NCBI GenBank assembly: GCA_964509335.1
Contig: CAZDXB010000005.1
Coordinates: 16,926 to 80,925, forward strand
Direction: 5' to 3'
Source of the DNA: an uncultured Hyphomicrobiales bacterium
GTDB lineage: Bacteria > Bacteroidota > Ignavibacteria > Kapaibacteriales > UBA2268
Length of the DNA stretch: 64,000 nucleotides
This document shows, piece after piece, positions 1 to 64,000 of this stretch (its first letter is position 1; the number at the start of each line of letters is the position of its first letter). A program made the translations under genes and the position numbers. The notes beneath the pieces were generated by a model, which ran no database searches, had not been told where the DNA came from, and was given only the letters and a program-made list of their open reading frames with translations.

Positions 1-1532
1 GCGTCTGCGTCAGTTAAAGCTTCCGAGGATTCTAATGTCCCTATATAAAAAGGAGCATCCGTTTCCGTGGGATATCCCTCGGTTCTCGCTCTAAATGCCG
101 GATACATTCCGTCTTGCAAATAAAGCATCCAAGCGCCTTCCTCGGGAGAACTCGGACCGCCGCTTGAAGCGACTATAGCCGGTTCTACGCCGCTTTCGGC
201 GACGCCGGCTTCGTTCAAATTAACCCAAGCTTCTACGGTCAATTGAGTGGCGTTCGAATAGCTATCCTTCGTCCTCAAATACTCGTCGGTACCATTGAAT
301 TGAACAAAGAACAATCTTGAAATTCCAAAAACGCTCTCGCTTTGTCCGTAAGTAGAAGTCGTACTTCTATTATCGATATCCGAGCCGACTCCTGAAGTTG
401 ATAGTTGAGTCAATCTTACCTTGGCGTTTTCAGACCTGTTCGAAAAGCTCTCGTCTGAAGCCCAAATCACTCTAACTATCCCGTCGTAACCGTCGCCGCC
501 GGACGTTAACGGGTCGCCGTCGGCTTTAGTTATAATATAACCGGGAACGCCGCCGAAGCGCGTTTCCAAATCGCCCGAAGCGTAATTGTCGTAATCCGAC
601 GTCTTAATAGAATCGCCAGTTTCGGCAAACCTCATTACGTCCGTCCAAGAAGAACCGCCGTCCAGCGAATAAGTCATCTCATACGCAACGTAAGGAGTAC
701 CGTAAGAATAACTGTCCGAATTAATCAAACCGCTACGCTCGAAATATACGGGATAACCCGCCACAGGCATCGATAAGTATTGAGCGTCCCTATCGACCGA
801 TTCGTTCGGTCCTCTGGGGTTCAATATCGTGATGCCTTTAATATTAGTTTCCGCTGGGTCGTTATAAGTAACGTCCGAAAGCTCGATTGTAGTTCCGTCA
901 ACGTCGTTATATGAATACGCCGGATAAGCTCTGGTATTATGCCCAATGCCTACCGTTGACGTATCGCTTAACGATGAATGGTCGGTAATATCAAAGACAA
1001 TCAAAGCGACAAAACTGCCTAGTCCGTCAGTCCCCGGTTGAATGCCTTGAGTCGAAGCATCTCCGCTGAAATTTACCTCAATTTCGCTATAGCCGTATCC
1101 AGAACCGTCGGGGTAAATCGAACCCGTGTTCACTTGAATCGCCGAGTATCCGTTATCGTTATGAAAAGGCGATTCTATCGCCTGATACGGATAATCGGGT
1201 ATTTCGTCGGTTTGCTCACGATTAACGTCCGTTATAACAGAATCGGTTTCGTAATAAGTATAATCATCTGGAGCCGCCGGATCTAAAAAATCGCTTCTAT
1301 AATTAATAGAAAAAGTGAAGTCTCCTAATTTTGGAGCGCCGCTAGAAAGCGATTTAGCCCAAATCTCGGCTCCTACTTGATCGCCAAGCCTACGAACTTT
1401 AATCGTAAACTCATAGTTTTGCGCGCTCAAAATATCCGCGCCAAGTATTAGCAATGCCGTCGAAAGAGCGAGGAACCACTTCAATATCGACTTGCGTCCT
1501 CGTCTTTCTGTGTTAAGTCTTTGTGCTAACAT
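1..1532 (-). CDS. Large secreted cohesin-like/LamG protein, paralog of 7656..13706; runs off the left edge of the window
   Basis: Not in the ORF track. Manual translation from ATG 1532: MLAQRLNTERRGRKSILKWFLALSTALLILGADILSAQNYEFTIKVRRLGDQVGAEIWAK...GYPVYFERS...SNATQLTVEAWVNL...EGAWMLYLQDGMYPAFR. Colinear with the 2016-aa protein, and the same frame holds at both ends of the interval. Confidence 0.9.
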   Translation of the reverse strand, partial: MLAQRLNTERRGRKSILKWFLALSTALLILGADILSAQNYEFTIKVRRLGDQVGAEIWAKSLSSGAPKLGDFTFSINYRSDFLDPAAPDDYTYYETDSVITDVNREQTDEIPDYPYQAIESPFHNDNGYSAIQVNTGSIYPDGSGYGYSEIEVNFSGDASTQGIQPGTDGLGSFVALIVFDITDHSSLSDTSTVGIGHNTRAYPAYSYNDVDGTTIELSDVTYNDPAETNIKGITILNPRGPNESVDRDAQYLSMPVAGYPVYFERSGLINSDSYSYGTPYVAYEMTYSLDGGSSWTDVMRFAETGDSIKTSDYDNYASGDLETRFGGVPGYIITKADGDPLTSGGDGYDGIVRVIWASDESFSNRSENAKVRLTQLSTSGVGSDIDNRSTTSTYGQSESVFGISRLFFVQFNGTDEYLRTKDSYSNATQLTVEAWVNLNEAGVAESGVEPAIVASSGGPSSPEEGAWMLYLQDGMYPAFRARTEGYPTETDAPFYIGTLESSEALTDAD

Positions 1533-1613
1533 AATATTAATTCCTTTTTGATTTATTTTAAATAACACTTATTTCAAGTTAAATCCAACGCTAAAGGCAA
1601 AAGGGGGATACCC

Positions 1614-4600
1614 TTATTGGGTATCCGCCTTATAATCCGTTTGCCTATGTAATACATAAACTCTATAAGGTGTTAAACTGTATTCGCCGTCGGCGCTATA
1701 TATTTTCACATAGTAATCGCCATTCGGCAAATTGTTTAGTACTAACACTTCGTCTTCGGTACCGCTTATCTTCGACCTTCTTAGCAATCTTCCATCCGAG
1801 CGATATAACTCTATTGTATAGTTCTCTGGCAATCCCGTTAAATTCACTCTGATGTTGTTGTAATTGTTCTCAAAATCGGGTCTAAAGCTAAACCAGTCAA
1901 CGTCGCTCGCTGAACTAATTAAGCCCGAATACGAAGTCCCGTCCGAATCTATGAACTTCGCGTCCGTTTGCACGTCGTTTGACTCATAAGAATCGGCTAT
2001 TCTACTATTCGGATTGTTTGTAGCGTCGGATGTGTTGTAATTCACAGTCGTGTTATCTGTAGTAGTGTTGTCTCCGGACCCTGTGTTATACTCAAACGCT
2101 TTAAAGTAATACGTCTGACCATATTGCAAGGAAGTTACGTTCACGGTATTGCCCGTGCCGGTGTAAAGAACGTATCCTTGACCTATGGAAGTTCCGGAAC
2201 CGTATGCCGCGTCAGCGTTGGTAAACGTCGCCGATTGATCGCTCGGAGTCTCGCTAGTCGATATTGCCGAACCGGCTTTGCCGATTAATACGACTTCATC
2301 TCCGTCTCCTCGCACCCAATTAACAGTAACTTGAGTGTTTGTTCCTAACGACATATCGCTGAACGAAATCTCGTTTGCTTGAATCGCGGGTTCCGGAGCT
2401 AAAGTGTACCTACTGCCAGATGCGTATTGCGATACAAAGTAATTCTCTTTAGCGGAGCTGCCGTTAAACTCATAGACTCTCGCGTAATACTGTGTATTTG
2501 GCACCAAGCCGGTTACGGTTACAGTATTGCCGTCTTCCTTGTAAACTACGTAACCTACGCTCGAACCGCTACCAATAGCTGAACCGGAACCATACACAGT
2601 ACTGGCTGTATAGGTGTTAGTGTCGGTCGGAGTAGTAGTCGGGTCGGCTGTTCCAACAACGACGAGCGAATAATCTCCGCCGCCGGAACTTGGCTTAGTC
2701 CAAGTCAATTGCATCGAATTAGCGGTTACGTTCGAGAACGTTAAACCGGTCGATTTCGATGTCGGTTCGCTGTTCTTAGTCGTGAAATTAGCTTGGTCTT
2801 CGTAGGTATTCGTCGTTCCGTCCGAAGCTTCATCCCAAGTAAGATAGTTAGCTCCATAACCAGAACCGTTATATTTATAAACTTTAACGTAATAAGTAGT
2901 CTCGCCGGATAGACCGGTTAAATTAACCGAGCTTCCAGTTCCTTTATAAACTACTACGCTTCCAGTTCCCGTTGTTCCGTTTGTCGAAGCGGGACTTGAA
3001 AAGTCCGCCGAAGCGTTGTAATCTATACCGTCTTCGGGATTAGCAGGCATACTTCCGGCTTTAACCACTACCAAAGCGTCGTCGCTGCCGGCGTTCGTCC
3101 AATTTACGGTGGCAGTAGAAGCTTCGATATCCGCAACAGAAACGCCGTCAAAGAATGTAGTCGGCTCTGAATAATAAACCGTTATATCGCTCAAAGTGTC
3201 TGCCGTCAAGCTCATTCCGGCTGTAGTAGCCGCTTTTAAACTAAATTCGCTTGATGTGCTTTCCGTCGTAAACTGCAAGTTCTCAACCTTTCCGGTACTG
3301 TTGTTTACCGATAAACTTATAGTGTTGTTAGCGTTCAATGTCGTTCCGCCTAAAGGCGTCAAAGTTATCGTAGTCGCTTGGTCAACCTTCTGCGGATAAC
3401 CATTGGCGTCAACGGCTTTAACTTGCACCACAATGTTTTCGTCCGCGATTATTTCGTTTTCGCCTTTAGCTTTATCGTCGTCGGAATTCAAAGCGTCCAT
3501 TGAAAACGCGGTAAACTCTAATTTCGTAGGCGAGCCGGGTATTGGGGCGCTCTTGACAGTCAACGAATTGCCTTCGTAAGGACCGCCTTCAGGAACGGTA
3601 GCCGGACTCGTTAAACTTACGTCCGAATAAGAGTTAATCTTGCATTTTATTGTTCCATTCGCGTTGGCGTCCGACTTTACGTCCACTATTACAATATATT
3701 CAGTGGTTTCGCCGGCAGTTAAAGACTCGCCTAAACCGCTAAACGTCAATATTCCGGTGCTTTCGTCTATATTCGCTATAGAAGATAAAGCGCCCTCTCC
3801 ATTATCTTTTATACCGTTCTTATTAGCGTCGTTATATAATTCAAAATTCTCAAAATCGTCATACTCGGCGCCGTCGCCTACGGTTACTTTGACGTTAACC
3901 GAATTGAAAGTTATCGATTCCGCGCCTTCGGGAGTGTCGAGAGAGAATCCGTAAATAGTCTGGTCGTTCGCGTTCTTCTCCAGCGGTCCCGACGACGGTG
4001 AGTTCGCCGAACTTAACGCTATGTCTAAAGCTCCAAACGAATAAGTCGGACCTGTTATCGTTTGATTCATCTTATAGATATTATTCATAGTCATATCGTC
4101 TTGGTCGAATTCGGCGTAAATAGACGGCGTCGATGAATTAACCGTCGAATTTACGTCAGCCACTATGAAATAATATTCTGTTTGACCGGCTGTAAAGCTT
4201 TGCGCCAAACTTGAGAACTGAACTGTGCTTTCGGATAATGAACCGGTAGCTTCAGCCGTACCATAAGCGTAATCAGATAAATCGCTGTTGTTATCTTTAT
4301 ATATTTCAAAATCAGAAAATATTCCCGAAGGAGTCCTATTGAAGTCTAAGTTCAGAGCGGTAAATTTATCTTCCGCAGAGCTAACGTCCGAGGTCGCCGT
4401 CAAGCTGAATCCAAGAATAGTTTTATTCGTTGAATTAGCCGCCAGCGGCGATTCGTCAACTAAGTTATCGTTGTGTATATTCTCTGTCGGGAAATACGCT
4501 ATTTTTAGGAACTTAGGAGCTACCATATAATAGCCGGTATTTCTATTTATCGACGATAATGTTACTTTGTTCGTTGAAGCTGTTACGCTTCCAGATGTAT

Positions 4601-7103
4601 GCCACCATTTCGTCGTTGTGCTAGATGCCGAACTTGTATACTCGCTCGCGTCGGCTATTTGAGATATATAAGCGGTGAGATACTCTTCGGTATTGCCGTT
4701 TAACTCGGACTCGTCGTAACCGAAGGTTGCCGATGTAGTACTCGTCAAATCAGTTCCCGTAACATAGAAATATCTCTCAATACTTGACAACCCGTCTATT
4801 GTCCTCGGTCTATGATACCTCTTAACTTGAATGCTCGTTCCGGCGTCTAATCCGCCAAATCCAAGACCTGACGCGTTAATGTCGGAGTAACCGACTTGCT
4901 CGCTAGTAGCCGGCGTGGCAATATATCCAGCCGAACCGGCTTTCGAACTAAGTACCGTATTGCCCGTTGATTCGGCGAGAGCGCATCCAGTATGGCTGAA
5001 CTGAATGAAATAATCGCCGTTTAGGTCAATATCGCCGTTGGTGAGGGTCAAAGTCGCTGAAGATTCGGCAAATGTCGCCGAAGCTCCCATATATAAATCG
5101 CCCTCCATAACCAAACCGTTTGAATTGTCCAGCTCAACGTCGTCCAAATGACAACTTCCATTATTCTTGAACCTTTGTTCGCCGGTTCCATTGAACAAAA
5201 CGTCGCCGTCTATGCCGTCGTTGCCGGTAAAGCTGGCGGTCGCTCCGCTAGCGACAATGAAATCGCCTTTTACCTTTAAGTTATTAGCGTTGTCGTCATC
5301 GTCAGCCGTGCCGGTAAATTTCAAACTATAAAACTGATGAGCGTCTTTCGTCGTTGTCGCGAAAGGATCGCCCGTAATCGAGAAAGTAACGATTCCGTCG
5401 CTCGCGTTAAACGCTCCTGACGAAGCGCTGCTTCCAAGATATATTTGATTTCCTACCGTGAAATCCGAACTAGTGTTTAAGACCTTGCCTGAGTTATCTT
5501 CGACTTTTACGTCATAGAACTTACAAGTTCCTTCGTTTGTAAGAGTCATAGGCGTATTCCCGCCAAGCGTTACGGTCGCGCTGTTGGTGTTGGCGTCAAA
5601 TTCGCTATTTCCTTTTATAGTTAAATCGCCCCAAATTGTAACCGTTGAACTAGAAGCTAAAACAACCTTTGTGTTGTTCGCGTTATCTCTTAAAGTTAAG
5701 TCGTTAAACATTAACCCGTCCGGGCTATTGTTTAGATTTTCAATCTTTTTATCTCCCGTTTGTCCGGTAGTATCAACAAAAACGACCGTCGAGGGAGCCG
5801 TAAATGACGCGCTCGAATTACTATAATTTCGAAAATCTCCAGTCAACATTAAATCCGTATTCGAATAAAAAGTGTTATTAGAAGAATTATAGATTCTAAC
5901 GTCGTTTAATTGCATAATTCCGTTGCTTGAAACCGACGTTCCTACGTTCGCCGAGGCGGTCGTTTCAAGGAAAGTCATAGTTCCAGAAGTCTGAACGAAC
6001 GAACCGGTTCCCTCAACTGTCAAATTATTGCCTCCAGTCGAAAAACCGTTTATCGTCGCGCTCGAAGCGGTAGTTATGTGTGAGCCGTCGGTTACAGTCA
6101 AATCAAAGAAACTGATGTTTGAGTTGCCCGATAAAGACTTAGGCGAATTCTTCGAGCCGTTGTTGTCAAATTTAAGGTTGCCGGCAGTCGCTAAGTATGC
6201 GCCGCCGCCGCCTTTATCGAAATTCCCCGTTACGGTGTAACCCGTACTGGGCGAGAATGTTCCCGAATTGCCTGAAGTATTAAAATAAACGTTGGCAAAT
6301 TCACAATCGGCGGGAGCGTCGCTTACTACTTTAGGCGAAACATATACGTTCCCCCCAGCGTCGTCGTTTATCGTTATAGTTCCCGACGATGCAGAAAATT
6401 TAGCGCCGTTCTCTAAATGAAAGTAACCTTCGTCAATTGTGAAATCAGACGAAGTCGTTACGTTCGAAGCCGTAGAAGCCAGCTTTAAACTATAAAGCGT
6501 CAACGTTCCCAAATCTGGAACGTCGATTGAACTATTCGCTCCGGTTATCGTGCAAGTGCCGCTAGACTGCGTAAGAGTCGTATTGTCGTTTAGAGTTAAA
6601 TCTCCGCCCAACTTAAAACTCTTGTCAATCGTCGCCGCCGAACCTTGCGGCAAGGTAAAATCGTTGAATTCGATGTTGTCTTTCCCAACGCAAGTTATCG
6701 CTTTCGAACTTGAATTGTCCATAATTATATTCATTCTGCCGTCGCTGTTGCTACCTACGATATTTGCCGTGTTGTCGCTTCCGTAGGTATATATCTTTTC
6801 TTTAACGGTCAAAGCGTATGTTCCGGATGTAGCGGGCTTTAAGGTTCCCGTTACTTCCAACCTATAAACGCTTTGGTCGCCGTTTAGGTACGCCGTTTGA
6901 CCAGTTGGAATATCAACATAGTCCGTTTCCGTTGGGACGCTGCCTCCGGTCCAGTTCGCGGAGTTTGACCAGTTGCCGCTAGTGCCTGTGGCGGCCGAAA
7001 ACGTAATAGTCGAAGACTGCCCCCAAGCCTGAGAGCCGCCTATCAAAGCTAAGACTATTGCGAGTAGAAAACTCAGATTAATTAAACGTTTTGTCTTTTT
7101 CAT
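1614..7103 (-). CDS. Giant secreted Ser/Thr/Gly-rich surface protein (beta-helix-like N-half, two Ig-like repeats, three FN3-like repeats, C-terminal PPC-like domain)
   Basis: Signal peptide (..SQAWG/Q); repeated EPT...TYYVKVYKYNG, QYYARVYEFNG and TYYFKAFEYN units; C-terminal DSYESND...SDVDWFSF...GDYYVKI typical of PPC domains. Confidence 0.8.
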   Translation of the reverse strand: MKKTKRLINLSFLLAIVLALIGGSQAWGQSSTITFSAATGTSGNWSNSANWTGGSVPTETDYVDIPTGQTAYLNGDQSVYRLEVTGTLKPATSGTYALTVKEKIYTYGSDNTANIVGSNSDGRMNIIMDNSSSKAITCVGKDNIEFNDFTLPQGSAATIDKSFKLGGDLTLNDNTTLTQSSGTCTITGANSSIDVPDLGTLTLYSLKLASTASNVTTSSDFTIDEGYFHLENGAKFSASSGTITINDDAGGNVYVSPKVVSDAPADCEFANVYFNTSGNSGTFSPSTGYTVTGNFDKGGGGAYLATAGNLKFDNNGSKNSPKSLSGNSNISFFDLTVTDGSHITTASSATINGFSTGGNNLTVEGTGSFVQTSGTMTFLETTASANVGTSVSSNGIMQLNDVRIYNSSNNTFYSNTDLMLTGDFRNYSNSSASFTAPSTVVFVDTTGQTGDKKIENLNNSPDGLMFNDLTLRDNANNTKVVLASSSTVTIWGDLTIKGNSEFDANTNSATVTLGGNTPMTLTNEGTCKFYDVKVEDNSGKVLNTSSDFTVGNQIYLGSSASSGAFNASDGIVTFSITGDPFATTTKDAHQFYSLKFTGTADDDDNANNLKVKGDFIVASGATASFTGNDGIDGDVLFNGTGEQRFKNNGSCHLDDVELDNSNGLVMEGDLYMGASATFAESSATLTLTNGDIDLNGDYFIQFSHTGCALAESTGNTVLSSKAGSAGYIATPATSEQVGYSDINASGLGFGGLDAGTSIQVKRYHRPRTIDGLSSIERYFYVTGTDLTSTTSATFGYDESELNGNTEEYLTAYISQIADASEYTSSASSTTTKWWHTSGSVTASTNKVTLSSINRNTGYYMVAPKFLKIAYFPTENIHNDNLVDESPLAANSTNKTILGFSLTATSDVSSAEDKFTALNLDFNRTPSGIFSDFEIYKDNNSDLSDYAYGTAEATGSLSESTVQFSSLAQSFTAGQTEYYFIVADVNSTVNSSTPSIYAEFDQDDMTMNNIYKMNQTITGPTYSFGALDIALSSANSPSSGPLEKNANDQTIYGFSLDTPEGAESITFNSVNVKVTVGDGAEYDDFENFELYNDANKNGIKDNGEGALSSIANIDESTGILTFSGLGESLTAGETTEYIVIVDVKSDANANGTIKCKINSYSDVSLTSPATVPEGGPYEGNSLTVKSAPIPGSPTKLEFTAFSMDALNSDDDKAKGENEIIADENIVVQVKAVDANGYPQKVDQATTITLTPLGGTTLNANNTISLSVNNSTGKVENLQFTTESTSSEFSLKAATTAGMSLTADTLSDITVYYSEPTTFFDGVSVADIEASTATVNWTNAGSDDALVVVKAGSMPANPEDGIDYNASADFSSPASTNGTTGTGSVVVYKGTGSSVNLTGLSGETTYYVKVYKYNGSGYGANYLTWDEASDGTTNTYEDQANFTTKNSEPTSKSTGLTFSNVTANSMQLTWTKPSSGGGDYSLVVVGTADPTTTPTDTNTYTASTVYGSGSAIGSGSSVGYVVYKEDGNTVTVTGLVPNTQYYARVYEFNGSSAKENYFVSQYASGSRYTLAPEPAIQANEISFSDMSLGTNTQVTVNWVRGDGDEVVLIGKAGSAISTSETPSDQSATFTNADAAYGSGTSIGQGYVLYTGTGNTVNVTSLQYGQTYYFKAFEYNTGSGDNTTTDNTTVNYNTSDATNNPNSRIADSYESNDVQTDAKFIDSDGTSYSGLISSASDVDWFSFRPDFENNYNNIRVNLTGLPENYTIELYRSDGRLLRRSKISGTEDEVLVLNNLPNGDYYVKIYSADGEYSLTPYRVYVLHRQTDYKADTQ

Positions 7104-7215
7104 GACTCATTCCTAATATTTGATAAATAATATTTAACTTACTTTCTCTCTTTGAAAATTTTTCGCATAAGCTATATAATATAAGCTATCGCCGCGATCG
7201 GTTAGAACCCTAATT

Positions 7216-7257
7216 TTACCCCGGCGACCGGATGTCTGGTAGTTTTAATTCTTTCAT
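7216..7257 (-). other. Candidate 13-aa leader ORF MKELKLPDIRSPG*
   Basis: GGGAGG Shine-Dalgarno-like sequence 5 nt before ATG 7257; stop lies about 110 nt upstream of the 1829-aa gene on the same strand. Confidence 0.3.
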
Positions 7258-7520
7258 AGAATCCTCCCTAATTGGTTAAACAATGCCCACTTCCTGTGGT
7301 AGTATATCTATTAGATTTCCTTCTTTTTCCAATGAACGTCTGAAATTCGTTATCGAAGTTTATCGGCTTCATTTTTTTAAACTTTAGCGCTAACTGAAAA
7401 AAAGTTAACCGCTTTTAATAAATAAAGTCCAAAAGCCGCTCTGTTTAAATTCCTAAAAAAACTTAAACCTCCGACGACAAATTCAAAATAATTTTTAAAA
7501 AACTAGGGATGAACAAATAG

Positions 7521-7560
7521 GAAAGCTCTTTCCGATTTCGCTTCGGAAACGCTCTTTTTT
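7521..7560. terminator. Hairpin, possible intrinsic terminator downstream of the 2016-aa gene
   Basis: TTTCCGA (7529-7535) / TCGGAAA (7543-7549) stem with T-rich tails on both strands. Confidence 0.4.
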
Positions 7561-7655
7561 GGCAAGATAACTTTGCATCCTCGCCTCTAAGGAAAGTTTT
7601 AAGACTTCCTTGTCTAAAAAGAAGCATAGCCGCCTCCTTTGTCAATCCCTTGATT

Positions 7656-10600
7656 TTATTTAATAAAACTAATCTTCCTGATAATCTTATAATTCTCAGA
7701 TTCAATCTTTACGTAGTAAATCCCTTCCGGAAATTCATTCAAGTCTAATTCAATTATGTTATAACCTTTATTATATATAACGGGTCCGATATTATTTAAA
7801 GTTTCTCCCAATGAATTTACTACGTCTATCCTAATTAGCTTTCTTTCGCGCGTTTCGAAATACAACTTCGCTATTCCAGAGCAGGGATTCGGATAAAACT
7901 CGCCGAAAGAATCGTCGATTTTCGAATACTCGACGTCCGTAGAGCTTACTATTCTAAAAACGTCAGATTTTCCGAAGCTCATATCGCTATCGCCGTTCCA
8001 AATAGCTCTAAGCAAGCAATTGTCGGAAACCGCGGCGTTGTCAACCCTCCAATCGTACTCGCCGTCCAATGCGAATACGCTATCCTCGATTGTCCTCCAG
8101 CTCGCGCCGCCATTCTCGCTCACTTGCATATCAAACCGCGCTACTCCCCGATAATTCCATTTCAATTTCTCTACCGAACCTAACCAAAGACTGTCGCCCC
8201 TTCTCGGTTTGATGAAATCTATATATCCTCTCAATATCTTAAACTCGCCGCTTCTGGCAATCTCGCTTCCGCTTTCCATATCGACCAATCTAACAATGGC
8301 GCTCTTTGTCGTTACGGAAGGAATATCCCACAACATAAATCCGTCCGAAGCGCTTACGTTAGAATCCAAAACGAACCAACTCGCTCCGCCGTCGCCGGTA
8401 AATTCGATTTTCAATCTTTCGTATCCGACAGTCTCCCAAATAATCGAATCACGCTCTCCGGCTTTATACAGCGGGTCGTAAGCGGAAGGCTTTATAATAG
8501 AAGCGCGGCTTCGTAAAATCGCAAACTCGTCGTCGCTCCTGTCCAATTCCTTCATAGTTTGCGCGTCTAAAATTCTTATCAAGTAATCGCTACCGTAAGA
8601 GTTTGGCGTAGTCCAAGAGCAAACGCCGTCCTTTACGTTTACCGTATCGCCGATAAAAGTCCAATTATAACCGCCGTTGTTAGAATACTGTATGAAAGCT
8701 GGAGCCGTCCCGTCGGTCTGCCATCTTATTTGTATTTCCTTATTTGCCGAAAAACCTTCGCCGCCATTCGGATAAGCTACTTCGGCGTCATATAAAATCA
8801 ACGGCTCGATGTCCTCGAATATGCCTTCTTCGGTAACGTTCACCGAATCGGTCGTATGAACGGAAGTTATTTCGTGCCATTTCAATACAACCGCGTTCTT
8901 CTTCGATTCCAACGCAAAACGTAGAGTTCCCAAATAAGTCTCCGCTCTCGGAACGTTTATCCCCGGCTTGTTCGAACGGGCGTCGTAATCTACTTCTATC
9001 GTCCTCAAATTAGGTATGGGTATCGTCGCCCCCGAACTTGGCGCGCTCTTCAATTCCGCGTAGCCGCTCGCCGTATCGTTGCGAAAAACGACGCTGTCTT
9101 TGCCCGTTAAATCGATAAACTCCATTACCGTAGGATTATAATCAACGCCAAAAGTCGCGTTAGCTAATCCAAAATCGACCCCTACGTTCTTTATATAAAG
9201 CGATAAATGAACGGTGTCTCGTCTAATCAAGGGTTCCGCGGTTACCACGTATTTAATTCCGCCCGCTAACGTATTTTCTTTCTTATTAACAATCTTTTTA
9301 GAATTTGCGAACTCATAATTCCGCTCGTCTTTTCCGCCGCCGACAATCAAATCTTCCGTTTCCTCTTGAGCTTGAGGAAAATCAACGTCGTGAATAGAAG
9401 ATATTTTGCCAAAATTCCTATCGACAATAGTTCTATCGTCGGCGTTAACGTAGCCGTCGCCCGTTACGTCCGAGCGAACTAATCCCGAACCGGCGTCTAA
9501 TCTAACGCGCACTCTATCGGCGGCGTTGATTTGGTTGTCCTGATTTACGTCGCCGCCAACCATAGCCGGCATAGCGTAACTCGAACCGCCCGCCGCGCCG
9601 CCGCTATAAATCAAGCCCGTAGTCGAGTATTGTTCTTTTGTCGAAGTTGAGTAAGCGTCGCCGTAAGCCGTATAAGCCCCGTATTCCCAAGGATTGTCGT
9701 CGGGTTTCAGCAAAACGTTCTCGTCTTCGCCGTTCCAAGAGGTAAAGTCCCAACCGGATTCAATTTCCCAAGTAGAAATAACGTCCCCTTCGTAAACGAA
9801 CGGAGCGGCGAAACGGGACATAATCGGCAAATGATTAATATGGTCAACCACCACCCAATAATCGTCGTCGGTTAAATCGGTAAAAACAAAGTTTACGTTC
9901 GCGAATCTATTGTTTCCGTTTTTTAAATTTGCCGGATCTTTTCCGTCGTATCCGTAAATCGATTCCGCCGAATCGACCAAAACTCCCAAGGAACCCTTAT
10001 TATCGGTGTAAAGCTTAATCTTTAATCCGCCGGTCGAATAAGTCGAACCCAAATCTCTCAGATTCCTGCCGGAAACAGCTCCGTCGTGCCTGCCTTCAAG
10101 TAAAGTTCTTATCGTAAAATTAGTTTCGGGCGTAATAGTAAAAATCGGTCCTTCAACCGTAATTGTATCGGTTTCCCCGTTAATAATATAATCGCCGGTC
10201 AATCTCAAACGAGCGTTAACGAGAGCGGCTGAAATAGGTCCTTGGTCCCTAAAAGTTCCGTCGTTATCTAAATCGGGGTCGGCAACGGAAAAATCCACTT
10301 GCGCGGCTATATAAACTTCCTCGCCTTCGCCTTCAAATTTATAAGATTCCGTCTCAGGGAAAGAAATCGACTGCTCTTGCGTTCCGTCCCAATATTTACC
10401 GCCGAGATACTGATAAGGCTGCACTAAATTACCTCCGCCCCCTCTGATGGAAAATTCAAGCGACGGAGCGACGTTTTGTTTGCCCGCTGTGAAACCCGTT
10501 CCGTTATAATCAAACCCAACCCAGCGAACTTTCACGTCGGTATCGGTATTAGCTACTTTTTGTTTGAACGCGGGCTCCGCTATTTTAAAATAAGGTTTTG

Positions 10601-13600
10601 TCGGAGTAAAACTGACTTCGCCGTTGTAAAATCTTATTATAGTAAGCGGATTAGTTTTCGAACCAATAGCTCTTGAATATCCATTCTCAATAAAAGCCCC
10701 GCCGTTAAATGAAAACGAGGAAAACAAAGAGCTTCTGTAATCCAAACCCAAATCGCCGGCTCTCGCCGTTAAAGCGCCTTGAATAAATTCCGTCGTTTCG
10801 GTTGGTTCGGCGCCGGTAGCGGTCGTATTGTTAGGAGAGCCTTTCCAAAACCTTATTTCTCGAATTTCTCCTATAAAGCCCGTTCCAGCTTCGCCAGCGA
10901 CGGCTTGGTGCCCGATATAAGTTGGATATCGATTTAAAGCGTCAACTGTCAAATCATTTCCCAACTGCCCTGTTACAGTTTCGCCTCTTTGCGCTTCGCC
11001 GTCGATGAAAAATCTTACTTCGGACGCCCCCGAACCGTCGTCTAATACTAAATACACTCCTATATGCGCCCAAGGAGTGTCTATCGCGACCGAATTCGGT
11101 CTGACAAGCGCTTTGTCCTCGTCGCTTAACGCGATTCTCTGGACTCCGGCGGCGTCGGTAACCGTAAATTGAAGCCTGCCAGTCGGCATAAGATTCAACG
11201 AATAATGCCCGAGACCGTCGTCTATGCCGTATTTAGATATTATCGGGAAACTCCCCTCTTCTTCGGTCGGAAATCTATAAGGTCGCGCCCAAGCTTCAAT
11301 AAAAGATTCGTTGGAGGTAAGATTAAAACCGCTTTCGCCGTCGATAAAAATTATCGCGTTTTCATCTCTTTTTAACGCGAAATAGCGAGCTACGTTGAAC
11401 TCGCCCGACTCGTCGTACAAGTTATCTTGATTCCTCGACTCCGCTCCCCTTATCCTTAATATAGTATTATGAGAATACGGATTAATCGTTCGCAAATCGA
11501 AACCGGAATCGTCGTTTTCCCAAGGCTCCCAGTATGTTTTCCCGTCTTCGATATCCGGAGCGTTGTCGTCGTCGATGTCCTCCGAATCGGGTCTTTTCGC
11601 GTAATCCCAACTATCGCCGCCGTCTAAACTATATTCTATTATAACGTCTTTTGAATCGCCGTTCTCAATATCTCCCAATCCGTAAGATACCCATCGAATT
11701 TCAAAAACTTCGCCTTCTTTATTCAAGACGCCCGCGTTTTCTACGGGAGCCGTTAGCGAAATATGCGGCATATCCGGTCTATAATAAACTTCAGAGTCGG
11801 CGTCGTTCTCGTCTGAATAATCGACGACTTGCAAGCCCTTTTGCATATCGGCGTCATTCGCCAAATCGTTCAGCGAGCCTTCGAAAGAATAATAAAGCTC
11901 AAGACTCCGCTTCAAGTCGCCGTAATCTTCGACGTCGGAGGGAGCTACTACGCCGGGAGTCCTTTGCCTTATCTGCTCTTGCGTTAAAGCCGTCCTCCAC
12001 ACTTGGACTTCTTTTATTCCGGCGGGCAAATAATCCGTTCCGTCGATTCCGTCGTTAGGATTTACGCCTATCCAGATTGGATGATTTGTCGTAAGCATTC
12101 GCACGTCGGTCGCGCTAACGTTTTTGTAATCGTCAACTATCTCGCCGTTTACGTATAAAACCGCCTCGTTGTTATCGACTGTCGCGGCTATATGAACCCA
12201 GTTCTTCGAATGCGCGTCGCTCAAAGGAGCGACGGGAGAAGCATTCTGCAACGCGATTACGTCCGACAAAGACGCTAAATAACCGTTCTCGCCTCTTCCG
12301 TCTATCTCCCTAACTCTGAAAGCCGGATACCTGCCGTCTTGCAGATACAAAATCCAAGAACCTTCGTTAGAACCGTTAATCGGCGAAGCGTCAGGTCCGA
12401 GCGACGAAACTATTATCGCCGGTTCCGAACCTTCAGGTTGATACTCGTTTAAATTTATCCAAGCCTCGACCGTTAATTGAGTGGCGTTGCTATAACTTTC
12501 CTCGGTTTTTAAATACTGAGATTCGCCGTTTAATTGAAGGAAGAATAGCCTACCCAAAACAAATTCGGCGTCGCTTTCGTCGTTCGTTTGCGAAACTGTT
12601 CTTAACGGCAAATCGCTATAGCCGTCGCCGTTCAAAATAGAAACTCTCATTTTAGCCTGTTCGGAGCGCTCGATAAAATACGGATTCTTTTTCCAAATTA
12701 CTCTTAGCGGCGAACGATAATTATCGTAAACAATCCTTTCGCCTTCTTGAGTGGCAATAATATAAGAACCGCCCGAAGCGGGATTAAATATATCGCCGCT
12801 TCGATATTGGGCTTGACTTCCCGAATGAGAAGACGCTTTGTTCGTTTCGGCTACGCGCCCGATTTCTTTCCAATTTTCGCCGGCGTCCAAAGAATAATCA
12901 AAGCTGTAAGCCAAATCCTCGTCCAAAGTTGCCGGAAACTGCTGGGGAGCGTCGTAATCCGCAGGACTAACGCTTCTTTCAAAGTAAATCGGATAGCCGG
13001 AGGAAGCGTAATCTCCAGAAAGCGACGCGTAATCCTTATCCAAATCCACAGCTTGGGAGCTATGATTGGGAGATAATATTGTTACTCCCACAATATTAAA
13101 ATCACCCGGGGCGGTAAACGTTACCCGCGGAGTTATTTCGGAGCTGTCGGCGTCGAAAACAACGCACGACCTAATCTCTTCGTCGTCGCTCCAAACTATT
13201 TCCGTTAAATCGCTTTCCGACGGGTTGTCTATTATATCGAACGCAAGCCTGCCGAGAAAACTCCCTCTGCCTTCCAAGCTTGGAACTACGCCTCCTTCGC
13301 CCAAAGAGTTCAAATTGATTTCAAGAGAATAATAACCTTCTCCGTAATTCTGAGAACCCAGAGCGCCGTAGCCGTTTTGGTTGCTAAAATTTGAGCTTAC
13401 GTTAATTATAGGAGAGCTTGCGTCTATATCGCTAGAAATTGAATCCGTAGTCGTTAAATTTTGGTTTTGAGCTGGAGTCAAATAATCGCTATTATATTCG
13501 ACGATTAAAGAAGCGTAACCGATTTTGGGAACGTCGGCGGCGTTAGCTTTAGCCCATAATTCAACGGCAATTTGGTCGAACAGCCGCCTTTGACGCAAAG

Positions 13601-13706
13601 TAAATTCGTAATCTTGGGCGGACGCCGATTCGCTTATAGTTACAAGCGCTAAGATCGTTATTACAATCTTAATTAGCAATGTCTTCTCAGGGCGTCCTCG
13701 CCTCAT
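7656..13706 (-). CDS. Secreted multidomain protein: cohesin-like, 2x LamG, Ig-like repeats, LEG/HxNH-type dockerin module, second cohesin-like domain, T9SS C-terminal domain
   Basis: LamG motifs TVEAWINL/WVHIAAT and FIEAWARP/WAHIGV; dockerin Ca-loops GDVNQDNQINAAD and SDVTGDGYVNADD (~9405-9557); cohesin-like VHLSLYIKN..LANATFGVDYNPTVMEF..LGTLRF (~8810-9260); C-terminal FYPNP...GIYYVKI...KISFIK. Confidence 0.85.
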   Translation of the reverse strand: MRRGRPEKTLLIKIVITILALVTISESASAQDYEFTLRQRRLFDQIAVELWAKANAADVPKIGYASLIVEYNSDYLTPAQNQNLTTTDSISSDIDASSPIINVSSNFSNQNGYGALGSQNYGEGYYSLEINLNSLGEGGVVPSLEGRGSFLGRLAFDIIDNPSESDLTEIVWSDDEEIRSCVVFDADSSEITPRVTFTAPGDFNIVGVTILSPNHSSQAVDLDKDYASLSGDYASSGYPIYFERSVSPADYDAPQQFPATLDEDLAYSFDYSLDAGENWKEIGRVAETNKASSHSGSQAQYRSGDIFNPASGGSYIIATQEGERIVYDNYRSPLRVIWKKNPYFIERSEQAKMRVSILNGDGYSDLPLRTVSQTNDESDAEFVLGRLFFLQLNGESQYLKTEESYSNATQLTVEAWINLNEYQPEGSEPAIIVSSLGPDASPINGSNEGSWILYLQDGRYPAFRVREIDGRGENGYLASLSDVIALQNASPVAPLSDAHSKNWVHIAATVDNNEAVLYVNGEIVDDYKNVSATDVRMLTTNHPIWIGVNPNDGIDGTDYLPAGIKEVQVWRTALTQEQIRQRTPGVVAPSDVEDYGDLKRSLELYYSFEGSLNDLANDADMQKGLQVVDYSDENDADSEVYYRPDMPHISLTAPVENAGVLNKEGEVFEIRWVSYGLGDIENGDSKDVIIEYSLDGGDSWDYAKRPDSEDIDDDNAPDIEDGKTYWEPWENDDSGFDLRTINPYSHNTILRIRGAESRNQDNLYDESGEFNVARYFALKRDENAIIFIDGESGFNLTSNESFIEAWARPYRFPTEEEGSFPIISKYGIDDGLGHYSLNLMPTGRLQFTVTDAAGVQRIALSDEDKALVRPNSVAIDTPWAHIGVYLVLDDGSGASEVRFFIDGEAQRGETVTGQLGNDLTVDALNRYPTYIGHQAVAGEAGTGFIGEIREIRFWKGSPNNTTATGAEPTETTEFIQGALTARAGDLGLDYRSSLFSSFSFNGGAFIENGYSRAIGSKTNPLTIIRFYNGEVSFTPTKPYFKIAEPAFKQKVANTDTDVKVRWVGFDYNGTGFTAGKQNVAPSLEFSIRGGGGNLVQPYQYLGGKYWDGTQEQSISFPETESYKFEGEGEEVYIAAQVDFSVADPDLDNDGTFRDQGPISAALVNARLRLTGDYIINGETDTITVEGPIFTITPETNFTIRTLLEGRHDGAVSGRNLRDLGSTYSTGGLKIKLYTDNKGSLGVLVDSAESIYGYDGKDPANLKNGNNRFANVNFVFTDLTDDDYWVVVDHINHLPIMSRFAAPFVYEGDVISTWEIESGWDFTSWNGEDENVLLKPDDNPWEYGAYTAYGDAYSTSTKEQYSTTGLIYSGGAAGGSSYAMPAMVGGDVNQDNQINAADRVRVRLDAGSGLVRSDVTGDGYVNADDRTIVDRNFGKISSIHDVDFPQAQEETEDLIVGGGKDERNYEFANSKKIVNKKENTLAGGIKYVVTAEPLIRRDTVHLSLYIKNVGVDFGLANATFGVDYNPTVMEFIDLTGKDSVVFRNDTASGYAELKSAPSSGATIPIPNLRTIEVDYDARSNKPGINVPRAETYLGTLRFALESKKNAVVLKWHEITSVHTTDSVNVTEEGIFEDIEPLILYDAEVAYPNGGEGFSANKEIQIRWQTDGTAPAFIQYSNNGGYNWTFIGDTVNVKDGVCSWTTPNSYGSDYLIRILDAQTMKELDRSDDEFAILRSRASIIKPSAYDPLYKAGERDSIIWETVGYERLKIEFTGDGGASWFVLDSNVSASDGFMLWDIPSVTTKSAIVRLVDMESGSEIARSGEFKILRGYIDFIKPRRGDSLWLGSVEKLKWNYRGVARFDMQVSENGGASWRTIEDSVFALDGEYDWRVDNAAVSDNCLLRAIWNGDSDMSFGKSDVFRIVSSTDVEYSKIDDSFGEFYPNPCSGIAKLYFETRERKLIRIDVVNSLGETLNNIGPVIYNKGYNIIELDLNEFPEGIYYVKIESENYKIIRKISFIK

Positions 13707-14113
13707 ATTTTCATCCTCCTTCTCAGAATTCCGTTTCAGTTTCTTCTTCTAATATTACAAAATATTAATAATTAGTAATATTATCGACCGAATTTTTTTT
13801 ATCTTTATATAAGGCAAAAAAAATTCAAATTTTATGCCATACACAAAAAACGAAGCGCTCCAAAAAAGTTTTCAAAAAAAATATTAACATAGTCAAAACG
13901 CTTTTTCTCTCGATTTCCCAAACGCCTAGAGCGAAGTAATTAAAAAAGTTTTAAACGGCGCCGCTTAACTGTTGATTTAAAAAAATTAAAGCTATCAGAT
14001 TAATTATTTCAAAAAACTCAAAAAATTCCTTATATTGTAGTAATATATTAATGCCGTTTAATAAAATTGAAATAATATATTAACATTATACTTACAATAA
14101 CAGGGATTTAAAA

Positions 14114-15010
14114 ATGAAAAAAAACTTTTTTCAAGGCGTCGTTACAGCGCTCGCAACGCCTTTTAAGAAAAAGGGCGATTTAGACTTTAAAGCGTTGGAA
14201 AAATCTCTAAAATTCCAAATCGACAACAAAGTTGACGGCATTTTGTTAGCTAGCACAACAGGCGAGAGTCCCGGACTTACGCTCAAAGAAAAAATGGCTC
14301 TTATTATTCGAGCTGTCGAATATTCGTCAAGTAAAGTCCCTTTATATATGGCTACCGGAACAAATGAAACTCACGAATCTATGGACTTAACCGCGATGGC
14401 TTTAGAAGAAGGAGCCAGCGCGGCTTTAATCGTTACGCCATACTATAATAAACCCACCCAAGACGGCTTATACGAACATTATAGAATTATCGCCGAGGCG
14501 GTGAACATACCTCAAATTATATATAACGTCCCCGGCAGAACCGGCGTAAATATGGAGCCGGAAACCGTTGTTAGTCTCGCCAACGACTGCAAAAATATCA
14601 TCGGTATTAAAGAAGCTTCGGGAGATTTAGAACAAATAATGGCGATTGTCAAAAACGCCCCCAAAGACTTCAACCTCTTAACCGGCGACGATAAAATCAC
14701 ATTGCCGGCTATGGCTGTCGGCGCGAAAGGCTGCGTTTCGGTCATCTCGAATTACGCCCCAGCCGAGTTCGTCAAACTAGTTCGATACGCTCAAAACAAT
14801 AAATTCAACGAAGCCGCGAAGATTCACTACAAGCTATTAGATTTAATGGAATTGAACTTCGTAGAAACTAATCCGATACCCGTTAAATACGCTCTGTCGC
14901 TTAAAGGCATAATGAAAGACGTTTACAGAATGCCGCTATTCCCGCTCACGGCGAGAAACAAGAGAAAATTAAAAGCGGAATTACAAAATCAGGGAATAAT
15001 CGAAGAATAG
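14114..15010 (+). CDS. dapA: 4-hydroxy-tetrahydrodipicolinate synthase
   Basis: TALATPF, STTGES, PYYNKP, YNVPGRT, IKEASG, ETNPIPVK motifs. Confidence 0.97.
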   Translation: MKKNFFQGVVTALATPFKKKGDLDFKALEKSLKFQIDNKVDGILLASTTGESPGLTLKEKMALIIRAVEYSSSKVPLYMATGTNETHESMDLTAMALEEGASAALIVTPYYNKPTQDGLYEHYRIIAEAVNIPQIIYNVPGRTGVNMEPETVVSLANDCKNIIGIKEASGDLEQIMAIVKNAPKDFNLLTGDDKITLPAMAVGAKGCVSVISNYAPAEFVKLVRYAQNNKFNEAAKIHYKLLDLMELNFVETNPIPVKYALSLKGIMKDVYRMPLFPLTARNKRKLKAELQNQGIIEE

Positions 15011-15016
15011 AATAAA

Positions 15017-16498
15017 CTACTTTACTACATTAAATCTATAGGTCTCGTAAACGTCGCCAAATGCGAATACAAACAAATAAGCTCCAGAAGACAACCCGGA
15101 GAGGTTTAAGTAATATTCATTCGACGATGATTGTTGAACGTCGGTAGATATTTCCGCTCCAATATTATTAAACAAACGAGCCTTGAAACCGTTTGCGTTC
15201 TTAGGCGTTTCTACTCTTATCATATCGCCGACTCTTCTTATGTTCAGTTTAGGCGTTAATCTCTCGTCGTCCTCCGTCTCAGTCATAACCGAAGTTCCGA
15301 ACGGAAAAGTATAACCCAAATCCGACATAGCAATAGCGCTCGTTATATTGGGCGCAGGCGCGTCGTTACCGCCGCTTTTATTTACTAACAAAGCGTTAAA
15401 CAGAACCCCGGTGTCATCCGCTAAGTTCTTTTGATAATCGCCTACCACTACGGAAGCCGTTTTTTCGGTTTCGTTCAAATTGGCGTAAATAAAACTATTT
15501 ACTCCCGAGAACAAATCCCCCTTTTCGAATCCTATCAGTTCCCAATCTTCGCCTATATCTTTCCAAGAAACGTCCATAGCCGCGGCTATATACGGCTCCG
15601 AAGCGTAAGCAGTAACGGGAACCCTTACCGCGTCTGTATTATTCGGCGGAGTATATAAAACTCGTTCCGATTGAAAATCGGGAGGATTAGATTTGCCCAT
15701 AGCAGTATGAGACTTCATAAAATTGAGCGGTATAATCAACATATCGAACGGCGTTATATTGCCGTCGCCGTCGCAGTCGGCGTAAGTTACGCTCGCGCTA
15801 TCCCAAGACAATACTCTCTGAGACATCCACAAAGCGCTGGAACTAACTCTCTTGAAAGTCCGAAAATTATCGTTCTGTCTGCCGTGATTCAAATGCAGAG
15901 CGATTTTATCCATATCGACTTCGTCAACGACGCCGTTGTTGTCGGTGTCGCCGGGCCAAACGTTTACGAAACCGTGTATATCGTAAACGGTAGGCTCGCT
16001 CGTCAAATCGAGAACTTTGCCCTCGCCTTCCGACTTTACCGTAGCGTGAGCGTTGGCAAACGAAAAAGTCGCCTGCCTGCCGTGCGGAGAAGTCTGCGAG
16101 ACGGCAAAATCCAAATGAATCACTTTAGGATTGTCCAAATGCGCTTCTTTTATAGGCTCGCCGGAAATTACAAGAACGTAAATCCTGCCCTGCCCCGATA
16201 TATCATTAATAATCGGTATTACTTGCGTAGTCGCGGAATCGCCGAAGCCGCCCTCTTGCCACTCCGAATACTTTATATAATCGACGTTGTTAAAAGCCAA
16301 CTCGAACTCCGCGCCGTTGCAATCTTCTACGTCTTCCAAAATTATGTCCACGCCGAAAAGATACGTCGCCGTAACGAAATTCGACCTCGCCGAATCGACG
16401 TCCGTTCTAACCAGCTTTATCGACTGAGCCGAAGCCGAACCGATTAACAAGACGGTCGAAACGATTAAAACCGCAAATATTTTGACTGCTTTTCGCAT
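15017..16498 (-). CDS. Secreted cohesin-like / dockerin / cohesin-like protein with T9SS-type C-terminal domain
   Basis: Signal peptide ..SASA/Q; GVDIILEDV..GAEFELAFN..VIHLDFAV; dockerin loops WPGDTDNNGVVDEVD and ADCDGDGNITPFD (~15706-15958); VRVPVTA..AAAMDVSW..GVLFNA; C-terminal LSGLSSGAYLF..YRFNVVK. Confidence 0.75.
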   Translation of the reverse strand: MRKAVKIFAVLIVSTVLLIGSASAQSIKLVRTDVDSARSNFVTATYLFGVDIILEDVEDCNGAEFELAFNNVDYIKYSEWQEGGFGDSATTQVIPIINDISGQGRIYVLVISGEPIKEAHLDNPKVIHLDFAVSQTSPHGRQATFSFANAHATVKSEGEGKVLDLTSEPTVYDIHGFVNVWPGDTDNNGVVDEVDMDKIALHLNHGRQNDNFRTFKRVSSSALWMSQRVLSWDSASVTYADCDGDGNITPFDMLIIPLNFMKSHTAMGKSNPPDFQSERVLYTPPNNTDAVRVPVTAYASEPYIAAAMDVSWKDIGEDWELIGFEKGDLFSGVNSFIYANLNETEKTASVVVGDYQKNLADDTGVLFNALLVNKSGGNDAPAPNITSAIAMSDLGYTFPFGTSVMTETEDDERLTPKLNIRRVGDMIRVETPKNANGFKARLFNNIGAEISTDVQQSSSNEYYLNLSGLSSGAYLFVFAFGDVYETYRFNVVK

Positions 16499-16762
16499 AG
16501 TAATCCACTTTTTCCGCCAAATTTCAGCAATGAATGTGCCAAAGTCTTATTAATTATATTATCGCTGTTTTTTCCGAACTCTTTAGTTTTATTTTCAATA
16601 GAATTTCCGAATTTTAAGAAGAAGAATAAACTTCAGCGTTAGAATTTTTTAGTAAAAAAAAATTCGTTATTTTAGGATTTATAATTACTAAAAAGCAATC
16701 ATAAACGGCTAAGTTAGTTTTGAACGTTAGCTTATACGATAACAACCAATTACATAACGTAA

Positions 16763-18001
16763 ATGATTAAATTCTATGAAATAAAATCGCCCTTTAAAAA
16801 GCTTTTTAATGCCGATATTGAACTATTGCCGTCGGTTACCGAACTTTTTGAATTGGAACTGGCTTATCTTGAATTCTTAACTTTACCAGAAGATAGCGCT
16901 AAAGAAAGAACGGCGTATTTAAAGTCGATAAACGGCAAAAGCTCAAACCACTTCTTAGCTTATTCAAATTATTCAACAGCGATAGACGCTAACAGGTCAA
17001 GCCAAACAAGAAATTATTTCAAAAACGGTCAATTCTCAACCGGCTACGCTACGCATAGTCTTTTTCCTTACAGAGGCAAATTCCATCCCCAATTAATTAA
17101 AGCGCTTATAAATATTGTCGGGCTTAAAAAGGGAGATACGCTTCTCGACCCTATGTCCGGAAGCGGAACGGCGAATATCGAAGCGTCTTTGCTAGGCATC
17201 GACTCGTTCGCCATCGACGTAAATCCATTCTGTCAATTCTTGATAGACGCAAAATACGAAGCTCTGAAATTAAATCTTGAAACTTTAAATCTACTGGAAG
17301 ACAAAACAGATAAGCTGTTTAACTTCTTTAAGAAAAAGAACGTATTCGGCTATCTCGAAAAGATAAAAGACGAGAATAAACTCAGATTGTATAAAATAGC
17401 TTTGCTCGCTTTTTTAGATTCTTTCAGCTATTCAAAACGAGTTAAGAAATCTACTCACAAAGAACTATTTGAGAAAGTACTGAACAGATACACGGGAACA
17501 GTCAAAAGCGTAATTGAAAACAAATATATTAATATAAAAGATTTAGGCGAACTAAAAATTCTTACGAATTCAGACGCTACTAATATTAAATTAGAAGACG
17601 AAACTATAGACTGCGTTATTACTTCGCCGCCCTATTCCTTCGCTATTGATTACGTGGAAAACGACAAAACTCAATTGGAATACTTAGGACACGACCTCGA
17701 AGAGCTAAAAAACAAAACGATTGGACTTAAAGGAAAGAACATTGGGGAAAAACTAGAATTTTACTTTAAAGATATGGACAGATTTTGTGCCGAAGTCGGC
17801 AGAGTCTTAAAACCTAATCGCTATTTCATTTTAATCATTGGTTCTAACACAAACCAAACAAAAGGAATAAGACTCGAAAAAAACGTTATTGATTCCGCCG
17901 ATAAATACAACCTAAAACTAGTAAAAAGCGTCAGCAAGCCCATAAAAGGTATGCGCAATACAATGAAGGATGAATTTGTTTTAATATTCGAAAAGATTTA
18001 A
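16763..18001 (+). CDS. DNA amino-methyltransferase, probably N4-cytosine (SAM motif before SPPY)
   Basis: PYRGKFHPQL, LDPMSGSGT, VITSPPY. Confidence 0.9.
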   Translation: MIKFYEIKSPFKKLFNADIELLPSVTELFELELAYLEFLTLPEDSAKERTAYLKSINGKSSNHFLAYSNYSTAIDANRSSQTRNYFKNGQFSTGYATHSLFPYRGKFHPQLIKALINIVGLKKGDTLLDPMSGSGTANIEASLLGIDSFAIDVNPFCQFLIDAKYEALKLNLETLNLLEDKTDKLFNFFKKKNVFGYLEKIKDENKLRLYKIALLAFLDSFSYSKRVKKSTHKELFEKVLNRYTGTVKSVIENKYINIKDLGELKILTNSDATNIKLEDETIDCVITSPPYSFAIDYVENDKTQLEYLGHDLEELKNKTIGLKGKNIGEKLEFYFKDMDRFCAEVGRVLKPNRYFILIIGSNTNQTKGIRLEKNVIDSADKYNLKLVKSVSKPIKGMRNTMKDEFVLIFEKI

Positions 18002-18973
18002 ATGAAAAAAACAAACGAAGAAAAATACAAAACTGTCGTTAACAAAAATACATTTTACTTTTTTAACGCTAAGTTTGAAGAAACGTACGAAGGGTATATC
18101 ACGTCTCTTAAGGAAACGCTTTTATATTTGAAAAATCGAGTCGAAACGGAAGGCCTCAAAAAAGATATATTCGTAGATTTATTAGAAACCAAAGAAAACG
18201 GATTAAAAGCTTTACTCGCTCTCACGGGTTTTTCCAACGAATACTTGAAAAGAATAACGACTATTATAAGGGTTATCGACAAACCTGAACTGAACGAGCT
18301 AGTTTATAAAAAACATTGGCCTAAAGACGAAAGTTTATATAACATTCGGGAATGGTCAACAAACACTATTTCAAACCTGATTAAAACAAAAGAATATTTC
18401 AGAAAAGGGATTGTCAACCTCTTCTTCGAGGGCGCTTCAATTCCGTTTATGTCAGATACTATCCCATTATTTGAGTTGAAAAAATTAAGTATATCGAAGC
18501 TCAAATTCGAAATACCGGCAATGATAGATACTTTAATAAGATACAAAGAAAAAGGAAGTTACTCTGGTAAGAAAGAAAACAATCCCGAAAGAGTTATCGA
18601 GAAAATTCTCGACAACCTTAAGATAACTTATGAAACAGGCGATTTGGGAGAATTAATTAAAAACGCGCCCGACAACAAAAGAACGATGGATTTCATAATA
18701 CCCAATAAAGAAAATCCTCTTTTGATAGCGGAATGCTCGTTCTTAACAACGACTTCTTCCGGCCAAGGAGACAAATCCAAAACCGAGATTTCAATCAAAG
18801 AATTAATAAAACAACATTACCCAAAAGCTAAATTCATAGGATTTATCGACGGAATCGGATGGTACGTTCGCAAAGGAGACTTAAAAAGAATGGTGTCGGC
18901 TTACGAAGACGTTTTCACTTTTCATAAACAAGAATTAGACAGATTTAGAAATCTAATAATTAAACTGATATGA
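18002..18973 (+). CDS. Type II restriction endonuclease, DpnII-family-like PD-(D/E)xK fold
   Basis: Lies between two methyltransferases with abutting or overlapping starts; MDFIIP..IAECSF..TSSGQGDK and FIDGIGW resemble the DpnII-family catalytic region. Confidence 0.7.
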   Translation: MKKTNEEKYKTVVNKNTFYFFNAKFEETYEGYITSLKETLLYLKNRVETEGLKKDIFVDLLETKENGLKALLALTGFSNEYLKRITTIIRVIDKPELNELVYKKHWPKDESLYNIREWSTNTISNLIKTKEYFRKGIVNLFFEGASIPFMSDTIPLFELKKLSISKLKFEIPAMIDTLIRYKEKGSYSGKKENNPERVIEKILDNLKITYETGDLGELIKNAPDNKRTMDFIIPNKENPLLIAECSFLTTTSSGQGDKSKTEISIKELIKQHYPKAKFIGFIDGIGWYVRKGDLKRMVSAYEDVFTFHKQELDRFRNLIIKLI

Positions 18974-19953
18974 TTAAAGAAAATATAAATAGAGTAATTC
19001 AAGGCGATTGCTTAAAACTATTTAAAGAGATTCCAGACGACTCAATAGATATAACGTTCGCCGACCCGCCGTTTAATCTAAAAAAGAAATACAACGGATA
19101 CAAAGACAATAAAGAATTCAATGAATACCTTAGCTGGTGCGAACGCTGGATAAACGAAATGGTAAGAGTAACCAAACCGACAGGCTCGATTTTCGTTCAC
19201 AATATTCCTAAATGGCTTACTTACTACGCCGGTCTTTTGAACGAATCCGCTTATTTTAAACACTGGATAGCTTGGGACGCTCCTTCCGCGCCAATGGGAA
19301 AATCGTTGCAGCCGGCTCATTACGGAATTCTATTCTACACAAAAAAACCAAAAGGAGCTAAGTTTTACGAATTGCGCCATCCGCATAAAAGAGATAGAAA
19401 GCTAGGCTATTTACTCAAAGACTACGGAGGCAAAAAGGGCGGGTTGCATCCCTTCGGACCGCTTGTGTCGGACGTATGGACGGATATTCATAGAATTAAA
19501 CACACTAAGAACAGAGACGTCCACCCCTGCCAATTGCCTATTCACTTGCTCGATAGAATCATATTAATGACGACCGACGAAAACGATATAGTTCTCGACC
19601 CCTTTTTAGGCACCGGCACTTCGGCTATAGCCGCGAAAAGATTAGGCAGAAGTTTCATAGGTTTTGAATTAGATTACAATTACGCTCAGATAGCAAAGGT
19701 GAAAATTGAAAACACGAATAGAAACTCAAAAATCGGCGATTTATGGGTAGGATTTTACCTAGACGATATAATTACAATAAGAAACAAAGACTGGGAAGAA
19801 CTAGAAAATTATTTTATAATACCCGAATCGAGAAAAGAAATCGATTATAAAAAAATTATTCTCAAAGAAAAAAACGCTATCCCACCGAAAGAACCAAAGA
19901 GCTTAAAAAACAAAAGCGAAAAAGACCGACAAAGCAAATTGCAATTTAAATAA
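18970..19953 (+). CDS. Beta-class DNA amino-methyltransferase (N6-adenine or N4-cytosine)
   Basis: FADPPF precedes HPCQLP and LDPFLGTGT. Confidence 0.92.
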   Translation: MIKENINRVIQGDCLKLFKEIPDDSIDITFADPPFNLKKKYNGYKDNKEFNEYLSWCERWINEMVRVTKPTGSIFVHNIPKWLTYYAGLLNESAYFKHWIAWDAPSAPMGKSLQPAHYGILFYTKKPKGAKFYELRHPHKRDRKLGYLLKDYGGKKGGLHPFGPLVSDVWTDIHRIKHTKNRDVHPCQLPIHLLDRIILMTTDENDIVLDPFLGTGTSAIAAKRLGRSFIGFELDYNYAQIAKVKIENTNRNSKIGDLWVGFYLDDIITIRNKDWEELENYFIIPESRKEIDYKKIILKEKNAIPPKEPKSLKNKSEKDRQSKLQFK

Positions 19954-20107
19954 CTCTATTATATTAGGTTTAATCGAAAAAATGAACTAATTAACAAGCG
20001 ACGCGACAATTCGCCTACGCGTTTCGTTATTCCCCTTTTATTATTATTTTAGCGGTAATTGAACTGTTTAAATAACAATTTATTTTGAAATATTACGAGG
20101 TATTAAG

Positions 20108-21397
20108 ATGAGATACAAACCTATCGACCAAAAACTATTCGTAGAAAACAGAAAGAAGTTCGCGAAGAAACTAAAACCAAATTCGGTGGCTATATTTAAC
20201 TCGAACGACGAATTGCCGCGGAACGGAGACCAATTCTTCCCATTCAGGCAAAACTCCGACTTTTTCTATCTGTCGGGCATAGACCAGCCAAAATCGATAT
20301 TAGTATTATACCCCGACTGCAACAGAGACGAATATAAAGAAATCTTGTTCGTCGAGGAAACCAGTCCGGAAATAGCTATCTGGCACGGCGATAAGTTAAC
20401 AAAAGACCAAGCGACTGAAATCTCCGGCATAGAAAATATACAATGGCTCGACCAATTCGACACAATTATAGTGGATTTAATGGCTAATTGCGACTACGCT
20501 TACCTAAATACTAACGAGAATATTCGCTACGCTTCCCCGGTTCAATATCGCGACTTGCGCTTCATCGAAGAAATGAAAAAGAAATATCCGCTTCACACAT
20601 ATATGAGAGCGGCGCCGATTATGAGCGAGCTAAGAACGCAAAAATCCCCGATTGAAATCGAACTGATGAAAGAAGCGATTGATATAACCAAAAAAGGCTT
20701 TATGAGAACTCTGGAATTCGTCAAACCGGGAGTGATGGAATACGAAATCGAGGCGGAAATAATAAGCGAATTCATCAGAAACAGAGCCGGCGGATATTCA
20801 TTCGCTCCGATTATCGCTTCCGGCTCCAACGCTTGCTCATTACACTACGACAAAAACAACGACGTATGCAACTCCGGCGAGCTTCTACTGATGGACTTCG
20901 GCGCCGAATACGCATACTACCCCGGCGACCTAAGCAGAACGATTCCCGTCAACGGCAAATACACCGACCGTCAAAAACAATGCTACGAATCCGTCCTAAA
21001 AGTCCAGAAAGAAGCGATAAATATGCTCGTAGTCGGAACTACAATCGACGAATATCACGAAAAAGTCTGCAAACTTATGGAAGAAGAGATGATAAAATTA
21101 GGGCTTTTCAGCGCCGAAGACGTCAAAAATCAAAACCCGGACAATCCGCTGTATAAAAAATACTATATGCACGGCACATCGCACTTTATGGGACTCGACG
21201 TCCACGACTTAGGATTCAAGCAAGAAAAACTAAAGGACGGTATGGTCTTCTCCTGCGAACCGGGAATTTACATCAGAGAAGAAGGAATCGGCATAAGAAT
21301 AGAAAACGACATCCTCGTTACCGACGAAGGACCGGTTGACTTAACCGCCGACATCCCCCGCGAAGTAGAAGAAATAGAAGAATTGATGAATAAATAA
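20108..21397 (+). CDS. pepP: Xaa-Pro aminopeptidase (M24B)
   Basis: FRQNSDFFYLSG, LHY, DFGAE..DLSRT, HGTSHFMGLDVHD, EPGIY, GIRIEND. Confidence 0.95.
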   Translation: MRYKPIDQKLFVENRKKFAKKLKPNSVAIFNSNDELPRNGDQFFPFRQNSDFFYLSGIDQPKSILVLYPDCNRDEYKEILFVEETSPEIAIWHGDKLTKDQATEISGIENIQWLDQFDTIIVDLMANCDYAYLNTNENIRYASPVQYRDLRFIEEMKKKYPLHTYMRAAPIMSELRTQKSPIEIELMKEAIDITKKGFMRTLEFVKPGVMEYEIEAEIISEFIRNRAGGYSFAPIIASGSNACSLHYDKNNDVCNSGELLLMDFGAEYAYYPGDLSRTIPVNGKYTDRQKQCYESVLKVQKEAINMLVVGTTIDEYHEKVCKLMEEEMIKLGLFSAEDVKNQNPDNPLYKKYYMHGTSHFMGLDVHDLGFKQEKLKDGMVFSCEPGIYIREEGIGIRIENDILVTDEGPVDLTADIPREVEEIEELMNK

Positions 21398-21409
21398 GCG
21401 TTTTGAATC

Positions 21410-21571
21410 GTAGGGGTTGAAAATCTTCAACCCCTACTACATTTTTACCTTCTAGTTCTCCTCGCCAAACTCCGATTTGGCGAGGTTAAGTTAAATTCGT
21501 TCCGTCCGCTCCCGCAACGGAACGCATATAGATACGCTCCGCGTCGTCTTCTTTCCTTTGCCGCGCAGAGC
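21410..21571. repeat. Composite REP-like cluster of three palindrome types
   Basis: GTAGGGGTTGAAAATCTTCAACCCCTAC (21410-21437); CCTCGCCAAACTCCGATTTGGCGAGG (21460-21485); a 49-bp unit at 21497-21545 whose near-identical reverse complement is at 44570-44618. Confidence 0.85.
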
Positions 21572-21710
21572 TTAGCGGAATCTCCCCGTCTTAAAATCAC
21601 ATCCTCAATCTAAGACGGAATATTCCGCCTTATAATCTCAAATAAAATTTAAGTCGGGAATTTCCGTCTTAAATAAAAATTGTTCCTCTTAGACGGAAAT
21701 AATCGGCTTA
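21572..21710. promoter_or_regulatory. Four 22-bp imperfect palindromes (consensus TAAGACGGAA-N2-TTCCGTCTTA) at 39-bp period; putative operator array of the fic gene
   Basis: Copies start at 21572, 21611, 21650 and 21689; the last ends on the A of ATG 21710. The repeats are seen directly; the operator role is inferred. Confidence 0.7.
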
Positions 21711-22858
21711 TGAACGCGAGAGCGGGAAAATACGTTAATCAGTCCAAGGAATATAAAGCCTTTATCCCTAATCCATTGCCCCCGAAACCGCCGATAAGAT
21801 ACGACGACGAGTTACGAGAATTTCTCTACGAAGCGGATAGAACGCTCGCGAGACTCGACGGCGTTACTACCGTATTGCCTAATCCGGAACTTTTTATCGC
21901 GATGTACGTCAAAAAAGAAGCTCTCTTAAGTTCGCAAATAGAAGGAACGCAGGCGTCTTTAGAGGACGTTCTTGAATTTGAGGCGAATCTTGTTCCAAAG
22001 GACAACCCAGACGACGTCAAAGAAGTCGTCAATTACATCAAAGCTCTGAATTACGGCATTGAACGTTTAAAAGAACTACCAATGTCTCTAAGATTAATTA
22101 GAGAAATTCATAAAATACTTTTAGAAGACACAAGAGGAGGCTCCAGAACTCCCGGAAATTTCAGAAAAACGCAAAATTGGATAGGGCCCGCCGGAACGTC
22201 GCTATCGGAAGCGACATACGTCCCTCCGCCACCTAATTTATTAATGAATTTAATGGGCGATTTAGAGAGCTTCATTCATAAAAAAGATAATATTCATCCC
22301 TTAATTAAAATCGCTTTAATCCACAGCCAATTCGAGACAATTCATCCGTTTTTAGACGGCAACGGAAGAATTGGAAGGCTCTTAATAACATTCTATCTTT
22401 ATTGGATGGGTTTGTTAACCAAACCCCTTTTATATATTAGTTTCTATTTAAAAAAGAACAGAAACAAGTATTACGACCTTCTAATGAAAGTTAGAAACGA
22501 TGGTTTATGGAAAGATTGGCTTAAGTTCTTTTTAAAAGGCGTTTCGGAAGTATCCGCCGAGTCCGCTAAAACCGCTGGCGAAATAATCGAGCTTAAAGAA
22601 AGATTTATAAAAAAATTATACGACAACTCTGTTTCGAGCGTGTTTGCCGTGAAATTATTAGATTTGCTCCTAAATTCGCCTATTATTGAGACTAAAGACG
22701 TTACGTTAAATTTAGGCGTTCACAAAGATACGGCAAACGAATTAGTTAAAACTTTTAAAGAAATCGGCATTCTAAAGGAAATAACGGGCAAAAAGAGATA
22801 CAAAAAGTATCTTTTCAAGGATTACGTTGAAATAATAAAGCGAGGAACGGAGATTTAA
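21710..22858 (+). CDS. Fic family protein (N-terminal inhibitory helix, C-terminal HTH-like region; SoFic-like)
   Basis: HPFLDGNGRIGR catalytic motif and SSQIEG inhibitory motif. ATG 21710 (MNARAGKY) preferred over TTG 21680. Confidence 0.93.
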   Translation: MNARAGKYVNQSKEYKAFIPNPLPPKPPIRYDDELREFLYEADRTLARLDGVTTVLPNPELFIAMYVKKEALLSSQIEGTQASLEDVLEFEANLVPKDNPDDVKEVVNYIKALNYGIERLKELPMSLRLIREIHKILLEDTRGGSRTPGNFRKTQNWIGPAGTSLSEATYVPPPPNLLMNLMGDLESFIHKKDNIHPLIKIALIHSQFETIHPFLDGNGRIGRLLITFYLYWMGLLTKPLLYISFYLKKNRNKYYDLLMKVRNDGLWKDWLKFFLKGVSEVSAESAKTAGEIIELKERFIKKLYDNSVSSVFAVKLLDLLLNSPIIETKDVTLNLGVHKDTANELVKTFKEIGILKEITGKKRYKKYLFKDYVEIIKRGTEI

Positions 22859-23000
22859 TAAGCTTTTAACGCAACTCGCCCTACAATATTCATCAAATGA
22901 TTACAAAACATAAAAACCTTTTTCATAAATTATCAAAAACGTTAAGTTGCTTTTTTGCAAATTGCAAGTATAGCGTTTAATAATATATACGGTAAGCCTT

Positions 23001-24254
23001 ATGAATGAAAATGTCTTAGATAGGTTCTTGCGTTACGCTAAAATCGACACCCAGTCAAAAGAAGACTCAGATTCCTACCCAAGTACAAAAAAACAATTCG
23101 ATTTGCTGAATTTACTCGAAAAAGAATTGAAAGAAATGGGCGTCGAAGACGCGTCAATCAACGAACACGGCTACTTATTCGCGACAATACCTTCAAACCT
23201 TCCCGACGACTCGCCCGCAAAAGGCAAAGTTCCAACGGTCGGATTCCTCGCGCACGTCGATACTTCGCCGGACGCGCCCGGCAAAGACGTAAAACCGCAA
23301 ATAATCGAAAATTATCAAGGCGGCGACATCGTATTGCCCGGCGACAAGTCAAAAATCATAAAAGAATCCGAAAGCAAACAATTGAAAAATTGCGTCGGGC
23401 ATAAAATCATAACCAGCGACGGAACGACTCTCTTAGGCGCCGACAACAAAGCAGGCGTAGCCGCAATTATGAACGCCGCCCAAACGTTAATTAACAATCC
23501 CGACATTATTCACGGCGACATAAAAATCGGTTTCACTCCCGACGAAGAAATCGGGCAGGGAACTAAGTATTTCGACATAAAAAAATTCGGCGCGAAATAC
23601 GCCTACACTGTTGACGGCGAAATGCCCGGCGAACTTAACAAAGAAACGTTCAGCGCCAACACGGGAATTATTAAAGTAGAAGGAAGAGACATACACCCGG
23701 GTTCAGCCAAAGACATTATGGTCAACTCGATTAGAGTAATGGCAGATATAATTTCTCGTTTACCGAAAGATATGGCGCCCGAAACAACCGAAAAATATCA
23801 GCCTTACATTCATCCGCATATTCTCGAATCGTCGGTCGGCAAATCAAAATTAAAAATGCTTTTCAGGGATTTCAAAACGGAAGGACTGGACGAGCAAAAG
23901 AAAATCGTAGAGAAAATTATCGACGAAGTAAAAGAATTACATCCCAGAGCCGATATAAAACTTGAAATAGAAGAAATGTACAGAAATATGCGCGAAGAAT
24001 TGGACAAGCATCCTCTAGTCCTTGATTGCCTCTGGGAAGCCGCCGACAAAGCCGGCGCGAATCCATATTGGGAACCTATTCGAGGCGGCACCGACGGCTC
24101 GCGCTTAACGGCTATAGGCTTGCCGACGCCGAACATATACACGGGCGGGCAAAACTTCCACAGCGTAACGGAATGGCTTTCCGCCGACGCTCTTAACGTT
24201 ACCGTCGATACAATAATAAATCTGACGCAAACTTGGGTCGAAAAAAGCAAATAA
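23001..24254 (+). CDS. pepT: Peptidase T (tripeptide aminopeptidase, M20)
   Basis: AHVDTSPD, DGTTLLGADNKAG, FTPDEEIG, HPGSAK, IRGGTDG. Confidence 0.96.
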   Translation: MNENVLDRFLRYAKIDTQSKEDSDSYPSTKKQFDLLNLLEKELKEMGVEDASINEHGYLFATIPSNLPDDSPAKGKVPTVGFLAHVDTSPDAPGKDVKPQIIENYQGGDIVLPGDKSKIIKESESKQLKNCVGHKIITSDGTTLLGADNKAGVAAIMNAAQTLINNPDIIHGDIKIGFTPDEEIGQGTKYFDIKKFGAKYAYTVDGEMPGELNKETFSANTGIIKVEGRDIHPGSAKDIMVNSIRVMADIISRLPKDMAPETTEKYQPYIHPHILESSVGKSKLKMLFRDFKTEGLDEQKKIVEKIIDEVKELHPRADIKLEIEEMYRNMREELDKHPLVLDCLWEAADKAGANPYWEPIRGGTDGSRLTAIGLPTPNIYTGGQNFHSVTEWLSADALNVTVDTIINLTQTWVEKSK

Positions 24255-24288
24255 AAGGTCGTATAAAAAATAAGTAGCGGAGATTTTG

Positions 24289-26292
24289 ATGGATTCAAAA
24301 AAATCAATGACAAAACTACCGGACAACGCTTACAGGAAGCTAAAACAGGGAGAGGTCTATAGACCCGTAATGTCTCCCGAATACAAATTCAAGGAAGTAA
24401 CGCCTTGGTCGGTAGCTTGGGGCTTGGCAATGGCGGTGTTGTTCTCGGCGGCGGCGGCTTACTCCGGCTTAAAAATCGGACAGGTATTAGAAGCCGCCAT
24501 TCCTATTTCAATAATAGCCGTCGGAGCTTCTTCCTTCTTCAAAAAATCAAAGGCTCTAGGACAAAACGTAATAATTCAATCGCTCGGAGCTAGCTCCGGC
24601 GTTATTGTGGCGGGAGCGATATTCACGATGCCCGCCCTTTATATTCTCGGTCTGGAAGTCAATTTCTTCCAAATCTTCTTCTCCTGCCTACTCGGCGGAT
24701 TTCTAGGAATTCTATTTCTAATCCCGTTCCGCAAATACTTCGTTAAAGATATGCACGGCGAGTTCCCCTTCCCCGAAGCTACGGCTACGACGGAAATACT
24801 AATAACCGGCGAGAGCGGCGGAACTAAAGCCGGCGTGCTTATTATGAGCGGACTTATCGGCGGCGTTTACGACTTTATGGCGTCCGCCCTCGGATTATGG
24901 AGCGAAGTATTCACGTCTAGAATTATCCCAATAGGCGAAAAAATCGCCGAGCAATTCAAACTGCTATTCACATTTAACGTAAGCGCGTTAATAGTGGGCT
25001 TCGGATATTTGGTAGGTTTAAAATTCTCAACGATTATAGTGGTCGGCTCCCTACTCTCTTGGTTCGTATTGGTTCCCTTGCTTCAAACAGTCGGAGGAAT
25101 CGTCGCCGGACCGGAAGGAGCGAACATCTTTACCGCTATGACGCCCGAGCAAATTTTCATCGATTACGTGCGCCACATAGGAATCGGCGGCATCGCTATG
25201 GCTGGAATCATAGGAATACTGAAGTCCTCGAAAATAATCGGAAACGCTTTCTCGCTGGCTTTTAAAGGAATCTTCGGAAGCAAAGTGGAAAGCGGCGACG
25301 GCTCGCAACTCCGCACCAACAAAGATATGAAAATGACTTTCATCATTTTCTTGTTACTATTAACTTCGATAGCCGTTTTCATTTTCTTCGTAACCGGAAT
25401 TAATATAACATTCGGACAAGCGGTTGTAGCATTCCTAACCGTCTTTATTATCGCGTTCTTATTTACTTCCGTGGCGGCGAACGCGATAGCTATAGTGGGA
25501 ACTAATCCCGTTTCGGGAATGACGCTAATGACTTTAATCCTATCGTCGTTCGTATTAGCCGCCGCAGGCTTGAGCGGCGAAACTGGTATGCTTAGCGCGA
25601 TTATTATCGGCGGCGTCGTTTGCACGGCTCTGTCGATGTCCGGCGGATTTATCACAGACTTAAAAATAGGCTACTGGCTCGGCTCCACTCCTTTAAAACA
25701 GGAATCTTGGAAATTTCTCGGTACGCTTTTCTCGGCGGCGACAGTCGGTATTGTTATATATATACTGAACGAAACTTACGGCTTCGTTCAAACGCCCGAT
25801 ACGCCGAATCCAATGATAGCGCCGCAAGCGAACGCCGTAGCCGCGGTTATAAAACCGCTAATGTCCCCCGGAGCGCAAATCCATTGGATGCTTTACATAG
25901 TCGGGGCGGTCATAGCCGTATTAGTTAACGCTATCGGTATTTCGCCGCTGGCGTTCGCTTTGGGTATGTATTTGCCGCTGGAGCTTAACACTCCTCTGCT
26001 ATTAGGCGGTATTATATCTCACTTTGTAAAGAACGGCAAAGGCAAAGAAAGTTTAATAAAAGCAAGACACCAAAGAGGAACTCTAATAGCCTCCGGCTTC
26101 ATAGCGGGAGCCGCAATATTCGGAGTTATCGGCGCGCTGGTTAAATTTATACTTAATCGTTCGGGACTGCCCGACATAAGGCTAGAGCATTGGCCCGAAA
26201 CCTACGACGCTCAATTCTTAGCTATAGGCGCCTTTGCATTGTTGGTAACGTTTATGATTTGGCAAATTTACAAAGCAAAATCAGACGAATAA
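24289..26292 (+). CDS. OPT family oligopeptide transporter
   Basis: Many TM segments; YSGLKIG, FPEATAT, NPVSGM, DLKIG, APQA motifs. Confidence 0.93.
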   Translation: MDSKKSMTKLPDNAYRKLKQGEVYRPVMSPEYKFKEVTPWSVAWGLAMAVLFSAAAAYSGLKIGQVLEAAIPISIIAVGASSFFKKSKALGQNVIIQSLGASSGVIVAGAIFTMPALYILGLEVNFFQIFFSCLLGGFLGILFLIPFRKYFVKDMHGEFPFPEATATTEILITGESGGTKAGVLIMSGLIGGVYDFMASALGLWSEVFTSRIIPIGEKIAEQFKLLFTFNVSALIVGFGYLVGLKFSTIIVVGSLLSWFVLVPLLQTVGGIVAGPEGANIFTAMTPEQIFIDYVRHIGIGGIAMAGIIGILKSSKIIGNAFSLAFKGIFGSKVESGDGSQLRTNKDMKMTFIIFLLLLTSIAVFIFFVTGINITFGQAVVAFLTVFIIAFLFTSVAANAIAIVGTNPVSGMTLMTLILSSFVLAAAGLSGETGMLSAIIIGGVVCTALSMSGGFITDLKIGYWLGSTPLKQESWKFLGTLFSAATVGIVIYILNETYGFVQTPDTPNPMIAPQANAVAAVIKPLMSPGAQIHWMLYIVGAVIAVLVNAIGISPLAFALGMYLPLELNTPLLLGGIISHFVKNGKGKESLIKARHQRGTLIASGFIAGAAIFGVIGALVKFILNRSGLPDIRLEHWPETYDAQFLAIGAFALLVTFMIWQIYKAKSDE

Positions 26293-26376
26293 AAAATAAT
26301 GATTATAAGCAATTCAAAAATGAAAAGGACGTCTAAATTTGTATTTTGACGTCCCTAAGGTTATTTTGGGCGACTA

Positions 26377-27429
26377 ATGAAAGAAAGCGCTAAAAATATT
26401 ATCCGTTTTATTATCTCGGCTATAATAATAGTCGTTTCTCTTTACTTCGCGCTAAAAGACATCAATTTAGCTAAACTTTGGAACATCATAGTCCACGCCG
26501 ATTATCTCTGGGTAATTATTTCCATTCCCATCATATTAATATCGCATTGGATAAGAGCTTCGCGCTGGAAAACTATGCTCGAGCCGGCGTTAAAAGTTAA
26601 GTCGCCCTCCACTTATAATCTTTTCTCCGCCGTTATGATTGGCTACGCTTTTAATTGCGCTTTACCAAGGGGCGGCGAGTTCGTCAGACCCTTCGTCTAT
26701 TCCAGAAGAGAAAAAGTATCGTTCACAAGCGTTTTCGCCACCGTAATAGTCGAAAGAGTAATCGACATTTTCACGCTTTTGTTCCTTTTCGCTATGGTTT
26801 TTCTCTTTCTTGGCGAGCAAATTCTTAATGTTCTTCCGAGTGTGGACGCAAAAAAAGTCGCCGTTATAGGCGCGCTTGTTATTATTGTCGGACTTGTTAG
26901 CTTTTACCCGCCCGTTTTTAGATTCCTTATCAAAAAAATACTTAAGCCCATCTCAAATAAATTCTACGAAAAAATATACGAGCTTTTCGAAAAGTTCTTG
27001 CGCGGCTTCGCTATTATTAAATCGCCTTCGCGCTATTTGCGTCTCATAATTGAATCTTTCGCCATCTGGTTTTTCTATACTATCCCGCTTTATTTAATGT
27101 TCTTTTCGTTCGACTTCCAAAATGTTCTTCATTTAGGAATCGGCGACGCCGTTCTTCTTGTCGTGATTTCCGGCATAGGCGTATCTATCGCTCCGACTCC
27201 CGGGGCCATCGGAGTTTATCATTTCCTAGTTCAAAACGCTTTGATTAAATTTTTCGGAGTCTCGCCGGAAGCCGCTCTCGCTTACGCCACTTTAGTTCAC
27301 GGAATCAACTTCCTAATACAAGTATCCGTCGGCGGTATGTTCTTTATGCGAGAAAACATCAAGAAAATCCCGTTTCAAAGAGAAGACATTCCCGAGAAAA
27401 ACGAAAAACCGATAGAAAACTCGGGGTGA
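26377..27429 (+). CDS. Lysylphosphatidylglycerol synthase TM-domain (flippase-like, UPF0104) protein
   Basis: RASRW, LPRGGEFVR, VERVID, PTPGAIGVYH motifs. Confidence 0.88.
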   Translation: MKESAKNIIRFIISAIIIVVSLYFALKDINLAKLWNIIVHADYLWVIISIPIILISHWIRASRWKTMLEPALKVKSPSTYNLFSAVMIGYAFNCALPRGGEFVRPFVYSRREKVSFTSVFATVIVERVIDIFTLLFLFAMVFLFLGEQILNVLPSVDAKKVAVIGALVIIVGLVSFYPPVFRFLIKKILKPISNKFYEKIYELFEKFLRGFAIIKSPSRYLRLIIESFAIWFFYTIPLYLMFFSFDFQNVLHLGIGDAVLLVVISGIGVSIAPTPGAIGVYHFLVQNALIKFFGVSPEAALAYATLVHGINFLIQVSVGGMFFMRENIKKIPFQREDIPEKNEKPIENSG

Positions 27430-27443
27430 AATTAGCTTATTCA

Positions 27444-27703
27444 ACTCATCCGACGACTCGAATTCATCATATAAGCGGTGAATTTTACAGCCTCTTTCCC
27501 AAATTGAAATTTGAAAATTAAAAATAAAAAGAACAGTAGAACAGGCTTCCAGCCTGTTTTTCTTTTTTTTGCGCTTGATTTTAGATACGCTACACTTCGC
27601 AGGTGTAGCACATCTTCGTGGGAGACGCAAGATTTTGCGTCTCTACAATCTCCACTCGTAGTTAATCATAACTCATCCGACGACTCCCAGTCATCGGATG
27701 AGT
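27444..27703. repeat. REP-like palindrome cluster
   Basis: ACTCATCCGACGACTC..GTCATCGGATGAGT family at 27444 (degenerate) and 27671-27703; GTAGAACAGGCTTCCAGCCTGTT (27536); GCTACAC/GTGTAGC hairpin (27589-27609); GAGACGCAAGATTTTGCGTCTCTAC (27622-27646). Confidence 0.85.
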
Positions 27704-27818
27704 ATCCCTAAATAATATACTCTTTTCTATTCCCCATTCTATTATTTTTCCGTAATTTCGCTTTTCAAATTGATTTAATTTGATTTATGTTTAAGCGGTT
27801 TAAGGGAGATTAATAAAA

Positions 27819-28751
27819 ATGAACAAGCCAAGCCCGACTAAAATTTGGATAGCTCAAACGAGAGCGAACTTTCTTATTCTAGCGATTCTTTTAGCGGCTA
27901 TAGGATTAATTTTAGCTATTGACGCCGGCGCGAAAGTTCAATTCTTAGACGTCGCTCTACTTTTCGTCGGAACTATACTAGCGCACGTTTCCGTAAATCT
28001 TTTCAACGAATACTCAGACTATAAAACAAAAATCGATTTCGACACTCCGCGCAACCCTTTCAGCGGCGGCAGCGGTATGCTGGTCAACGGACATACCAAA
28101 CCCGGAAGCGTTCTGGGGGCGGCTATCGCGACTTTAGCCTTAGCTACGGTTATCGGCGTTTACTTCATTCTGAATTCCCACTGGTCGATATTGCTATTTA
28201 TCGCTTTGGGCGCGTGCGCAATCATATTTTATACAAACGTTCTCGCTAAGATGCTTCTCGGAGAGTTCTTCGCCGGTCTGACTCTCGGAACATTCGTCGT
28301 CTGGGGCGCTTATATCGTATTAGCCGCAGAGCCGACTACACCCTTGCGAGAACTACTGACTCTCAAAGTAATTATGGTTTCGATTCCGCCCGGAATTCTT
28401 ACCTCGTTGCTCTTGCTTTTAAACGAATTCCCCGACGCCGAAGCCGACAAAAAAGGCGGCAGATACCACCTTATCATCGCGTTCGGAAAGAAAAAATCCG
28501 CTTACATATATACGATTGCCTTAGCTATTACCTACATATTAATAATACTGACTCCAATTATCGGCGCCTCTTCCTACTGGCTCTTAATTGCCCTATTGAC
28601 TATACCATTAGCAAGCAAAGCGGCTAAAGCCGCGCTCGTTCATTACAACGACAACGATATTATTATTCCCGCTCTCGGCGTGAACGTGCTCGTCGTTCTC
28701 GGAACGGATTTGCTATTAGTTCTCGGCGTTTTGCTAGGCAATATCATTTGA
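27819..28751 (+). CDS. UbiA-family prenyltransferase, MenA-like
   Basis: NLFNEYSDYKTKID, FSGGSG, NEFPDAEADKKGGR; multiple TM helices. Confidence 0.85.
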   Translation: MNKPSPTKIWIAQTRANFLILAILLAAIGLILAIDAGAKVQFLDVALLFVGTILAHVSVNLFNEYSDYKTKIDFDTPRNPFSGGSGMLVNGHTKPGSVLGAAIATLALATVIGVYFILNSHWSILLFIALGACAIIFYTNVLAKMLLGEFFAGLTLGTFVVWGAYIVLAAEPTTPLRELLTLKVIMVSIPPGILTSLLLLLNEFPDAEADKKGGRYHLIIAFGKKKSAYIYTIALAITYILIILTPIIGASSYWLLIALLTIPLASKAAKAALVHYNDNDIIIPALGVNVLVVLGTDLLLVLGVLLGNII

Positions 28752-28758
28752 TAGAGCG

Positions 28759-28870
28759 ACTCACCCGACGACTCCGAGTTACCGGATGAGTAAGAAAAGA
28801 GAAGTAGAGGCGAACTGCCTTTGCCCCGACAGCCCAAAACCTCCTTCCGAAATTGCAATTTCGGAAGGAG
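28759..28870. repeat. REP-like palindrome cluster
   Basis: 33-bp ACTCA..TGAGT copy (28759-28791); degenerate GTAG-type unit (28804); perfect 30-bp palindrome CTCCTTCCGAAATTGCAATTTCGGAAGGAG (28841-28870). Confidence 0.85.
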
Positions 28871-28895
28871 AATATAAATCACTGTCGTATAATAC

Positions 28896-29186
28896 TCAAT
28901 CTCCGCTTCCCCTCTTCATCCTAATAACTTTCTTCAAATAGGCGTCGGAAACGCCTAGATCGCGCGCTACTTGCTTTAAGCTTTTCTCGCTGTTCTCCTT
29001 ATAATAGCGAAAAACCAAATCCTCCAGCCGCGTTATCTTCGGTATATAAAAACTAAGCCCGCTCAAGCCTCTAAGCATACTCTTCACGGTCTCTATGCCG
29101 CAAGATTGCATAATGAGCTTCAAATCGCTCGTCAAATCGCTCTCCCGAACGTAATCATAAACGTCTTCCATCGACTCCTCCAACAT
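28896..29186 (-). CDS. Mor (phage Mu Mor/C)-like transcriptional regulator
   Basis: GIETVKSMLRGLSGLSFYIPK followed by HTH SLKQVARDLGVSDAYLKKVI, the Mor-family layout. Confidence 0.7.
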   Translation of the reverse strand: MLEESMEDVYDYVRESDLTSDLKLIMQSCGIETVKSMLRGLSGLSFYIPKITRLEDLVFRYYKENSEKSLKQVARDLGVSDAYLKKVIRMKRGSGD

Positions 29187-29198
29187 TAATAATTAATC

Positions 29199-29483
29199 TC
29201 AACCGTATAAATTCTCCGCCCCGGGCGCCGCTATTTCGTTTTCCAAAAAATCTTTTATGAAAAAACGCAAACCGCCCAACGCTTGCCCGTCAACAATTTC
29301 TTTCTCTCTTACTTCCTCGAAAAATTGCTCGAATAAATCGTTCAACATCTTAGCGGCGCCTATTTTCCCGCCGCGCGATTCCAACTCGTTCTTCCGAGGA
29401 ATAATTAGAACAATATCATCTGAAACGCGCTTTTGTTGTAAATTTTTCATTTTTTTCTTGGAATTTGATTTTCTTTTTCCCAT
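29199..29483 (-). CDS. Hypothetical protein
   Basis: GGAGG SD before ATG; 12 bp from the Mor-like gene on the same strand. Confidence 0.65.
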   Translation of the reverse strand: MGKRKSNSKKKMKNLQQKRVSDDIVLIIPRKNELESRGGKIGAAKMLNDLFEQFFEEVREKEIVDGQALGGLRFFIKDFLENEIAAPGAENLYG

Positions 29484-29649
29484 ATTAACCTCCGCGTTAA
29501 TGAAGTTTTGTAAAATTTAAAATCATATGATATTAAAAGCTTTCAAAAATAATTAAAACTCATTAATTGATATTAATACAACATAACGATGTAAAATATA
29601 CACGCAATATAAATATTAATTATAAACAAGTCAAGTAAAAAATTATTTT

Positions 29650-30078
29650 ATGCCGGATTTAAAAAAAGAAATAGGGAAAAGATTGAGGGAGGTTAGGTAT
29701 TTGTTTTTGGAAGGCGATAAAGTCTCGACGCGGCAATTTGCCAACGCAGTCGGCGAGAGCAAAGACAATATCGCCAATTACGAGAACGGAAGAGCGAACG
29801 TTCCGAACCGCTTGCTTCTCGCTTTGTATCACCGCGGGTTCAATCCGGTTTACATAATAACCGGCGAAGGCGACATCTTCGCCGACAACAAGCAAGGCAG
29901 AGCCTTAAAACACCTTATTAAAACAAAAAAAGAAATCCATTCCGGCAAAGCGATAGCCAAAGAATACGACTATTCTAAACTAAGCGTCCAAGAGCTGGAA
30001 AGAAGATACGCCCATTACCAAGTAGCCGCCGGCGATATCAGAAAAATTATTGAGAAAAAAAAGAAAAGCGACAAGTAG
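29650..30078 (+). CDS. XRE/CI-like HTH regulator with C-terminal VAAG motif
   Basis: IGKRLREVR..STRQFANAVG..NIANYENGRANVP..NPVYIITGEG. Confidence 0.88.
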   Translation: MPDLKKEIGKRLREVRYLFLEGDKVSTRQFANAVGESKDNIANYENGRANVPNRLLLALYHRGFNPVYIITGEGDIFADNKQGRALKHLIKTKKEIHSGKAIAKEYDYSKLSVQELERRYAHYQVAAGDIRKIIEKKKKSDK

Positions 30079-30735
30079 ATGTTTTCTTCTCAGTACGGCT
30101 TTAATCTTAAAAACCTAGACGACGTAGATATATACAAACTAATCAAGCGGCTGTTAATCGAAGAAAAATTCGGCTACGGCGACAAAACCGCTAGGTTGGA
30201 AAAGCTAAAAGAAGAATGCGACTCGCGTAACAAAGAAGATTTATACCAAACCGCCGTAGAAGACGCCGAAGACGAAACAATAAATCTACATAATATGAGA
30301 TTCGCCTCCGGCGGCGAAAGCGTCTCAAAGCTCTCGAATATATCGAGTTATAAATTACTCGAACTGCTCGAACAATCATTCAAAGACAAAGAAGAGTCAA
30401 TTGAACCGGATAAATACTCCAGCGTTTTCGATATTATGGACAGTTTCGAACTAGGTCCCGATTCCTTCATTTGCACAGTTTCGGGCGACTCTATGGTTAA
30501 CGCGAAAATTTACAAAGGAGATTCCTTAATAGCCGACCCTTCCGCTAAACCCGAAGACGGCAAACTAGCGATTGTCTCTATCGACGGAGAAATCTTCGTC
30601 AAACGACTAAAATTTCGCGACGACGACATCTGGCTCGTCTCCGAAAACGAAAACTATCCCAAAGTAAAAGTTTGCGACAACTTCAACTTCAAAATCCTCG
30701 GGATTGTAAAAACAATCGTAAAAAAAGCCGAGTAA
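30079..30735 (+). CDS. S24 (LexA/UmuD/CI-type) serine peptidase domain protein without HTH
   Basis: VSGDSM (Ser codon 30490) and FVKRL (Lys codon 30601), LVSENENYP, ILGIV. Confidence 0.88.
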   Translation: MFSSQYGFNLKNLDDVDIYKLIKRLLIEEKFGYGDKTARLEKLKEECDSRNKEDLYQTAVEDAEDETINLHNMRFASGGESVSKLSNISSYKLLELLEQSFKDKEESIEPDKYSSVFDIMDSFELGPDSFICTVSGDSMVNAKIYKGDSLIADPSAKPEDGKLAIVSIDGEIFVKRLKFRDDDIWLVSENENYPKVKVCDNFNFKILGIVKTIVKKAE

Positions 30736-30886
30736 ATATCGTAAATACGCCCCAATCCACGAATTCTATTACCCTTAAAAATATTAAGAAATCATTAACT
30801 TATTATCATATTAATAAAATATCTTTTTACTTTGCGCTCCTATCGCTATATTTGATTAAGGTTGTTGGAATAAGTTCTTTATTTTT

Positions 30887-31363
30887 ATGGTTGCCGACTT
30901 AATAAAAGTATTACGAAAGAATGAGAACTACGTATTAAAAGAAAAGAGAGAAACGGAAAAATTCGCTGTCGAACTACGCTTTGAATCGATTTCTTTCGAA
31001 GAAGAGGATAACTCCCTTATAGCCAAAATCAGCGTCAAAAATTCTTCTTCGCATTTTGTTGAAATCGAGGATATAGCTTTTATCATTAAAGGCAGGATTA
31101 TTTCGCGAACTCACATCGTAGCTCTCGAAGACGGAGATTTAAAAAGAAATCTCACTTTTAAAACCTCCGACGGAAATATAAAGAAAGCCGTTGCCGGCGA
31201 TTCTTGCCGCGATACTCTTCCGGAAATAGTAACTCTAAAGCCTAACGAGGCGACTTGCGGCTGGGCTTTGTTCCGATTCAAAGACCTCCCCCATTTTGAC
31301 AAAGCCTACATTATGATAAACATAATCGGGGAAATCGGCTATATAGTGGAAGAAATACTGTAA
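30887..31363 (+). CDS. Hypothetical protein (possible Ig-like beta-sandwich)
   Basis: 158-aa ORF followed by a terminator-like hairpin; KISVKN..LKPNEATCGWALF pattern. Confidence 0.65.
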   Translation: MVADLIKVLRKNENYVLKEKRETEKFAVELRFESISFEEEDNSLIAKISVKNSSSHFVEIEDIAFIIKGRIISRTHIVALEDGDLKRNLTFKTSDGNIKKAVAGDSCRDTLPEIVTLKPNEATCGWALFRFKDLPHFDKAYIMINIIGEIGYIVEEIL

Positions 31364-31402
31364 AGCGCCAAAAATCCTCTATATTCAGCTTTTATGTTAT
31401 TA

Positions 31403-31444
31403 TCGCTCCCCGCTAAAACCAATGCGGCGGGGCGACTTTTATTA
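31403..31444 (+). terminator. Probable intrinsic terminator
   Basis: TCGCTCCCCGC...GCGGCGGGGCGA imperfect stem followed by CTTTTATT. Confidence 0.5.
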
Positions 31445-31653
31445 TTGAATTCTAACTGAATTAAGCTAAAATTCTTGACAGTCGTAAAAGCGCGCCTGAC
31501 AACCCCAATCTCTATATTAAAATATATTAATCGTTTTTGACTTGACTAGCGTTTTCTAAACCATATATTATGTAACATATTTTCATTTAAAGAGTTGCTT
31601 CTTTGACATTTTAAAATCAACAAAAAATCGGCAATAAAGGAGGCGATTTAAAG

Positions 31654-31809
31654 ATGAAAGTTCTATTAGTAAAACCGTCGGTTACTGATTTATACAGCAA
31701 GGTGAATATTATCTTTCCGCCGATGGAGCTTATGTCTCTCGCCGCCGTATTAGAAAAGGGAAACAACGATGTTGAAATAGGGTTTTTAATATTTATTTCC
31801 CCGAACTGA
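31654..31809 (+). pseudogene. 5' fragment of a B12-binding (radical SAM-type) gene
   Basis: AGGAGG SD; MKVLLVKPSVTDLYSKVNIIFPPMELMSLAAVLEKGNNDVEI matches the MKVLLV.P...PPLGL..LAA.L...G..V.I start of that family, then runs into repeat DNA and stops. Confidence 0.75.
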
Positions 31810-31876
31810 AGTTCGGGGCTATTGAATAAAACTCGTTATTTTCACTCATTCGATGACTCCAAGTCGTCGGATGAGT
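31780..31876. repeat. REP-like units
   Basis: TATTTCCCCGAACTGAAGTTCGGGGCTATTGAATAAAA (near-identical copy at 45888); 33-bp ACTCA..TGAGT palindrome at 31844-31876. Confidence 0.85.
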
Positions 31877-31960
31877 TGCTCAAAAGCGGAGAATTTAGAG
31901 AGGCTGAATCTTGCGTTTACGCCGCGTTAGCGCTTACGTCCCCGTCCGCTCGCGCTTATC

Positions 31961-32221
31961 CTATTTATTTGCAAGACTGGAATTCGCTCCCGACAAAATA
32001 CTTTCAATTTCCTTCTTCATCCTTTGCCAATGACCGCCCCTCCAATATACCTTATCGCAGCTCTCGCAAATAAAAAATCTATCGTAATACTTTTTCGTTT
32101 TCGGCTCTAATCTGCCTTCGATTTCCTCTTTTTCAATCATTTTCAATTTAGAATTGCAAACCGGACAAACGTTAAACGGATTAATTAAGTTATATAAATC
32201 GAACTTTTTTAAGATTTTATT
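31961..32221 (-). pseudogene. 3' fragment of a Mut7-C RNase-domain gene
   Basis: ILKKFDLYNLINPFNVCPVCNSKL...FFICESCDKVYWRGGHW zinc-ribbon half; in-frame stop at 32222-32224 and no PIN half upstream. Confidence 0.85.
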
Positions 32222-32398
32222 TCAAAAATTAGCGTATCATATAAAGAAGCGCGGGAAACGCTTTATTGGTTAAGGATTTTAAAAGACGCGGATTTTATCG
32301 ACGGCAAACAGTTTAAGTCTCTTGGAAACGACATTAACACGATTTTGAAGATAATAACGAGCATTCAGAAGACAGCTAAGAAAAACAACAATCAGTAA
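32213..32398 (+). pseudogene. 3' fragment of a four-helix-bundle (23S rRNA IVP / Avd-like) gene
   Basis: DFISKISVSYKEARETLYWLRILKDADFI...ILKIITSIQKT; no start codon; short AATTAGT-type repeats downstream. Confidence 0.85.
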
Positions 32399-32472
32399 TT
32401 AGTAATTAAATATGTCGTTCGCTCTACTGAGTTCAATTTCTTCCAATTAGTAATTAATAAAGAAGCGGCGCG

Positions 32473-32946
32473 TTATTCCGCGCTCGCTTCTTCCGTTTTT
32501 TCCTCTTCCTTTTCTTCCGTCTTCTCTTCGGCTTTCTGTTCTTCTTCTTTCTTTTTCGCTTCTTCCTGCTCTTTCAATTTTTGTTCGGATTTTTCCTTTC
32601 TGCGCTCTTTTGATTTGAAGTAACGTTCGCGAGCTCTTTCTTTATGCTCTTTAACCGCTTCTTCAATCTCCACTTGGTTTTTGTCTTTGAAAGCCATCGC
32701 TCTGCGAAGGAGGATTCCTTCTGCGTGTAATAGGCTTTTTACGCGATCGCTTGGTTGCGCTCCGTTGTTCAGCCAATAAACCGCTCTATCAGGGTCGATA
32801 GATATTTTTGACGGAGTTGTGTTCGGGTCGTAATACCCCAATCTTTCGATAAACGCGCCGTCGCGCGGCTTGCGTTTGTCAAGGGCGACTACGTCGTAAA
32901 CGGGGTAATGTCTTTTGCCTTTTCTTCTTAATCTTAATCTTACCAT
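32473..32946 (-). CDS. rpsP: 30S ribosomal protein S16 with charged C-terminal extension
   Basis: MVRLRLRRKG..RDGAFIERLGYYDP..WLNNGAQPSDRV. Confidence 0.98.
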   Translation of the reverse strand: MVRLRLRRKGKRHYPVYDVVALDKRKPRDGAFIERLGYYDPNTTPSKISIDPDRAVYWLNNGAQPSDRVKSLLHAEGILLRRAMAFKDKNQVEIEEAVKEHKERARERYFKSKERRKEKSEQKLKEQEEAKKKEEEQKAEEKTEEKEEEKTEEASAE

Positions 32947-32981
32947 AAAAAATCCTCAATTTATTTTAAAACTATTTATTA

Positions 32982-34319
32982 TCATAAGCCGAAACCTTTC
33001 GGTATGCCGAGGTTTTTGAGCATACGCGATTTTCCGCCTCTCGTAAAATTCTTCATCATTTTGTTCATCTCGTCAAACTGCTTTAACAGCTTGTTTATCT
33101 CTTGCACCTGCGTCCCGCTGCCGTTAGCTATTCTTCTTCTTCTGGAGCCGTTTATTATTTTGGGGTTGTCTCTTTCCTGCTTTGTCATCGACTTTATTAT
33201 CGCTTCGATTCTCCTGAACTGCTTTTCGTCCACGTCCACGTTCTTTAGCTTTTGGCTCATTCCCGGAATCATAGCGATAATATCTTTAATTGACCCCATC
33301 TTCTTTATCGCTTCTAGTTGTTCGAGGAAATCTTCGAAAGTAAAGCGATTTTTTCTGATTTTATTTTCTAATTTTTCGGCTTTTTTCAAGTCGAATTCTG
33401 ATTCGGCTTTTTCCACTAACGTGAGAACGTCTCCCATACCGAGAATTCTCGAAGCGATTCTATCGGGATGGAAAGCCTCGAGCGCGTCGATATTTTCGCC
33501 TACGCTCGCGAATTTAATAGGCTCGCCGACGACTTCCAGAACCGAAAGCGCCGCGCCGCCTCTCGTGTCGCCGTCCAATTTCGTCAAAACGACTCCGGTC
33601 AAACTCAATTTCTCGTTGAAAGCTTTGGCGGTTGTTACGGCGTCTTGACCTATCATAGCGTCGCAAACGAACAAGGTTTCGCTCGGTTCCACCGCTTCGG
33701 CGATACTCTTCGCCTCTTCCATCATTTTTTCGTCGATTGTCGTTCTGCCGGCGGTGTCTATTATTACGACGTCTTTCGCCGTTTTCTTCGCGTTCTTAAC
33801 CGACTCTTTAGCGATTTTTACCGGATTCTTTTTGTCGCCGGTATAAACGTCAACCTTCGCTTGAGAGCCTAAAGCCTCCAATTGGTTAATAGCCGCTGGC
33901 CTGTGAGTGTCGGCGGCGGCGAGCAAGGGTTGGCGTCCCTTTTTCTTAAGGCTGTATGCTAACTTCGCGCAAAAAGTCGTTTTACCGGAACCTTGCAATC
34001 CGGCTACCATAATAACAGTCGGCGGTTTGGGCGAAAAGTTAAGGTCCTTTTGATTCTCGCCCATTATTCGAACTAATTCCTTGTGTACGATTTTTACGAT
34101 TAACTGTTCGGGAAGAACCTTGCCTTTTACCTCGGTTCCAATAGCTTTTTTCTTAACTTCTTTTACGAATTTTTTGGCGACGAGCAGACTCACGTCCGCC
34201 TCTAACAGCGCTCGACGTATCTCGCGCATTGCCGCGGAAGTGTTCTCCTCGGTTATCTTATTCTGCCCTTTAAAACGCTTAAAAGCAGATTCTAACTTTT
34301 CGTTTAACGCCTCAAACAT
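32982..34319 (-). CDS. ffh: Signal recognition particle protein
   Basis: GLQGSGKTT, DTAGR, TKLDGDTRGGAALS, RILGMGD, SRRRRIANGSG; ffh-rpsP synteny. Confidence 0.98.
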   Translation of the reverse strand: MFEALNEKLESAFKRFKGQNKITEENTSAAMREIRRALLEADVSLLVAKKFVKEVKKKAIGTEVKGKVLPEQLIVKIVHKELVRIMGENQKDLNFSPKPPTVIMVAGLQGSGKTTFCAKLAYSLKKKGRQPLLAAADTHRPAAINQLEALGSQAKVDVYTGDKKNPVKIAKESVKNAKKTAKDVVIIDTAGRTTIDEKMMEEAKSIAEAVEPSETLFVCDAMIGQDAVTTAKAFNEKLSLTGVVLTKLDGDTRGGAALSVLEVVGEPIKFASVGENIDALEAFHPDRIASRILGMGDVLTLVEKAESEFDLKKAEKLENKIRKNRFTFEDFLEQLEAIKKMGSIKDIIAMIPGMSQKLKNVDVDEKQFRRIEAIIKSMTKQERDNPKIINGSRRRRIANGSGTQVQEINKLLKQFDEMNKMMKNFTRGGKSRMLKNLGIPKGFGL

Positions 34320-34351
34320 TAAAATTCAGCTAATTTCATAAAAACGAACTA

Positions 34352-34359
34352 CAAAAATA
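34352..34359 (-). promoter_or_regulatory. Possible Bacteroidota-type -7 promoter element for ffh
   Basis: TATTTTTG matches TAnnTTTG about 33 nt upstream of the ffh ATG; the AT-rich context makes a chance match possible. Confidence 0.35.
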
Positions 34360-34482
34360 AATTTTTTTTCGCATCATTCAAAATTATTATTCAATTCGCT
34401 TAAGTTTTCTTTAGACGCGGAAAGTCCAACGACGGAATTATGAAGCGAATTTCGTCAAGATTTCGCGTATATCTATTATGAT

Positions 34483-36438
34483 TTACGAAACGTATTCTTC
34501 TTCGGAGATTACGATGATTTTGTCGCCTTCCGAAAAGAATATCTGATTAGATTTCTTCGGATTAACGATGACGCCGTAGGCTAATATATATTCCTCTCCC
34601 ACCGGCGTTCTGCTCTCTTTGACTTTGTATCCAAGCGCTATTTGATTTCTCTGTCGAGCCGACTCGAGAACAGTATAGAAGTTTACGGGTCTTCCGAGTT
34701 CTACGTAATTTTCCGCCGGCATTATATATATAGCCGGTCCGCCCGCGGTGAATAGTTCTTCGAATACGTATTTAAGTTCTTTATTTTCCGAAATTTGCGA
34801 TAGCATTAAACTGTCCAACTTGACGCTGACGATAAAGTCGTCGGCGTGGGTGATTTCCGCCAGTCTTCTGTTTCTATCGTCGAGCATTTCGCTGACAATC
34901 GAAAAATCGTGTCCTTTGCTTACGGCAATGTCTCGCAAGTGAAGCAGAGTGCTTAAGGTCTTAGCGTCCGTCGTCTGAACGTCGGCTAATTCAGTTTGAC
35001 TTAAAACGATAATGTGATTGTACTGTTCAACTTGTAAATCGTCCAGAATCGACCTATTAGTTGTGTCGCCGAACCAGTAAGAGACCGTTTGGTGCTGAAG
35101 GTCGGAGCAGTTCAGCGATAGTTCGGTCTCCGCTACCGGATTGTCCGAAACTACGGTTACCTTCGAGCCGGGCCAAACGTAATTGTCGAGTTCGTTAATA
35201 ATCAAAGGCGCCCTTCTGTTCCATCCGAGAATCAAAGTGGATTCGGGTTTCGGAGGAACGTATTTTGGCGAAACTCTAATGGCGCCGGGGTCGATTCCGT
35301 ATTCGGTCATTCCCGACAAAACAACCGTGTCGTCGTCTTCTGACACGGCGATTACTTTGTCTCCTTTTTCGATTTTTGTGTTCATCGGCGGTTTAATCAT
35401 TATTCTGCCGCTGTCTTTCCTAACGCCGATAATCGCCGACGTTTCATAGGCGAACATAGCTTCTACGAAAGTTTTGCCAATTATTTTAGGCTCATCTTGG
35501 AAATAAATTTCGTCGCCGCTGAAATCCAATAATTCGGTAAACACTACCGATAGTCCGGGTTGACGGCAAGTTTGAGCGGTAATCCTCGAAATCAAATAAT
35601 CGAATATGACTAATTGAACCTCGTCTTTTCCGGCGATTTCGGCTATCGGGACGTTCTTGGGGTCGCGTATTTCCGCCACAATATGATATTTATGCGGCGC
35701 CGGTCTTCTGTCCGGATTGTTTGCTATAGCCAAAATCGTTTTTATAACCATAGCGTCGGGGTCGCCGGATTCGGGAGCGAGAATAATAATAGACTTCGCC
35801 TCGTGGAGATTAACAATCTCTAAATCGACTAGGTCTATTGGGTTTCCCGTTCTGCAGATGACGCGAGTGTTTTTTAAATTGCCGGCTTTGGATTTAATTT
35901 CGTCTTCCATAAATATTTTGTCTTTGTCGGCAAGCACGGCTATGCTCGGATTCTTCTGGTTTTCGTTTGCTATAACCAATTCGGAGATAATTTGGAAGAC
36001 TTGGAAAGACCAGCCGAGTATAACGGTGTGATTACTTTCAACTACGAACGAACGTCCTTTGCGAAGCTCGTTCATCTTGCGCGATACGCCGCTGTTGACG
36101 ATACCGATTAAAGCGGTTAACATAGATATGCCGCCTATTGTGGCAACAAACATAAAGGCTAAAAATCCAACGTTAATTGGGTCTTCCGATATTACTCCGC
36201 CGTCAAAGGTATGTAACATAGTTACCCAAAGAACGTCGATATAATTGTAATTTTCGCTCGAACGCAAGCCCAAAACTTCCTCGTTCGGCATTGACCCAGT
36301 AATATAAATTATTAACGCCAGAATTATTATCAAAAAGAAAAAGAACGCGAACAGAAGTAATATCGGCGCCATCGTTCCTTTCGACATCAAATTGTCGAAT
36401 CTATATCTAAGCCGTTGCGATAAAGTAACTTTTCCCAT
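34483..36438 (-). CDS. CASTOR/POLLUX-related putative ion channel (copy 1)
   Basis: RLRYRFDN, TM-pore-TM, LRKGRSFVVESNHTVILGW, ELVIANEN, ELLDFSGDEIYF, EDDD; two RCK-like domains. Confidence 0.9.
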   Translation of the reverse strand: MGKVTLSQRLRYRFDNLMSKGTMAPILLLFAFFFFLIIILALIIYITGSMPNEEVLGLRSSENYNYIDVLWVTMLHTFDGGVISEDPINVGFLAFMFVATIGGISMLTALIGIVNSGVSRKMNELRKGRSFVVESNHTVILGWSFQVFQIISELVIANENQKNPSIAVLADKDKIFMEDEIKSKAGNLKNTRVICRTGNPIDLVDLEIVNLHEAKSIIILAPESGDPDAMVIKTILAIANNPDRRPAPHKYHIVAEIRDPKNVPIAEIAGKDEVQLVIFDYLISRITAQTCRQPGLSVVFTELLDFSGDEIYFQDEPKIIGKTFVEAMFAYETSAIIGVRKDSGRIMIKPPMNTKIEKGDKVIAVSEDDDTVVLSGMTEYGIDPGAIRVSPKYVPPKPESTLILGWNRRAPLIINELDNYVWPGSKVTVVSDNPVAETELSLNCSDLQHQTVSYWFGDTTNRSILDDLQVEQYNHIIVLSQTELADVQTTDAKTLSTLLHLRDIAVSKGHDFSIVSEMLDDRNRRLAEITHADDFIVSVKLDSLMLSQISENKELKYVFEELFTAGGPAIYIMPAENYVELGRPVNFYTVLESARQRNQIALGYKVKESRTPVGEEYILAYGVIVNPKKSNQIFFSEGDKIIVISEEEYVS

Positions 36439-36526
36439 AATTCCGTTTTCTATTTATTCATCATCAAAAATTATAAATGTCAAAAAAACAAGTTATTTAA
36501 AATTTATTATAAAACGAAGAAAAATC

Positions 36527-37318
36527 TTACGGTAAATGAATTCTTTTTCTATAAAACCTTGTTTTTCCGATTCTAACTTCGGCGACGTAATCGCCGGAAG
36601 GCATAGGCCTACCCTCGTCGTCTCTGCCGTTCCACTCGAATTTGTGACTGCCGGCGGGCTTGTATCCTTTGAACAGAGTTCTGACGGTTATCGCTTGCAT
36701 AGAGTAAATAACGATTTCAATCTCCTCGGCGTATTTAGTTTTAAAACTAATCACCGGCGAGACGTCCTCGGTTAAGCCTAAAAAAGCTCCTACGTCGGCT
36801 AAGGATACGGAAAAGCCGTTTGTTATTCTATTCGGCATATAGGGAACGTAAAAAGCGTTGTTTATCATCTCCTGCCTCTGCACCAATTCTCTGCCCGTAG
36901 GCTTCAGTATTTCCGGGTCTATATTCATATTGTCGCGAAGGTTGCGGGCGGGAACGTTAGAGCCGTAAAGCTCGGCGAATCTCCTTTCGCGAGAGAACAT
37001 CTCGTAGTCGAACTTTAATCTGGAAATTACTGGAACGTCCATTCTCATCGCTTTGTAATAGACGCTATCTTGATAAGGAGAATATTTTCTATCGTAAGGT
37101 TTTCCCGGTTTGTCAAAATCTGAATCGATTTTTTTTGCGCTGTCTTTTATTACTACCGATTCTTTTTTGTTTCGTTCGGTAGAGTCCATTAGAAACAAAT
37201 TTTTAGAAGTTAAATTGCCGCCGTCGAAAAATAAAAGGAGGATTGTCAACGAAAGCAATACATTTACTATGTGTTTACGTCCTTTTGTCATCTTAACGAA
37301 TATTAGACAGTTTTCCAC
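36527..37318 (-). CDS. Protein with C-terminal FlgD Ig-like domain (start uncertain)
   Basis: IVIYS..VRTL..AGSHKFEWNGRDDEGRPMPSGDYVAEV; N-terminal hydrophobic stretch. Confidence 0.8.
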   Translation of the reverse strand: MENCLIFVKMTKGRKHIVNVLLSLTILLLFFDGGNLTSKNLFLMDSTERNKKESVVIKDSAKKIDSDFDKPGKPYDRKYSPYQDSVYYKAMRMDVPVISRLKFDYEMFSRERRFAELYGSNVPARNLRDNMNIDPEILKPTGRELVQRQEMINNAFYVPYMPNRITNGFSVSLADVGAFLGLTEDVSPVISFKTKYAEEIEIVIYSMQAITVRTLFKGYKPAGSHKFEWNGRDDEGRPMPSGDYVAEVRIGKTRFYRKRIHLP

Positions 37319-37390
37319 GCCTATGTATTATTTATACAACGCCTTGTTCAAAGATAAGAATAAAGCGTAAATAAAAAAAGTTAAGGCGTT

Positions 37391-40300
37391 TTAATAAAAA
37401 ATCAACAGTTTAGTAAACTTGCGTCCCTCGCCGCTTATAACGAGCAGATACGCTCCTTTCGACAAATTCAGCTTTTGGCCGTCTATTTCGAAAATGCATT
37501 CTCCCGCTCTTAGCTCGCCTTCGTGCACGTCGGCTTTAAACGCTCCAAGAATATCGTATAGCGAGATTTTTGTTGACTGCTTGGATTCGACTGTAAGTTT
37601 TATCGTCGTTTTATCGGTAAACGGATTTGGAGCGCACTCCGCCTTAAAGCCATATATAGCGTAATCATCGACCGTTAAAGCGGTGTAAACGTAAGCGGTA
37701 TCGGACATAACCGAGCCGCACTCGTTCATTACTTTGCAGTAATAATCGCCGGAATCCGCCGCGCTTACGTCTTCTTTTATATATTCGTCTGAATTCGCTC
37801 CCTCGATTTCTTCGCCGTCCTTATACCATTGATAGCCAAGTTCTCCTCCTCCATCAGCAGTTAGCGATAAATTCAAAGTCGAGCCGTATTCCAGCGCCGT
37901 TTCTTCTTCGGGTTGCAATTCAATTGTTGGTTTCATAATTACCGTTAAATTGGCTTTTTCCGAATATTCGCTCTTGCCGGCGCCAATATTTTTCACTTCA
38001 AAATGATACTCGCCCAAATCGGTAAACTTGAGGTCTTTTATTAATAGCGCTATAGAATCGGCGCCGATTATTCTATCTCCGTTTTCTAGCGGCTCTTGGT
38101 CTTTATACCATTGGTAATTTACATTTTCCTCGGTTTCGACTACGCTGACTGAAAACATAACGCTGTCGTCCTCGCAAGAGGACTTTGACTCGGGTTGTTT
38201 TTGTATTCTGCCCGGACGCCAGCCTTGACGCCAAAGAGCGTGAACGTTGCACTCCCTGTTGTTGCCGCTAATATCCGCGGAAGTCGCTCCGTTGCCTTCG
38301 TCAAATTGCCAATAGGCTATTAAGTTCTCCTCGTTGCCGTTTAGCTCTTCGAACAGCGACGATTGAATTTCCTCTGAAGAGCGAGCTTTATCCCATAATC
38401 TCGCTTCGTCGATTTTACCGCTGAACGCTTGGTCGTAAACCCATCGATTGCCAATATGTAAATCCTGATTTTCGTTGTTGCGAATCAATCCGGAGCCTTG
38501 ATCGTTAATGATATTCAACTCTTGCTCGACTCCGTTTAAAAACATTTTAACCGTAGAGTCTCCGTCAAAAGCGACGGCTATATGTTGCCATTCGTTGTAT
38601 TTAACCGTCTCGTTGGCGGTTCGAACTTCCGTTCTTGATCTATCTCGGTATATTCTAAATCGGTAAGAGTGATTGTCGTTTAAAAATAAATTTATAAATC
38701 TTTTATCCATTATCCTTCCGTAATTTCCTCTGCCTCTTCCCTTCGGGTATATCCAAGCTTCCACGGTGAATGCGCTGTCTATATTCAAAGTTGAATCTTC
38801 GACGATAACTGTTTCATAATTCTCGTAACTCATAGCGCTTTCGCCGTCGAAAACGTAAGCGTCGCCTTCGGCTGTTTGAGTGGTAATTCCGTTTTCGACC
38901 TCCATATTAATAGTATAATCGCCGGGTTCTTCGTAACTATGAGTTGTATTTTTCTCGTCCGAATCGAACTCGCCGTCGCTTTGGAAATCCCATCGCCTCT
39001 CGGTGATTGGAATCGAAGTATATGATATTTCTTGGAAATCGACCGATAGCAGAGCGTGTCCCGTGTTGGGCTCGAAGCTCATTCTGGCAACAGTATATTC
39101 CATAGGCAAACCGAAGAAGTCCATTATTCGCTTCACTAATTCATAACGCGTGTTCAAAGGAGCTTGGTCGATTAACGCGCTAACGGGATACGTAAAAACG
39201 AAAGATTTCTGCCCGTAGCTCCCTTCGTTTTGGACTGCGACTGTAGCGTAGCCCGGCTCTTCGAAAGCCGCTTTGCCTTCGCCCGGATATAATTTATCGA
39301 TAGAACGCACCTGCCATATATCGAGTCCTTGATATTGTAAACCTTCGGTAATCGTTCCTTGTTTGCCAACTAAAGAACCGGGTTGTTTTGTGTCGCTTCC
39401 GTCTTTAGCGCTATCTAAACCGAGCAGTTCCAATAGCTCTTCGTTCTCCGCTTGGTCGAAGCCTATGCCGTCGGCGGATTCATAGTATAGTTTACCGCCG
39501 CTTCTTAAATAATCAATAATTTTTTCCGCGTTCCAGTCGTTAGTGCGGGTAAAAGGCATCCCCGAACTTAATGTGCCGCAAGATAGAAAGACGGCGTCGA
39601 ATCCGACCATAGAAATAGGATATGTGTTGCTATATAAAACGCCGACGCCTTGGTCTTCGAGAAAATCTCTAATAAAATCGCCGCTGTATCCCGGCGCTTC
39701 CGGATACTCTTCCCAGACAAGGACGCCGCCCGCGGCTATTGGAACTTTAAATTCCATTTGACTGCCAAACGTAATATCCGCGTCTTTCGACTTAACCGTT
39801 AAATACAAATTGGCGTATTTTGACTTGGAAGTTGAGTCGATTTCAATCACGAAATTGCTGGGCAATTCGTTAAAGGCGTCAGCCTCGATTTTTTGCGTAT
39901 GCTTATCCTCGATAATATCTATATCTGGGTCGAGCGATTTCAGAGTAAACTCGACAGAATTCGACGTAGTTATTTGGTCGAAATTCCTTATTAAAAAGCC
40001 TAATCTAATTTTTTCGCCGGGTTCTATTGCCTTATTGTTATTAGCTAAACTGTCGTCCGCGTAAACCGTGATTAAATCAAGCTTTAGCTTCTTCGGTATG
40101 TCCGGCGTGTTTTCAGTTAACGCTTTATACGGATTTACTCTTCCCATACCCAAATCATTTACGTAGTCGGGGTTTAAAGAATCGATATCGTCGGCGTTGC
40201 CGAGTATTTGTCTAATAATAAGGTCGTTGCCCCAGTGCGGGAAACGCGCTTTTAATAAAGCGAAAACTCCCGCCGCCGCCGGAGAAGCCATAGAAGTGCC

Positions 40301-41599
40301 TTGGAATTTTTTATATTTGCCGTTTCTAATACTACTTAATATCCCTCCGTCAACTCGATTGTCTCCGCCGGGGGCGCATATATCAATATTTTTCCCGTAA
40401 TTCGAATAATAAGCTCTTTTGTCGTTAGACGCTACTGACGCGACGCTTACCACTCCAAGATACCCCGCGGGATAGAACGTTTCGGGACTGTTGTCGTTGC
40501 CGGCGGCGCAAATTACGATTGAGCCTAAACTGTTTGCGTATTCTATAGCTTCCGCGTTTGCTTGCGAGTATCCGCCGCCGCCCCAACTACAATTTATCAC
40601 GTGGCAGCCCATTTCCGCAAGATAAACGATTCCTTCGTATCCTCTTTTTAAATAATTGAATTGCGGCGAAGAATGCGAAGTCGGAAGAAACTTTACGTTC
40701 CAGCTTATCGAGGCGATTCCTTTTCCGTTGTTAGTTGCTCCGGCGGATATTCCCGCTACGTGCGTTCCGTGATTGTTATAGTCCTCGGGATTGTTGCCTT
40801 GAGTGTCTTGGTCGAAATTTTCCAAAAAATCCCATCCGATAAAATCATCCACGTAGCCGTTGCCGTCGTCGTCAATTCCGTTTTCGTCGTCGGGGTCGAA
40901 TATCCATTTGTTGTTTTCTTCGTCGTATTCCAATACTTTTCCGTCGCCGTCGGCGTCTTCTCCTAAGTTTCGCCACAAATTATCGAATAAATCTGGGTGG
41001 TCCCACTCCGTCCCGGTATCGCTAACGCCGACAATTATTGTTTCGGAAGAATTTTCGCCTTTGAACTCGCTCCACGTTTCCTCGGCGAGCATTTGCGGCA
41101 AATGCTGTTCTTGCGAATACAGTGAGTCGTCGGGAACGTCGAAAGGTTTATCGATAGGCACATACTCGGCGTATTCGACGTTCGGATTGGAGTTTAAAGC
41201 GCGTAAAGCGGCGTAGGAGTTAGCCCCTTCGACTAACTCAACGCGAAAGATACGCGATAAATCCGGTATTTCGGCGTCCGATTGTATTCTCTCCTTTATT
41301 TTCTGCGGCAAGTTTTCTCTTTGTCGAAAGGCTTTATTAATTTTCGAAGCCTTGTATTTGCGCAATAAATTGTCCACTGAAGCTACGCCAAGTTTATCGA
41401 AAGCGCCCTGAGCCTTATCGCTCTTGATTGGGTTCAGCGAAGCGCTCTCGGATATTTTTACGTAAATCTGATTTTGATAATAGAGAGGAGCGCCCTCGTC
41501 GTCGTAGAATTTATTTTGCTTTTGCGGTATTTCTATTCGAGCTTCTAAAGTAGCTAGAGTTATGAACGCAACCATTAAAGTCAAAGCTATCTTTTTCAA
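37391..41599 (-). CDS. Secreted S8 subtilase with PKD, LamG, 2x Ig and T9SS C-terminal domains
   Basis: Catalytic triad SDTG / HGTHVAG / GTSMASP; WDFQSDG PKD; FTVEAWIYP LamG; YQWYKD Ig; PNPF..GAYLL C-terminus. TTG 41599 follows a GGAG SD. Confidence 0.93.
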   Translation of the reverse strand: MKKIALTLMVAFITLATLEARIEIPQKQNKFYDDEGAPLYYQNQIYVKISESASLNPIKSDKAQGAFDKLGVASVDNLLRKYKASKINKAFRQRENLPQKIKERIQSDAEIPDLSRIFRVELVEGANSYAALRALNSNPNVEYAEYVPIDKPFDVPDDSLYSQEQHLPQMLAEETWSEFKGENSSETIIVGVSDTGTEWDHPDLFDNLWRNLGEDADGDGKVLEYDEENNKWIFDPDDENGIDDDGNGYVDDFIGWDFLENFDQDTQGNNPEDYNNHGTHVAGISAGATNNGKGIASISWNVKFLPTSHSSPQFNYLKRGYEGIVYLAEMGCHVINCSWGGGGYSQANAEAIEYANSLGSIVICAAGNDNSPETFYPAGYLGVVSVASVASNDKRAYYSNYGKNIDICAPGGDNRVDGGILSSIRNGKYKKFQGTSMASPAAAGVFALLKARFPHWGNDLIIRQILGNADDIDSLNPDYVNDLGMGRVNPYKALTENTPDIPKKLKLDLITVYADDSLANNNKAIEPGEKIRLGFLIRNFDQITTSNSVEFTLKSLDPDIDIIEDKHTQKIEADAFNELPSNFVIEIDSTSKSKYANLYLTVKSKDADITFGSQMEFKVPIAAGGVLVWEEYPEAPGYSGDFIRDFLEDQGVGVLYSNTYPISMVGFDAVFLSCGTLSSGMPFTRTNDWNAEKIIDYLRSGGKLYYESADGIGFDQAENEELLELLGLDSAKDGSDTKQPGSLVGKQGTITEGLQYQGLDIWQVRSIDKLYPGEGKAAFEEPGYATVAVQNEGSYGQKSFVFTYPVSALIDQAPLNTRYELVKRIMDFFGLPMEYTVARMSFEPNTGHALLSVDFQEISYTSIPITERRWDFQSDGEFDSDEKNTTHSYEEPGDYTINMEVENGITTQTAEGDAYVFDGESAMSYENYETVIVEDSTLNIDSAFTVEAWIYPKGRGRGNYGRIMDKRFINLFLNDNHSYRFRIYRDRSRTEVRTANETVKYNEWQHIAVAFDGDSTVKMFLNGVEQELNIINDQGSGLIRNNENQDLHIGNRWVYDQAFSGKIDEARLWDKARSSEEIQSSLFEELNGNEENLIAYWQFDEGNGATSADISGNNRECNVHALWRQGWRPGRIQKQPESKSSCEDDSVMFSVSVVETEENVNYQWYKDQEPLENGDRIIGADSIALLIKDLKFTDLGEYHFEVKNIGAGKSEYSEKANLTVIMKPTIELQPEEETALEYGSTLNLSLTADGGGELGYQWYKDGEEIEGANSDEYIKEDVSAADSGDYYCKVMNECGSVMSDTAYVYTALTVDDYAIYGFKAECAPNPFTDKTTIKLTVESKQSTKISLYDILGAFKADVHEGELRAGECIFEIDGQKLNLSKGAYLLVISGEGRKFTKLLIFY

Positions 41600-41802
41600 T
41601 TTCTTTCTCCTAATTATTGTCCAAAGCATTAATGAAAGTTAATAAAATTCTCGTAATAATAAAATATTGGGCTGTCGAAAAGTTTACATAAGACCGAATT
41701 TTTGATTTCCCCGCCTGCGCTTTCATAAAATATATTTAGCGAAAAGTTAGAAATTTTTTAACTTTAGCAACGATTATAATGCTAAAAGGCAAATTTACAA
41801 AT

Positions 41803-43632
41803 ATGAAATTCATAATAACGATAATATTGTTTTTAATAACCGCTACGGCGGCTATGGCCCAGAAGGAAACCGAAATATGGTATTTCGGCGAATATTGCGG
41901 TCTGGACTTTAGCTCGGGCGCTCCCGTAGCTCTTTCCGACGGACAAATTAACACGTCCGAAGGTTGCGCGGTTCAATCCGATAGGAACGGCGAATTGTTG
42001 TTCTACACCGACGGCGTCTCCGTTTGGAACAGATTGCACGAAAGAACGCCGAACGGAACCAATCTGGACGGGCATAGTTCATCTACTCAATCCGCCGCTA
42101 TAGTTCCATTCCCCGGAGCCGACAGCTTGTATTTTATTTTCACTTCCGACGATAAATTCAACGCTGGCGGGGTCAAATATACTTTGTTCGATTTAAGTCT
42201 CGACGGCGGTTTCGGAGACATTGTGGATACGGCAAAGAACGTCGAATTGTTCGCTCCGGCGGCGGAAAAATTATGCGTCGTTCAAGCCGCCGACTGCTCA
42301 GGCTATTGGGTAATAACCCACGAATGGAACAGCGACGCCTTCAGAGCTTACAAAGTCGGCGTTAACGGCGTCGATACTTCTCCCGTTATCAGCAATGTCG
42401 GCGTAGTTTACGAAGGCTCGGACCATAACAAAAAAGGATATTTAAAAACTAACGCCGAAGGGACAAAATTAGCCGCCGCCTCCGGCTATACTTCCACATA
42501 CGAAGTTTTCGACTTCAATTCTTACACCGGCGAAATATCAAACCCGACAACTATAAGCTTATCCGATTTCGAGGCTTACGGGGTTGAGTTTTCGCCGGAC
42601 GGCTCTAAGCTCTACGCCGCGGCAAACACGACTTTGATTTGGTGGTGGTACGAAAACAGATTGTTCCAATTCGATTTGGAGGCGGGGAGCCAAGACGAAA
42701 TAATAAATTCCAGAACGACGATAGCCGAACAGGAAAACGACGAACAATTCGGCGCGATGCAATTGGGACCGGACGACAAGATTTACGTCGCTCGCGAAGG
42801 GAAAAACTCTTTGGGCGCAATAAACGCGCCTAACGAAAGCGGCGACGCCTGCGATTACGCGCAAAACGGCGCCGATTTAGGCGGCGGAGCTTGCGTTTGG
42901 GGATTGCCGAATTTTATGGCGAGCTATTATTACAACAAATGCCTAATAAAATTTCCGGACACAACCGCCAAGGTAGGCTCTAAGGATTTCGTCGTCGAGT
43001 TAAGCGCCGAGCTAAGCTGTCCGACTTCCGGCTCCGCCAAATTCTCTTACGAAGCGAAATTGCGTTTCGACGCTCATATTTTTTATTTCAGAAAAATTGA
43101 AAACTGCTCGCTTCACAATTTATCTATAGACGGCGGCGGATGGGTGGAACTTGAAGTATCCGACACGAACCGAACGGCGGGCGACAGCGCTATTGTTCTC
43201 GCGAAAATATACGGCGATATATTATTGGGAACAGAAAGCGATACGACCCCGCTGCTGATAACCGATTTTAAGATAACCGAAGGGGACTATGAAATAGAAA
43301 AAGCCGACGGAGTTATTGAAACTTTCGGCGTGTGCCAACCGGATTTGCGCAAAATCAAAACGACGGGAACCGAAGAAACGACGTTAAACCCAAATCCAGT
43401 AAAAGACATATGCGAAGTGAAAATCAGAGATATGAATAGAGGAAACTATTCGCTAACAATAACCGACGAGCGCGGCGTCGCAATCAAAACAGTAAAGTGG
43501 GAAAACGGAGAATATTTCGAACCGATAAAAAAAGTAAGAGTAAATTTCGAGACCTACTCGAGCGGTCTGTATTTTATAACTTTGAGAACGCCGTTCAAAG
43601 TCTTCGTAGAGAAAGTCGTTCATATTAAGTAA
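41803..43632 (+). CDS. Secreted beta-propeller protein with cohesin-like domain and T9SS C-terminal domain
   Basis: WYFG..GLDF, EGCA..D..GELLFYTDG, YGVEFSPDGSKLY, MQLGPDDKIY; then IKFPDTTAKVG..LRFDAHIF..LAKIYGDILLG; PNP..SGLYFI. ATG 41779 is an alternative start. Confidence 0.8.
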   Translation: MKFIITIILFLITATAAMAQKETEIWYFGEYCGLDFSSGAPVALSDGQINTSEGCAVQSDRNGELLFYTDGVSVWNRLHERTPNGTNLDGHSSSTQSAAIVPFPGADSLYFIFTSDDKFNAGGVKYTLFDLSLDGGFGDIVDTAKNVELFAPAAEKLCVVQAADCSGYWVITHEWNSDAFRAYKVGVNGVDTSPVISNVGVVYEGSDHNKKGYLKTNAEGTKLAAASGYTSTYEVFDFNSYTGEISNPTTISLSDFEAYGVEFSPDGSKLYAAANTTLIWWWYENRLFQFDLEAGSQDEIINSRTTIAEQENDEQFGAMQLGPDDKIYVAREGKNSLGAINAPNESGDACDYAQNGADLGGGACVWGLPNFMASYYYNKCLIKFPDTTAKVGSKDFVVELSAELSCPTSGSAKFSYEAKLRFDAHIFYFRKIENCSLHNLSIDGGGWVELEVSDTNRTAGDSAIVLAKIYGDILLGTESDTTPLLITDFKITEGDYEIEKADGVIETFGVCQPDLRKIKTTGTEETTLNPNPVKDICEVKIRDMNRGNYSLTITDERGVAIKTVKWENGEYFEPIKKVRVNFETYSSGLYFITLRTPFKVFVEKVVHIK

Positions 43633-43714
43633 TATAGTCCGGTTTCTTTTATTTTTCTCTAATCAAATTTTATTTATCTTGCGAATTTTAAAATTAACTA
43701 ACGACAAATAATTA

Positions 43715-44488
43715 ATGAGAAAGATAACGCTCGGCATATTCGCGCTACTACACATAGGATTTGGAACTCTTAATTTGAACTCGGCGCAGCGCGAGAACTA
43801 TACTGAAAAATTGACGACGCTAAAAGGGAAAATCGAAGAAAACTACTATACGTTTGACTCTAATAAATTGGAAAGTATTTTAAAGGAAGTTGACGAGTTA
43901 ACTTCAAAATATAACGACTCTTGGATTCCATATTACTACTCTGGTTTATTACAAATACAAATCGGCAAGATATATTATAATCCCGACCCGGACTTAGCCT
44001 ACGAATATTTCGACGAGTCCGTTAAAGATTTGCTAAAAGCTCTGGAAATACGCGAGAGCGCGGGGCTTTACGCCTTGCTCTCCTGCGCTTACGGAAAGAA
44101 GTCTTCGCTCTCTACGTTCGCCGCGTTTTATTACGGATTAAAAGCGCGCGACTATATATACGAAGCTCGCGATTTAGACGCGAAAAATCCGAAAGTATAT
44201 TTAATCGCCGCGACGCATCTTATGCACGCTCCCGAGAGCTTCGGCGGCGACAAAGACTGGGCGGAGAGGCTCTTGAAAAAAGCGTTAGAAATCAACGATA
44301 AACAACGCTCCCCTCGCTTGATAAAATGGGCGGCAGATTCCGAAATTTACGCTTATCTCGCTCAATTGGAAATACTGCGCGCGAACAAAGCTTCCGCGGA
44401 AAAATATATGGAAAAAGCCTTGAGCCTTCAACCGGATTACGGCTTCGTCAAATACGACTTAAAAGAGCAGTTGAGGAAAATAAAGTAG
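43715..44488 (+). CDS. Exported TPR-like helical protein
   Basis: Signal-like N-terminus; helical repeats; PESFGGD..A..L.KAL; KALSLQPDY. Confidence 0.7.
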   Translation: MRKITLGIFALLHIGFGTLNLNSAQRENYTEKLTTLKGKIEENYYTFDSNKLESILKEVDELTSKYNDSWIPYYYSGLLQIQIGKIYYNPDPDLAYEYFDESVKDLLKALEIRESAGLYALLSCAYGKKSSLSTFAAFYYGLKARDYIYEARDLDAKNPKVYLIAATHLMHAPESFGGDKDWAERLLKKALEINDKQRSPRLIKWAADSEIYAYLAQLEILRANKASAEKYMEKALSLQPDYGFVKYDLKEQLRKIK

Positions 44489-44543
44489 CTTTTTCTGAAA
44501 ACAACTCATCCCGACACACCGGCGATAGAACACATTCAGCCGC

Positions 44544-44719
44544 GCTCTGCAAGACAAAGAAAGATAATCGACGCGGAGCGTCTCTTTATGCGTTCCGTCG
44601 CGGGAGCGGAGGGAACGAGTTGAAGAAGATTTCTCGTGTAATCTCCGACCGAAATCGGAGTTTCGTTTCTAATAGACGAAAGGATGTTCAAAACGTAGGG
44701 GCGGGGAATACCGCGCCCC
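44544..44719. repeat. Composite REP-like cluster, inverted counterpart of 21410-21571
   Basis: GACGCGGAGCGTCTCTTTATGCGTTCCGTCGCGGGAGCGGAGGGAACGA (44570-44618); CCGAAATCGGAGTTTCG; GTAGGGGCGGGGAATACCGCGCCCC (44695-44719). Confidence 0.8.
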
Positions 44720-44737
44720 AGAAATATTTATGCCTCC

Positions 44738-45574
44738 TTATGGTTCAAGAAAAATTTCGGGAACTGCGGCGTCGGTTATTGTTAAATTTATCAGTTTATC
44801 ATTACCGTCGTTATAATATTTTTCATTTAGGCGCGCTCTATAAAAGTCGAACATCAGCGCGCCGCTATCCGGAATGCCGTAATTTGATAGTTCGCCGGCT
44901 TCAAAAGTATAGCCGCCGTTATCCGGAAAAGTTAGTCCGTCGAAGAAATCTGTTTCCGTTGTTGTATCGGAGCTAAAATAAGACCAATGAAAACATAAAT
45001 AAATATCTCCGTCGCCGCTTTGTTGATTCCAAGTTACAGTTACAGGTTGACTTAAAGATATAGTGTCGCTTCCTATCGTTATCGGCCTTAACGTTTTACA
45101 TAAATTAATTGTATCTCTAACCGTTTCGCCAATATCAGTCTTAAATTCCCAATACAATTGGTCTTCGTACGAGAATGAATTTTCGCTTACCCAATCGTCG
45201 GGCTCGACGAATCGAGAGGGACATTTGTCCGTTAGCGATAAATTGATATTATTAACTTTGCAATATTCAATAGAGTTTGGGTATTTGAAAAAAGCCGCGA
45301 CGTCCGTTAGCGTATTTGAGTTGGGCATTTCACCGTTGCCTGTATGTTCGGAAACAATTCTTGATAATAGAACGCAGTCGGCGTCGTCTAAAATATCGTC
45401 GTCAAATATTTTTGAAAACGCTCCGTTCGAAAAAACGTTTATGTAAGAAGGGATATCTACGTTCCCATCTGGAGTTTGCTTAACGGAGCTATCTTCGTTG
45501 CAACTCCAGAACAATAACGAATAAAGCAAAACGTATAAAAACGGCTTTTTGAAATCATATTTGAAACTTATCAT
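44738..45574 (-). CDS. Hypothetical lipoprotein
   Basis: LLFWSC lipobox-like motif followed by acidic NED. Confidence 0.75.
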   Translation of the reverse strand: MISFKYDFKKPFLYVLLYSLLFWSCNEDSSVKQTPDGNVDIPSYINVFSNGAFSKIFDDDILDDADCVLLSRIVSEHTGNGEMPNSNTLTDVAAFFKYPNSIEYCKVNNINLSLTDKCPSRFVEPDDWVSENSFSYEDQLYWEFKTDIGETVRDTINLCKTLRPITIGSDTISLSQPVTVTWNQQSGDGDIYLCFHWSYFSSDTTTETDFFDGLTFPDNGGYTFEAGELSNYGIPDSGALMFDFYRARLNEKYYNDGNDKLINLTITDAAVPEIFLEP

Positions 45575-45633
45575 TTTTAATCACTCTTTATAAATCTTAA
45601 AAAACATTCAACATATTTATAAAAAACAAATAG

Positions 45634-45711
45634 TTAATTGTCTTCGCAACAAGCATCACAGCCGGTAAGTAAAACTGTAGTTAAAATAAGAAATAATTTA
45701 AAATTTTTTAT
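45634..45711 (-). pseudogene. Lipoprotein signal-peptide remnant or micro-ORF (I)KNFKLFLILTTVLLTGCDACCEDN*
   Basis: Basic n-region, hydrophobic core and LTGC lipobox, but begins at ATA with an in-frame stop just upstream. Confidence 0.4.
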
Positions 45712-45792
45712 ATTTTCTCTTTAAATACGAATTTATTTATTAACTAATTTAGTATGATAAAATTTCCAACAAAAAACAAATATATTTTTTGT

Positions 45793-45967
45793 CTCTAATT
45801 CCGAAATTGGAATTTGGGAACGAGGATTATACCCCGTGAAAAATCACTAGCTCCGTCCTTCAGCGCGGAGGCGGATTTTTTAATACCTATTTCCCCTGAA
45901 CTGATGTTCGGGGCTATTGAATAAAATTCGATTTTACCTCCTTCCCAAATTTTGATTTGGGAATGAG
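45793..45967. repeat. REP-like cluster including an inverted REP pair
   Basis: TTCCGAAATTGGAATTTGGGAA and CTCCTTCCCAAATTTTGATTTGGGAATGAG flank TAGCTCCGTCCTTCAGCGCGGAG (45848) ... CCCCTGAACTGATGTTCGGGGCTA (45893-45916). Confidence 0.85.
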
Positions 45968-45976
45968 AATAAACGG

Positions 45977-47098
45977 CTAAAATTCTTTCGCGCCTCGTCC
46001 GCTATTAACCTGTTTGTTTAAGTAAAAACCGAAGGAAAGTTGCTTTGGAGACTTTTCCCTTATTTCGGTATTTAAATTCGATAATTGAACGCCTAAAAGC
46101 CTGACGGGCTTGATAGGCTTTATGGGAACGAATAAAAGCTCCGAGGCGGCGTCGAATATTTCGTCCGTTGAGTTAATGAAATGGTTTGTCGTTCTACTTC
46201 TGGTGTTCATTTCGAAATCGAAGTATTTGATTTTTAGGGTGAGCGTTTTCCCCATCAGATTTTTTCTTTCCATTCTTTCCGCCACTTTTTCCGCTATTTC
46301 TCGTAAGGCGAAAATCATCTGTCGTTCGTCGTCCAAATCTCTTTCGAAAGTTCGCTCGGCTCCGATGGACTTTCTGATTTTAGTCGGCTGAACGGGATTG
46401 TCGTATTGATGTCTCAGCAAACCGTATAAATAAACGCCGAATTTTCCGAAATGCCTATTCAACCAGTATTTCGACCTAATCTTTATATCTCCGCCCGTCT
46501 TGATTCCCAATTCAAACATCTTCTTTTCGGTGGCTTTGCCAATCCCCGGTATTTTCTTTATCGGTAGTTTATCAATAAAATCGTCGGCTTTTTCCGGCGG
46601 TATAACGAACAATCCGTCGGGCTTGTCGTAATCGGAGGCGACTTTCGCCAAAATTTTGTTGAATGAAACGCCAGCCGAGGCGGTTAGTCTCGTTTCCGCT
46701 TTTATTTTCTTTCTTATTTCTTTAGCGATTATGGTTGCCGACGGGATATTGAATTTATTTTCAGTTACGTCCAAATATGCCTCGTCGAGAGACATCGGCT
46801 CGACTAAATCTGTGTATGATTTGAATATCCCCATTATTTGGTCGGAAATTTCCTTGTATTGATTGAACTTGGGCTTTATGAAAATCAAATTGGGGCATTT
46901 CTTAATAGCTAACGCCGAGGGCATAGCCGAATGGACGCCGTATTTTCTAGCCTCGTAGCTCGCCGCGGCGACGACTCCTCTTAGCTTATTGCCTCCGACG
47001 GCGACCGGCTTGCCGCGATACTCCGGGTGGTTCCTTTGCTCCACCGAGGCGTAAAAAGCGTCCATATCCACGTGGATTATTTTTCTAATCTCGCTCAT
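45977..47098 (-). CDS. dinB: DNA polymerase IV
   Basis: IIHVDMDAFYASVE, SYEARKYGV, SLDEAYLD, KPDG; C-terminal clamp motif QLSF. Confidence 0.97.
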   Translation of the reverse strand: MSEIRKIIHVDMDAFYASVEQRNHPEYRGKPVAVGGNKLRGVVAAASYEARKYGVHSAMPSALAIKKCPNLIFIKPKFNQYKEISDQIMGIFKSYTDLVEPMSLDEAYLDVTENKFNIPSATIIAKEIRKKIKAETRLTASAGVSFNKILAKVASDYDKPDGLFVIPPEKADDFIDKLPIKKIPGIGKATEKKMFELGIKTGGDIKIRSKYWLNRHFGKFGVYLYGLLRHQYDNPVQPTKIRKSIGAERTFERDLDDERQMIFALREIAEKVAERMERKNLMGKTLTLKIKYFDFEMNTRSRTTNHFINSTDEIFDAASELLFVPIKPIKPVRLLGVQLSNLNTEIREKSPKQLSFGFYLNKQVNSGRGAKEF

Positions 47099-47123
47099 AC
47101 AGCTTTTATATTTAGTCGCTATT

Positions 47124-49034
47124 CTATTCTTCGGCGAGAACGATGATTTTATCTTCCGCGCTTAAGACGAAGCGTTCAGATTTCGGCGGATTTAGGCGTA
47201 TTCCATAAAATTTTTCCGGGTCGTAAGCGTTTTTCGTTTTTCTGTAGCCCAAAGCTATGTCGCCTTTTTGAGCCGCCGACTCCAAAACAGTATAAAAATC
47301 CATTTCAAAGTCCGTCTTAACGTAATCGCTCGCAGGCTTAAGATATATTTCAGAGCCGGCGGTGTCGAATAAATCTTCGAAAACATAATCCAAAAATTTG
47401 TTTTCGGAGAATTGGGTCAACATTAAACTGATTAATTTATCGCTAACAATAAAATCGTCCGCTCTCGCCACCTCGGCTAACGGCTGGTTTCTTACGTCGA
47501 GCATCTCGCTGACGATGTTCATTCTTTTGTTATATTTCTCGGACATATTTCTTAGATGCAACAAACAAATCAGGGTATGAGCGTCGGCTTCCTGCGGGTC
47601 AACGCCCTCCGTGTAACTCAGAATGATTATATGGTCGAATTTATGCGCTTTGTATTTCTCTAATTCGGCTCTTTGGGTTATATTCACGTATTTGAATTTA
47701 ACCGTATGGTTGTCTAATTCTTTGTTTAATTTTTCAATTTCCTTTTCAATTCCGTCGGACTCGGCTAAAATTAAAATCTCCGAGCCTTGAGCGACGTAGT
47801 AGTCCAATTCTTTTATCGTGCGAGAGCCTTTTTCGTTCCATCCGAGAAATAGCGTTCGCTCTACCTGCTTTGGGGTCGTGGTTTTATTTCTAATCGCGTC
47901 TTCTTTTATTTTAATATCGGACATCTTTTTGCTGGATACAACAACCGTGTCGTCGTCTTCGGAAATTGCGATTATTTTGTCGCCTTCTTTGATTACGGCG
48001 TCCATCGGCGGGTTAAGCTGCACGGTTTTGTCGGAGTATTGCAATCCCATTACGACTGAATCTTCGTAGGCGAACAGAGCTTCTTTCATAGTTTTGCCGA
48101 TTAATTTCGGCTCTTTCTGAAAGTATATCTCGTCGCCGGCGTAGTCGAGCAATTCGGTGTAAACCGCGCTTAGACCCGATTCTCTGCTCGTTTGCGCCGT
48201 AACTTTAGCCACCACGTCGAAAGAAAGAACGTAAGTAACCTCGTCTTTGCCGACGACCTTTGCCGCTTCTAAGTTTTCTTCTTCCTTGATTTCCGCTACT
48301 ATATGATACTTGCCTTTTTTCCTGTTGGGATTGTTCGTTAAAGCCAAGACCGATTTGATTACGTGAGTGTCGGGGTTTTCAGTTTCGGGCGAAATAATAA
48401 TAATAGAGCGAGCGTCGTGAGGATTGACCTTTTCTATATCGGTTAAATCCAGCGGCTTGCCGGTTCGGCAGATAACCCGTGAATTTCTGAAATCCGGAAC
48501 TTTAGCTCTAATTTCGTATTCCATTTCCATTCGGTCTTTGTCGCCGAGTATAACTATGCCCAATCCGGGATGGTTTTCATTCGCTATCGTTAATTCAGAT
48601 ACAATAGTGAAAATCTTAGGCGACCATCTGATAATAAGGGAATGATTCTTTTCCAGCACCTTTGAATGCCCTTTTCGCAACTCCTCGACTTTATTTCTGA
48701 AAGCCGTGGTAACGATACCAATAAGGACGCTGACAAACATAATGCCCGTTATAGTAACGGCGAGCATAATCAGTCTAAAAGTCCAACCGGTGTCGTCGCC
48801 GAAAGTTCCGGGGTCGAGCATTCTAATAAGCGCTTGCCACATTGCCTCGATAAAGCTTAAATCCGACTGATTAGGTTGCGATATGTTGAGTATGGAAATA
48901 ACAAAGCCGACAACAAACGCCGTAGAAATTGTAACTATTCCCAACCAGCCAAGAAGTCCCACCGCTCCAGCGGAAAGGGTGTTTTCGAAAGAGTAACGGA
49001 ATTTATCGAATATGTTTGTCTTTTTCTTAGCCAT
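47124..49034 (-). CDS. CASTOR/POLLUX-related putative ion channel (copy 2)
   Basis: FRYSFEN, MLDPGTFGDD pore, LRKGHSKVLEKNH, ELLDYAGDEIYF, EDDD; colinear with copy 1. Confidence 0.9.
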   Translation of the reverse strand: MAKKKTNIFDKFRYSFENTLSAGAVGLLGWLGIVTISTAFVVGFVISILNISQPNQSDLSFIEAMWQALIRMLDPGTFGDDTGWTFRLIMLAVTITGIMFVSVLIGIVTTAFRNKVEELRKGHSKVLEKNHSLIIRWSPKIFTIVSELTIANENHPGLGIVILGDKDRMEMEYEIRAKVPDFRNSRVICRTGKPLDLTDIEKVNPHDARSIIIISPETENPDTHVIKSVLALTNNPNRKKGKYHIVAEIKEEENLEAAKVVGKDEVTYVLSFDVVAKVTAQTSRESGLSAVYTELLDYAGDEIYFQKEPKLIGKTMKEALFAYEDSVVMGLQYSDKTVQLNPPMDAVIKEGDKIIAISEDDDTVVVSSKKMSDIKIKEDAIRNKTTTPKQVERTLFLGWNEKGSRTIKELDYYVAQGSEILILAESDGIEKEIEKLNKELDNHTVKFKYVNITQRAELEKYKAHKFDHIIILSYTEGVDPQEADAHTLICLLHLRNMSEKYNKRMNIVSEMLDVRNQPLAEVARADDFIVSDKLISLMLTQFSENKFLDYVFEDLFDTAGSEIYLKPASDYVKTDFEMDFYTVLESAAQKGDIALGYRKTKNAYDPEKFYGIRLNPPKSERFVLSAEDKIIVLAEE

Positions 49035-49122
49035 TTTTGACAAAAAAATTAATGAGTTTTATTGAATATATCATACGAAATCCGCCCAAGTATTAGTTGT
49101 TTATAGTTACGTTTAATCTAAA

Positions 49123-49995
49123 TTACTCAAACTCTTTTAAAGCTTCTTCGCAGTAGCTTCTATACGAGCATTTTGGTAGTTTCTTGATGTTGATCTCGCA
49201 AGTTTCGGCGTCGATATAATTCATCAAAAGGGCTATCTCTTCCAAACAAGCTATCTTTCTGCCCTGCCTTTTTTCAACCATATAAATGAACATTCCCGCC
49301 TCTATCAAGCTTTCCGGCGAGCCTGTGTCCAGCCAAGCTATTCCCCTGCCGATAGTTCCGACTTTCAATTTGCCTCGCTTTAGATATTCTTTCTGTACGT
49401 CCGTTATCTCTAACTCGCCTCTCGCGCTGGGGCTTATGTTTTTCGCTATTTCAACTACGTCTTTGTCGAATATATACAAACCGGGAATAGCGAAATTCGA
49501 TTTAGGCTTTTGGGGTTTTTCTTCAATGCTTAAGACTTCTTTGTTTTTTCCGAACTCAACCACTCCATAGGCTTTTGGGTTTTTTACCGGATAACCGAAT
49601 ATAGTTCCTCCCTCGTTTTGCTCTAAAGCGCTTCTAAAAAAATCCAATTTGCCGTAAAAAATATTGTCGCCTAAAATCAAGCAAACTTGGTCGTCGCCTA
49701 TAAAATCCGCGCCGTAAATGAACGCCTCGGCAATGCCTCCGGGTTTCTCTTGGACTTTGTAACTTAGATTTACTCCGTATCGAGAGCCGTCGCCTAAAAG
49801 CTTCTCGTAATTCGGCGTGTCTTTCGGCGTCGATATAATTAATACGTCTCTGATTCCGCCCAGCATCAATATCGCTAAAGGATAATAAATCATTGGCTTA
49901 TCGTAAACGGTCTGAAGCTGTTTGCTAAAAACGGCGGTCATTGGAAACAGTCTCGTGCCGCTGCCTCCGGCTAAAATAATTCCTTTTGTTTTCAT
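49123..49995 (-). CDS. rfbA: Glucose-1-phosphate thymidylyltransferase
   Basis: KGIILAGGSGTRL, YDKPMIYYPL, LGDNIF, SARGELEITD, WLDTG. Confidence 0.97.
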   Translation of the reverse strand: MKTKGIILAGGSGTRLFPMTAVFSKQLQTVYDKPMIYYPLAILMLGGIRDVLIISTPKDTPNYEKLLGDGSRYGVNLSYKVQEKPGGIAEAFIYGADFIGDDQVCLILGDNIFYGKLDFFRSALEQNEGGTIFGYPVKNPKAYGVVEFGKNKEVLSIEEKPQKPKSNFAIPGLYIFDKDVVEIAKNISPSARGELEITDVQKEYLKRGKLKVGTIGRGIAWLDTGSPESLIEAGMFIYMVEKRQGRKIACLEEIALLMNYIDAETCEINIKKLPKCSYRSYCEEALKEFE

Positions 49996-50140
49996 AGTTA
50001 TTCAGATTTATTCAACTAGTCGCTACGCGAAAATATTATTTTTTTTGTCTATATAGCAAATTATTTCATTCAGATATTGTAATTAACGACCGATTTAATA
50101 AATTAGGAAATTGAATCTTGTAAATAACGAGACAAATTAT

Positions 50141-51085
50141 ATGGACAAACTATTATCGGTTTATTTCAGTAGCCACAGGACATATTTAGCGGTTGTCGAA
50201 AGAAACGGCAAAGGTTTGCGACTCGATTACGTAAACTCTACGACTCAACCTATCGATTTAGAGGCTCCCGAGGACGGTCGCAACGAAGAAGCCGCCGAGG
50301 AATTAAAAGAGCTGTTGCGGGATTTAGACAAAGACATTACTCGCGTCGCGATATCTTTGCCCGCCGACTCTGTTTTAGTAACTAAAATTCCCGGTAAAAA
50401 GACAACGCCTTACGACGAAATTCAGAAACTCGTAGAACTAGAGATTAGACAAGCTTATCCCCAATTTAATTACGAGGATTTCATACCTTCAGCGGTCAAT
50501 TTCGCTCCGAAACTCGACGGAAAAGAGGTTATGCTTGCCACTATAATACCGAAACAGAATTTTGTTGCTAGTCGCAATATATTAAACGAAGTATTAGAAA
50601 AGCCGATAACAAATATAGAAATAAGCCAGTTAAACGCTCATTCAGCGTTTCTTTATAATTATCCGAAGCGCAAAAAGGAGAGCGTCGCGATATTGGGTGT
50701 CGGCGATAATTTCGTGGACGTAAGCGTTTTAAAATCGGGCGAATTGGTTTATTACAGTCTATCCCGACTCGACGACCCCGAAGAAATTGCCGACGTTTGT
50801 TTGGAAGAGTTCGACCAAATTACAGAGAAATACGTTGAAGAGCTGCATTCCGCGTACTTTTTCGGCGAAGGATTGAATATAGACGCTTTGGTAATAGCGC
50901 AGTCTTTGTTAACAGAAAAAGTTCCAAATATCGGAAAGTTGAACGCGTTTCGAATGTTCACTTCTAACCTTAGCGAGCGCGAAAGACAGTATTGCTCTCG
51001 TTCGGCGCATATTTTCCCGCCTTGCATCGGCGGGTGTTTGCCTCCTATTCATAAAAAAATTAAGCTATACGGCGACAACGCTTAG
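50141..51085 (+). CDS. PilM-like (actin-fold) protein
   Basis: VAISLPADSVLVTKIP, ELEIRQ..P, VAILGVGDNFVDVSV pattern; weak similarity only. Confidence 0.55.
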   Translation: MDKLLSVYFSSHRTYLAVVERNGKGLRLDYVNSTTQPIDLEAPEDGRNEEAAEELKELLRDLDKDITRVAISLPADSVLVTKIPGKKTTPYDEIQKLVELEIRQAYPQFNYEDFIPSAVNFAPKLDGKEVMLATIIPKQNFVASRNILNEVLEKPITNIEISQLNAHSAFLYNYPKRKKESVAILGVGDNFVDVSVLKSGELVYYSLSRLDDPEEIADVCLEEFDQITEKYVEELHSAYFFGEGLNIDALVIAQSLLTEKVPNIGKLNAFRMFTSNLSERERQYCSRSAHIFPPCIGGCLPPIHKKIKLYGDNA

Positions 51086-51094
51086 TAACTCGCT

Positions 51095-51646
51095 ATGCGA
51101 ATAATTAGCGGAAAATACGGCGGCAAAAAAATAAAAAGTTCTATTCCAGCTTCGATAAGACCCACCGAAGAAATCGTAAGGGAAGCGGTTTTCAATAAAT
51201 TGAACAATCTAATTGATTTAGCCGAGCTTTGCGTCGCCGACGTCTGCGCGGGAACGGGGGCTATGGGATTCGAAGCTATTAGCAGGGGAGCTTCGCTTTG
51301 CGTTTTTTTTGAAAAAGACCGCCGAACCGCGAAACTAATTGATAAAATCGCCGCCGAAATCGGAGTAGATAAAGGATTTTATCAAACAATAGTTGGAAAC
51401 GCCTCTGAAACAATCTATAAAAAAGAGGCGGAAACTTTTGATTTGCTTTATTTCGACCCGCCTTATAAATATTCGAAATCAAACGAAATACTTCAAGCCA
51501 TAGAATTAAGCGACGCTATAAAAAACGACGGCGTTGTTTTAGCCGAACGCTCGACCTACGCCAGATATTTATATCCCGATAATTGGAATTTGTTTGACAG
51601 CCAAAAGTTCGGCGATACGGAAATCGATTACCTTAAAATCGTTTAA
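51095..51646 (+). CDS. rsmD: 16S rRNA m2G966 methyltransferase
   Basis: MRIISG..RPT..VREAVFN, DVCAGTGAMGFEAISRGA, FDPPY. Confidence 0.93.
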   Translation: MRIISGKYGGKKIKSSIPASIRPTEEIVREAVFNKLNNLIDLAELCVADVCAGTGAMGFEAISRGASLCVFFEKDRRTAKLIDKIAAEIGVDKGFYQTIVGNASETIYKKEAETFDLLYFDPPYKYSKSNEILQAIELSDAIKNDGVVLAERSTYARYLYPDNWNLFDSQKFGDTEIDYLKIV

Positions 51647-51674
51647 AAAACTTAATTGCTAATTATTTACACAT

Positions 51675-51713
51675 AAAAAAAGGGGGAGCCTCGAAATTGA
51701 GACTCCCCTCTTT
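51675..51713. terminator. Bidirectional intrinsic terminator between convergent genes
   Basis: A-run, GGGGAGCCTC-GAAATT-GAGACTCCCC, T-rich tail. Confidence 0.75.
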
Positions 51714-51742
51714 CATTAACCAAAAGGGAGAAACGTTATAAC

Positions 51743-54700
51743 TTATCTAATTATAATCATTTCTTTCGTTTGCTTAACGACGTCGCCGCCGCTCTTAATC
51801 GTCAGTTCGTAGTAATATACGCCTTGCGAAACAGGCTCTCCGAACTTATCCAAGCCGTCCCAAGACTCAAGATAAATTCCTCGCGCTCTGTAGCTATTGT
51901 CGATTATCGTCTTTGTCAATTCGCCGAATACATTGTAAAGCTTCAACGTAACCGTAGCGTTTTCTTTAAGAGCGAACTTAAAGGTTACCGCCCCGGCAGT
52001 CGGATTAGGATAACCGAGGAATTGCGATAAGTATTTGCTGGCGTCGCCAACGGAACCGGAAGTAGTAACGATAATGTAGTCTTCTTTCGTTTCAGCGTCG
52101 GTTTCTTCGCCGTCGGATACTTCAAGCGTTACCGTAAATGTTCCAGCGTTATTATAAGTATATTCTGGTTCCGGGGCGTCGCTTTCGCCGCCGTCGCCGA
52201 AGCTCCACAACCATGATGTTGGCTCCCCTGCCGATAAATCGGCAAACTGAACTGTCAGCGGTTTCTCGCCGGAAGTAGGCTCGGCTGAGAAGTCGGCTAC
52301 CAAACTATCGCCGCTAGGAGAAACCGTAATATAGCTTTCTTTTAGTAAGCTGTCGATTTCTTCGGAATTCTGGACGACTAGCAGAACGTCGTATTCACCT
52401 GCTGATTCATAAGTATGAGTAGGATTTCGCTCGTCGTCCATATCGTTTCCGTCGCCGAAGTCCCAATGCCAAGCGGTCGGCGCCGTTCCGCCCGTCGATT
52501 CGTCCGTAAACGTTACCTCGAGAGGAGCTTCGCCGAAAGTCGGGTCTGCAGAGAACGCGGCAACTAGCGGTTCTTTAACCGTAATCAACGACGATTTTGT
52601 TTCAGTGTCGCTTTCGTCGCCGCGATTTATAGTTAACTGAACCGTGTATATACCGGGTTCTTCGTAAGTGTAACTTGGTTCTTCCTCGTCGCTTGAGCCT
52701 CCGTCTCCGAACGACCAATTGTAAGATTCGGGATTACCCGTAGATAGATTAGTGAACTGTATTGTCAAAGGAGCGTAGCCTTCGGTCTCGTCAACTTCGA
52801 AATCAGCGTTCAACTCGCCTTGAACCGTTATATAGGATTCTTTAGCAAGCCATTCGGAAGTTACCGTTCCTGATTCGAGAGCGGATTCGGCATTCTCTAT
52901 ATAAATTATACCTTGCAGCTTTACGTCGTAAACGCCGCCGGCAGTATATGTGTGTTGAGGATTTTCTTCATGGCTTCTCATACCGTCGCCGAAGTCCCAA
53001 TTCCAGTCGAATTCAACCGTAGTAGCGGTAGAACTAGCGTAGGAAGCTGGAATTTCAGTGGAAGAAAGATTCTCGAATTGAACGGTAAGAGGAGCGCCGC
53101 CTTCGGTAGTGTCCACTTGGAAATCCAAATCGTTTATCACGACGTAGAAGTTTTTAAGCTCTTCTATTTCGTGCGTATCGTTTTCTAAGCTCAAGTGAAC
53201 TGTGTAAGTCCCCGAGTTGTCGTAAGTGTTTACCGGATTATGTTCGGAACTGTAATTGCCGTCGTCGAAATTCCATTCGTATGTTGGGTCGGTGTTTTCT
53301 ATTGTTGATTTATCCGTAAACGTTACAGTATGCGGAGCGTATCCAACAAGATATTTACCTGAGAAATCGGGGACCATATTAAAGACGCTAACGGTACTTT
53401 CCGTACTGTCTAAGCTCCCATAATAATCCCAACAGAGACCTACAAGATCGTAATTGCCGATATCTTCTTCGCCCGGCGCCCATCTAAAGTCGGCGGTTCC
53501 GTCGCCGTTATTTAGGAAAGAGAGTCCGGTTGGGTCGTCGTAGAATTTCGAAGAGTCCGTATCCCAGAGATACCAATCGTAGAAAGTAGTGTCTCTCTGT
53601 CCTAAAGTTAAATCGTCGTCGGACGCTGATAAAGTTTTCTGCATAAATTCATTGTCGCCGACGTTTAGATTGTATCCGGCGCCAAAGCCTTCTTCGATTT
53701 CCGGAGCGAAAGTGTCGTAGCTAACGTAAATCGGAATCCTCCAAGTCCAAGGCGCGAATCCGTCGGAAGGATCGGTACTCGACACTTCTAATTCAAGATA
53801 GTGCAATCCGACGTCGTCGCGTCCTAAATTAGCGTTTGTATTGAAAGTATAAGTAGCCGAATTGTTGCCGTCGCGGTCGGATTCGTTAAAATCAGCCCAG
53901 TCGAACAAAGTTTGAGGAACGAGTTGAGGCTGCCCGTTGGCTAACCAATCGCCGCCGCCGGGGAATTGTCCCTGCCAAGTTTTTAAATCGACCGAAAATT
54001 GTTGTCCGTTATGAATGAACCAAGGCGCGAATCCAGTCGAATCTACCGCTTCTGCGGCGACTCGCTGATTCCAGGTGGAATCGAACGGCATTTGTTTGCT
54101 GGCTATGGTAAAGTCAAATTGCTTCCGAACGAATAGACCGTCCGGGTCGTAATCGACGTTGATTTTATACCAAGCCCTTCTCTGCTCCGAGCCGTCGCAA
54201 GGCCAGCCGGTGGCGCAGACTTTAAACCAAGTTGTGTTTCCTAATTTTACGGGGTTGCCAACTACCGAAGGTCCTTCCGATAACGGTTCGCCGGCTGTGA
54301 AAGAAAAGCCTAAGGAAATGTTCGTAACGGGTTTTGAGCCGCAGTCCTTAACTCCGACCCAAATACATTTTTCTTCTTCGCATTGAATATAAACAATTTT
54401 GGGATAGACTAATTGAACGCATTTTTCAGGTTCGGGACCTCCGCCGGGAGGAGGAGGCGGCGGAATTGAATCGGGAGGCAAAGAATCGGGCGGGTTTTTA
54501 CCCTTGCGTCCGTTGCGACCTCTGCCGCCGGCGCCGAACCACCAATCTTCGGTTTCGCCCAGTGTCCAACCGGAACCGGACCTTTTGCCTTCCCAAGGAG
54601 AAGGAACGGGTCCAGTAGTAAGAGTTACTCTAACCCAAACGGGTAAAAGTAATAAATCGCTCCCGAAACCGAACGGACCAAAACTAAATCCTAGAGTAGT

Positions 54701-55174
54701 ATCCGCCGGGCAGTGAACGATTTTGTTTTGAACGACCCAGTTGGGGTCGGGGTCGTCGTCAAAGTCCAAGTCGTTGTCAACGTCTATCGCAACGTTGACG
54801 TAAATGTCTTGACTGGGATTATGCGCCGAGTTAGTCGCTATCGGCACCGTAATTTGAGACGGCGCTGGAATACCAATCAGCAAAATAAAAATAAACGGCT
54901 GCCCGTCGTCGTTGTCTCGGTCAACGATAAGCGCGTCGTCTTCTAAATCGGTAGTATTTGTTCCGTCGTAGGTGTCCGGCTTTTCTAGCCAAAATGTCGT
55001 TTCGTCGGCTCTAAAGTGTTTGGGACCTTGATTTGCGTCAAGGGTTGGAAACAAGCCGTATCCGCCCCACCATTTCGCAGAATCGTCTGGAGCGTCTCCG
55101 AAATCCGCTTCAGATTGCGCGAATAAAGACGCTGAAAAGGCGATTGTCAAGAGAAAGAGTAGTAGTTTTTTCAT
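51743..55174 (-). CDS. Secreted GEVED-type domain protein with Pro-rich linker, five PKD domains and FlgD/T9SS-type C-terminal domain
   Basis: DFGDAPD...GETEDW; five W(D/S/N)F(G/D)DG PKD units; YPNP..WDGLDKFG..GVYYY. Confidence 0.88.
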   Translation of the reverse strand: MKKLLLFLLTIAFSASLFAQSEADFGDAPDDSAKWWGGYGLFPTLDANQGPKHFRADETTFWLEKPDTYDGTNTTDLEDDALIVDRDNDDGQPFIFILLIGIPAPSQITVPIATNSAHNPSQDIYVNVAIDVDNDLDFDDDPDPNWVVQNKIVHCPADTTLGFSFGPFGFGSDLLLLPVWVRVTLTTGPVPSPWEGKRSGSGWTLGETEDWWFGAGGRGRNGRKGKNPPDSLPPDSIPPPPPPGGGPEPEKCVQLVYPKIVYIQCEEEKCIWVGVKDCGSKPVTNISLGFSFTAGEPLSEGPSVVGNPVKLGNTTWFKVCATGWPCDGSEQRRAWYKINVDYDPDGLFVRKQFDFTIASKQMPFDSTWNQRVAAEAVDSTGFAPWFIHNGQQFSVDLKTWQGQFPGGGDWLANGQPQLVPQTLFDWADFNESDRDGNNSATYTFNTNANLGRDDVGLHYLELEVSSTDPSDGFAPWTWRIPIYVSYDTFAPEIEEGFGAGYNLNVGDNEFMQKTLSASDDDLTLGQRDTTFYDWYLWDTDSSKFYDDPTGLSFLNNGDGTADFRWAPGEEDIGNYDLVGLCWDYYGSLDSTESTVSVFNMVPDFSGKYLVGYAPHTVTFTDKSTIENTDPTYEWNFDDGNYSSEHNPVNTYDNSGTYTVHLSLENDTHEIEELKNFYVVINDLDFQVDTTEGGAPLTVQFENLSSTEIPASYASSTATTVEFDWNWDFGDGMRSHEENPQHTYTAGGVYDVKLQGIIYIENAESALESGTVTSEWLAKESYITVQGELNADFEVDETEGYAPLTIQFTNLSTGNPESYNWSFGDGGSSDEEEPSYTYEEPGIYTVQLTINRGDESDTETKSSLITVKEPLVAAFSADPTFGEAPLEVTFTDESTGGTAPTAWHWDFGDGNDMDDERNPTHTYESAGEYDVLLVVQNSEEIDSLLKESYITVSPSGDSLVADFSAEPTSGEKPLTVQFADLSAGEPTSWLWSFGDGGESDAPEPEYTYNNAGTFTVTLEVSDGEETDAETKEDYIIVTTSGSVGDASKYLSQFLGYPNPTAGAVTFKFALKENATVTLKLYNVFGELTKTIIDNSYRARGIYLESWDGLDKFGEPVSQGVYYYELTIKSGGDVVKQTKEMIIIR

Positions 55175-55391
55175 AACTGTTATTTATTATTGTAAAACAA
55201 ACTGATTTTCGCTCAATATACTCAAAAATTCTCTCTTTGTCCTATTTGGGGGCAGTTCTTTCCTTACTGTTATTTTAATAATTTCCAATTCTGAAAATTT
55301 ATTAATATTACTTTAATCAATTTAACTAAATAAATTTTTTTTTGCAAGAATAAATATCATATTGCCGCGCAGACATATATCGCGAAAAAAC

Positions 55392-55421
55392 AAAAAAATC
55401 CCGACGCAAGCGACGGGATTT
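55392..55421 (-). terminator. Intrinsic terminator of the TonB-dependent receptor gene
   Basis: AAATCCCG..CGGGATTT stem; the A-run gives a U-tail on the minus strand. Confidence 0.7.
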
Positions 55422-55448
55422 CATTTAATCGCCATATTTAATAAGAGA

Positions 55449-57467
55449 TTAAATCCTCACTAATACGCCGCCCAAAAGCGTCCTGCCGGGATTAGGCAAT
55501 CCGATTTTCGTATAAGACGCTTCGTCCAACAAATTATCGACTCTTATGTATAACTCCGAATAGGCGGCGGCGGCTATTTTTAATTTGTAAGCAAACCTAA
55601 GGCTTAAACTCATAAACGAATCCAATTTCTCGTATTCGTCGCTCGGTCCGATTCCCCAGCGTTCGCCGACGTATTTGATTTCCGCTTGCGGAGTAAATCC
55701 GAAATGGAAATCGTATTTGGCGGTTAAAAACGCTAAAACTTGCGGTTTATATTCCAAATGTTCGATTTCCTCGCCGGTTTTGTTTTCGCCGCTGGAATTC
55801 ATATACGTCGCGTAGCCGTCGATATAGAACGAGTTCGCGGGATTATAGCGGAACGAAAACTCCGCGCCCGAAATTAAAGATTGGGAAAAATTTACTCGCA
55901 TTTTACGTCTGAGCGAATCTTCCTCCTCGCTCAAGCGCGTCTTTTGCATTAAGTCGTCGTAAAAACTCGCGAAGCCGGTAAATTTCGCGTAGAAATCTCC
56001 GTAGTTGAAATTCAATCCGAGTTCGTTTATAACGCCGCTTTCCGGTCTCAAATTGGGATTCACCTTAAACTTGCCTAAAGCGCCGGAATAGGATTCTCTC
56101 ATAGTCGGGAAGCGCGTCCTTCGGCTAACGTTGGCAAACAATCCGATTTTTCGCGTCAGGTCGTATCGCGCTCCGAAAAAGCCAGCCCAATCGCCTTGCG
56201 AGCTTCCTTCAAATTCGGTGAAAACGCCCGTTTTCGGCGTCGAATTGTAATCGTAGCCCGCGCCGGCGTTTAAAAATAAATCGCCCAGACTTATTTTATA
56301 CTCCAAACCGCTACTCAGTAAATTCTGCTCGAACTCCGATTTCTCTTCGCCGTCGGTTACAATCGTCTCTTCGTGCCGCGAATTCAAGCCGTTTAGAACG
56401 AAACTCAAAGTTTGCTCGTCCGTTAGCGAATACGAGAAAGCGGCTCTCGCGCCGAGCGTCAAATCGTCGTCGCGCTGCTTTTCATCGATAGTCGAATAGC
56501 TCAAGCCTTCGTAAGAATCAATGGCTTGGTCGAACTTGTCGAGCCAAAAAGTCGATTTGAATTTCAAATTCTCGTCGAAAGAAAAAGTATGCTCGGCGTT
56601 AAGCGTCGCTATGGTTCTTTTCCATTCGGGATAGCGCCAATAACGAAAATCTGAGGGACCGCCTTCGGTCAGCGGAGCTACTCCTTTTTCGGCGTTAATG
56701 TGATTGAGCGACAAGCCCAAAGCCGTTTTATCGGCTAATCTATATTCCAATCGGGCGTACGCGTTAATCCTTTCCTTGTCCGTATTCGTTCTCAAATAAG
56801 AATTTTCCGATTGATTCTCTAAACCAGAATCGTAGAATTCGTTCGGCAGTATAGCGCCGTCGCTGGCGTAATACGAAAAATTCGCTATGTAGTTTAAATT
56901 GCCGCTTCTGCCGTCGGTTGTAATAGAAGCGTATTTCGAAGCGCCGTCGCCGGCTTGCAAGCGCGCTTGCGCGCCGTAGCCGTCGCTTTTGCGCTCAATC
57001 GTGTTTACGGATACGGCGCCGCCCAAAATATTCGGTCCATATAATACCGAGCCGGCTCCTTTGTCCGTTCTAATCATTCCAATTATATCGGACGGAATCA
57101 TCTCAAAATCCATCCGATTATCCCAAGGGACGTTCATATAAGCGCCGTCGAGAAAAAGCCCCAATTGCCTTTCGCCCGAACCTCTAAGATAAACGAGCGT
57201 CTGACCGCGGGAATTCGTTTGGACGAAAGCCGACGGTATCGACGCGGCAATGTCGGCGACGGAAGGCGCGTCCCTTTTCTGGATTTCGTAATAATAAGTA
57301 TTGTTTATGCTCGACGTCGATAATTTTTCTATTGGTTTATCGGAGACCGCCGTAATCTCCCCTAATTTATAGGTTTTTAACGAATCGAAATCGACGTCTT
57401 TCTTCGCTAAAACTTTTGAAGAAAAAGCTATAGAGCAAATTAATAATATATAAGTCAGTTTTTTCAT
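55449..57467 (-). CDS. TonB-dependent receptor
   Basis: Plug motifs YLRG..LFLDG, KGAGSVLYG..GGAVSV; NPNLRPE; VDNLLD..PGRT. ATG 57467 gives a normal signal peptide. Confidence 0.93.
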   Translation of the reverse strand: MKKLTYILLICSIAFSSKVLAKKDVDFDSLKTYKLGEITAVSDKPIEKLSTSSINNTYYYEIQKRDAPSVADIAASIPSAFVQTNSRGQTLVYLRGSGERQLGLFLDGAYMNVPWDNRMDFEMIPSDIIGMIRTDKGAGSVLYGPNILGGAVSVNTIERKSDGYGAQARLQAGDGASKYASITTDGRSGNLNYIANFSYYASDGAILPNEFYDSGLENQSENSYLRTNTDKERINAYARLEYRLADKTALGLSLNHINAEKGVAPLTEGGPSDFRYWRYPEWKRTIATLNAEHTFSFDENLKFKSTFWLDKFDQAIDSYEGLSYSTIDEKQRDDDLTLGARAAFSYSLTDEQTLSFVLNGLNSRHEETIVTDGEEKSEFEQNLLSSGLEYKISLGDLFLNAGAGYDYNSTPKTGVFTEFEGSSQGDWAGFFGARYDLTRKIGLFANVSRRTRFPTMRESYSGALGKFKVNPNLRPESGVINELGLNFNYGDFYAKFTGFASFYDDLMQKTRLSEEEDSLRRKMRVNFSQSLISGAEFSFRYNPANSFYIDGYATYMNSSGENKTGEEIEHLEYKPQVLAFLTAKYDFHFGFTPQAEIKYVGERWGIGPSDEYEKLDSFMSLSLRFAYKLKIAAAAYSELYIRVDNLLDEASYTKIGLPNPGRTLLGGVLVRI

Positions 57468-57556
57468 TTTCCTATCCTTTCGTTTTTTTACTTCAACCGT
57501 TCGCATAAAATTGAATGTCGTCAAAACTTGATTTTATAAAATTCCGAATCCTTTCG

Positions 57557-57731
57557 GTAACGGGCAGACACACTGGTCTGCCCCCTACGTTTATTCTGGT
57601 TTATGATGCTGTCTAAAAAGTATTAAAAAGCGTTTTCTAATATTTACTTGTCAAAACAATCATTATTACTGGATTCCCGCTTTCGCGAGAATGACTTACG
57701 GAGGTCATTCCCAACTTGATTGGGAATCCAG
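57557..57731. repeat. GTAG-type REP plus an inverted pair of GTCATTCCC..GGGAATCCAG (CGTC/dRS3-like) REPs
   Basis: GGGCAGAC-ACACTG-GTCTGCCC-CCTAC; CTGGATTCCCGCTTTCGCGAGAATGAC (57669-57695); GTCATTCCCAACTTGATTGGGAATCCAG (57704-57731). Confidence 0.85.
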
Positions 57732-57810
57732 AGAAAACAATTTCTTTGGAATTATATTATTAGAAACTGCAAAAACAGCGATAGAATCGAGTTTCTTATT
57801 TGACGGAGAC

Positions 57811-58374
57811 TCATAAAACGCCGCTTTTTTGGCAGTTCAATACTTTATAGGATAAAAAATTCGGGGGAGGCGTCGGAATTTCCATTATTGTTTGATTTGG
57901 CTTAAATTCGTCGTTAAACTCGAACGAACGTTTTATCTTGTCGAATAAATCGAATAAATTATCTTGGTAAATTCCGGAAACAAGGAAGGAATATATCAGT
58001 TTTAAGATGTTCTTTAGCGGGACTTTGTCTTGAGTCTGCGAATCCACGCAATTCGTAAGATTATCGAATAGTTTCTCTTCTTTTTTATCGTTTATACAAT
58101 GGACTACAAGTTTTTCGCCAATTTTTTCTTTCCTCAAAACGTCGAACATCATTCCTTGATAACGGAACTCTTTTTCGTGTATCCACTGTATTTTATCTAA
58201 ATCCGAAGCGGAAAATTCAAAATTAACTATAAGTTCTTTCGGCGGATTCTGTTTCAGAAGACGCTCGGCGTCCTCTTTGGCGAGCTTCTTAGCATAAAAG
58301 AACAGGAACAAAAAGCCCGCCGAATTAAAAATTAGCGCCGAAATCAGCGCCGCCGATATTAACTTTCTCAACAT
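57811..58374 (-). CDS. Hypothetical protein with N-terminal TM and C-terminal PTPPP motif (DUF2946-like leader candidate)
   Basis: KEFRYQGMMFDV, HCINDKKE, EIPTPPPNF; directly upstream of the TonB-dependent receptor. Confidence 0.7.
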   Translation of the reverse strand: MLRKLISAALISALIFNSAGFLFLFFYAKKLAKEDAERLLKQNPPKELIVNFEFSASDLDKIQWIHEKEFRYQGMMFDVLRKEKIGEKLVVHCINDKKEEKLFDNLTNCVDSQTQDKVPLKNILKLIYSFLVSGIYQDNLFDLFDKIKRSFEFNDEFKPNQTIMEIPTPPPNFLSYKVLNCQKSGVL

Positions 58375-58452
58375 ATTCCTAAGTTCTCAAACAAACCAAA
58401 AGAAATAAAAGCGGAGTTCGAATGGGACTGTCTCACAACTGTCATTTTGCTT

Positions 58453-58542
58453 GACCTCAAGGTAAACCTTGAGGTTGACGTCTCTCTTGAAACGCTCTTC
58501 AATCGCGTGTTTATGTCAACCTTCGGGTTTACCCGAAGGGTT
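58453..58542. repeat. Inverted pair of hairpin repeats
   Basis: GACCTCAAGGTAAACCTTGAGGTTGAC (58453-58479) and GTCAACCTTCGGGTTTACCCGAAGGGTT (58515-58542). Confidence 0.8.
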
Positions 58543-58690
58543 CGAAAATCAATATAATTGAGCCTTGAGACGCCCCTACCGTCCAATTCGTTTTCTTTTA
58601 TGTTCGATTTTATTATCATATCAAATCTATAGACGATTTCTTACGCAAATCTATTCTATATTACTTATCTTAGCAAAATTTTCAGAAAAA

Positions 58691-59580
58691 ATGCCATTTA
58701 TCGGCGAAATATCGGCTATCGGAGCGGCGACGCTCTGGTCGAGCTCTTCGTTCATTTTCACGGAAGCCTCCGTTAGGATTGGCTCTATTCAATTGAACGT
58801 TTCAAGGATGTTCCTCGCTCTAATATTCCTAACCATTACCATTCTAGCCTTAAATCTCGGTTTCGCGATAACTTGCGGCAGTTTTACTTTTTGACATTAA
58901 GCGGGATTGTCGGTCTCGCTCTCGGCGACAGCTTTTTATATAAATCTTACAAGGAAATCGGTCCTAGATTCGGAATGCTGACAATGTCTTTTAATCCCGC
59001 TATCGCCGCGGTTTTGGCGTATTTTTATCTCGGCGAATCTTTATCGGCTTTGTCTATTGTCGGGATGGCGGCGACATTATCGGGGATATCTCTAGTTATT
59101 TTAGAAAATCCTAGAAAATCGGGAGCGAAGTTCAAAATAACCAAATTCGGCGTTATTTGCGGTTTTATCGCCGCCGCTGGACAAGGAAGCGGTTTGATAT
59201 TCGCGAAACTTGCCTACGCCGAAACTTACGTCCACAGCATTGTCGCCACTTTATATAGAATAGCGCCCGCCGTAATAGTTCTGCTGCCGCTCGCGGCAAT
59301 TTTCAAGAAATGGAAAAATCCAATTAAAGTGTTCGGCAAAGACAAACGCGCTTTGGGTTTGGTAGCTCTAGGCTCAATTATCGGTCCATACTTGGGAATA
59401 ACGCTCAGCTTCGTAGCCGTCGTTAACGCTAAGGTCGGTATCGCCTCGACGCTAATGTCAACTATGCCTATAATTATGCTGCCGATGGCGAAGATATATT
59501 ATAAAGAGAAAATTAGCTTCAAAGCCGTTTTGGGCGCGTTTATCGCCGTGGGCGGCGTCGCTATTTTGTTTTTGACTTAA
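58691..59580 (+). pseudogene. EamA/DMT transporter split by a 1-nt frameshift (or sequence error)
   Basis: MPFIGEISAIGAATLWS.. (ATG 58691) continues in another frame as LRQFYFLTLSGIVGLALGD; adding one T at 58873-58874 joins the two halves. Confidence 0.85.
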
Positions 59581-60958
59581 GGTCCGCTCCGACAATTTTC
59601 TCAATCTCCTCGGCTTTTCTCGGTAATTTTCTCGACAAATTTTCGTAACCGTCTTTGGTAATCAATATATCGTCTTCAATTCGGACGCCGATGTTATGCC
59701 ATTTCTCGTCGCAGGGGCTTCGCTCGGGAATATATATGCCAGGCTCCACCGTCAGAACGACTCCCTGCTCCAACTCGCCGCCCGCGCCGTCGTGAACGTC
59801 CAACCCGATATAATGCGACGTTCCGTGCGGGAAGTATTTATCGTAATCTTCCGCCTTGGAAATTATACCGAGTTCTTTCAATCGCTTTTTTATAATAGAG
59901 ACGGCTTTCATATTAGGAGCGGAAAAGTCCGCTCCCGACTTGCAGAGCGCTATTGCCGAGTCCGCCGCTTCCAAAACGACGTTATATATTATTCTCTGTT
60001 CCTTCGTGAATTTTCCGCTTACGGGAATAGTTCGCGTTATGTCGGCGCAGTAGCCTTGGTAACGCGCCCCGCAATCCATAAGAACCAAATCGCCGTTTTC
60101 GGCTATGTCGTCGTTCTCTTTATAATGCAAGAAGCAGGAATTAAGTCCCGCGCCGACTATGCTCGGATATGCGGGACCGGACGCGCCCAATTTCCTGAAA
60201 GTATATTCCATAGCCGCTTCCAGTTCATACTCCGGGACTTTCGCTCGCGCTTTTTTTATAGCGGCAAAATGACCCGCGACCGTAATATTAACGGCTTTCC
60301 TTAACAGCCGAATTTCGTCCTCGTCTTTAACTCGCCTCGCTTTTTTCAAAAAAGAAACGCCTTTGACTATTTCAAGATTCGGGTTGGAGCTTCTCGCTTT
60401 CGCCAATATTTCCGGCTCGCAAAAACCGTCGCCCTCGCTCGGGGCGAAATGTCCGCCGCTTCTATATTTATCTACGTATAAAGTGTCGGTTTTCTCCGCT
60501 ATCTCGACGACAATCGCTTCCAAAAGAGACAAATCCGCCGCTCTTTTAAAGCCCAAAACGCTCTCGGCATCTTCGGGATTCATTTTTACGCCGTTCCATA
60601 TAATACCGTTCCTTGACTGCTCTTTTAAAAACAGAAGTTCGCGATACTTATCTCCCGCCGCTTCGTATCCGCTCGGATAAAGCAAAAGCGCGGCTTTTTG
60701 CGGCGGAACGCCCGTTAAATACATAAGATTGCGGGAAAATATATCGTTGCGCTTAATCAACTTCTCGTTGGAAAAGAACTCCGGCGACAGAAACAAAGCC
60801 GCGGCGTTCTTTGGCAATTGTTCGAGCGCAGCGCTTCTCCTTCGCTCGTACTTCTCTTTTGAAACGCCGCCTTCATACGGATATTTATACTTGTAATCTT
60901 GAGCAGGCGTCGCCAACGTAAACCAAAAGAAAGCGCAAAATATCGTTATTTTCTTCAT
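59561..60958 (-). CDS. Xaa-Pro aminopeptidase family protein with signal peptide
   Basis: MKKITIFCAFFWFTLATPA/Q; LHY, DCGA..DITRT, HGTSHYIGLDVHD, EPGIY, GVRIEDD. Confidence 0.92.
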   Translation of the reverse strand: MKKITIFCAFFWFTLATPAQDYKYKYPYEGGVSKEKYERRRSAALEQLPKNAAALFLSPEFFSNEKLIKRNDIFSRNLMYLTGVPPQKAALLLYPSGYEAAGDKYRELLFLKEQSRNGIIWNGVKMNPEDAESVLGFKRAADLSLLEAIVVEIAEKTDTLYVDKYRSGGHFAPSEGDGFCEPEILAKARSSNPNLEIVKGVSFLKKARRVKDEDEIRLLRKAVNITVAGHFAAIKKARAKVPEYELEAAMEYTFRKLGASGPAYPSIVGAGLNSCFLHYKENDDIAENGDLVLMDCGARYQGYCADITRTIPVSGKFTKEQRIIYNVVLEAADSAIALCKSGADFSAPNMKAVSIIKKRLKELGIISKAEDYDKYFPHGTSHYIGLDVHDGAGGELEQGVVLTVEPGIYIPERSPCDEKWHNIGVRIEDDILITKDGYENLSRKLPRKAEEIEKIVGADLKSKTK

Positions 60959-60968
60959 AATCGCCTCG

Positions 60969-61694
60969 TTACGCGTTAACCAAAGCGGCGGCTCCCGCTT
61001 CTTCAGCGCCGCCCGTCATTAAAACAGTAGCGCAGGCGTTCAAGGTAGAGCCGGTCGTCAATACATCGTCAACCAGCAAGAACTTGCCGCCGTCGAGCTT
61101 TTCGCCGCCCTTGCCGAGCGCGAAAACTCTCGCTACGTTCTTTCTTCTTTCGTCAACCGTTAAAGTAGTTTGGCTTTTCGAGTATTTTCTTCGAATAATT
61201 ATATTATTTTCGACCGGCGCGGACAAGACTTCCGCCGCTCCCTTCGCAATTTCTAACGCTTGATTGAATCCTCGCTCCCTGCGCCGAGCCGGGTGTATCG
61301 GAACGGGAATGACGGCGTCAAAATCGGTTTTGCCGTAGCTTTCCAAGGCTCTGCCCAGATTCTCTCCCAATTTAACGCCTATTCGCTTAATACCGTAATA
61401 CTTCAGGGCGTATATTAAATCCATATAGCTGTGCTCTTCCTTAATCGAAAACAGAGCGCAAGCGCCGCTCAAAGCCAAATCGTCTTTGTCGAAAAACTCG
61501 ACTAATTTGTTGAATACCGCCTCCGGTTCGGGCGCTAAGGGAAGGGCGTTATAGCATCTATCGCAGATAAAGTCGTAGCGGTTTTCGTTCGGCTCTAAAT
61601 AATCTTTGCAAACTTCGCAATACCGCGGCGCTACAAAGTCGGCGAGAGAGCCGGCTAATTCTCTAATCCCTCTTTTGACCTTCGTCGCAATCAT
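60969..61694 (-). CDS. comF: ComF family phosphoribosyltransferase-like protein
   Basis: CEVC..CDRC zinc finger, LKY, PVPIH..RERGFNQA, LVDDVLTTGST. ATG 61694 avoids overlap with the upstream gene. Confidence 0.9.
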   Translation of the reverse strand: MIATKVKRGIRELAGSLADFVAPRYCEVCKDYLEPNENRYDFICDRCYNALPLAPEPEAVFNKLVEFFDKDDLALSGACALFSIKEEHSYMDLIYALKYYGIKRIGVKLGENLGRALESYGKTDFDAVIPVPIHPARRRERGFNQALEIAKGAAEVLSAPVENNIIIRRKYSKSQTTLTVDERRKNVARVFALGKGGEKLDGGKFLLVDDVLTTGSTLNACATVLMTGGAEEAGAAALVNA

Positions 61695-61720
61695 TTTTTT
61701 GTCGCCGCCAAAATAGATTG

Positions 61721-62209
61721 TCAATTCTCTCTGGCGAAGAATCTGTTCCTGAGCGAATTTATAATAATGACTCTTTCGAGCGTAAACTTTTTGCCTTTCG
61801 AAAAGTAAATCAGAGCGGATAATATTATAAGCCCGATATTTTCCAGTATCTTTTGCAAACCGATTTTCTCGGCGGTTACTTGGGTGTGGCAACCGCAATT
61901 TATATTCAAGCCCTTAGCAACGGCGATAGCGATAGCGATAGTGAAAATAAAAGTCAGAGCGCCTAAAGTAGCGGACGTAGCTCGCAAACGCAAACCCGTT
62001 ATAACGAATATCCCGCAGACTAGCTCTACCCACGGGAAGATAATCGCCGCTATATTTATCGCGAAATTGGGCAGTATTTGGTAATTAGCGATTTCCTCGG
62101 CAAAGGTGGCGGGGTCGGCGATTTTAGAGACCGCCGCGAACAGAAATATCGAGCCGAGAATAATTCTCGCCGCCAAGTTCAAAATCGAGCTATTCAGTAT
62201 CTTTCTCAT
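61721..62209 (-). CDS. MauE/DoxX family membrane protein
   Basis: ARIILG..F..K..DP, PWVELVCG, GLNINCGC. Confidence 0.88.
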   Translation of the reverse strand: MRKILNSSILNLAARIILGSIFLFAAVSKIADPATFAEEIANYQILPNFAINIAAIIFPWVELVCGIFVITGLRLRATSATLGALTFIFTIAIAIAVAKGLNINCGCHTQVTAEKIGLQKILENIGLIILSALIYFSKGKKFTLERVIIINSLRNRFFAREN

Positions 62210-62330
62210 TTCGCTTTTCGTCGCTTTTTAGTTCGCAAATTATTGAATAATAGGACTAATTAAAAGAGATAATATTTTGGAGGGGAGGTTTTAGATTATC
62301 AATTATTTATGTTATATGAGATAGCTTTCA

Positions 62331-63308
62331 TTATAAATTTACTAACCAATCGCATATTGAAGTTAATTGTTCGTCTTCAGTTAAATTGGCTGCGTTTGAA
62401 AGCTTTCCTTTTTTGAGTTGATTGAATATTTCACTTGCCATACTTTTCTCTATCGCGGCTCCAATAAAAAAAGTCAAAGGATATAAACGCTTTTTTGCAA
62501 AACTTGTTCTTATACGTTCTAAAGCTGAGTTAGCTGTCTTCCAATGCTCGTCGGCGCCGGCTGGGTCAATACCGCCTTTCAGTTCGCCTAAAGCTAAGTA
62601 TTTCTTGGGGATACGGTGTAGAGAGTTGCTAGTGTCTCCCCTAAGCGTTACTTCGGACGGTTCTCCTGAAAATAAACATAGGTCAATATTTTTAGTAACA
62701 ATTGGAACTTTTATGTTCATTAAAAGAACTCTTTTTTTCCTTGATTTTAACCAATAAAGACCTCTAATTCTTTTTTCTAAATCTACGTCCTTTTTCTGTT
62801 TAGTTATCCACTGGTCGCTTTCAATGTCAAGCCATTTGTATCTAATCTTATAGATATTTAAAACAGATAACAAAGAGCGGACGAATTTCCTTTCGGCTAT
62901 TATCCCCGCTAGATTTCTAGCTTTTCCACCTAACGCGTCTCCTTTAATCAAAAGGTATCGATAGACAAGCTCGTTAACAAAATCATTCCCGGCGGGTTCC
63001 AAAAAATTTTCAATTAAGCCTTTAATAGCTTCTGTTTTTTCTTCGTCGTCAAGATAATTCATCGCTTTATCGGAAAGACCGGACGCCGTAAGCAAACTAA
63101 CTCGCAAATCGGAATATTTCAATAAACCTTTTGGGGATTTTGCTTTTCTTGCAATTGTTTTCAGGGCTTTAGCTTCTTCTACATAGGGCTGTGCAATATA
63201 GTTTTTCTCAAGAGCTAAAGAAACAAAACCCGCTCTTGTATTCTTTCGGGAAGTAACTAAATCTTCGGCTTTGCCAATATGATTTTTATATGTTACTTTT
63301 TTTGCCAT
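62331..63308 (-). CDS. Type II restriction endonuclease, AvaI/BsoBI family
   Basis: RAGFVSLALEKN, ELVYRYLLIKGDALGG, GELKGGIDPAGADEHWKTA. Confidence 0.92.
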   Translation of the reverse strand: MAKKVTYKNHIGKAEDLVTSRKNTRAGFVSLALEKNYIAQPYVEEAKALKTIARKAKSPKGLLKYSDLRVSLLTASGLSDKAMNYLDDEEKTEAIKGLIENFLEPAGNDFVNELVYRYLLIKGDALGGKARNLAGIIAERKFVRSLLSVLNIYKIRYKWLDIESDQWITKQKKDVDLEKRIRGLYWLKSRKKRVLLMNIKVPIVTKNIDLCLFSGEPSEVTLRGDTSNSLHRIPKKYLALGELKGGIDPAGADEHWKTANSALERIRTSFAKKRLYPLTFFIGAAIEKSMASEIFNQLKKGKLSNAANLTEDEQLTSICDWLVNL

Positions 63309-64000
63309 AAATAAACGCATTTTCGCAACGGAGTCCGTCCGTGATTTCCCATTTGCTGACTGCTATTACCTTTTTGTTGCGTAAGAACAAATATATTTTT
63401 AACAGTTAAACCAAATTTCTCCGCAAAATCGGAGAGTATTAAATCCACTGGAATTTCTTCTCCCGCATACTTAACGTTGTCGTTAACCATAATTACTTTT
63501 CCGCCATCATCTAAAACTCTCGCCATTTCGTAAATAACAAAACACATCTCGAGAAAATAGTTTTTCAATAAACGTAAGACCCCGTTGTTGTTTAATTTAC
63601 CTTCTTTTTTGTAGCCTTCAAGTATGTCAAATATTTCGTTCAAAGCTTTATTGTTTTCAAATGTAGAAGTTATTTGATTATAATCGCTTACCCTTCCTTC
63701 TTTTAAATAAAAATCACATATTTCTTTCGTTTTGCTTCTATTTTCAACAGTGCAAGATAACATTTGCTGTCTTAAATCTTTAACTTCTTCGTTTGTTTTG
63801 CCAAGATAGACTAGTTCTAAGGCATAAGTTCTAGTATAATCATATCGATTCGCATATGGAGGAGAAGTAATAATTAAATCAAATGAATTATCAGGTATTT
63901 GCGGTAATTTATACAAACAGCTTCCCTCAATGATTGAAATGTTTCCTTTAGAATAAGCGTTTTTTTCTGGGAATAATACAATTTGCCGCTTTTCAGACAA
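63293..64000 (-). CDS. Cognate N4-cytosine methyltransferase (AvaI/BsoBI-type); 5' end outside the window
   Basis: ITSPPYANRYDYTRTYALEL, KGNSSQQMG; overlaps the endonuclease start. Confidence 0.9.
   Translation of the reverse strand: MSEKRQIVLFPEKNAYSKGNISIIEGSCLYKLPQIPDNSFDLIITSPPYANRYDYTRTYALELVYLGKTNEEVKDLRQQMLSCTVENRSKTKEICDFYLKEGRVSDYNQITSTFENNKALNEIFDILEGYKKEGKLNNNGVLRLLKNYFLEMCFVIYEMARVLDDGGKVIMVNDNVKYAGEEIPVDLILSDFAEKFGLTVKNIFVLTQQKGNSSQQMGNHGRTPLRKCVYLWQKK

Follow-up and report, generated by a model that had tools for sequence, protein, structure and literature searches.

Cohesins and dockerins combined on probable enzyme-free T9SS cargo of an uncultured Kapaibacteria-like bacterium

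Introduction

Cohesins and dockerins are familiar above all as the pairs that hold cellulosomes together, and to our knowledge the many copies of these modules outside cellulosomes are largely unexplained. The wide occurrence of such non-cellulosomal modules is reportedly the subject of a review by Peer et al. from 2009.

Both self-recognising pairs and T9SS-linked cohesin-dockerin sets have already been described. According to the excerpted text of PMC4611034, the cohesin of Amy4, from the amylosome of Ruminococcus bromii, binds the dockerin of the same protein, and multimerisation has been proposed. Likewise, the excerpted text of PMC8542988 proposes a cellulosome-like complex for Candidatus Stygibacter (Cloacimonadota), in which secreted proteins with dockerins would be held at a diderm surface by a cohesin protein whose C-terminal domain is of the T9SS type; tandem cohesins and CBMs are there combined on one scaffoldin, and the dockerins are on chitinase-, amylase- and peptidase-like enzymes.

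Here we analyse a window of 64,000 nucleotides (contig CAZDXB010000005.1) that contains two genes and part of a third, hereafter the trio, for proteins in which we recognise both module types. Like Amy4, they have cohesin and dockerin on one polypeptide; unlike it (a GH13 amylase from a Gram-positive bacterium, with measured binding, in the excerpted text of PMC4611034), they have no catalytic domain, two cohesins each, T9SS export and a diderm host, and their binding is predicted only. They share with Stygibacter the T9SS-tailed cohesin protein, and differ from it in that there are no enzymes and every dockerin protein has its own cohesins. As in the type I and type II pairs of clostridia (PDB 1ohz, 5k39, 4uyq), we find the cohesin fold (Z 10-15) and a dockerin made of two calcium loops with a helix after each. 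In contrast to cellulosomal pairs, however, the trio lacks dockerin-bearing enzymes, a scaffoldin with a CBM and any anchor of the S-layer-homology or sortase type, it carries plug and socket on the same protein, and its identity to solved cohesins is just 8-19% (cohesin 1 of the small protein and C-terminal cohesin of the giant). The best or nearly best structural matches to cohesin 1 of the small protein include non-cellulosomal cohesins from Clostridium perfringens (2vo8, 2jh2, 2w1n, 2o4e) and Archaeoglobus fulgidus (2xdh), which similarly represent a use of cohesin-dockerin modules outside cellulose breakdown; the cohesins of C. perfringens are on large glycoside hydrolases, whereas those of the trio are on LamG/Ig proteins with T9SS tails, from a Bacteroidota-related lineage. 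Among the papers listed by our literature searches, some of which were studies of cellulosomes, anaerobic fungi and yeast display, none dealt with such proteins from Kapaibacteria or Ignavibacteria.

Three proteins account for the Pfam dockerin matches of the genome

A six-frame Pfam scan of the 3.34-Mb genome, from an uncultured bacterium of a microbial mat, yielded exactly three dockerin matches, every one of them in a gene of the trio: a 2016-aa protein (B-type giant), its 2139-aa paralog (A-type giant) and a 493-aa protein, all encoded on the minus strand (Table 1). Each product has one dockerin, two modules assigned as cohesins and a T9SS tail, and custom cohesin HMMs from both families (giants and small proteins) also had their matches in the genome confined to these proteins. 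No catalytic domain was matched in any of the three with Pfam or NCBIfam, and no carbohydrate-active domain was found in them or in the neighbouring genes, which encode DHDPS, restriction-modification, peptidases and transporters. A cellulosome, or a cellulosome-like enzyme complex, was thus ruled out, because none of the three dockerin proteins has a catalytic-domain match and the genome has no further Pfam dockerin match. The trio probably consists of exported, enzyme-free T9SS proteins of a Kapaibacteria-like bacterium. This agrees with an earlier note on this DNA, which had claimed T9SS-type secreted proteins and no carbohydrate-active enzyme; the range that it gave, 1 to 16,498, also takes in the gene of an 1829-aa protein, in which Pfam finds neither cohesin nor dockerin.

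Behind an N-terminus that looks by eye like a signal peptide, the 2016-aa protein is arranged as cohesin, Ig/BNR, LamG, Ig, LamG, an unassigned region, a LEG..HxNH module, dockerin, linker, cohesin, four Ig/BNR repeats and T9SS CTD. The N-terminal cohesin, the two LamG domains (Laminin_G_3, 96.5 bits over two stretches), the dockerin at about 9405-9557 after a LEG..HINH module, and the second cohesin with its T9SS-type tail had all been read from the DNA beforehand, and were all recovered. The 493-aa protein reads signal peptide, cohesin 1, long dockerin, linker, cohesin 2 and T9SS CTD, in accordance with the cohesin-dockerin-cohesin order claimed for it and with the addition of a tail absent from that claim. 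As for the A-type paralog, which shares the N-terminal cohesin, dockerin, C-terminal cohesin and tail with the 2016-aa protein, its ORF extends upstream of the window, where the last three of these modules lie; position 1532, the start claimed earlier, is its first ATG, and the ORF opens with a GTG at 1568.

Many columns of the LEG..HxNH module are invariant, and a custom HMM of it matches only the two giants within the genome. The module had no match in Pfam or NCBIfam and no usable one in the ESM Atlas; it is possibly analogous to the X-module. A search for transcript data for 7656-16498 gave no RNA set among the matches listed, which were DNA contigs from microbial-mat and other metagenomes.

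Table 1. Predicted genes and modules of the locus, in window coordinates
Feature	Residues (aa)	Position	Strand	Evidence
A-type giant paralog, N-terminal 522 aa within window		3..1568	-	ORF
N-terminal cohesin, A-type paralog	49-250	~819-1424	-	custom N-cohesin HMM, E 7e-52
1829-aa secreted protein, three fn3-like modules		1614..7103	-	Pur_ac_phosph_N/fn3 Pfam matches
B-type giant, 2016 aa		7656..13706	-	ORF, profile, alignment and model evidence
T9SS type A C-terminal sorting domain, 2016-aa protein	1938-2012	7671..7895	-	Pfam, TIGR04183
C-terminal cohesin, 2016-aa protein	1481-1645	8772..9266	-	structure search, orthologue Pfam scores
Two-loop dockerin, 2016-aa protein	1385-1431	9414..9554	-	Pfam genome scan, loops, model
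LEG..HxNH module, immediately preceding the dockerin	~1185-1377	9576..10154	-	conserved alignment columns
Second LamG, 2016-aa protein	~775-957	10836-11384 (approximate)	-	placed by eye
First LamG (Laminin_G_3), 2016-aa protein	393-579	11970..12530	-	Pfam
N-terminal cohesin, 2016-aa protein	30-212	13071..13619	-	hhalign to C-terminal cohesin family
493-aa protein		15017..16498	-	ORF, profile, alignment and structure evidence
T9SS C-terminal sorting domain, small protein	~415-493	15020..15256	-	Pfam below cut-off, homologs, profile
Cohesin 2, small protein	290-405	15284..15631	-	mapped from orthologue P0015 Pfam match
Long dockerin, small protein	182-256	15731..15955	-	Pfam, 25.1 bits vs cut-off 22.9
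Cohesin 1, small protein	22-177	15968..16435	-	structure search

Identity of the modules and of the export signals

The dockerins of the trio are true dockerins. In the six-frame scan they scored 26.3 (A-type paralog), 26.3 (493-aa protein) and 23.6 bits (2016-aa protein), over the gathering threshold of Pfam dockerin type I (PF00404, 22.9 bits), with that of the 2016-aa protein being borderline, since hmmscan gave it just 14.1 bits, under the threshold. This dockerin has two 12-residue D-x-N/T-x-D...D loops and was modelled with two helices at pLDDT 91-97; a helix follows each calcium loop in the models of both the giant and the small-protein dockerin, and hhalign relates the two at 88.8%. 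The aspartates of the calcium loops are invariant in both families (D184, D195, D241 and D252 in the small one), and 76 of 89 small-family homologs have a dockerin match. The small-protein dockerin differs in the conserved segment between its loops, of 43-48 aa vs 14-17 aa in giants, and carries a conserved extra stretch of about 30 aa.

From sequence comparisons and structure models, we assign the two cohesin-like modules of each protein as true cohesins. The model of cohesin 1 of the small protein matched 2vo8 with Z 16.1 (rmsd 2.5 A, 132 of 135 residues aligned), and that of the C-terminal cohesin of the giant matched 5k39_A with Z 11.4 (rmsd 2.7 A, 138 residues); in both structure searches cohesin entries made up 49 of 50 rows. 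The N-terminal module of the giants is called a cohesin because it is homologous to their C-terminal family (hhalign 98%, E 2.5e-13, 143 columns). With hmmscan, the Pfam Cohesin profile (PF00963, gathering threshold 24.1 bits) matched the 2016-aa protein at 13.0 bits, below threshold, and did not match the 493-aa protein at all; four orthologues pass the threshold (P0015, 28.5; P0216, 26.6; P0218, 26.3; P0225, 32.8 bits), three of them, at 26.3-32.8 bits, in the giant C-terminal cohesin. The fourth, P0015, is from the small family, in which two of 89 members match PF00963 at E <= 0.01, and its match (aa 302-414) marks cohesin 2 in the 493-aa protein. A profile of the small family searched against PDB chains retrieved T9SS tails and weak dockerins, and no cohesin (2xdh, E 0.27). 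Likewise, hhalign gave no significant similarity between cohesins 1 and 2 of the small protein (6%), nor of cohesin 1 to the modules of the giants (less than 1%); the small-protein calls are based instead on structure and on Pfam matches of orthologues. The earlier opinion that the dockerin calls were stronger than the cohesin calls does not survive folding, after which both are equally strong.

As judged from their sequences, the trio proteins are T9SS-type cargo. The tail of the 2016-aa protein scores 35.9 bits with Por_Secre_tail (PF18962, cut-off 27) and 27.1 with TIGR04183 (cut-off 23), and that of the A-type paralog 31.4 bits with Por_Secre_tail. The tail of the small protein is below cut-off at 20.1 bits, with 67 of 89 homologs matching, and a search with the family profile retrieves the solved CTD 8glk_D (E 1.7e-7). 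The genome also encodes the T9SS translocon SprA (953 bits) and has at least 150 Por_Secre_tail matches. GldM (TIGR03517) was matched neither here nor in the control genomes.

Occurrence in related genomes

Both families are widespread across Kapaibacteria-like genomes, and cohesin and dockerin are retained together in more than 100 homologs. The giants form two old paralog clades, and the pairs found on one contig are split across these clades in four of four cases. A giant occurs within 10 kb of the small gene at one of 80 small-family loci, plus two short partial matches (loci L051 and L081), and the commonest flanking gene cluster is present at nine of 80; a conserved three-gene operon was dropped on these counts. 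Indeed, small gene and giants are on separate contigs in genomes G007 and G110. In four further genomes the small protein is present with no giant detected, and it is there the sole Pfam dockerin match, which points to a self-contained plug-and-socket protein; this argument is weakened because Pfam misses some giant dockerins, as in G110, where only the small protein scored. The lack of conserved clustering and the occurrence of the small protein without giants both make it less likely that the three genes form a dedicated system. Other members of the class also have the long dockerin on cohesin-free proteins, indicating that in those genomes there are partners outside the protein itself.

Predicted docking and its alternatives

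One of the 18 possible cohesin-dockerin pairs was modelled as a complex, namely the dockerin of the 2016-aa protein (aa 1376-1442) with the cohesin that follows it (aa 1478-1645). It scored 0.82, with 0.00 for the best of three controls, a value that shows likeness to the solved cohesin-dockerin complexes that exist and may not reflect binding. Of 80 solved complexes, 58 pass the threshold of the tool, as do two of 110 mismatched pairs; these counts are approximate here, since our own alignment was used. At least 94% of the contacts were common to the runs, with partner pLDDT of at least 65. The predicted contacts involve mainly the second dockerin helix and three cohesin strand segments, which we take to be the canonical 8-3-6-5 face. 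Conservation at the predicted interface is slightly higher than in the remaining columns for the cohesin (0.59 vs 0.49) and lower for the dockerin (0.66 vs 0.78). The earlier note had suggested that pairs could join different proteins; a pair is indeed predicted, but its two partners are tethered to each other by a disordered linker.

Our preferred reading, to which we give a probability of about one half, is that the trio docks in a self-complementary manner, either closing on itself or linking molecules at the cell surface. Each dockerin would have its matching cohesin within the same kind of protein, and in the 2016-aa giant this would be the cohesin after the long floppy linker; the pair could then close on itself or be swapped with a neighbouring molecule. 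The second cohesin of each protein might allow head-to-tail linking or cross-linking on the cell surface, and the linked proteins would expose LamG and Ig modules for adhesin-like binding. For this we infer calcium dependence, surface anchoring via the cleaved tail, binding in trans and an adhesin role.

Docking may also occur in cis only, forming a rigid, calcium-dependent joint by which a surface stalk would be stiffened or oriented with no multi-protein assembly, a possibility that we take seriously although we rather doubt it. Single-chain models are compact: the giant dockerin-linker-cohesin fragment reached a pTM of 0.80 despite a disordered 43-residue linker, so that by our own estimate dockerin and following cohesin would be docked, and the whole 493-aa protein reached 0.73, which on the same kind of estimate would mean that the dockerin and both cohesins keep fixed positions relative to each other; in both cases, however, the docked state is read from pTM alone. 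The linkers from dockerin to cohesin are never short (34-115 aa in 50 giants and 15-40 aa in 89 small proteins) and would permit closure in all homologs measured, and the junction of cohesin 1 and dockerin is fixed at eight residues in 89 of 89 small-family sequences. It is an established principle that a tether raises the local concentration of a binding partner. Yet each protein has a second cohesin without a tethered dockerin, the N-terminal cohesin of the giants is conserved though some 1200 residues away from the dockerin, and the precedent of Amy4 favours swapping and multimers. Our data fit an intramolecular clasp as well as they fit linking in trans or a lattice.

Going further than self-complementary docking, the trio could be a self-assembling coat, that is, a calcium-dependent, domain-swapped branched lattice or fibre on the outer membrane of Kapaibacteria, made of cellulosome components and resembling an S-layer or a cell-to-cell 'Velcro', with the small protein as general cross-linker that could also polymerise alone where giants are absent; we consider this unlikely.

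It is also very unlikely, in our opinion, that the trio belongs to an open network, in which its dockerins would plug into other T9SS proteins and its cohesins would accept divergent dockerins. The cohesin-free cargo with long dockerins in other genomes of the class would suit such a network, as would 10 weak six-frame Pfam Cohesin matches in other large ORFs of this genome, but none of the 10 is over the cut-off. Similarly, a T9SS-tailed VWA/Ig protein of 1233 aa (contig C14) scores 26.3 bits for Cohesin over the whole protein, although this is a sum to which no single passing stretch contributes, and a 730-aa ORF on contig C27 has a weak dockerin-like match with a custom HMM (E 5e-5) but no Pfam dockerin. 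Finally, that the modules are structural relics, serving as spacers or calcium-stabilised folds that bind no partner, would agree with their low identity to solved cohesins, with profiles of both cohesin families missing these and with the poor conservation of cohesin 2 in the small-family alignment consensus, but it is highly improbable given the invariant loop aspartates, the confident complex prediction with zero controls and the co-retention of both module types.

Implications and a neighbouring gene

The locus is an unusually clean case, in that the whole dockerin set of a genome is on three non-enzymatic T9SS proteins with sockets of their own, and it assigns modules in two families whose members have so far been called just 'LamG-like' or 'T9SS sorting domain' proteins. 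If the pairs bind, they would offer a simple model for enzyme-free, plug-and-socket building or stiffening of a diderm surface, and protein engineering would gain a further supply of orthogonal cohesin-dockerin pairs that are very divergent.

The 1829-aa protein encoded between the two giants has a weak T9SS tail, with both Por_Secre_tail (15.7 bits) and TIGR04183 (19.8 bits) below cut-off, and in four of four genomes examined the gene immediately upstream of the A-type giant encodes a homolog of it.

Dockerins and gene layout

A six-frame scan of the entire 3.34-Mb source genome (96.8% complete) retrieved three Pfam dockerin matches, of 26.3, 26.3 and 23.6 bits and all above the cut-off, which correspond to the genes for the 493-aa protein (the small protein), the 2139-aa paralog (A-type giant) and the 2016-aa protein (B-type giant); this census, as proposed in the earlier note, yielded no match outside these genes. 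As single sequences, the 493-aa protein scored 25.1 bits with Dockerin_1 (cut-off, 22.9 bits) and the 2016-aa protein only 14.1 bits. Four long genes on the minus strand and one on the plus strand occupy the first 16.5 kb of the window. The start at 1532 previously read for the paralog is the first ATG of its ORF, which itself opens with a GTG at 1568.

Location of the genes and related features. Coordinates are those of the window unless given as genome:contig (G000, source genome; G074, a sampled genome of the class; C, contig; L, locus).
Feature	Location	Strand	Remarks
A-type giant, start	3-1568	-	Runs past the window edge; 2139-aa ORF in the contig
1829-aa protein	1614-7103	-	
2016-aa protein (B-type giant)	7656-13706	-	
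Dihydrodipicolinate synthase	14114-15010	+	
493-aa protein (small protein)	15017-16498	-	
Methyltransferase, DpnII/BanI-like restriction endonuclease, methyltransferase	16763-19953	+	
Fic/DOC family protein	21680-22858	+	Fic_N and HTH domain
1412-aa T9SS-tailed ORF	37391-41629	-	Por_Secre_tail at 37400-37630 (G000:C5:54325-54555)
VWA protein	G000:C14:39272-42970		L087
Ig-domain protein	G000:C19:38712-41057		L088
730-aa ORF	G000:C27:647-2836		L093
WD40 ORF	G000:C1:202271-206074		L086, L089 and L090 cover the three WD40 ORFs
WD40 ORF	G000:C37:12032-15709		T9SS tail
WD40 ORF	G000:C30:25128-30770		T9SS tail
Long-dockerin array	G074:C1:2208929-2255892		L082 covers part

Two 12-residue calcium loops are readable in all three dockerins, and their aspartates are invariant among 89 small-family and 50 giant-family sequences. 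The loops are 43–48 residues apart in the small family (n = 89) versus 14–17 in the giants, and the insert between them contains invariant residues, which makes the small protein's dockerin an unusual one. In other families of the class, the small protein's long dockerin (profile positions 175–268) recurs on its own, immediately ahead of the T9SS tail. These stand-alone copies lie in tandem arrays of ORFs of ca. 1,050–1,170 and ca. 500–600 aa, with 13 copies in G074 and further examples in G005, G116 and G029, and their passengers, where recognised, are galactose-binding-like, DUF7402, BACON or CARDB domains. In the source genome, the 730-aa ORF matches weakly a custom HMM of the giants' dockerin (E = 5e-5, aa 664–707), with no Pfam dockerin reported.

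Cohesins

With the Pfam cohesin profile, the window's own sequences gave 13.0 bits for the module behind the giant's dockerin and no match for the small protein. Four further lines, namely the folds of two modules, the Pfam scores of orthologues and homology between modules, settle the identity of the cohesins. The 493-aa protein has 108 database relatives, of which 89 were aligned for its structure prediction; this gave a model with a mean pLDDT of 90.2, whose residues 22–177 superpose on solved cohesins (best match 2vo8, Z 16.1, rmsd 2.5 Å, 132 of 135 residues aligned); cohesins make up 49 of the 50 best structural matches, and the Foldseek ranking concurs. Giant residues 1378–1645, folded with 50 sequences (pLDDT 86.1), gave a similar result for aa 1481–1645 (model residues 104–268), which match 5k39_A (Z 11.4, rmsd 2.7 Å, 138 residues) and again have cohesins in 49 of the 50 best matches. 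Among relatives, the small-family protein P0015 exceeds the Pfam cohesin threshold (28.5 bits, aa 302–414, equivalent to aa 290–405 of the window's protein), as do three giant orthologues (26.3–32.8 bits) immediately behind their dockerins. The N-terminal module of the giants (aa 30–212) aligns with their C-terminal cohesin over 143 columns (hhalign probability 98%, E = 2.5e-13) and is homologous to it. The same profile comparison found no link between the two cohesins of the small protein, nor from these to those of the giants, so the cohesins present here fall into three or more types that have diverged strongly.

Export and non-enzymatic make-up

Por_Secre_tail exceeds the threshold in the 2016-aa protein and its paralog; the tail of the small protein alone stays below it (20.1 bits), but matches were obtained for 67 of 89 relatives, and a profile of the family hits a solved T9SS sorting domain (E = 1.7e-7). 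The source genome encodes the translocon protein SprA and has at least 150 Por_Secre_tail matches (150 scored out of 208 candidates); among its T9SS cargo proteins, at least 150 in number, about three therefore bear a dockerin. Two LamG domains and a set of BNR/Ig-like repeats accompany the cohesins and dockerin in the giants, together with a LEG..HxNH module that is conserved but has no match in the libraries searched (Pfam, NCBIfam and Atlas). Searches of Pfam and NCBIfam matched no catalytic domain in any of the three dockerin proteins, and the genes flanking the trio have no relation to it, with housekeeping, restriction-modification and peptidase functions, which rules out a cellulosome. 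Together, the dockerin scan, the cohesin folds and the T9SS tails bear out the cohesin-dockerin T9SS proteins described in the earlier note; its reading stands as to module identity and the lack of carbohydrate-active enzymes, whereas the surface lattice is still conjectural.

Predicted fit and possible modes of assembly

We predicted the complex of one pair, the giant dockerin (aa 1376–1442) and the following cohesin (aa 1478–1645), with a 50-row alignment for each. It scored 0.82 (runs of 0.81, 0.82 and 0.83) against 0.00 for the best of three controls, a value that measures likeness to a working pair and not binding, because many cohesin-dockerin complexes have been solved. The pair thereby passes a mark that 58 of 80 solved complexes reach, as do 2 of 110 mismatched pairs; this calibration is only rough here because the alignment was our own. 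The runs share at least 94% of contacts, with partner pLDDT of at least 65, and the predicted contacts involve three strand segments of the cohesin (1515–1518, 1553–1577 and 1612–1623) and chiefly the second helix of the dockerin (1419–1433). The single-chain giant model points the same way: it reached a pTM of 0.80 in spite of 43 disordered linker residues, and we would expect ca. 0.80 for confidently docked and ca. 0.62 for undocked modules, by hand arithmetic from the definition of pTM, without coordinates. By the same arithmetic, the pTM of 0.73 for the small protein hints at a single body made up of cohesin 1, dockerin and cohesin 2. Conservation at the predicted interface (cohesin, 0.59 vs 0.49 elsewhere; dockerin, 0.66 vs 0.78 elsewhere) adds little to this support.

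We propose that T9SS would export all three proteins, which, as judged from other type A cargo, would probably end up fixed to the outer surface, and that every dockerin would fit a cohesin on a protein of the same kind. The linker between dockerin and cohesin spans 34–115 aa in 50 giants and 15–40 aa in 89 small proteins and, because it is always long, the pair can close within one molecule or swap with a neighbour; since every protein has a spare second cohesin, chains or cross-links are also possible. Self-complementary docking with some assembly between molecules is our preferred reading, with a probability of about 0.5. A purely intramolecular clasp, which the same linkers would permit, appears somewhat less likely. 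Docking onto further T9SS proteins with cohesin-like modules in this genome is improbable, and its candidates are a T9SS-tailed protein with VWA and HYDIN/ASH-type Ig domains on C14 (weak Pfam cohesin, 26.3 bits) and an Ig-domain, T9SS-tailed protein on C19 (weak, 15.4 bits); from these scores both are possible additional sockets, although the 26.3 bits are a sum over the whole protein in which no single stretch passes. That the modules are structural relics without binding seems comparably improbable.

Non-cellulosomal cohesins and dockerins were reportedly described by Peer et al. in 2009. Ruminococcus bromii Amy4 is a measured precedent for self-complementary docking, in which the cohesin binds Amy4's own dockerin and multimerisation was proposed (PMC4611034); the window's proteins resemble Amy4 in combining a cohesin with a dockerin that would bind each other, although here binding is only predicted. 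A T9SS-tailed cohesin scaffold has been proposed in Cloacimonadota (PMC8542988). Non-cellulosomal modules, self-recognising pairs and a proposed T9SS-tailed scaffold are, then, already known; our literature search turned up no account of the two families in Kapaibacteria or of their architecture, nor any genome with its whole dockerin set on non-enzymatic proteins bearing their own cohesins.

Distribution and gene order

The small family has 108 database relatives, and relatives also in 146 species-representative genomes; record titles are mostly Kapaibacteria, Ignavibacteria, Chlorobiota and Bacteroidota, and many are co-assembly bins labelled otherwise. The giant family has 172 relatives (E ≤ 0.001); the best 120 of these show 37–55% identity, most along nearly the full length, and those that carry a name are Kapabacteria proteins entered as LamG-like or T9SS sorting domain. 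In a tree of 50 giants the window's two copies fall in separate clades of old paralogs, and same-contig pairs were split across them in four of four cases.

A query with one protein, run on a sample of 121 genomes from the class, detected giants in three of them, with two copies each. The small protein was present, whole or mostly, in seven genomes. A giant profile, which retrieved both copies in G110, found no full-length giant in four of these seven (G031, G058, G020 and G049), where the small protein is the sole Pfam dockerin match, a count that is a lower bound because Pfam missed the giants' dockerins in G110.

The tight clustering of the trio is not conserved elsewhere: a giant lies within 10 kb of the small gene in one of 80 small-family loci (L025), the most recurrent flanking family appears in nine of the 80, and the three genes are on different contigs in G007 and G110. 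The only conserved linkage detected pairs the fn3-rich 1829-aa gene with the A-type giant (loci including L094, L097 and L025), with a homolog immediately upstream of the latter in all four genomes examined (source, G110, G007 and that of L025). By eye, the C-terminus of the 1829-aa protein is nearer to a pre-peptidase C-terminal domain than to a T9SS tail, and Por_Secre_tail is below the cut-off.

Eight of the 80 loci show flagellin-like gene pairs near the small gene, mostly directly downstream, and FliP/FliR/FlhB-like export genes follow it in a second cluster of eight loci, with L004 in both (names assigned by eye; loci include L004, L009, L010, L015, L026 and L031, and L050–L055, L059 and L064). 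These neighbours may reflect lineage-specific synteny.

Other features

The restriction-modification genes adjoining the small gene lie in the lowest-GC stretch of the region (0.36–0.37 vs ca. 0.44) and probably constitute an acquired type II island; the Fic/DOC gene lies shortly past them. WD40 propellers are an unusual passenger on T9SS cargo, and the source genome contains WD40 beta-propellers in three ORFs of 1,226–1,881 aa, two of them with T9SS tails.
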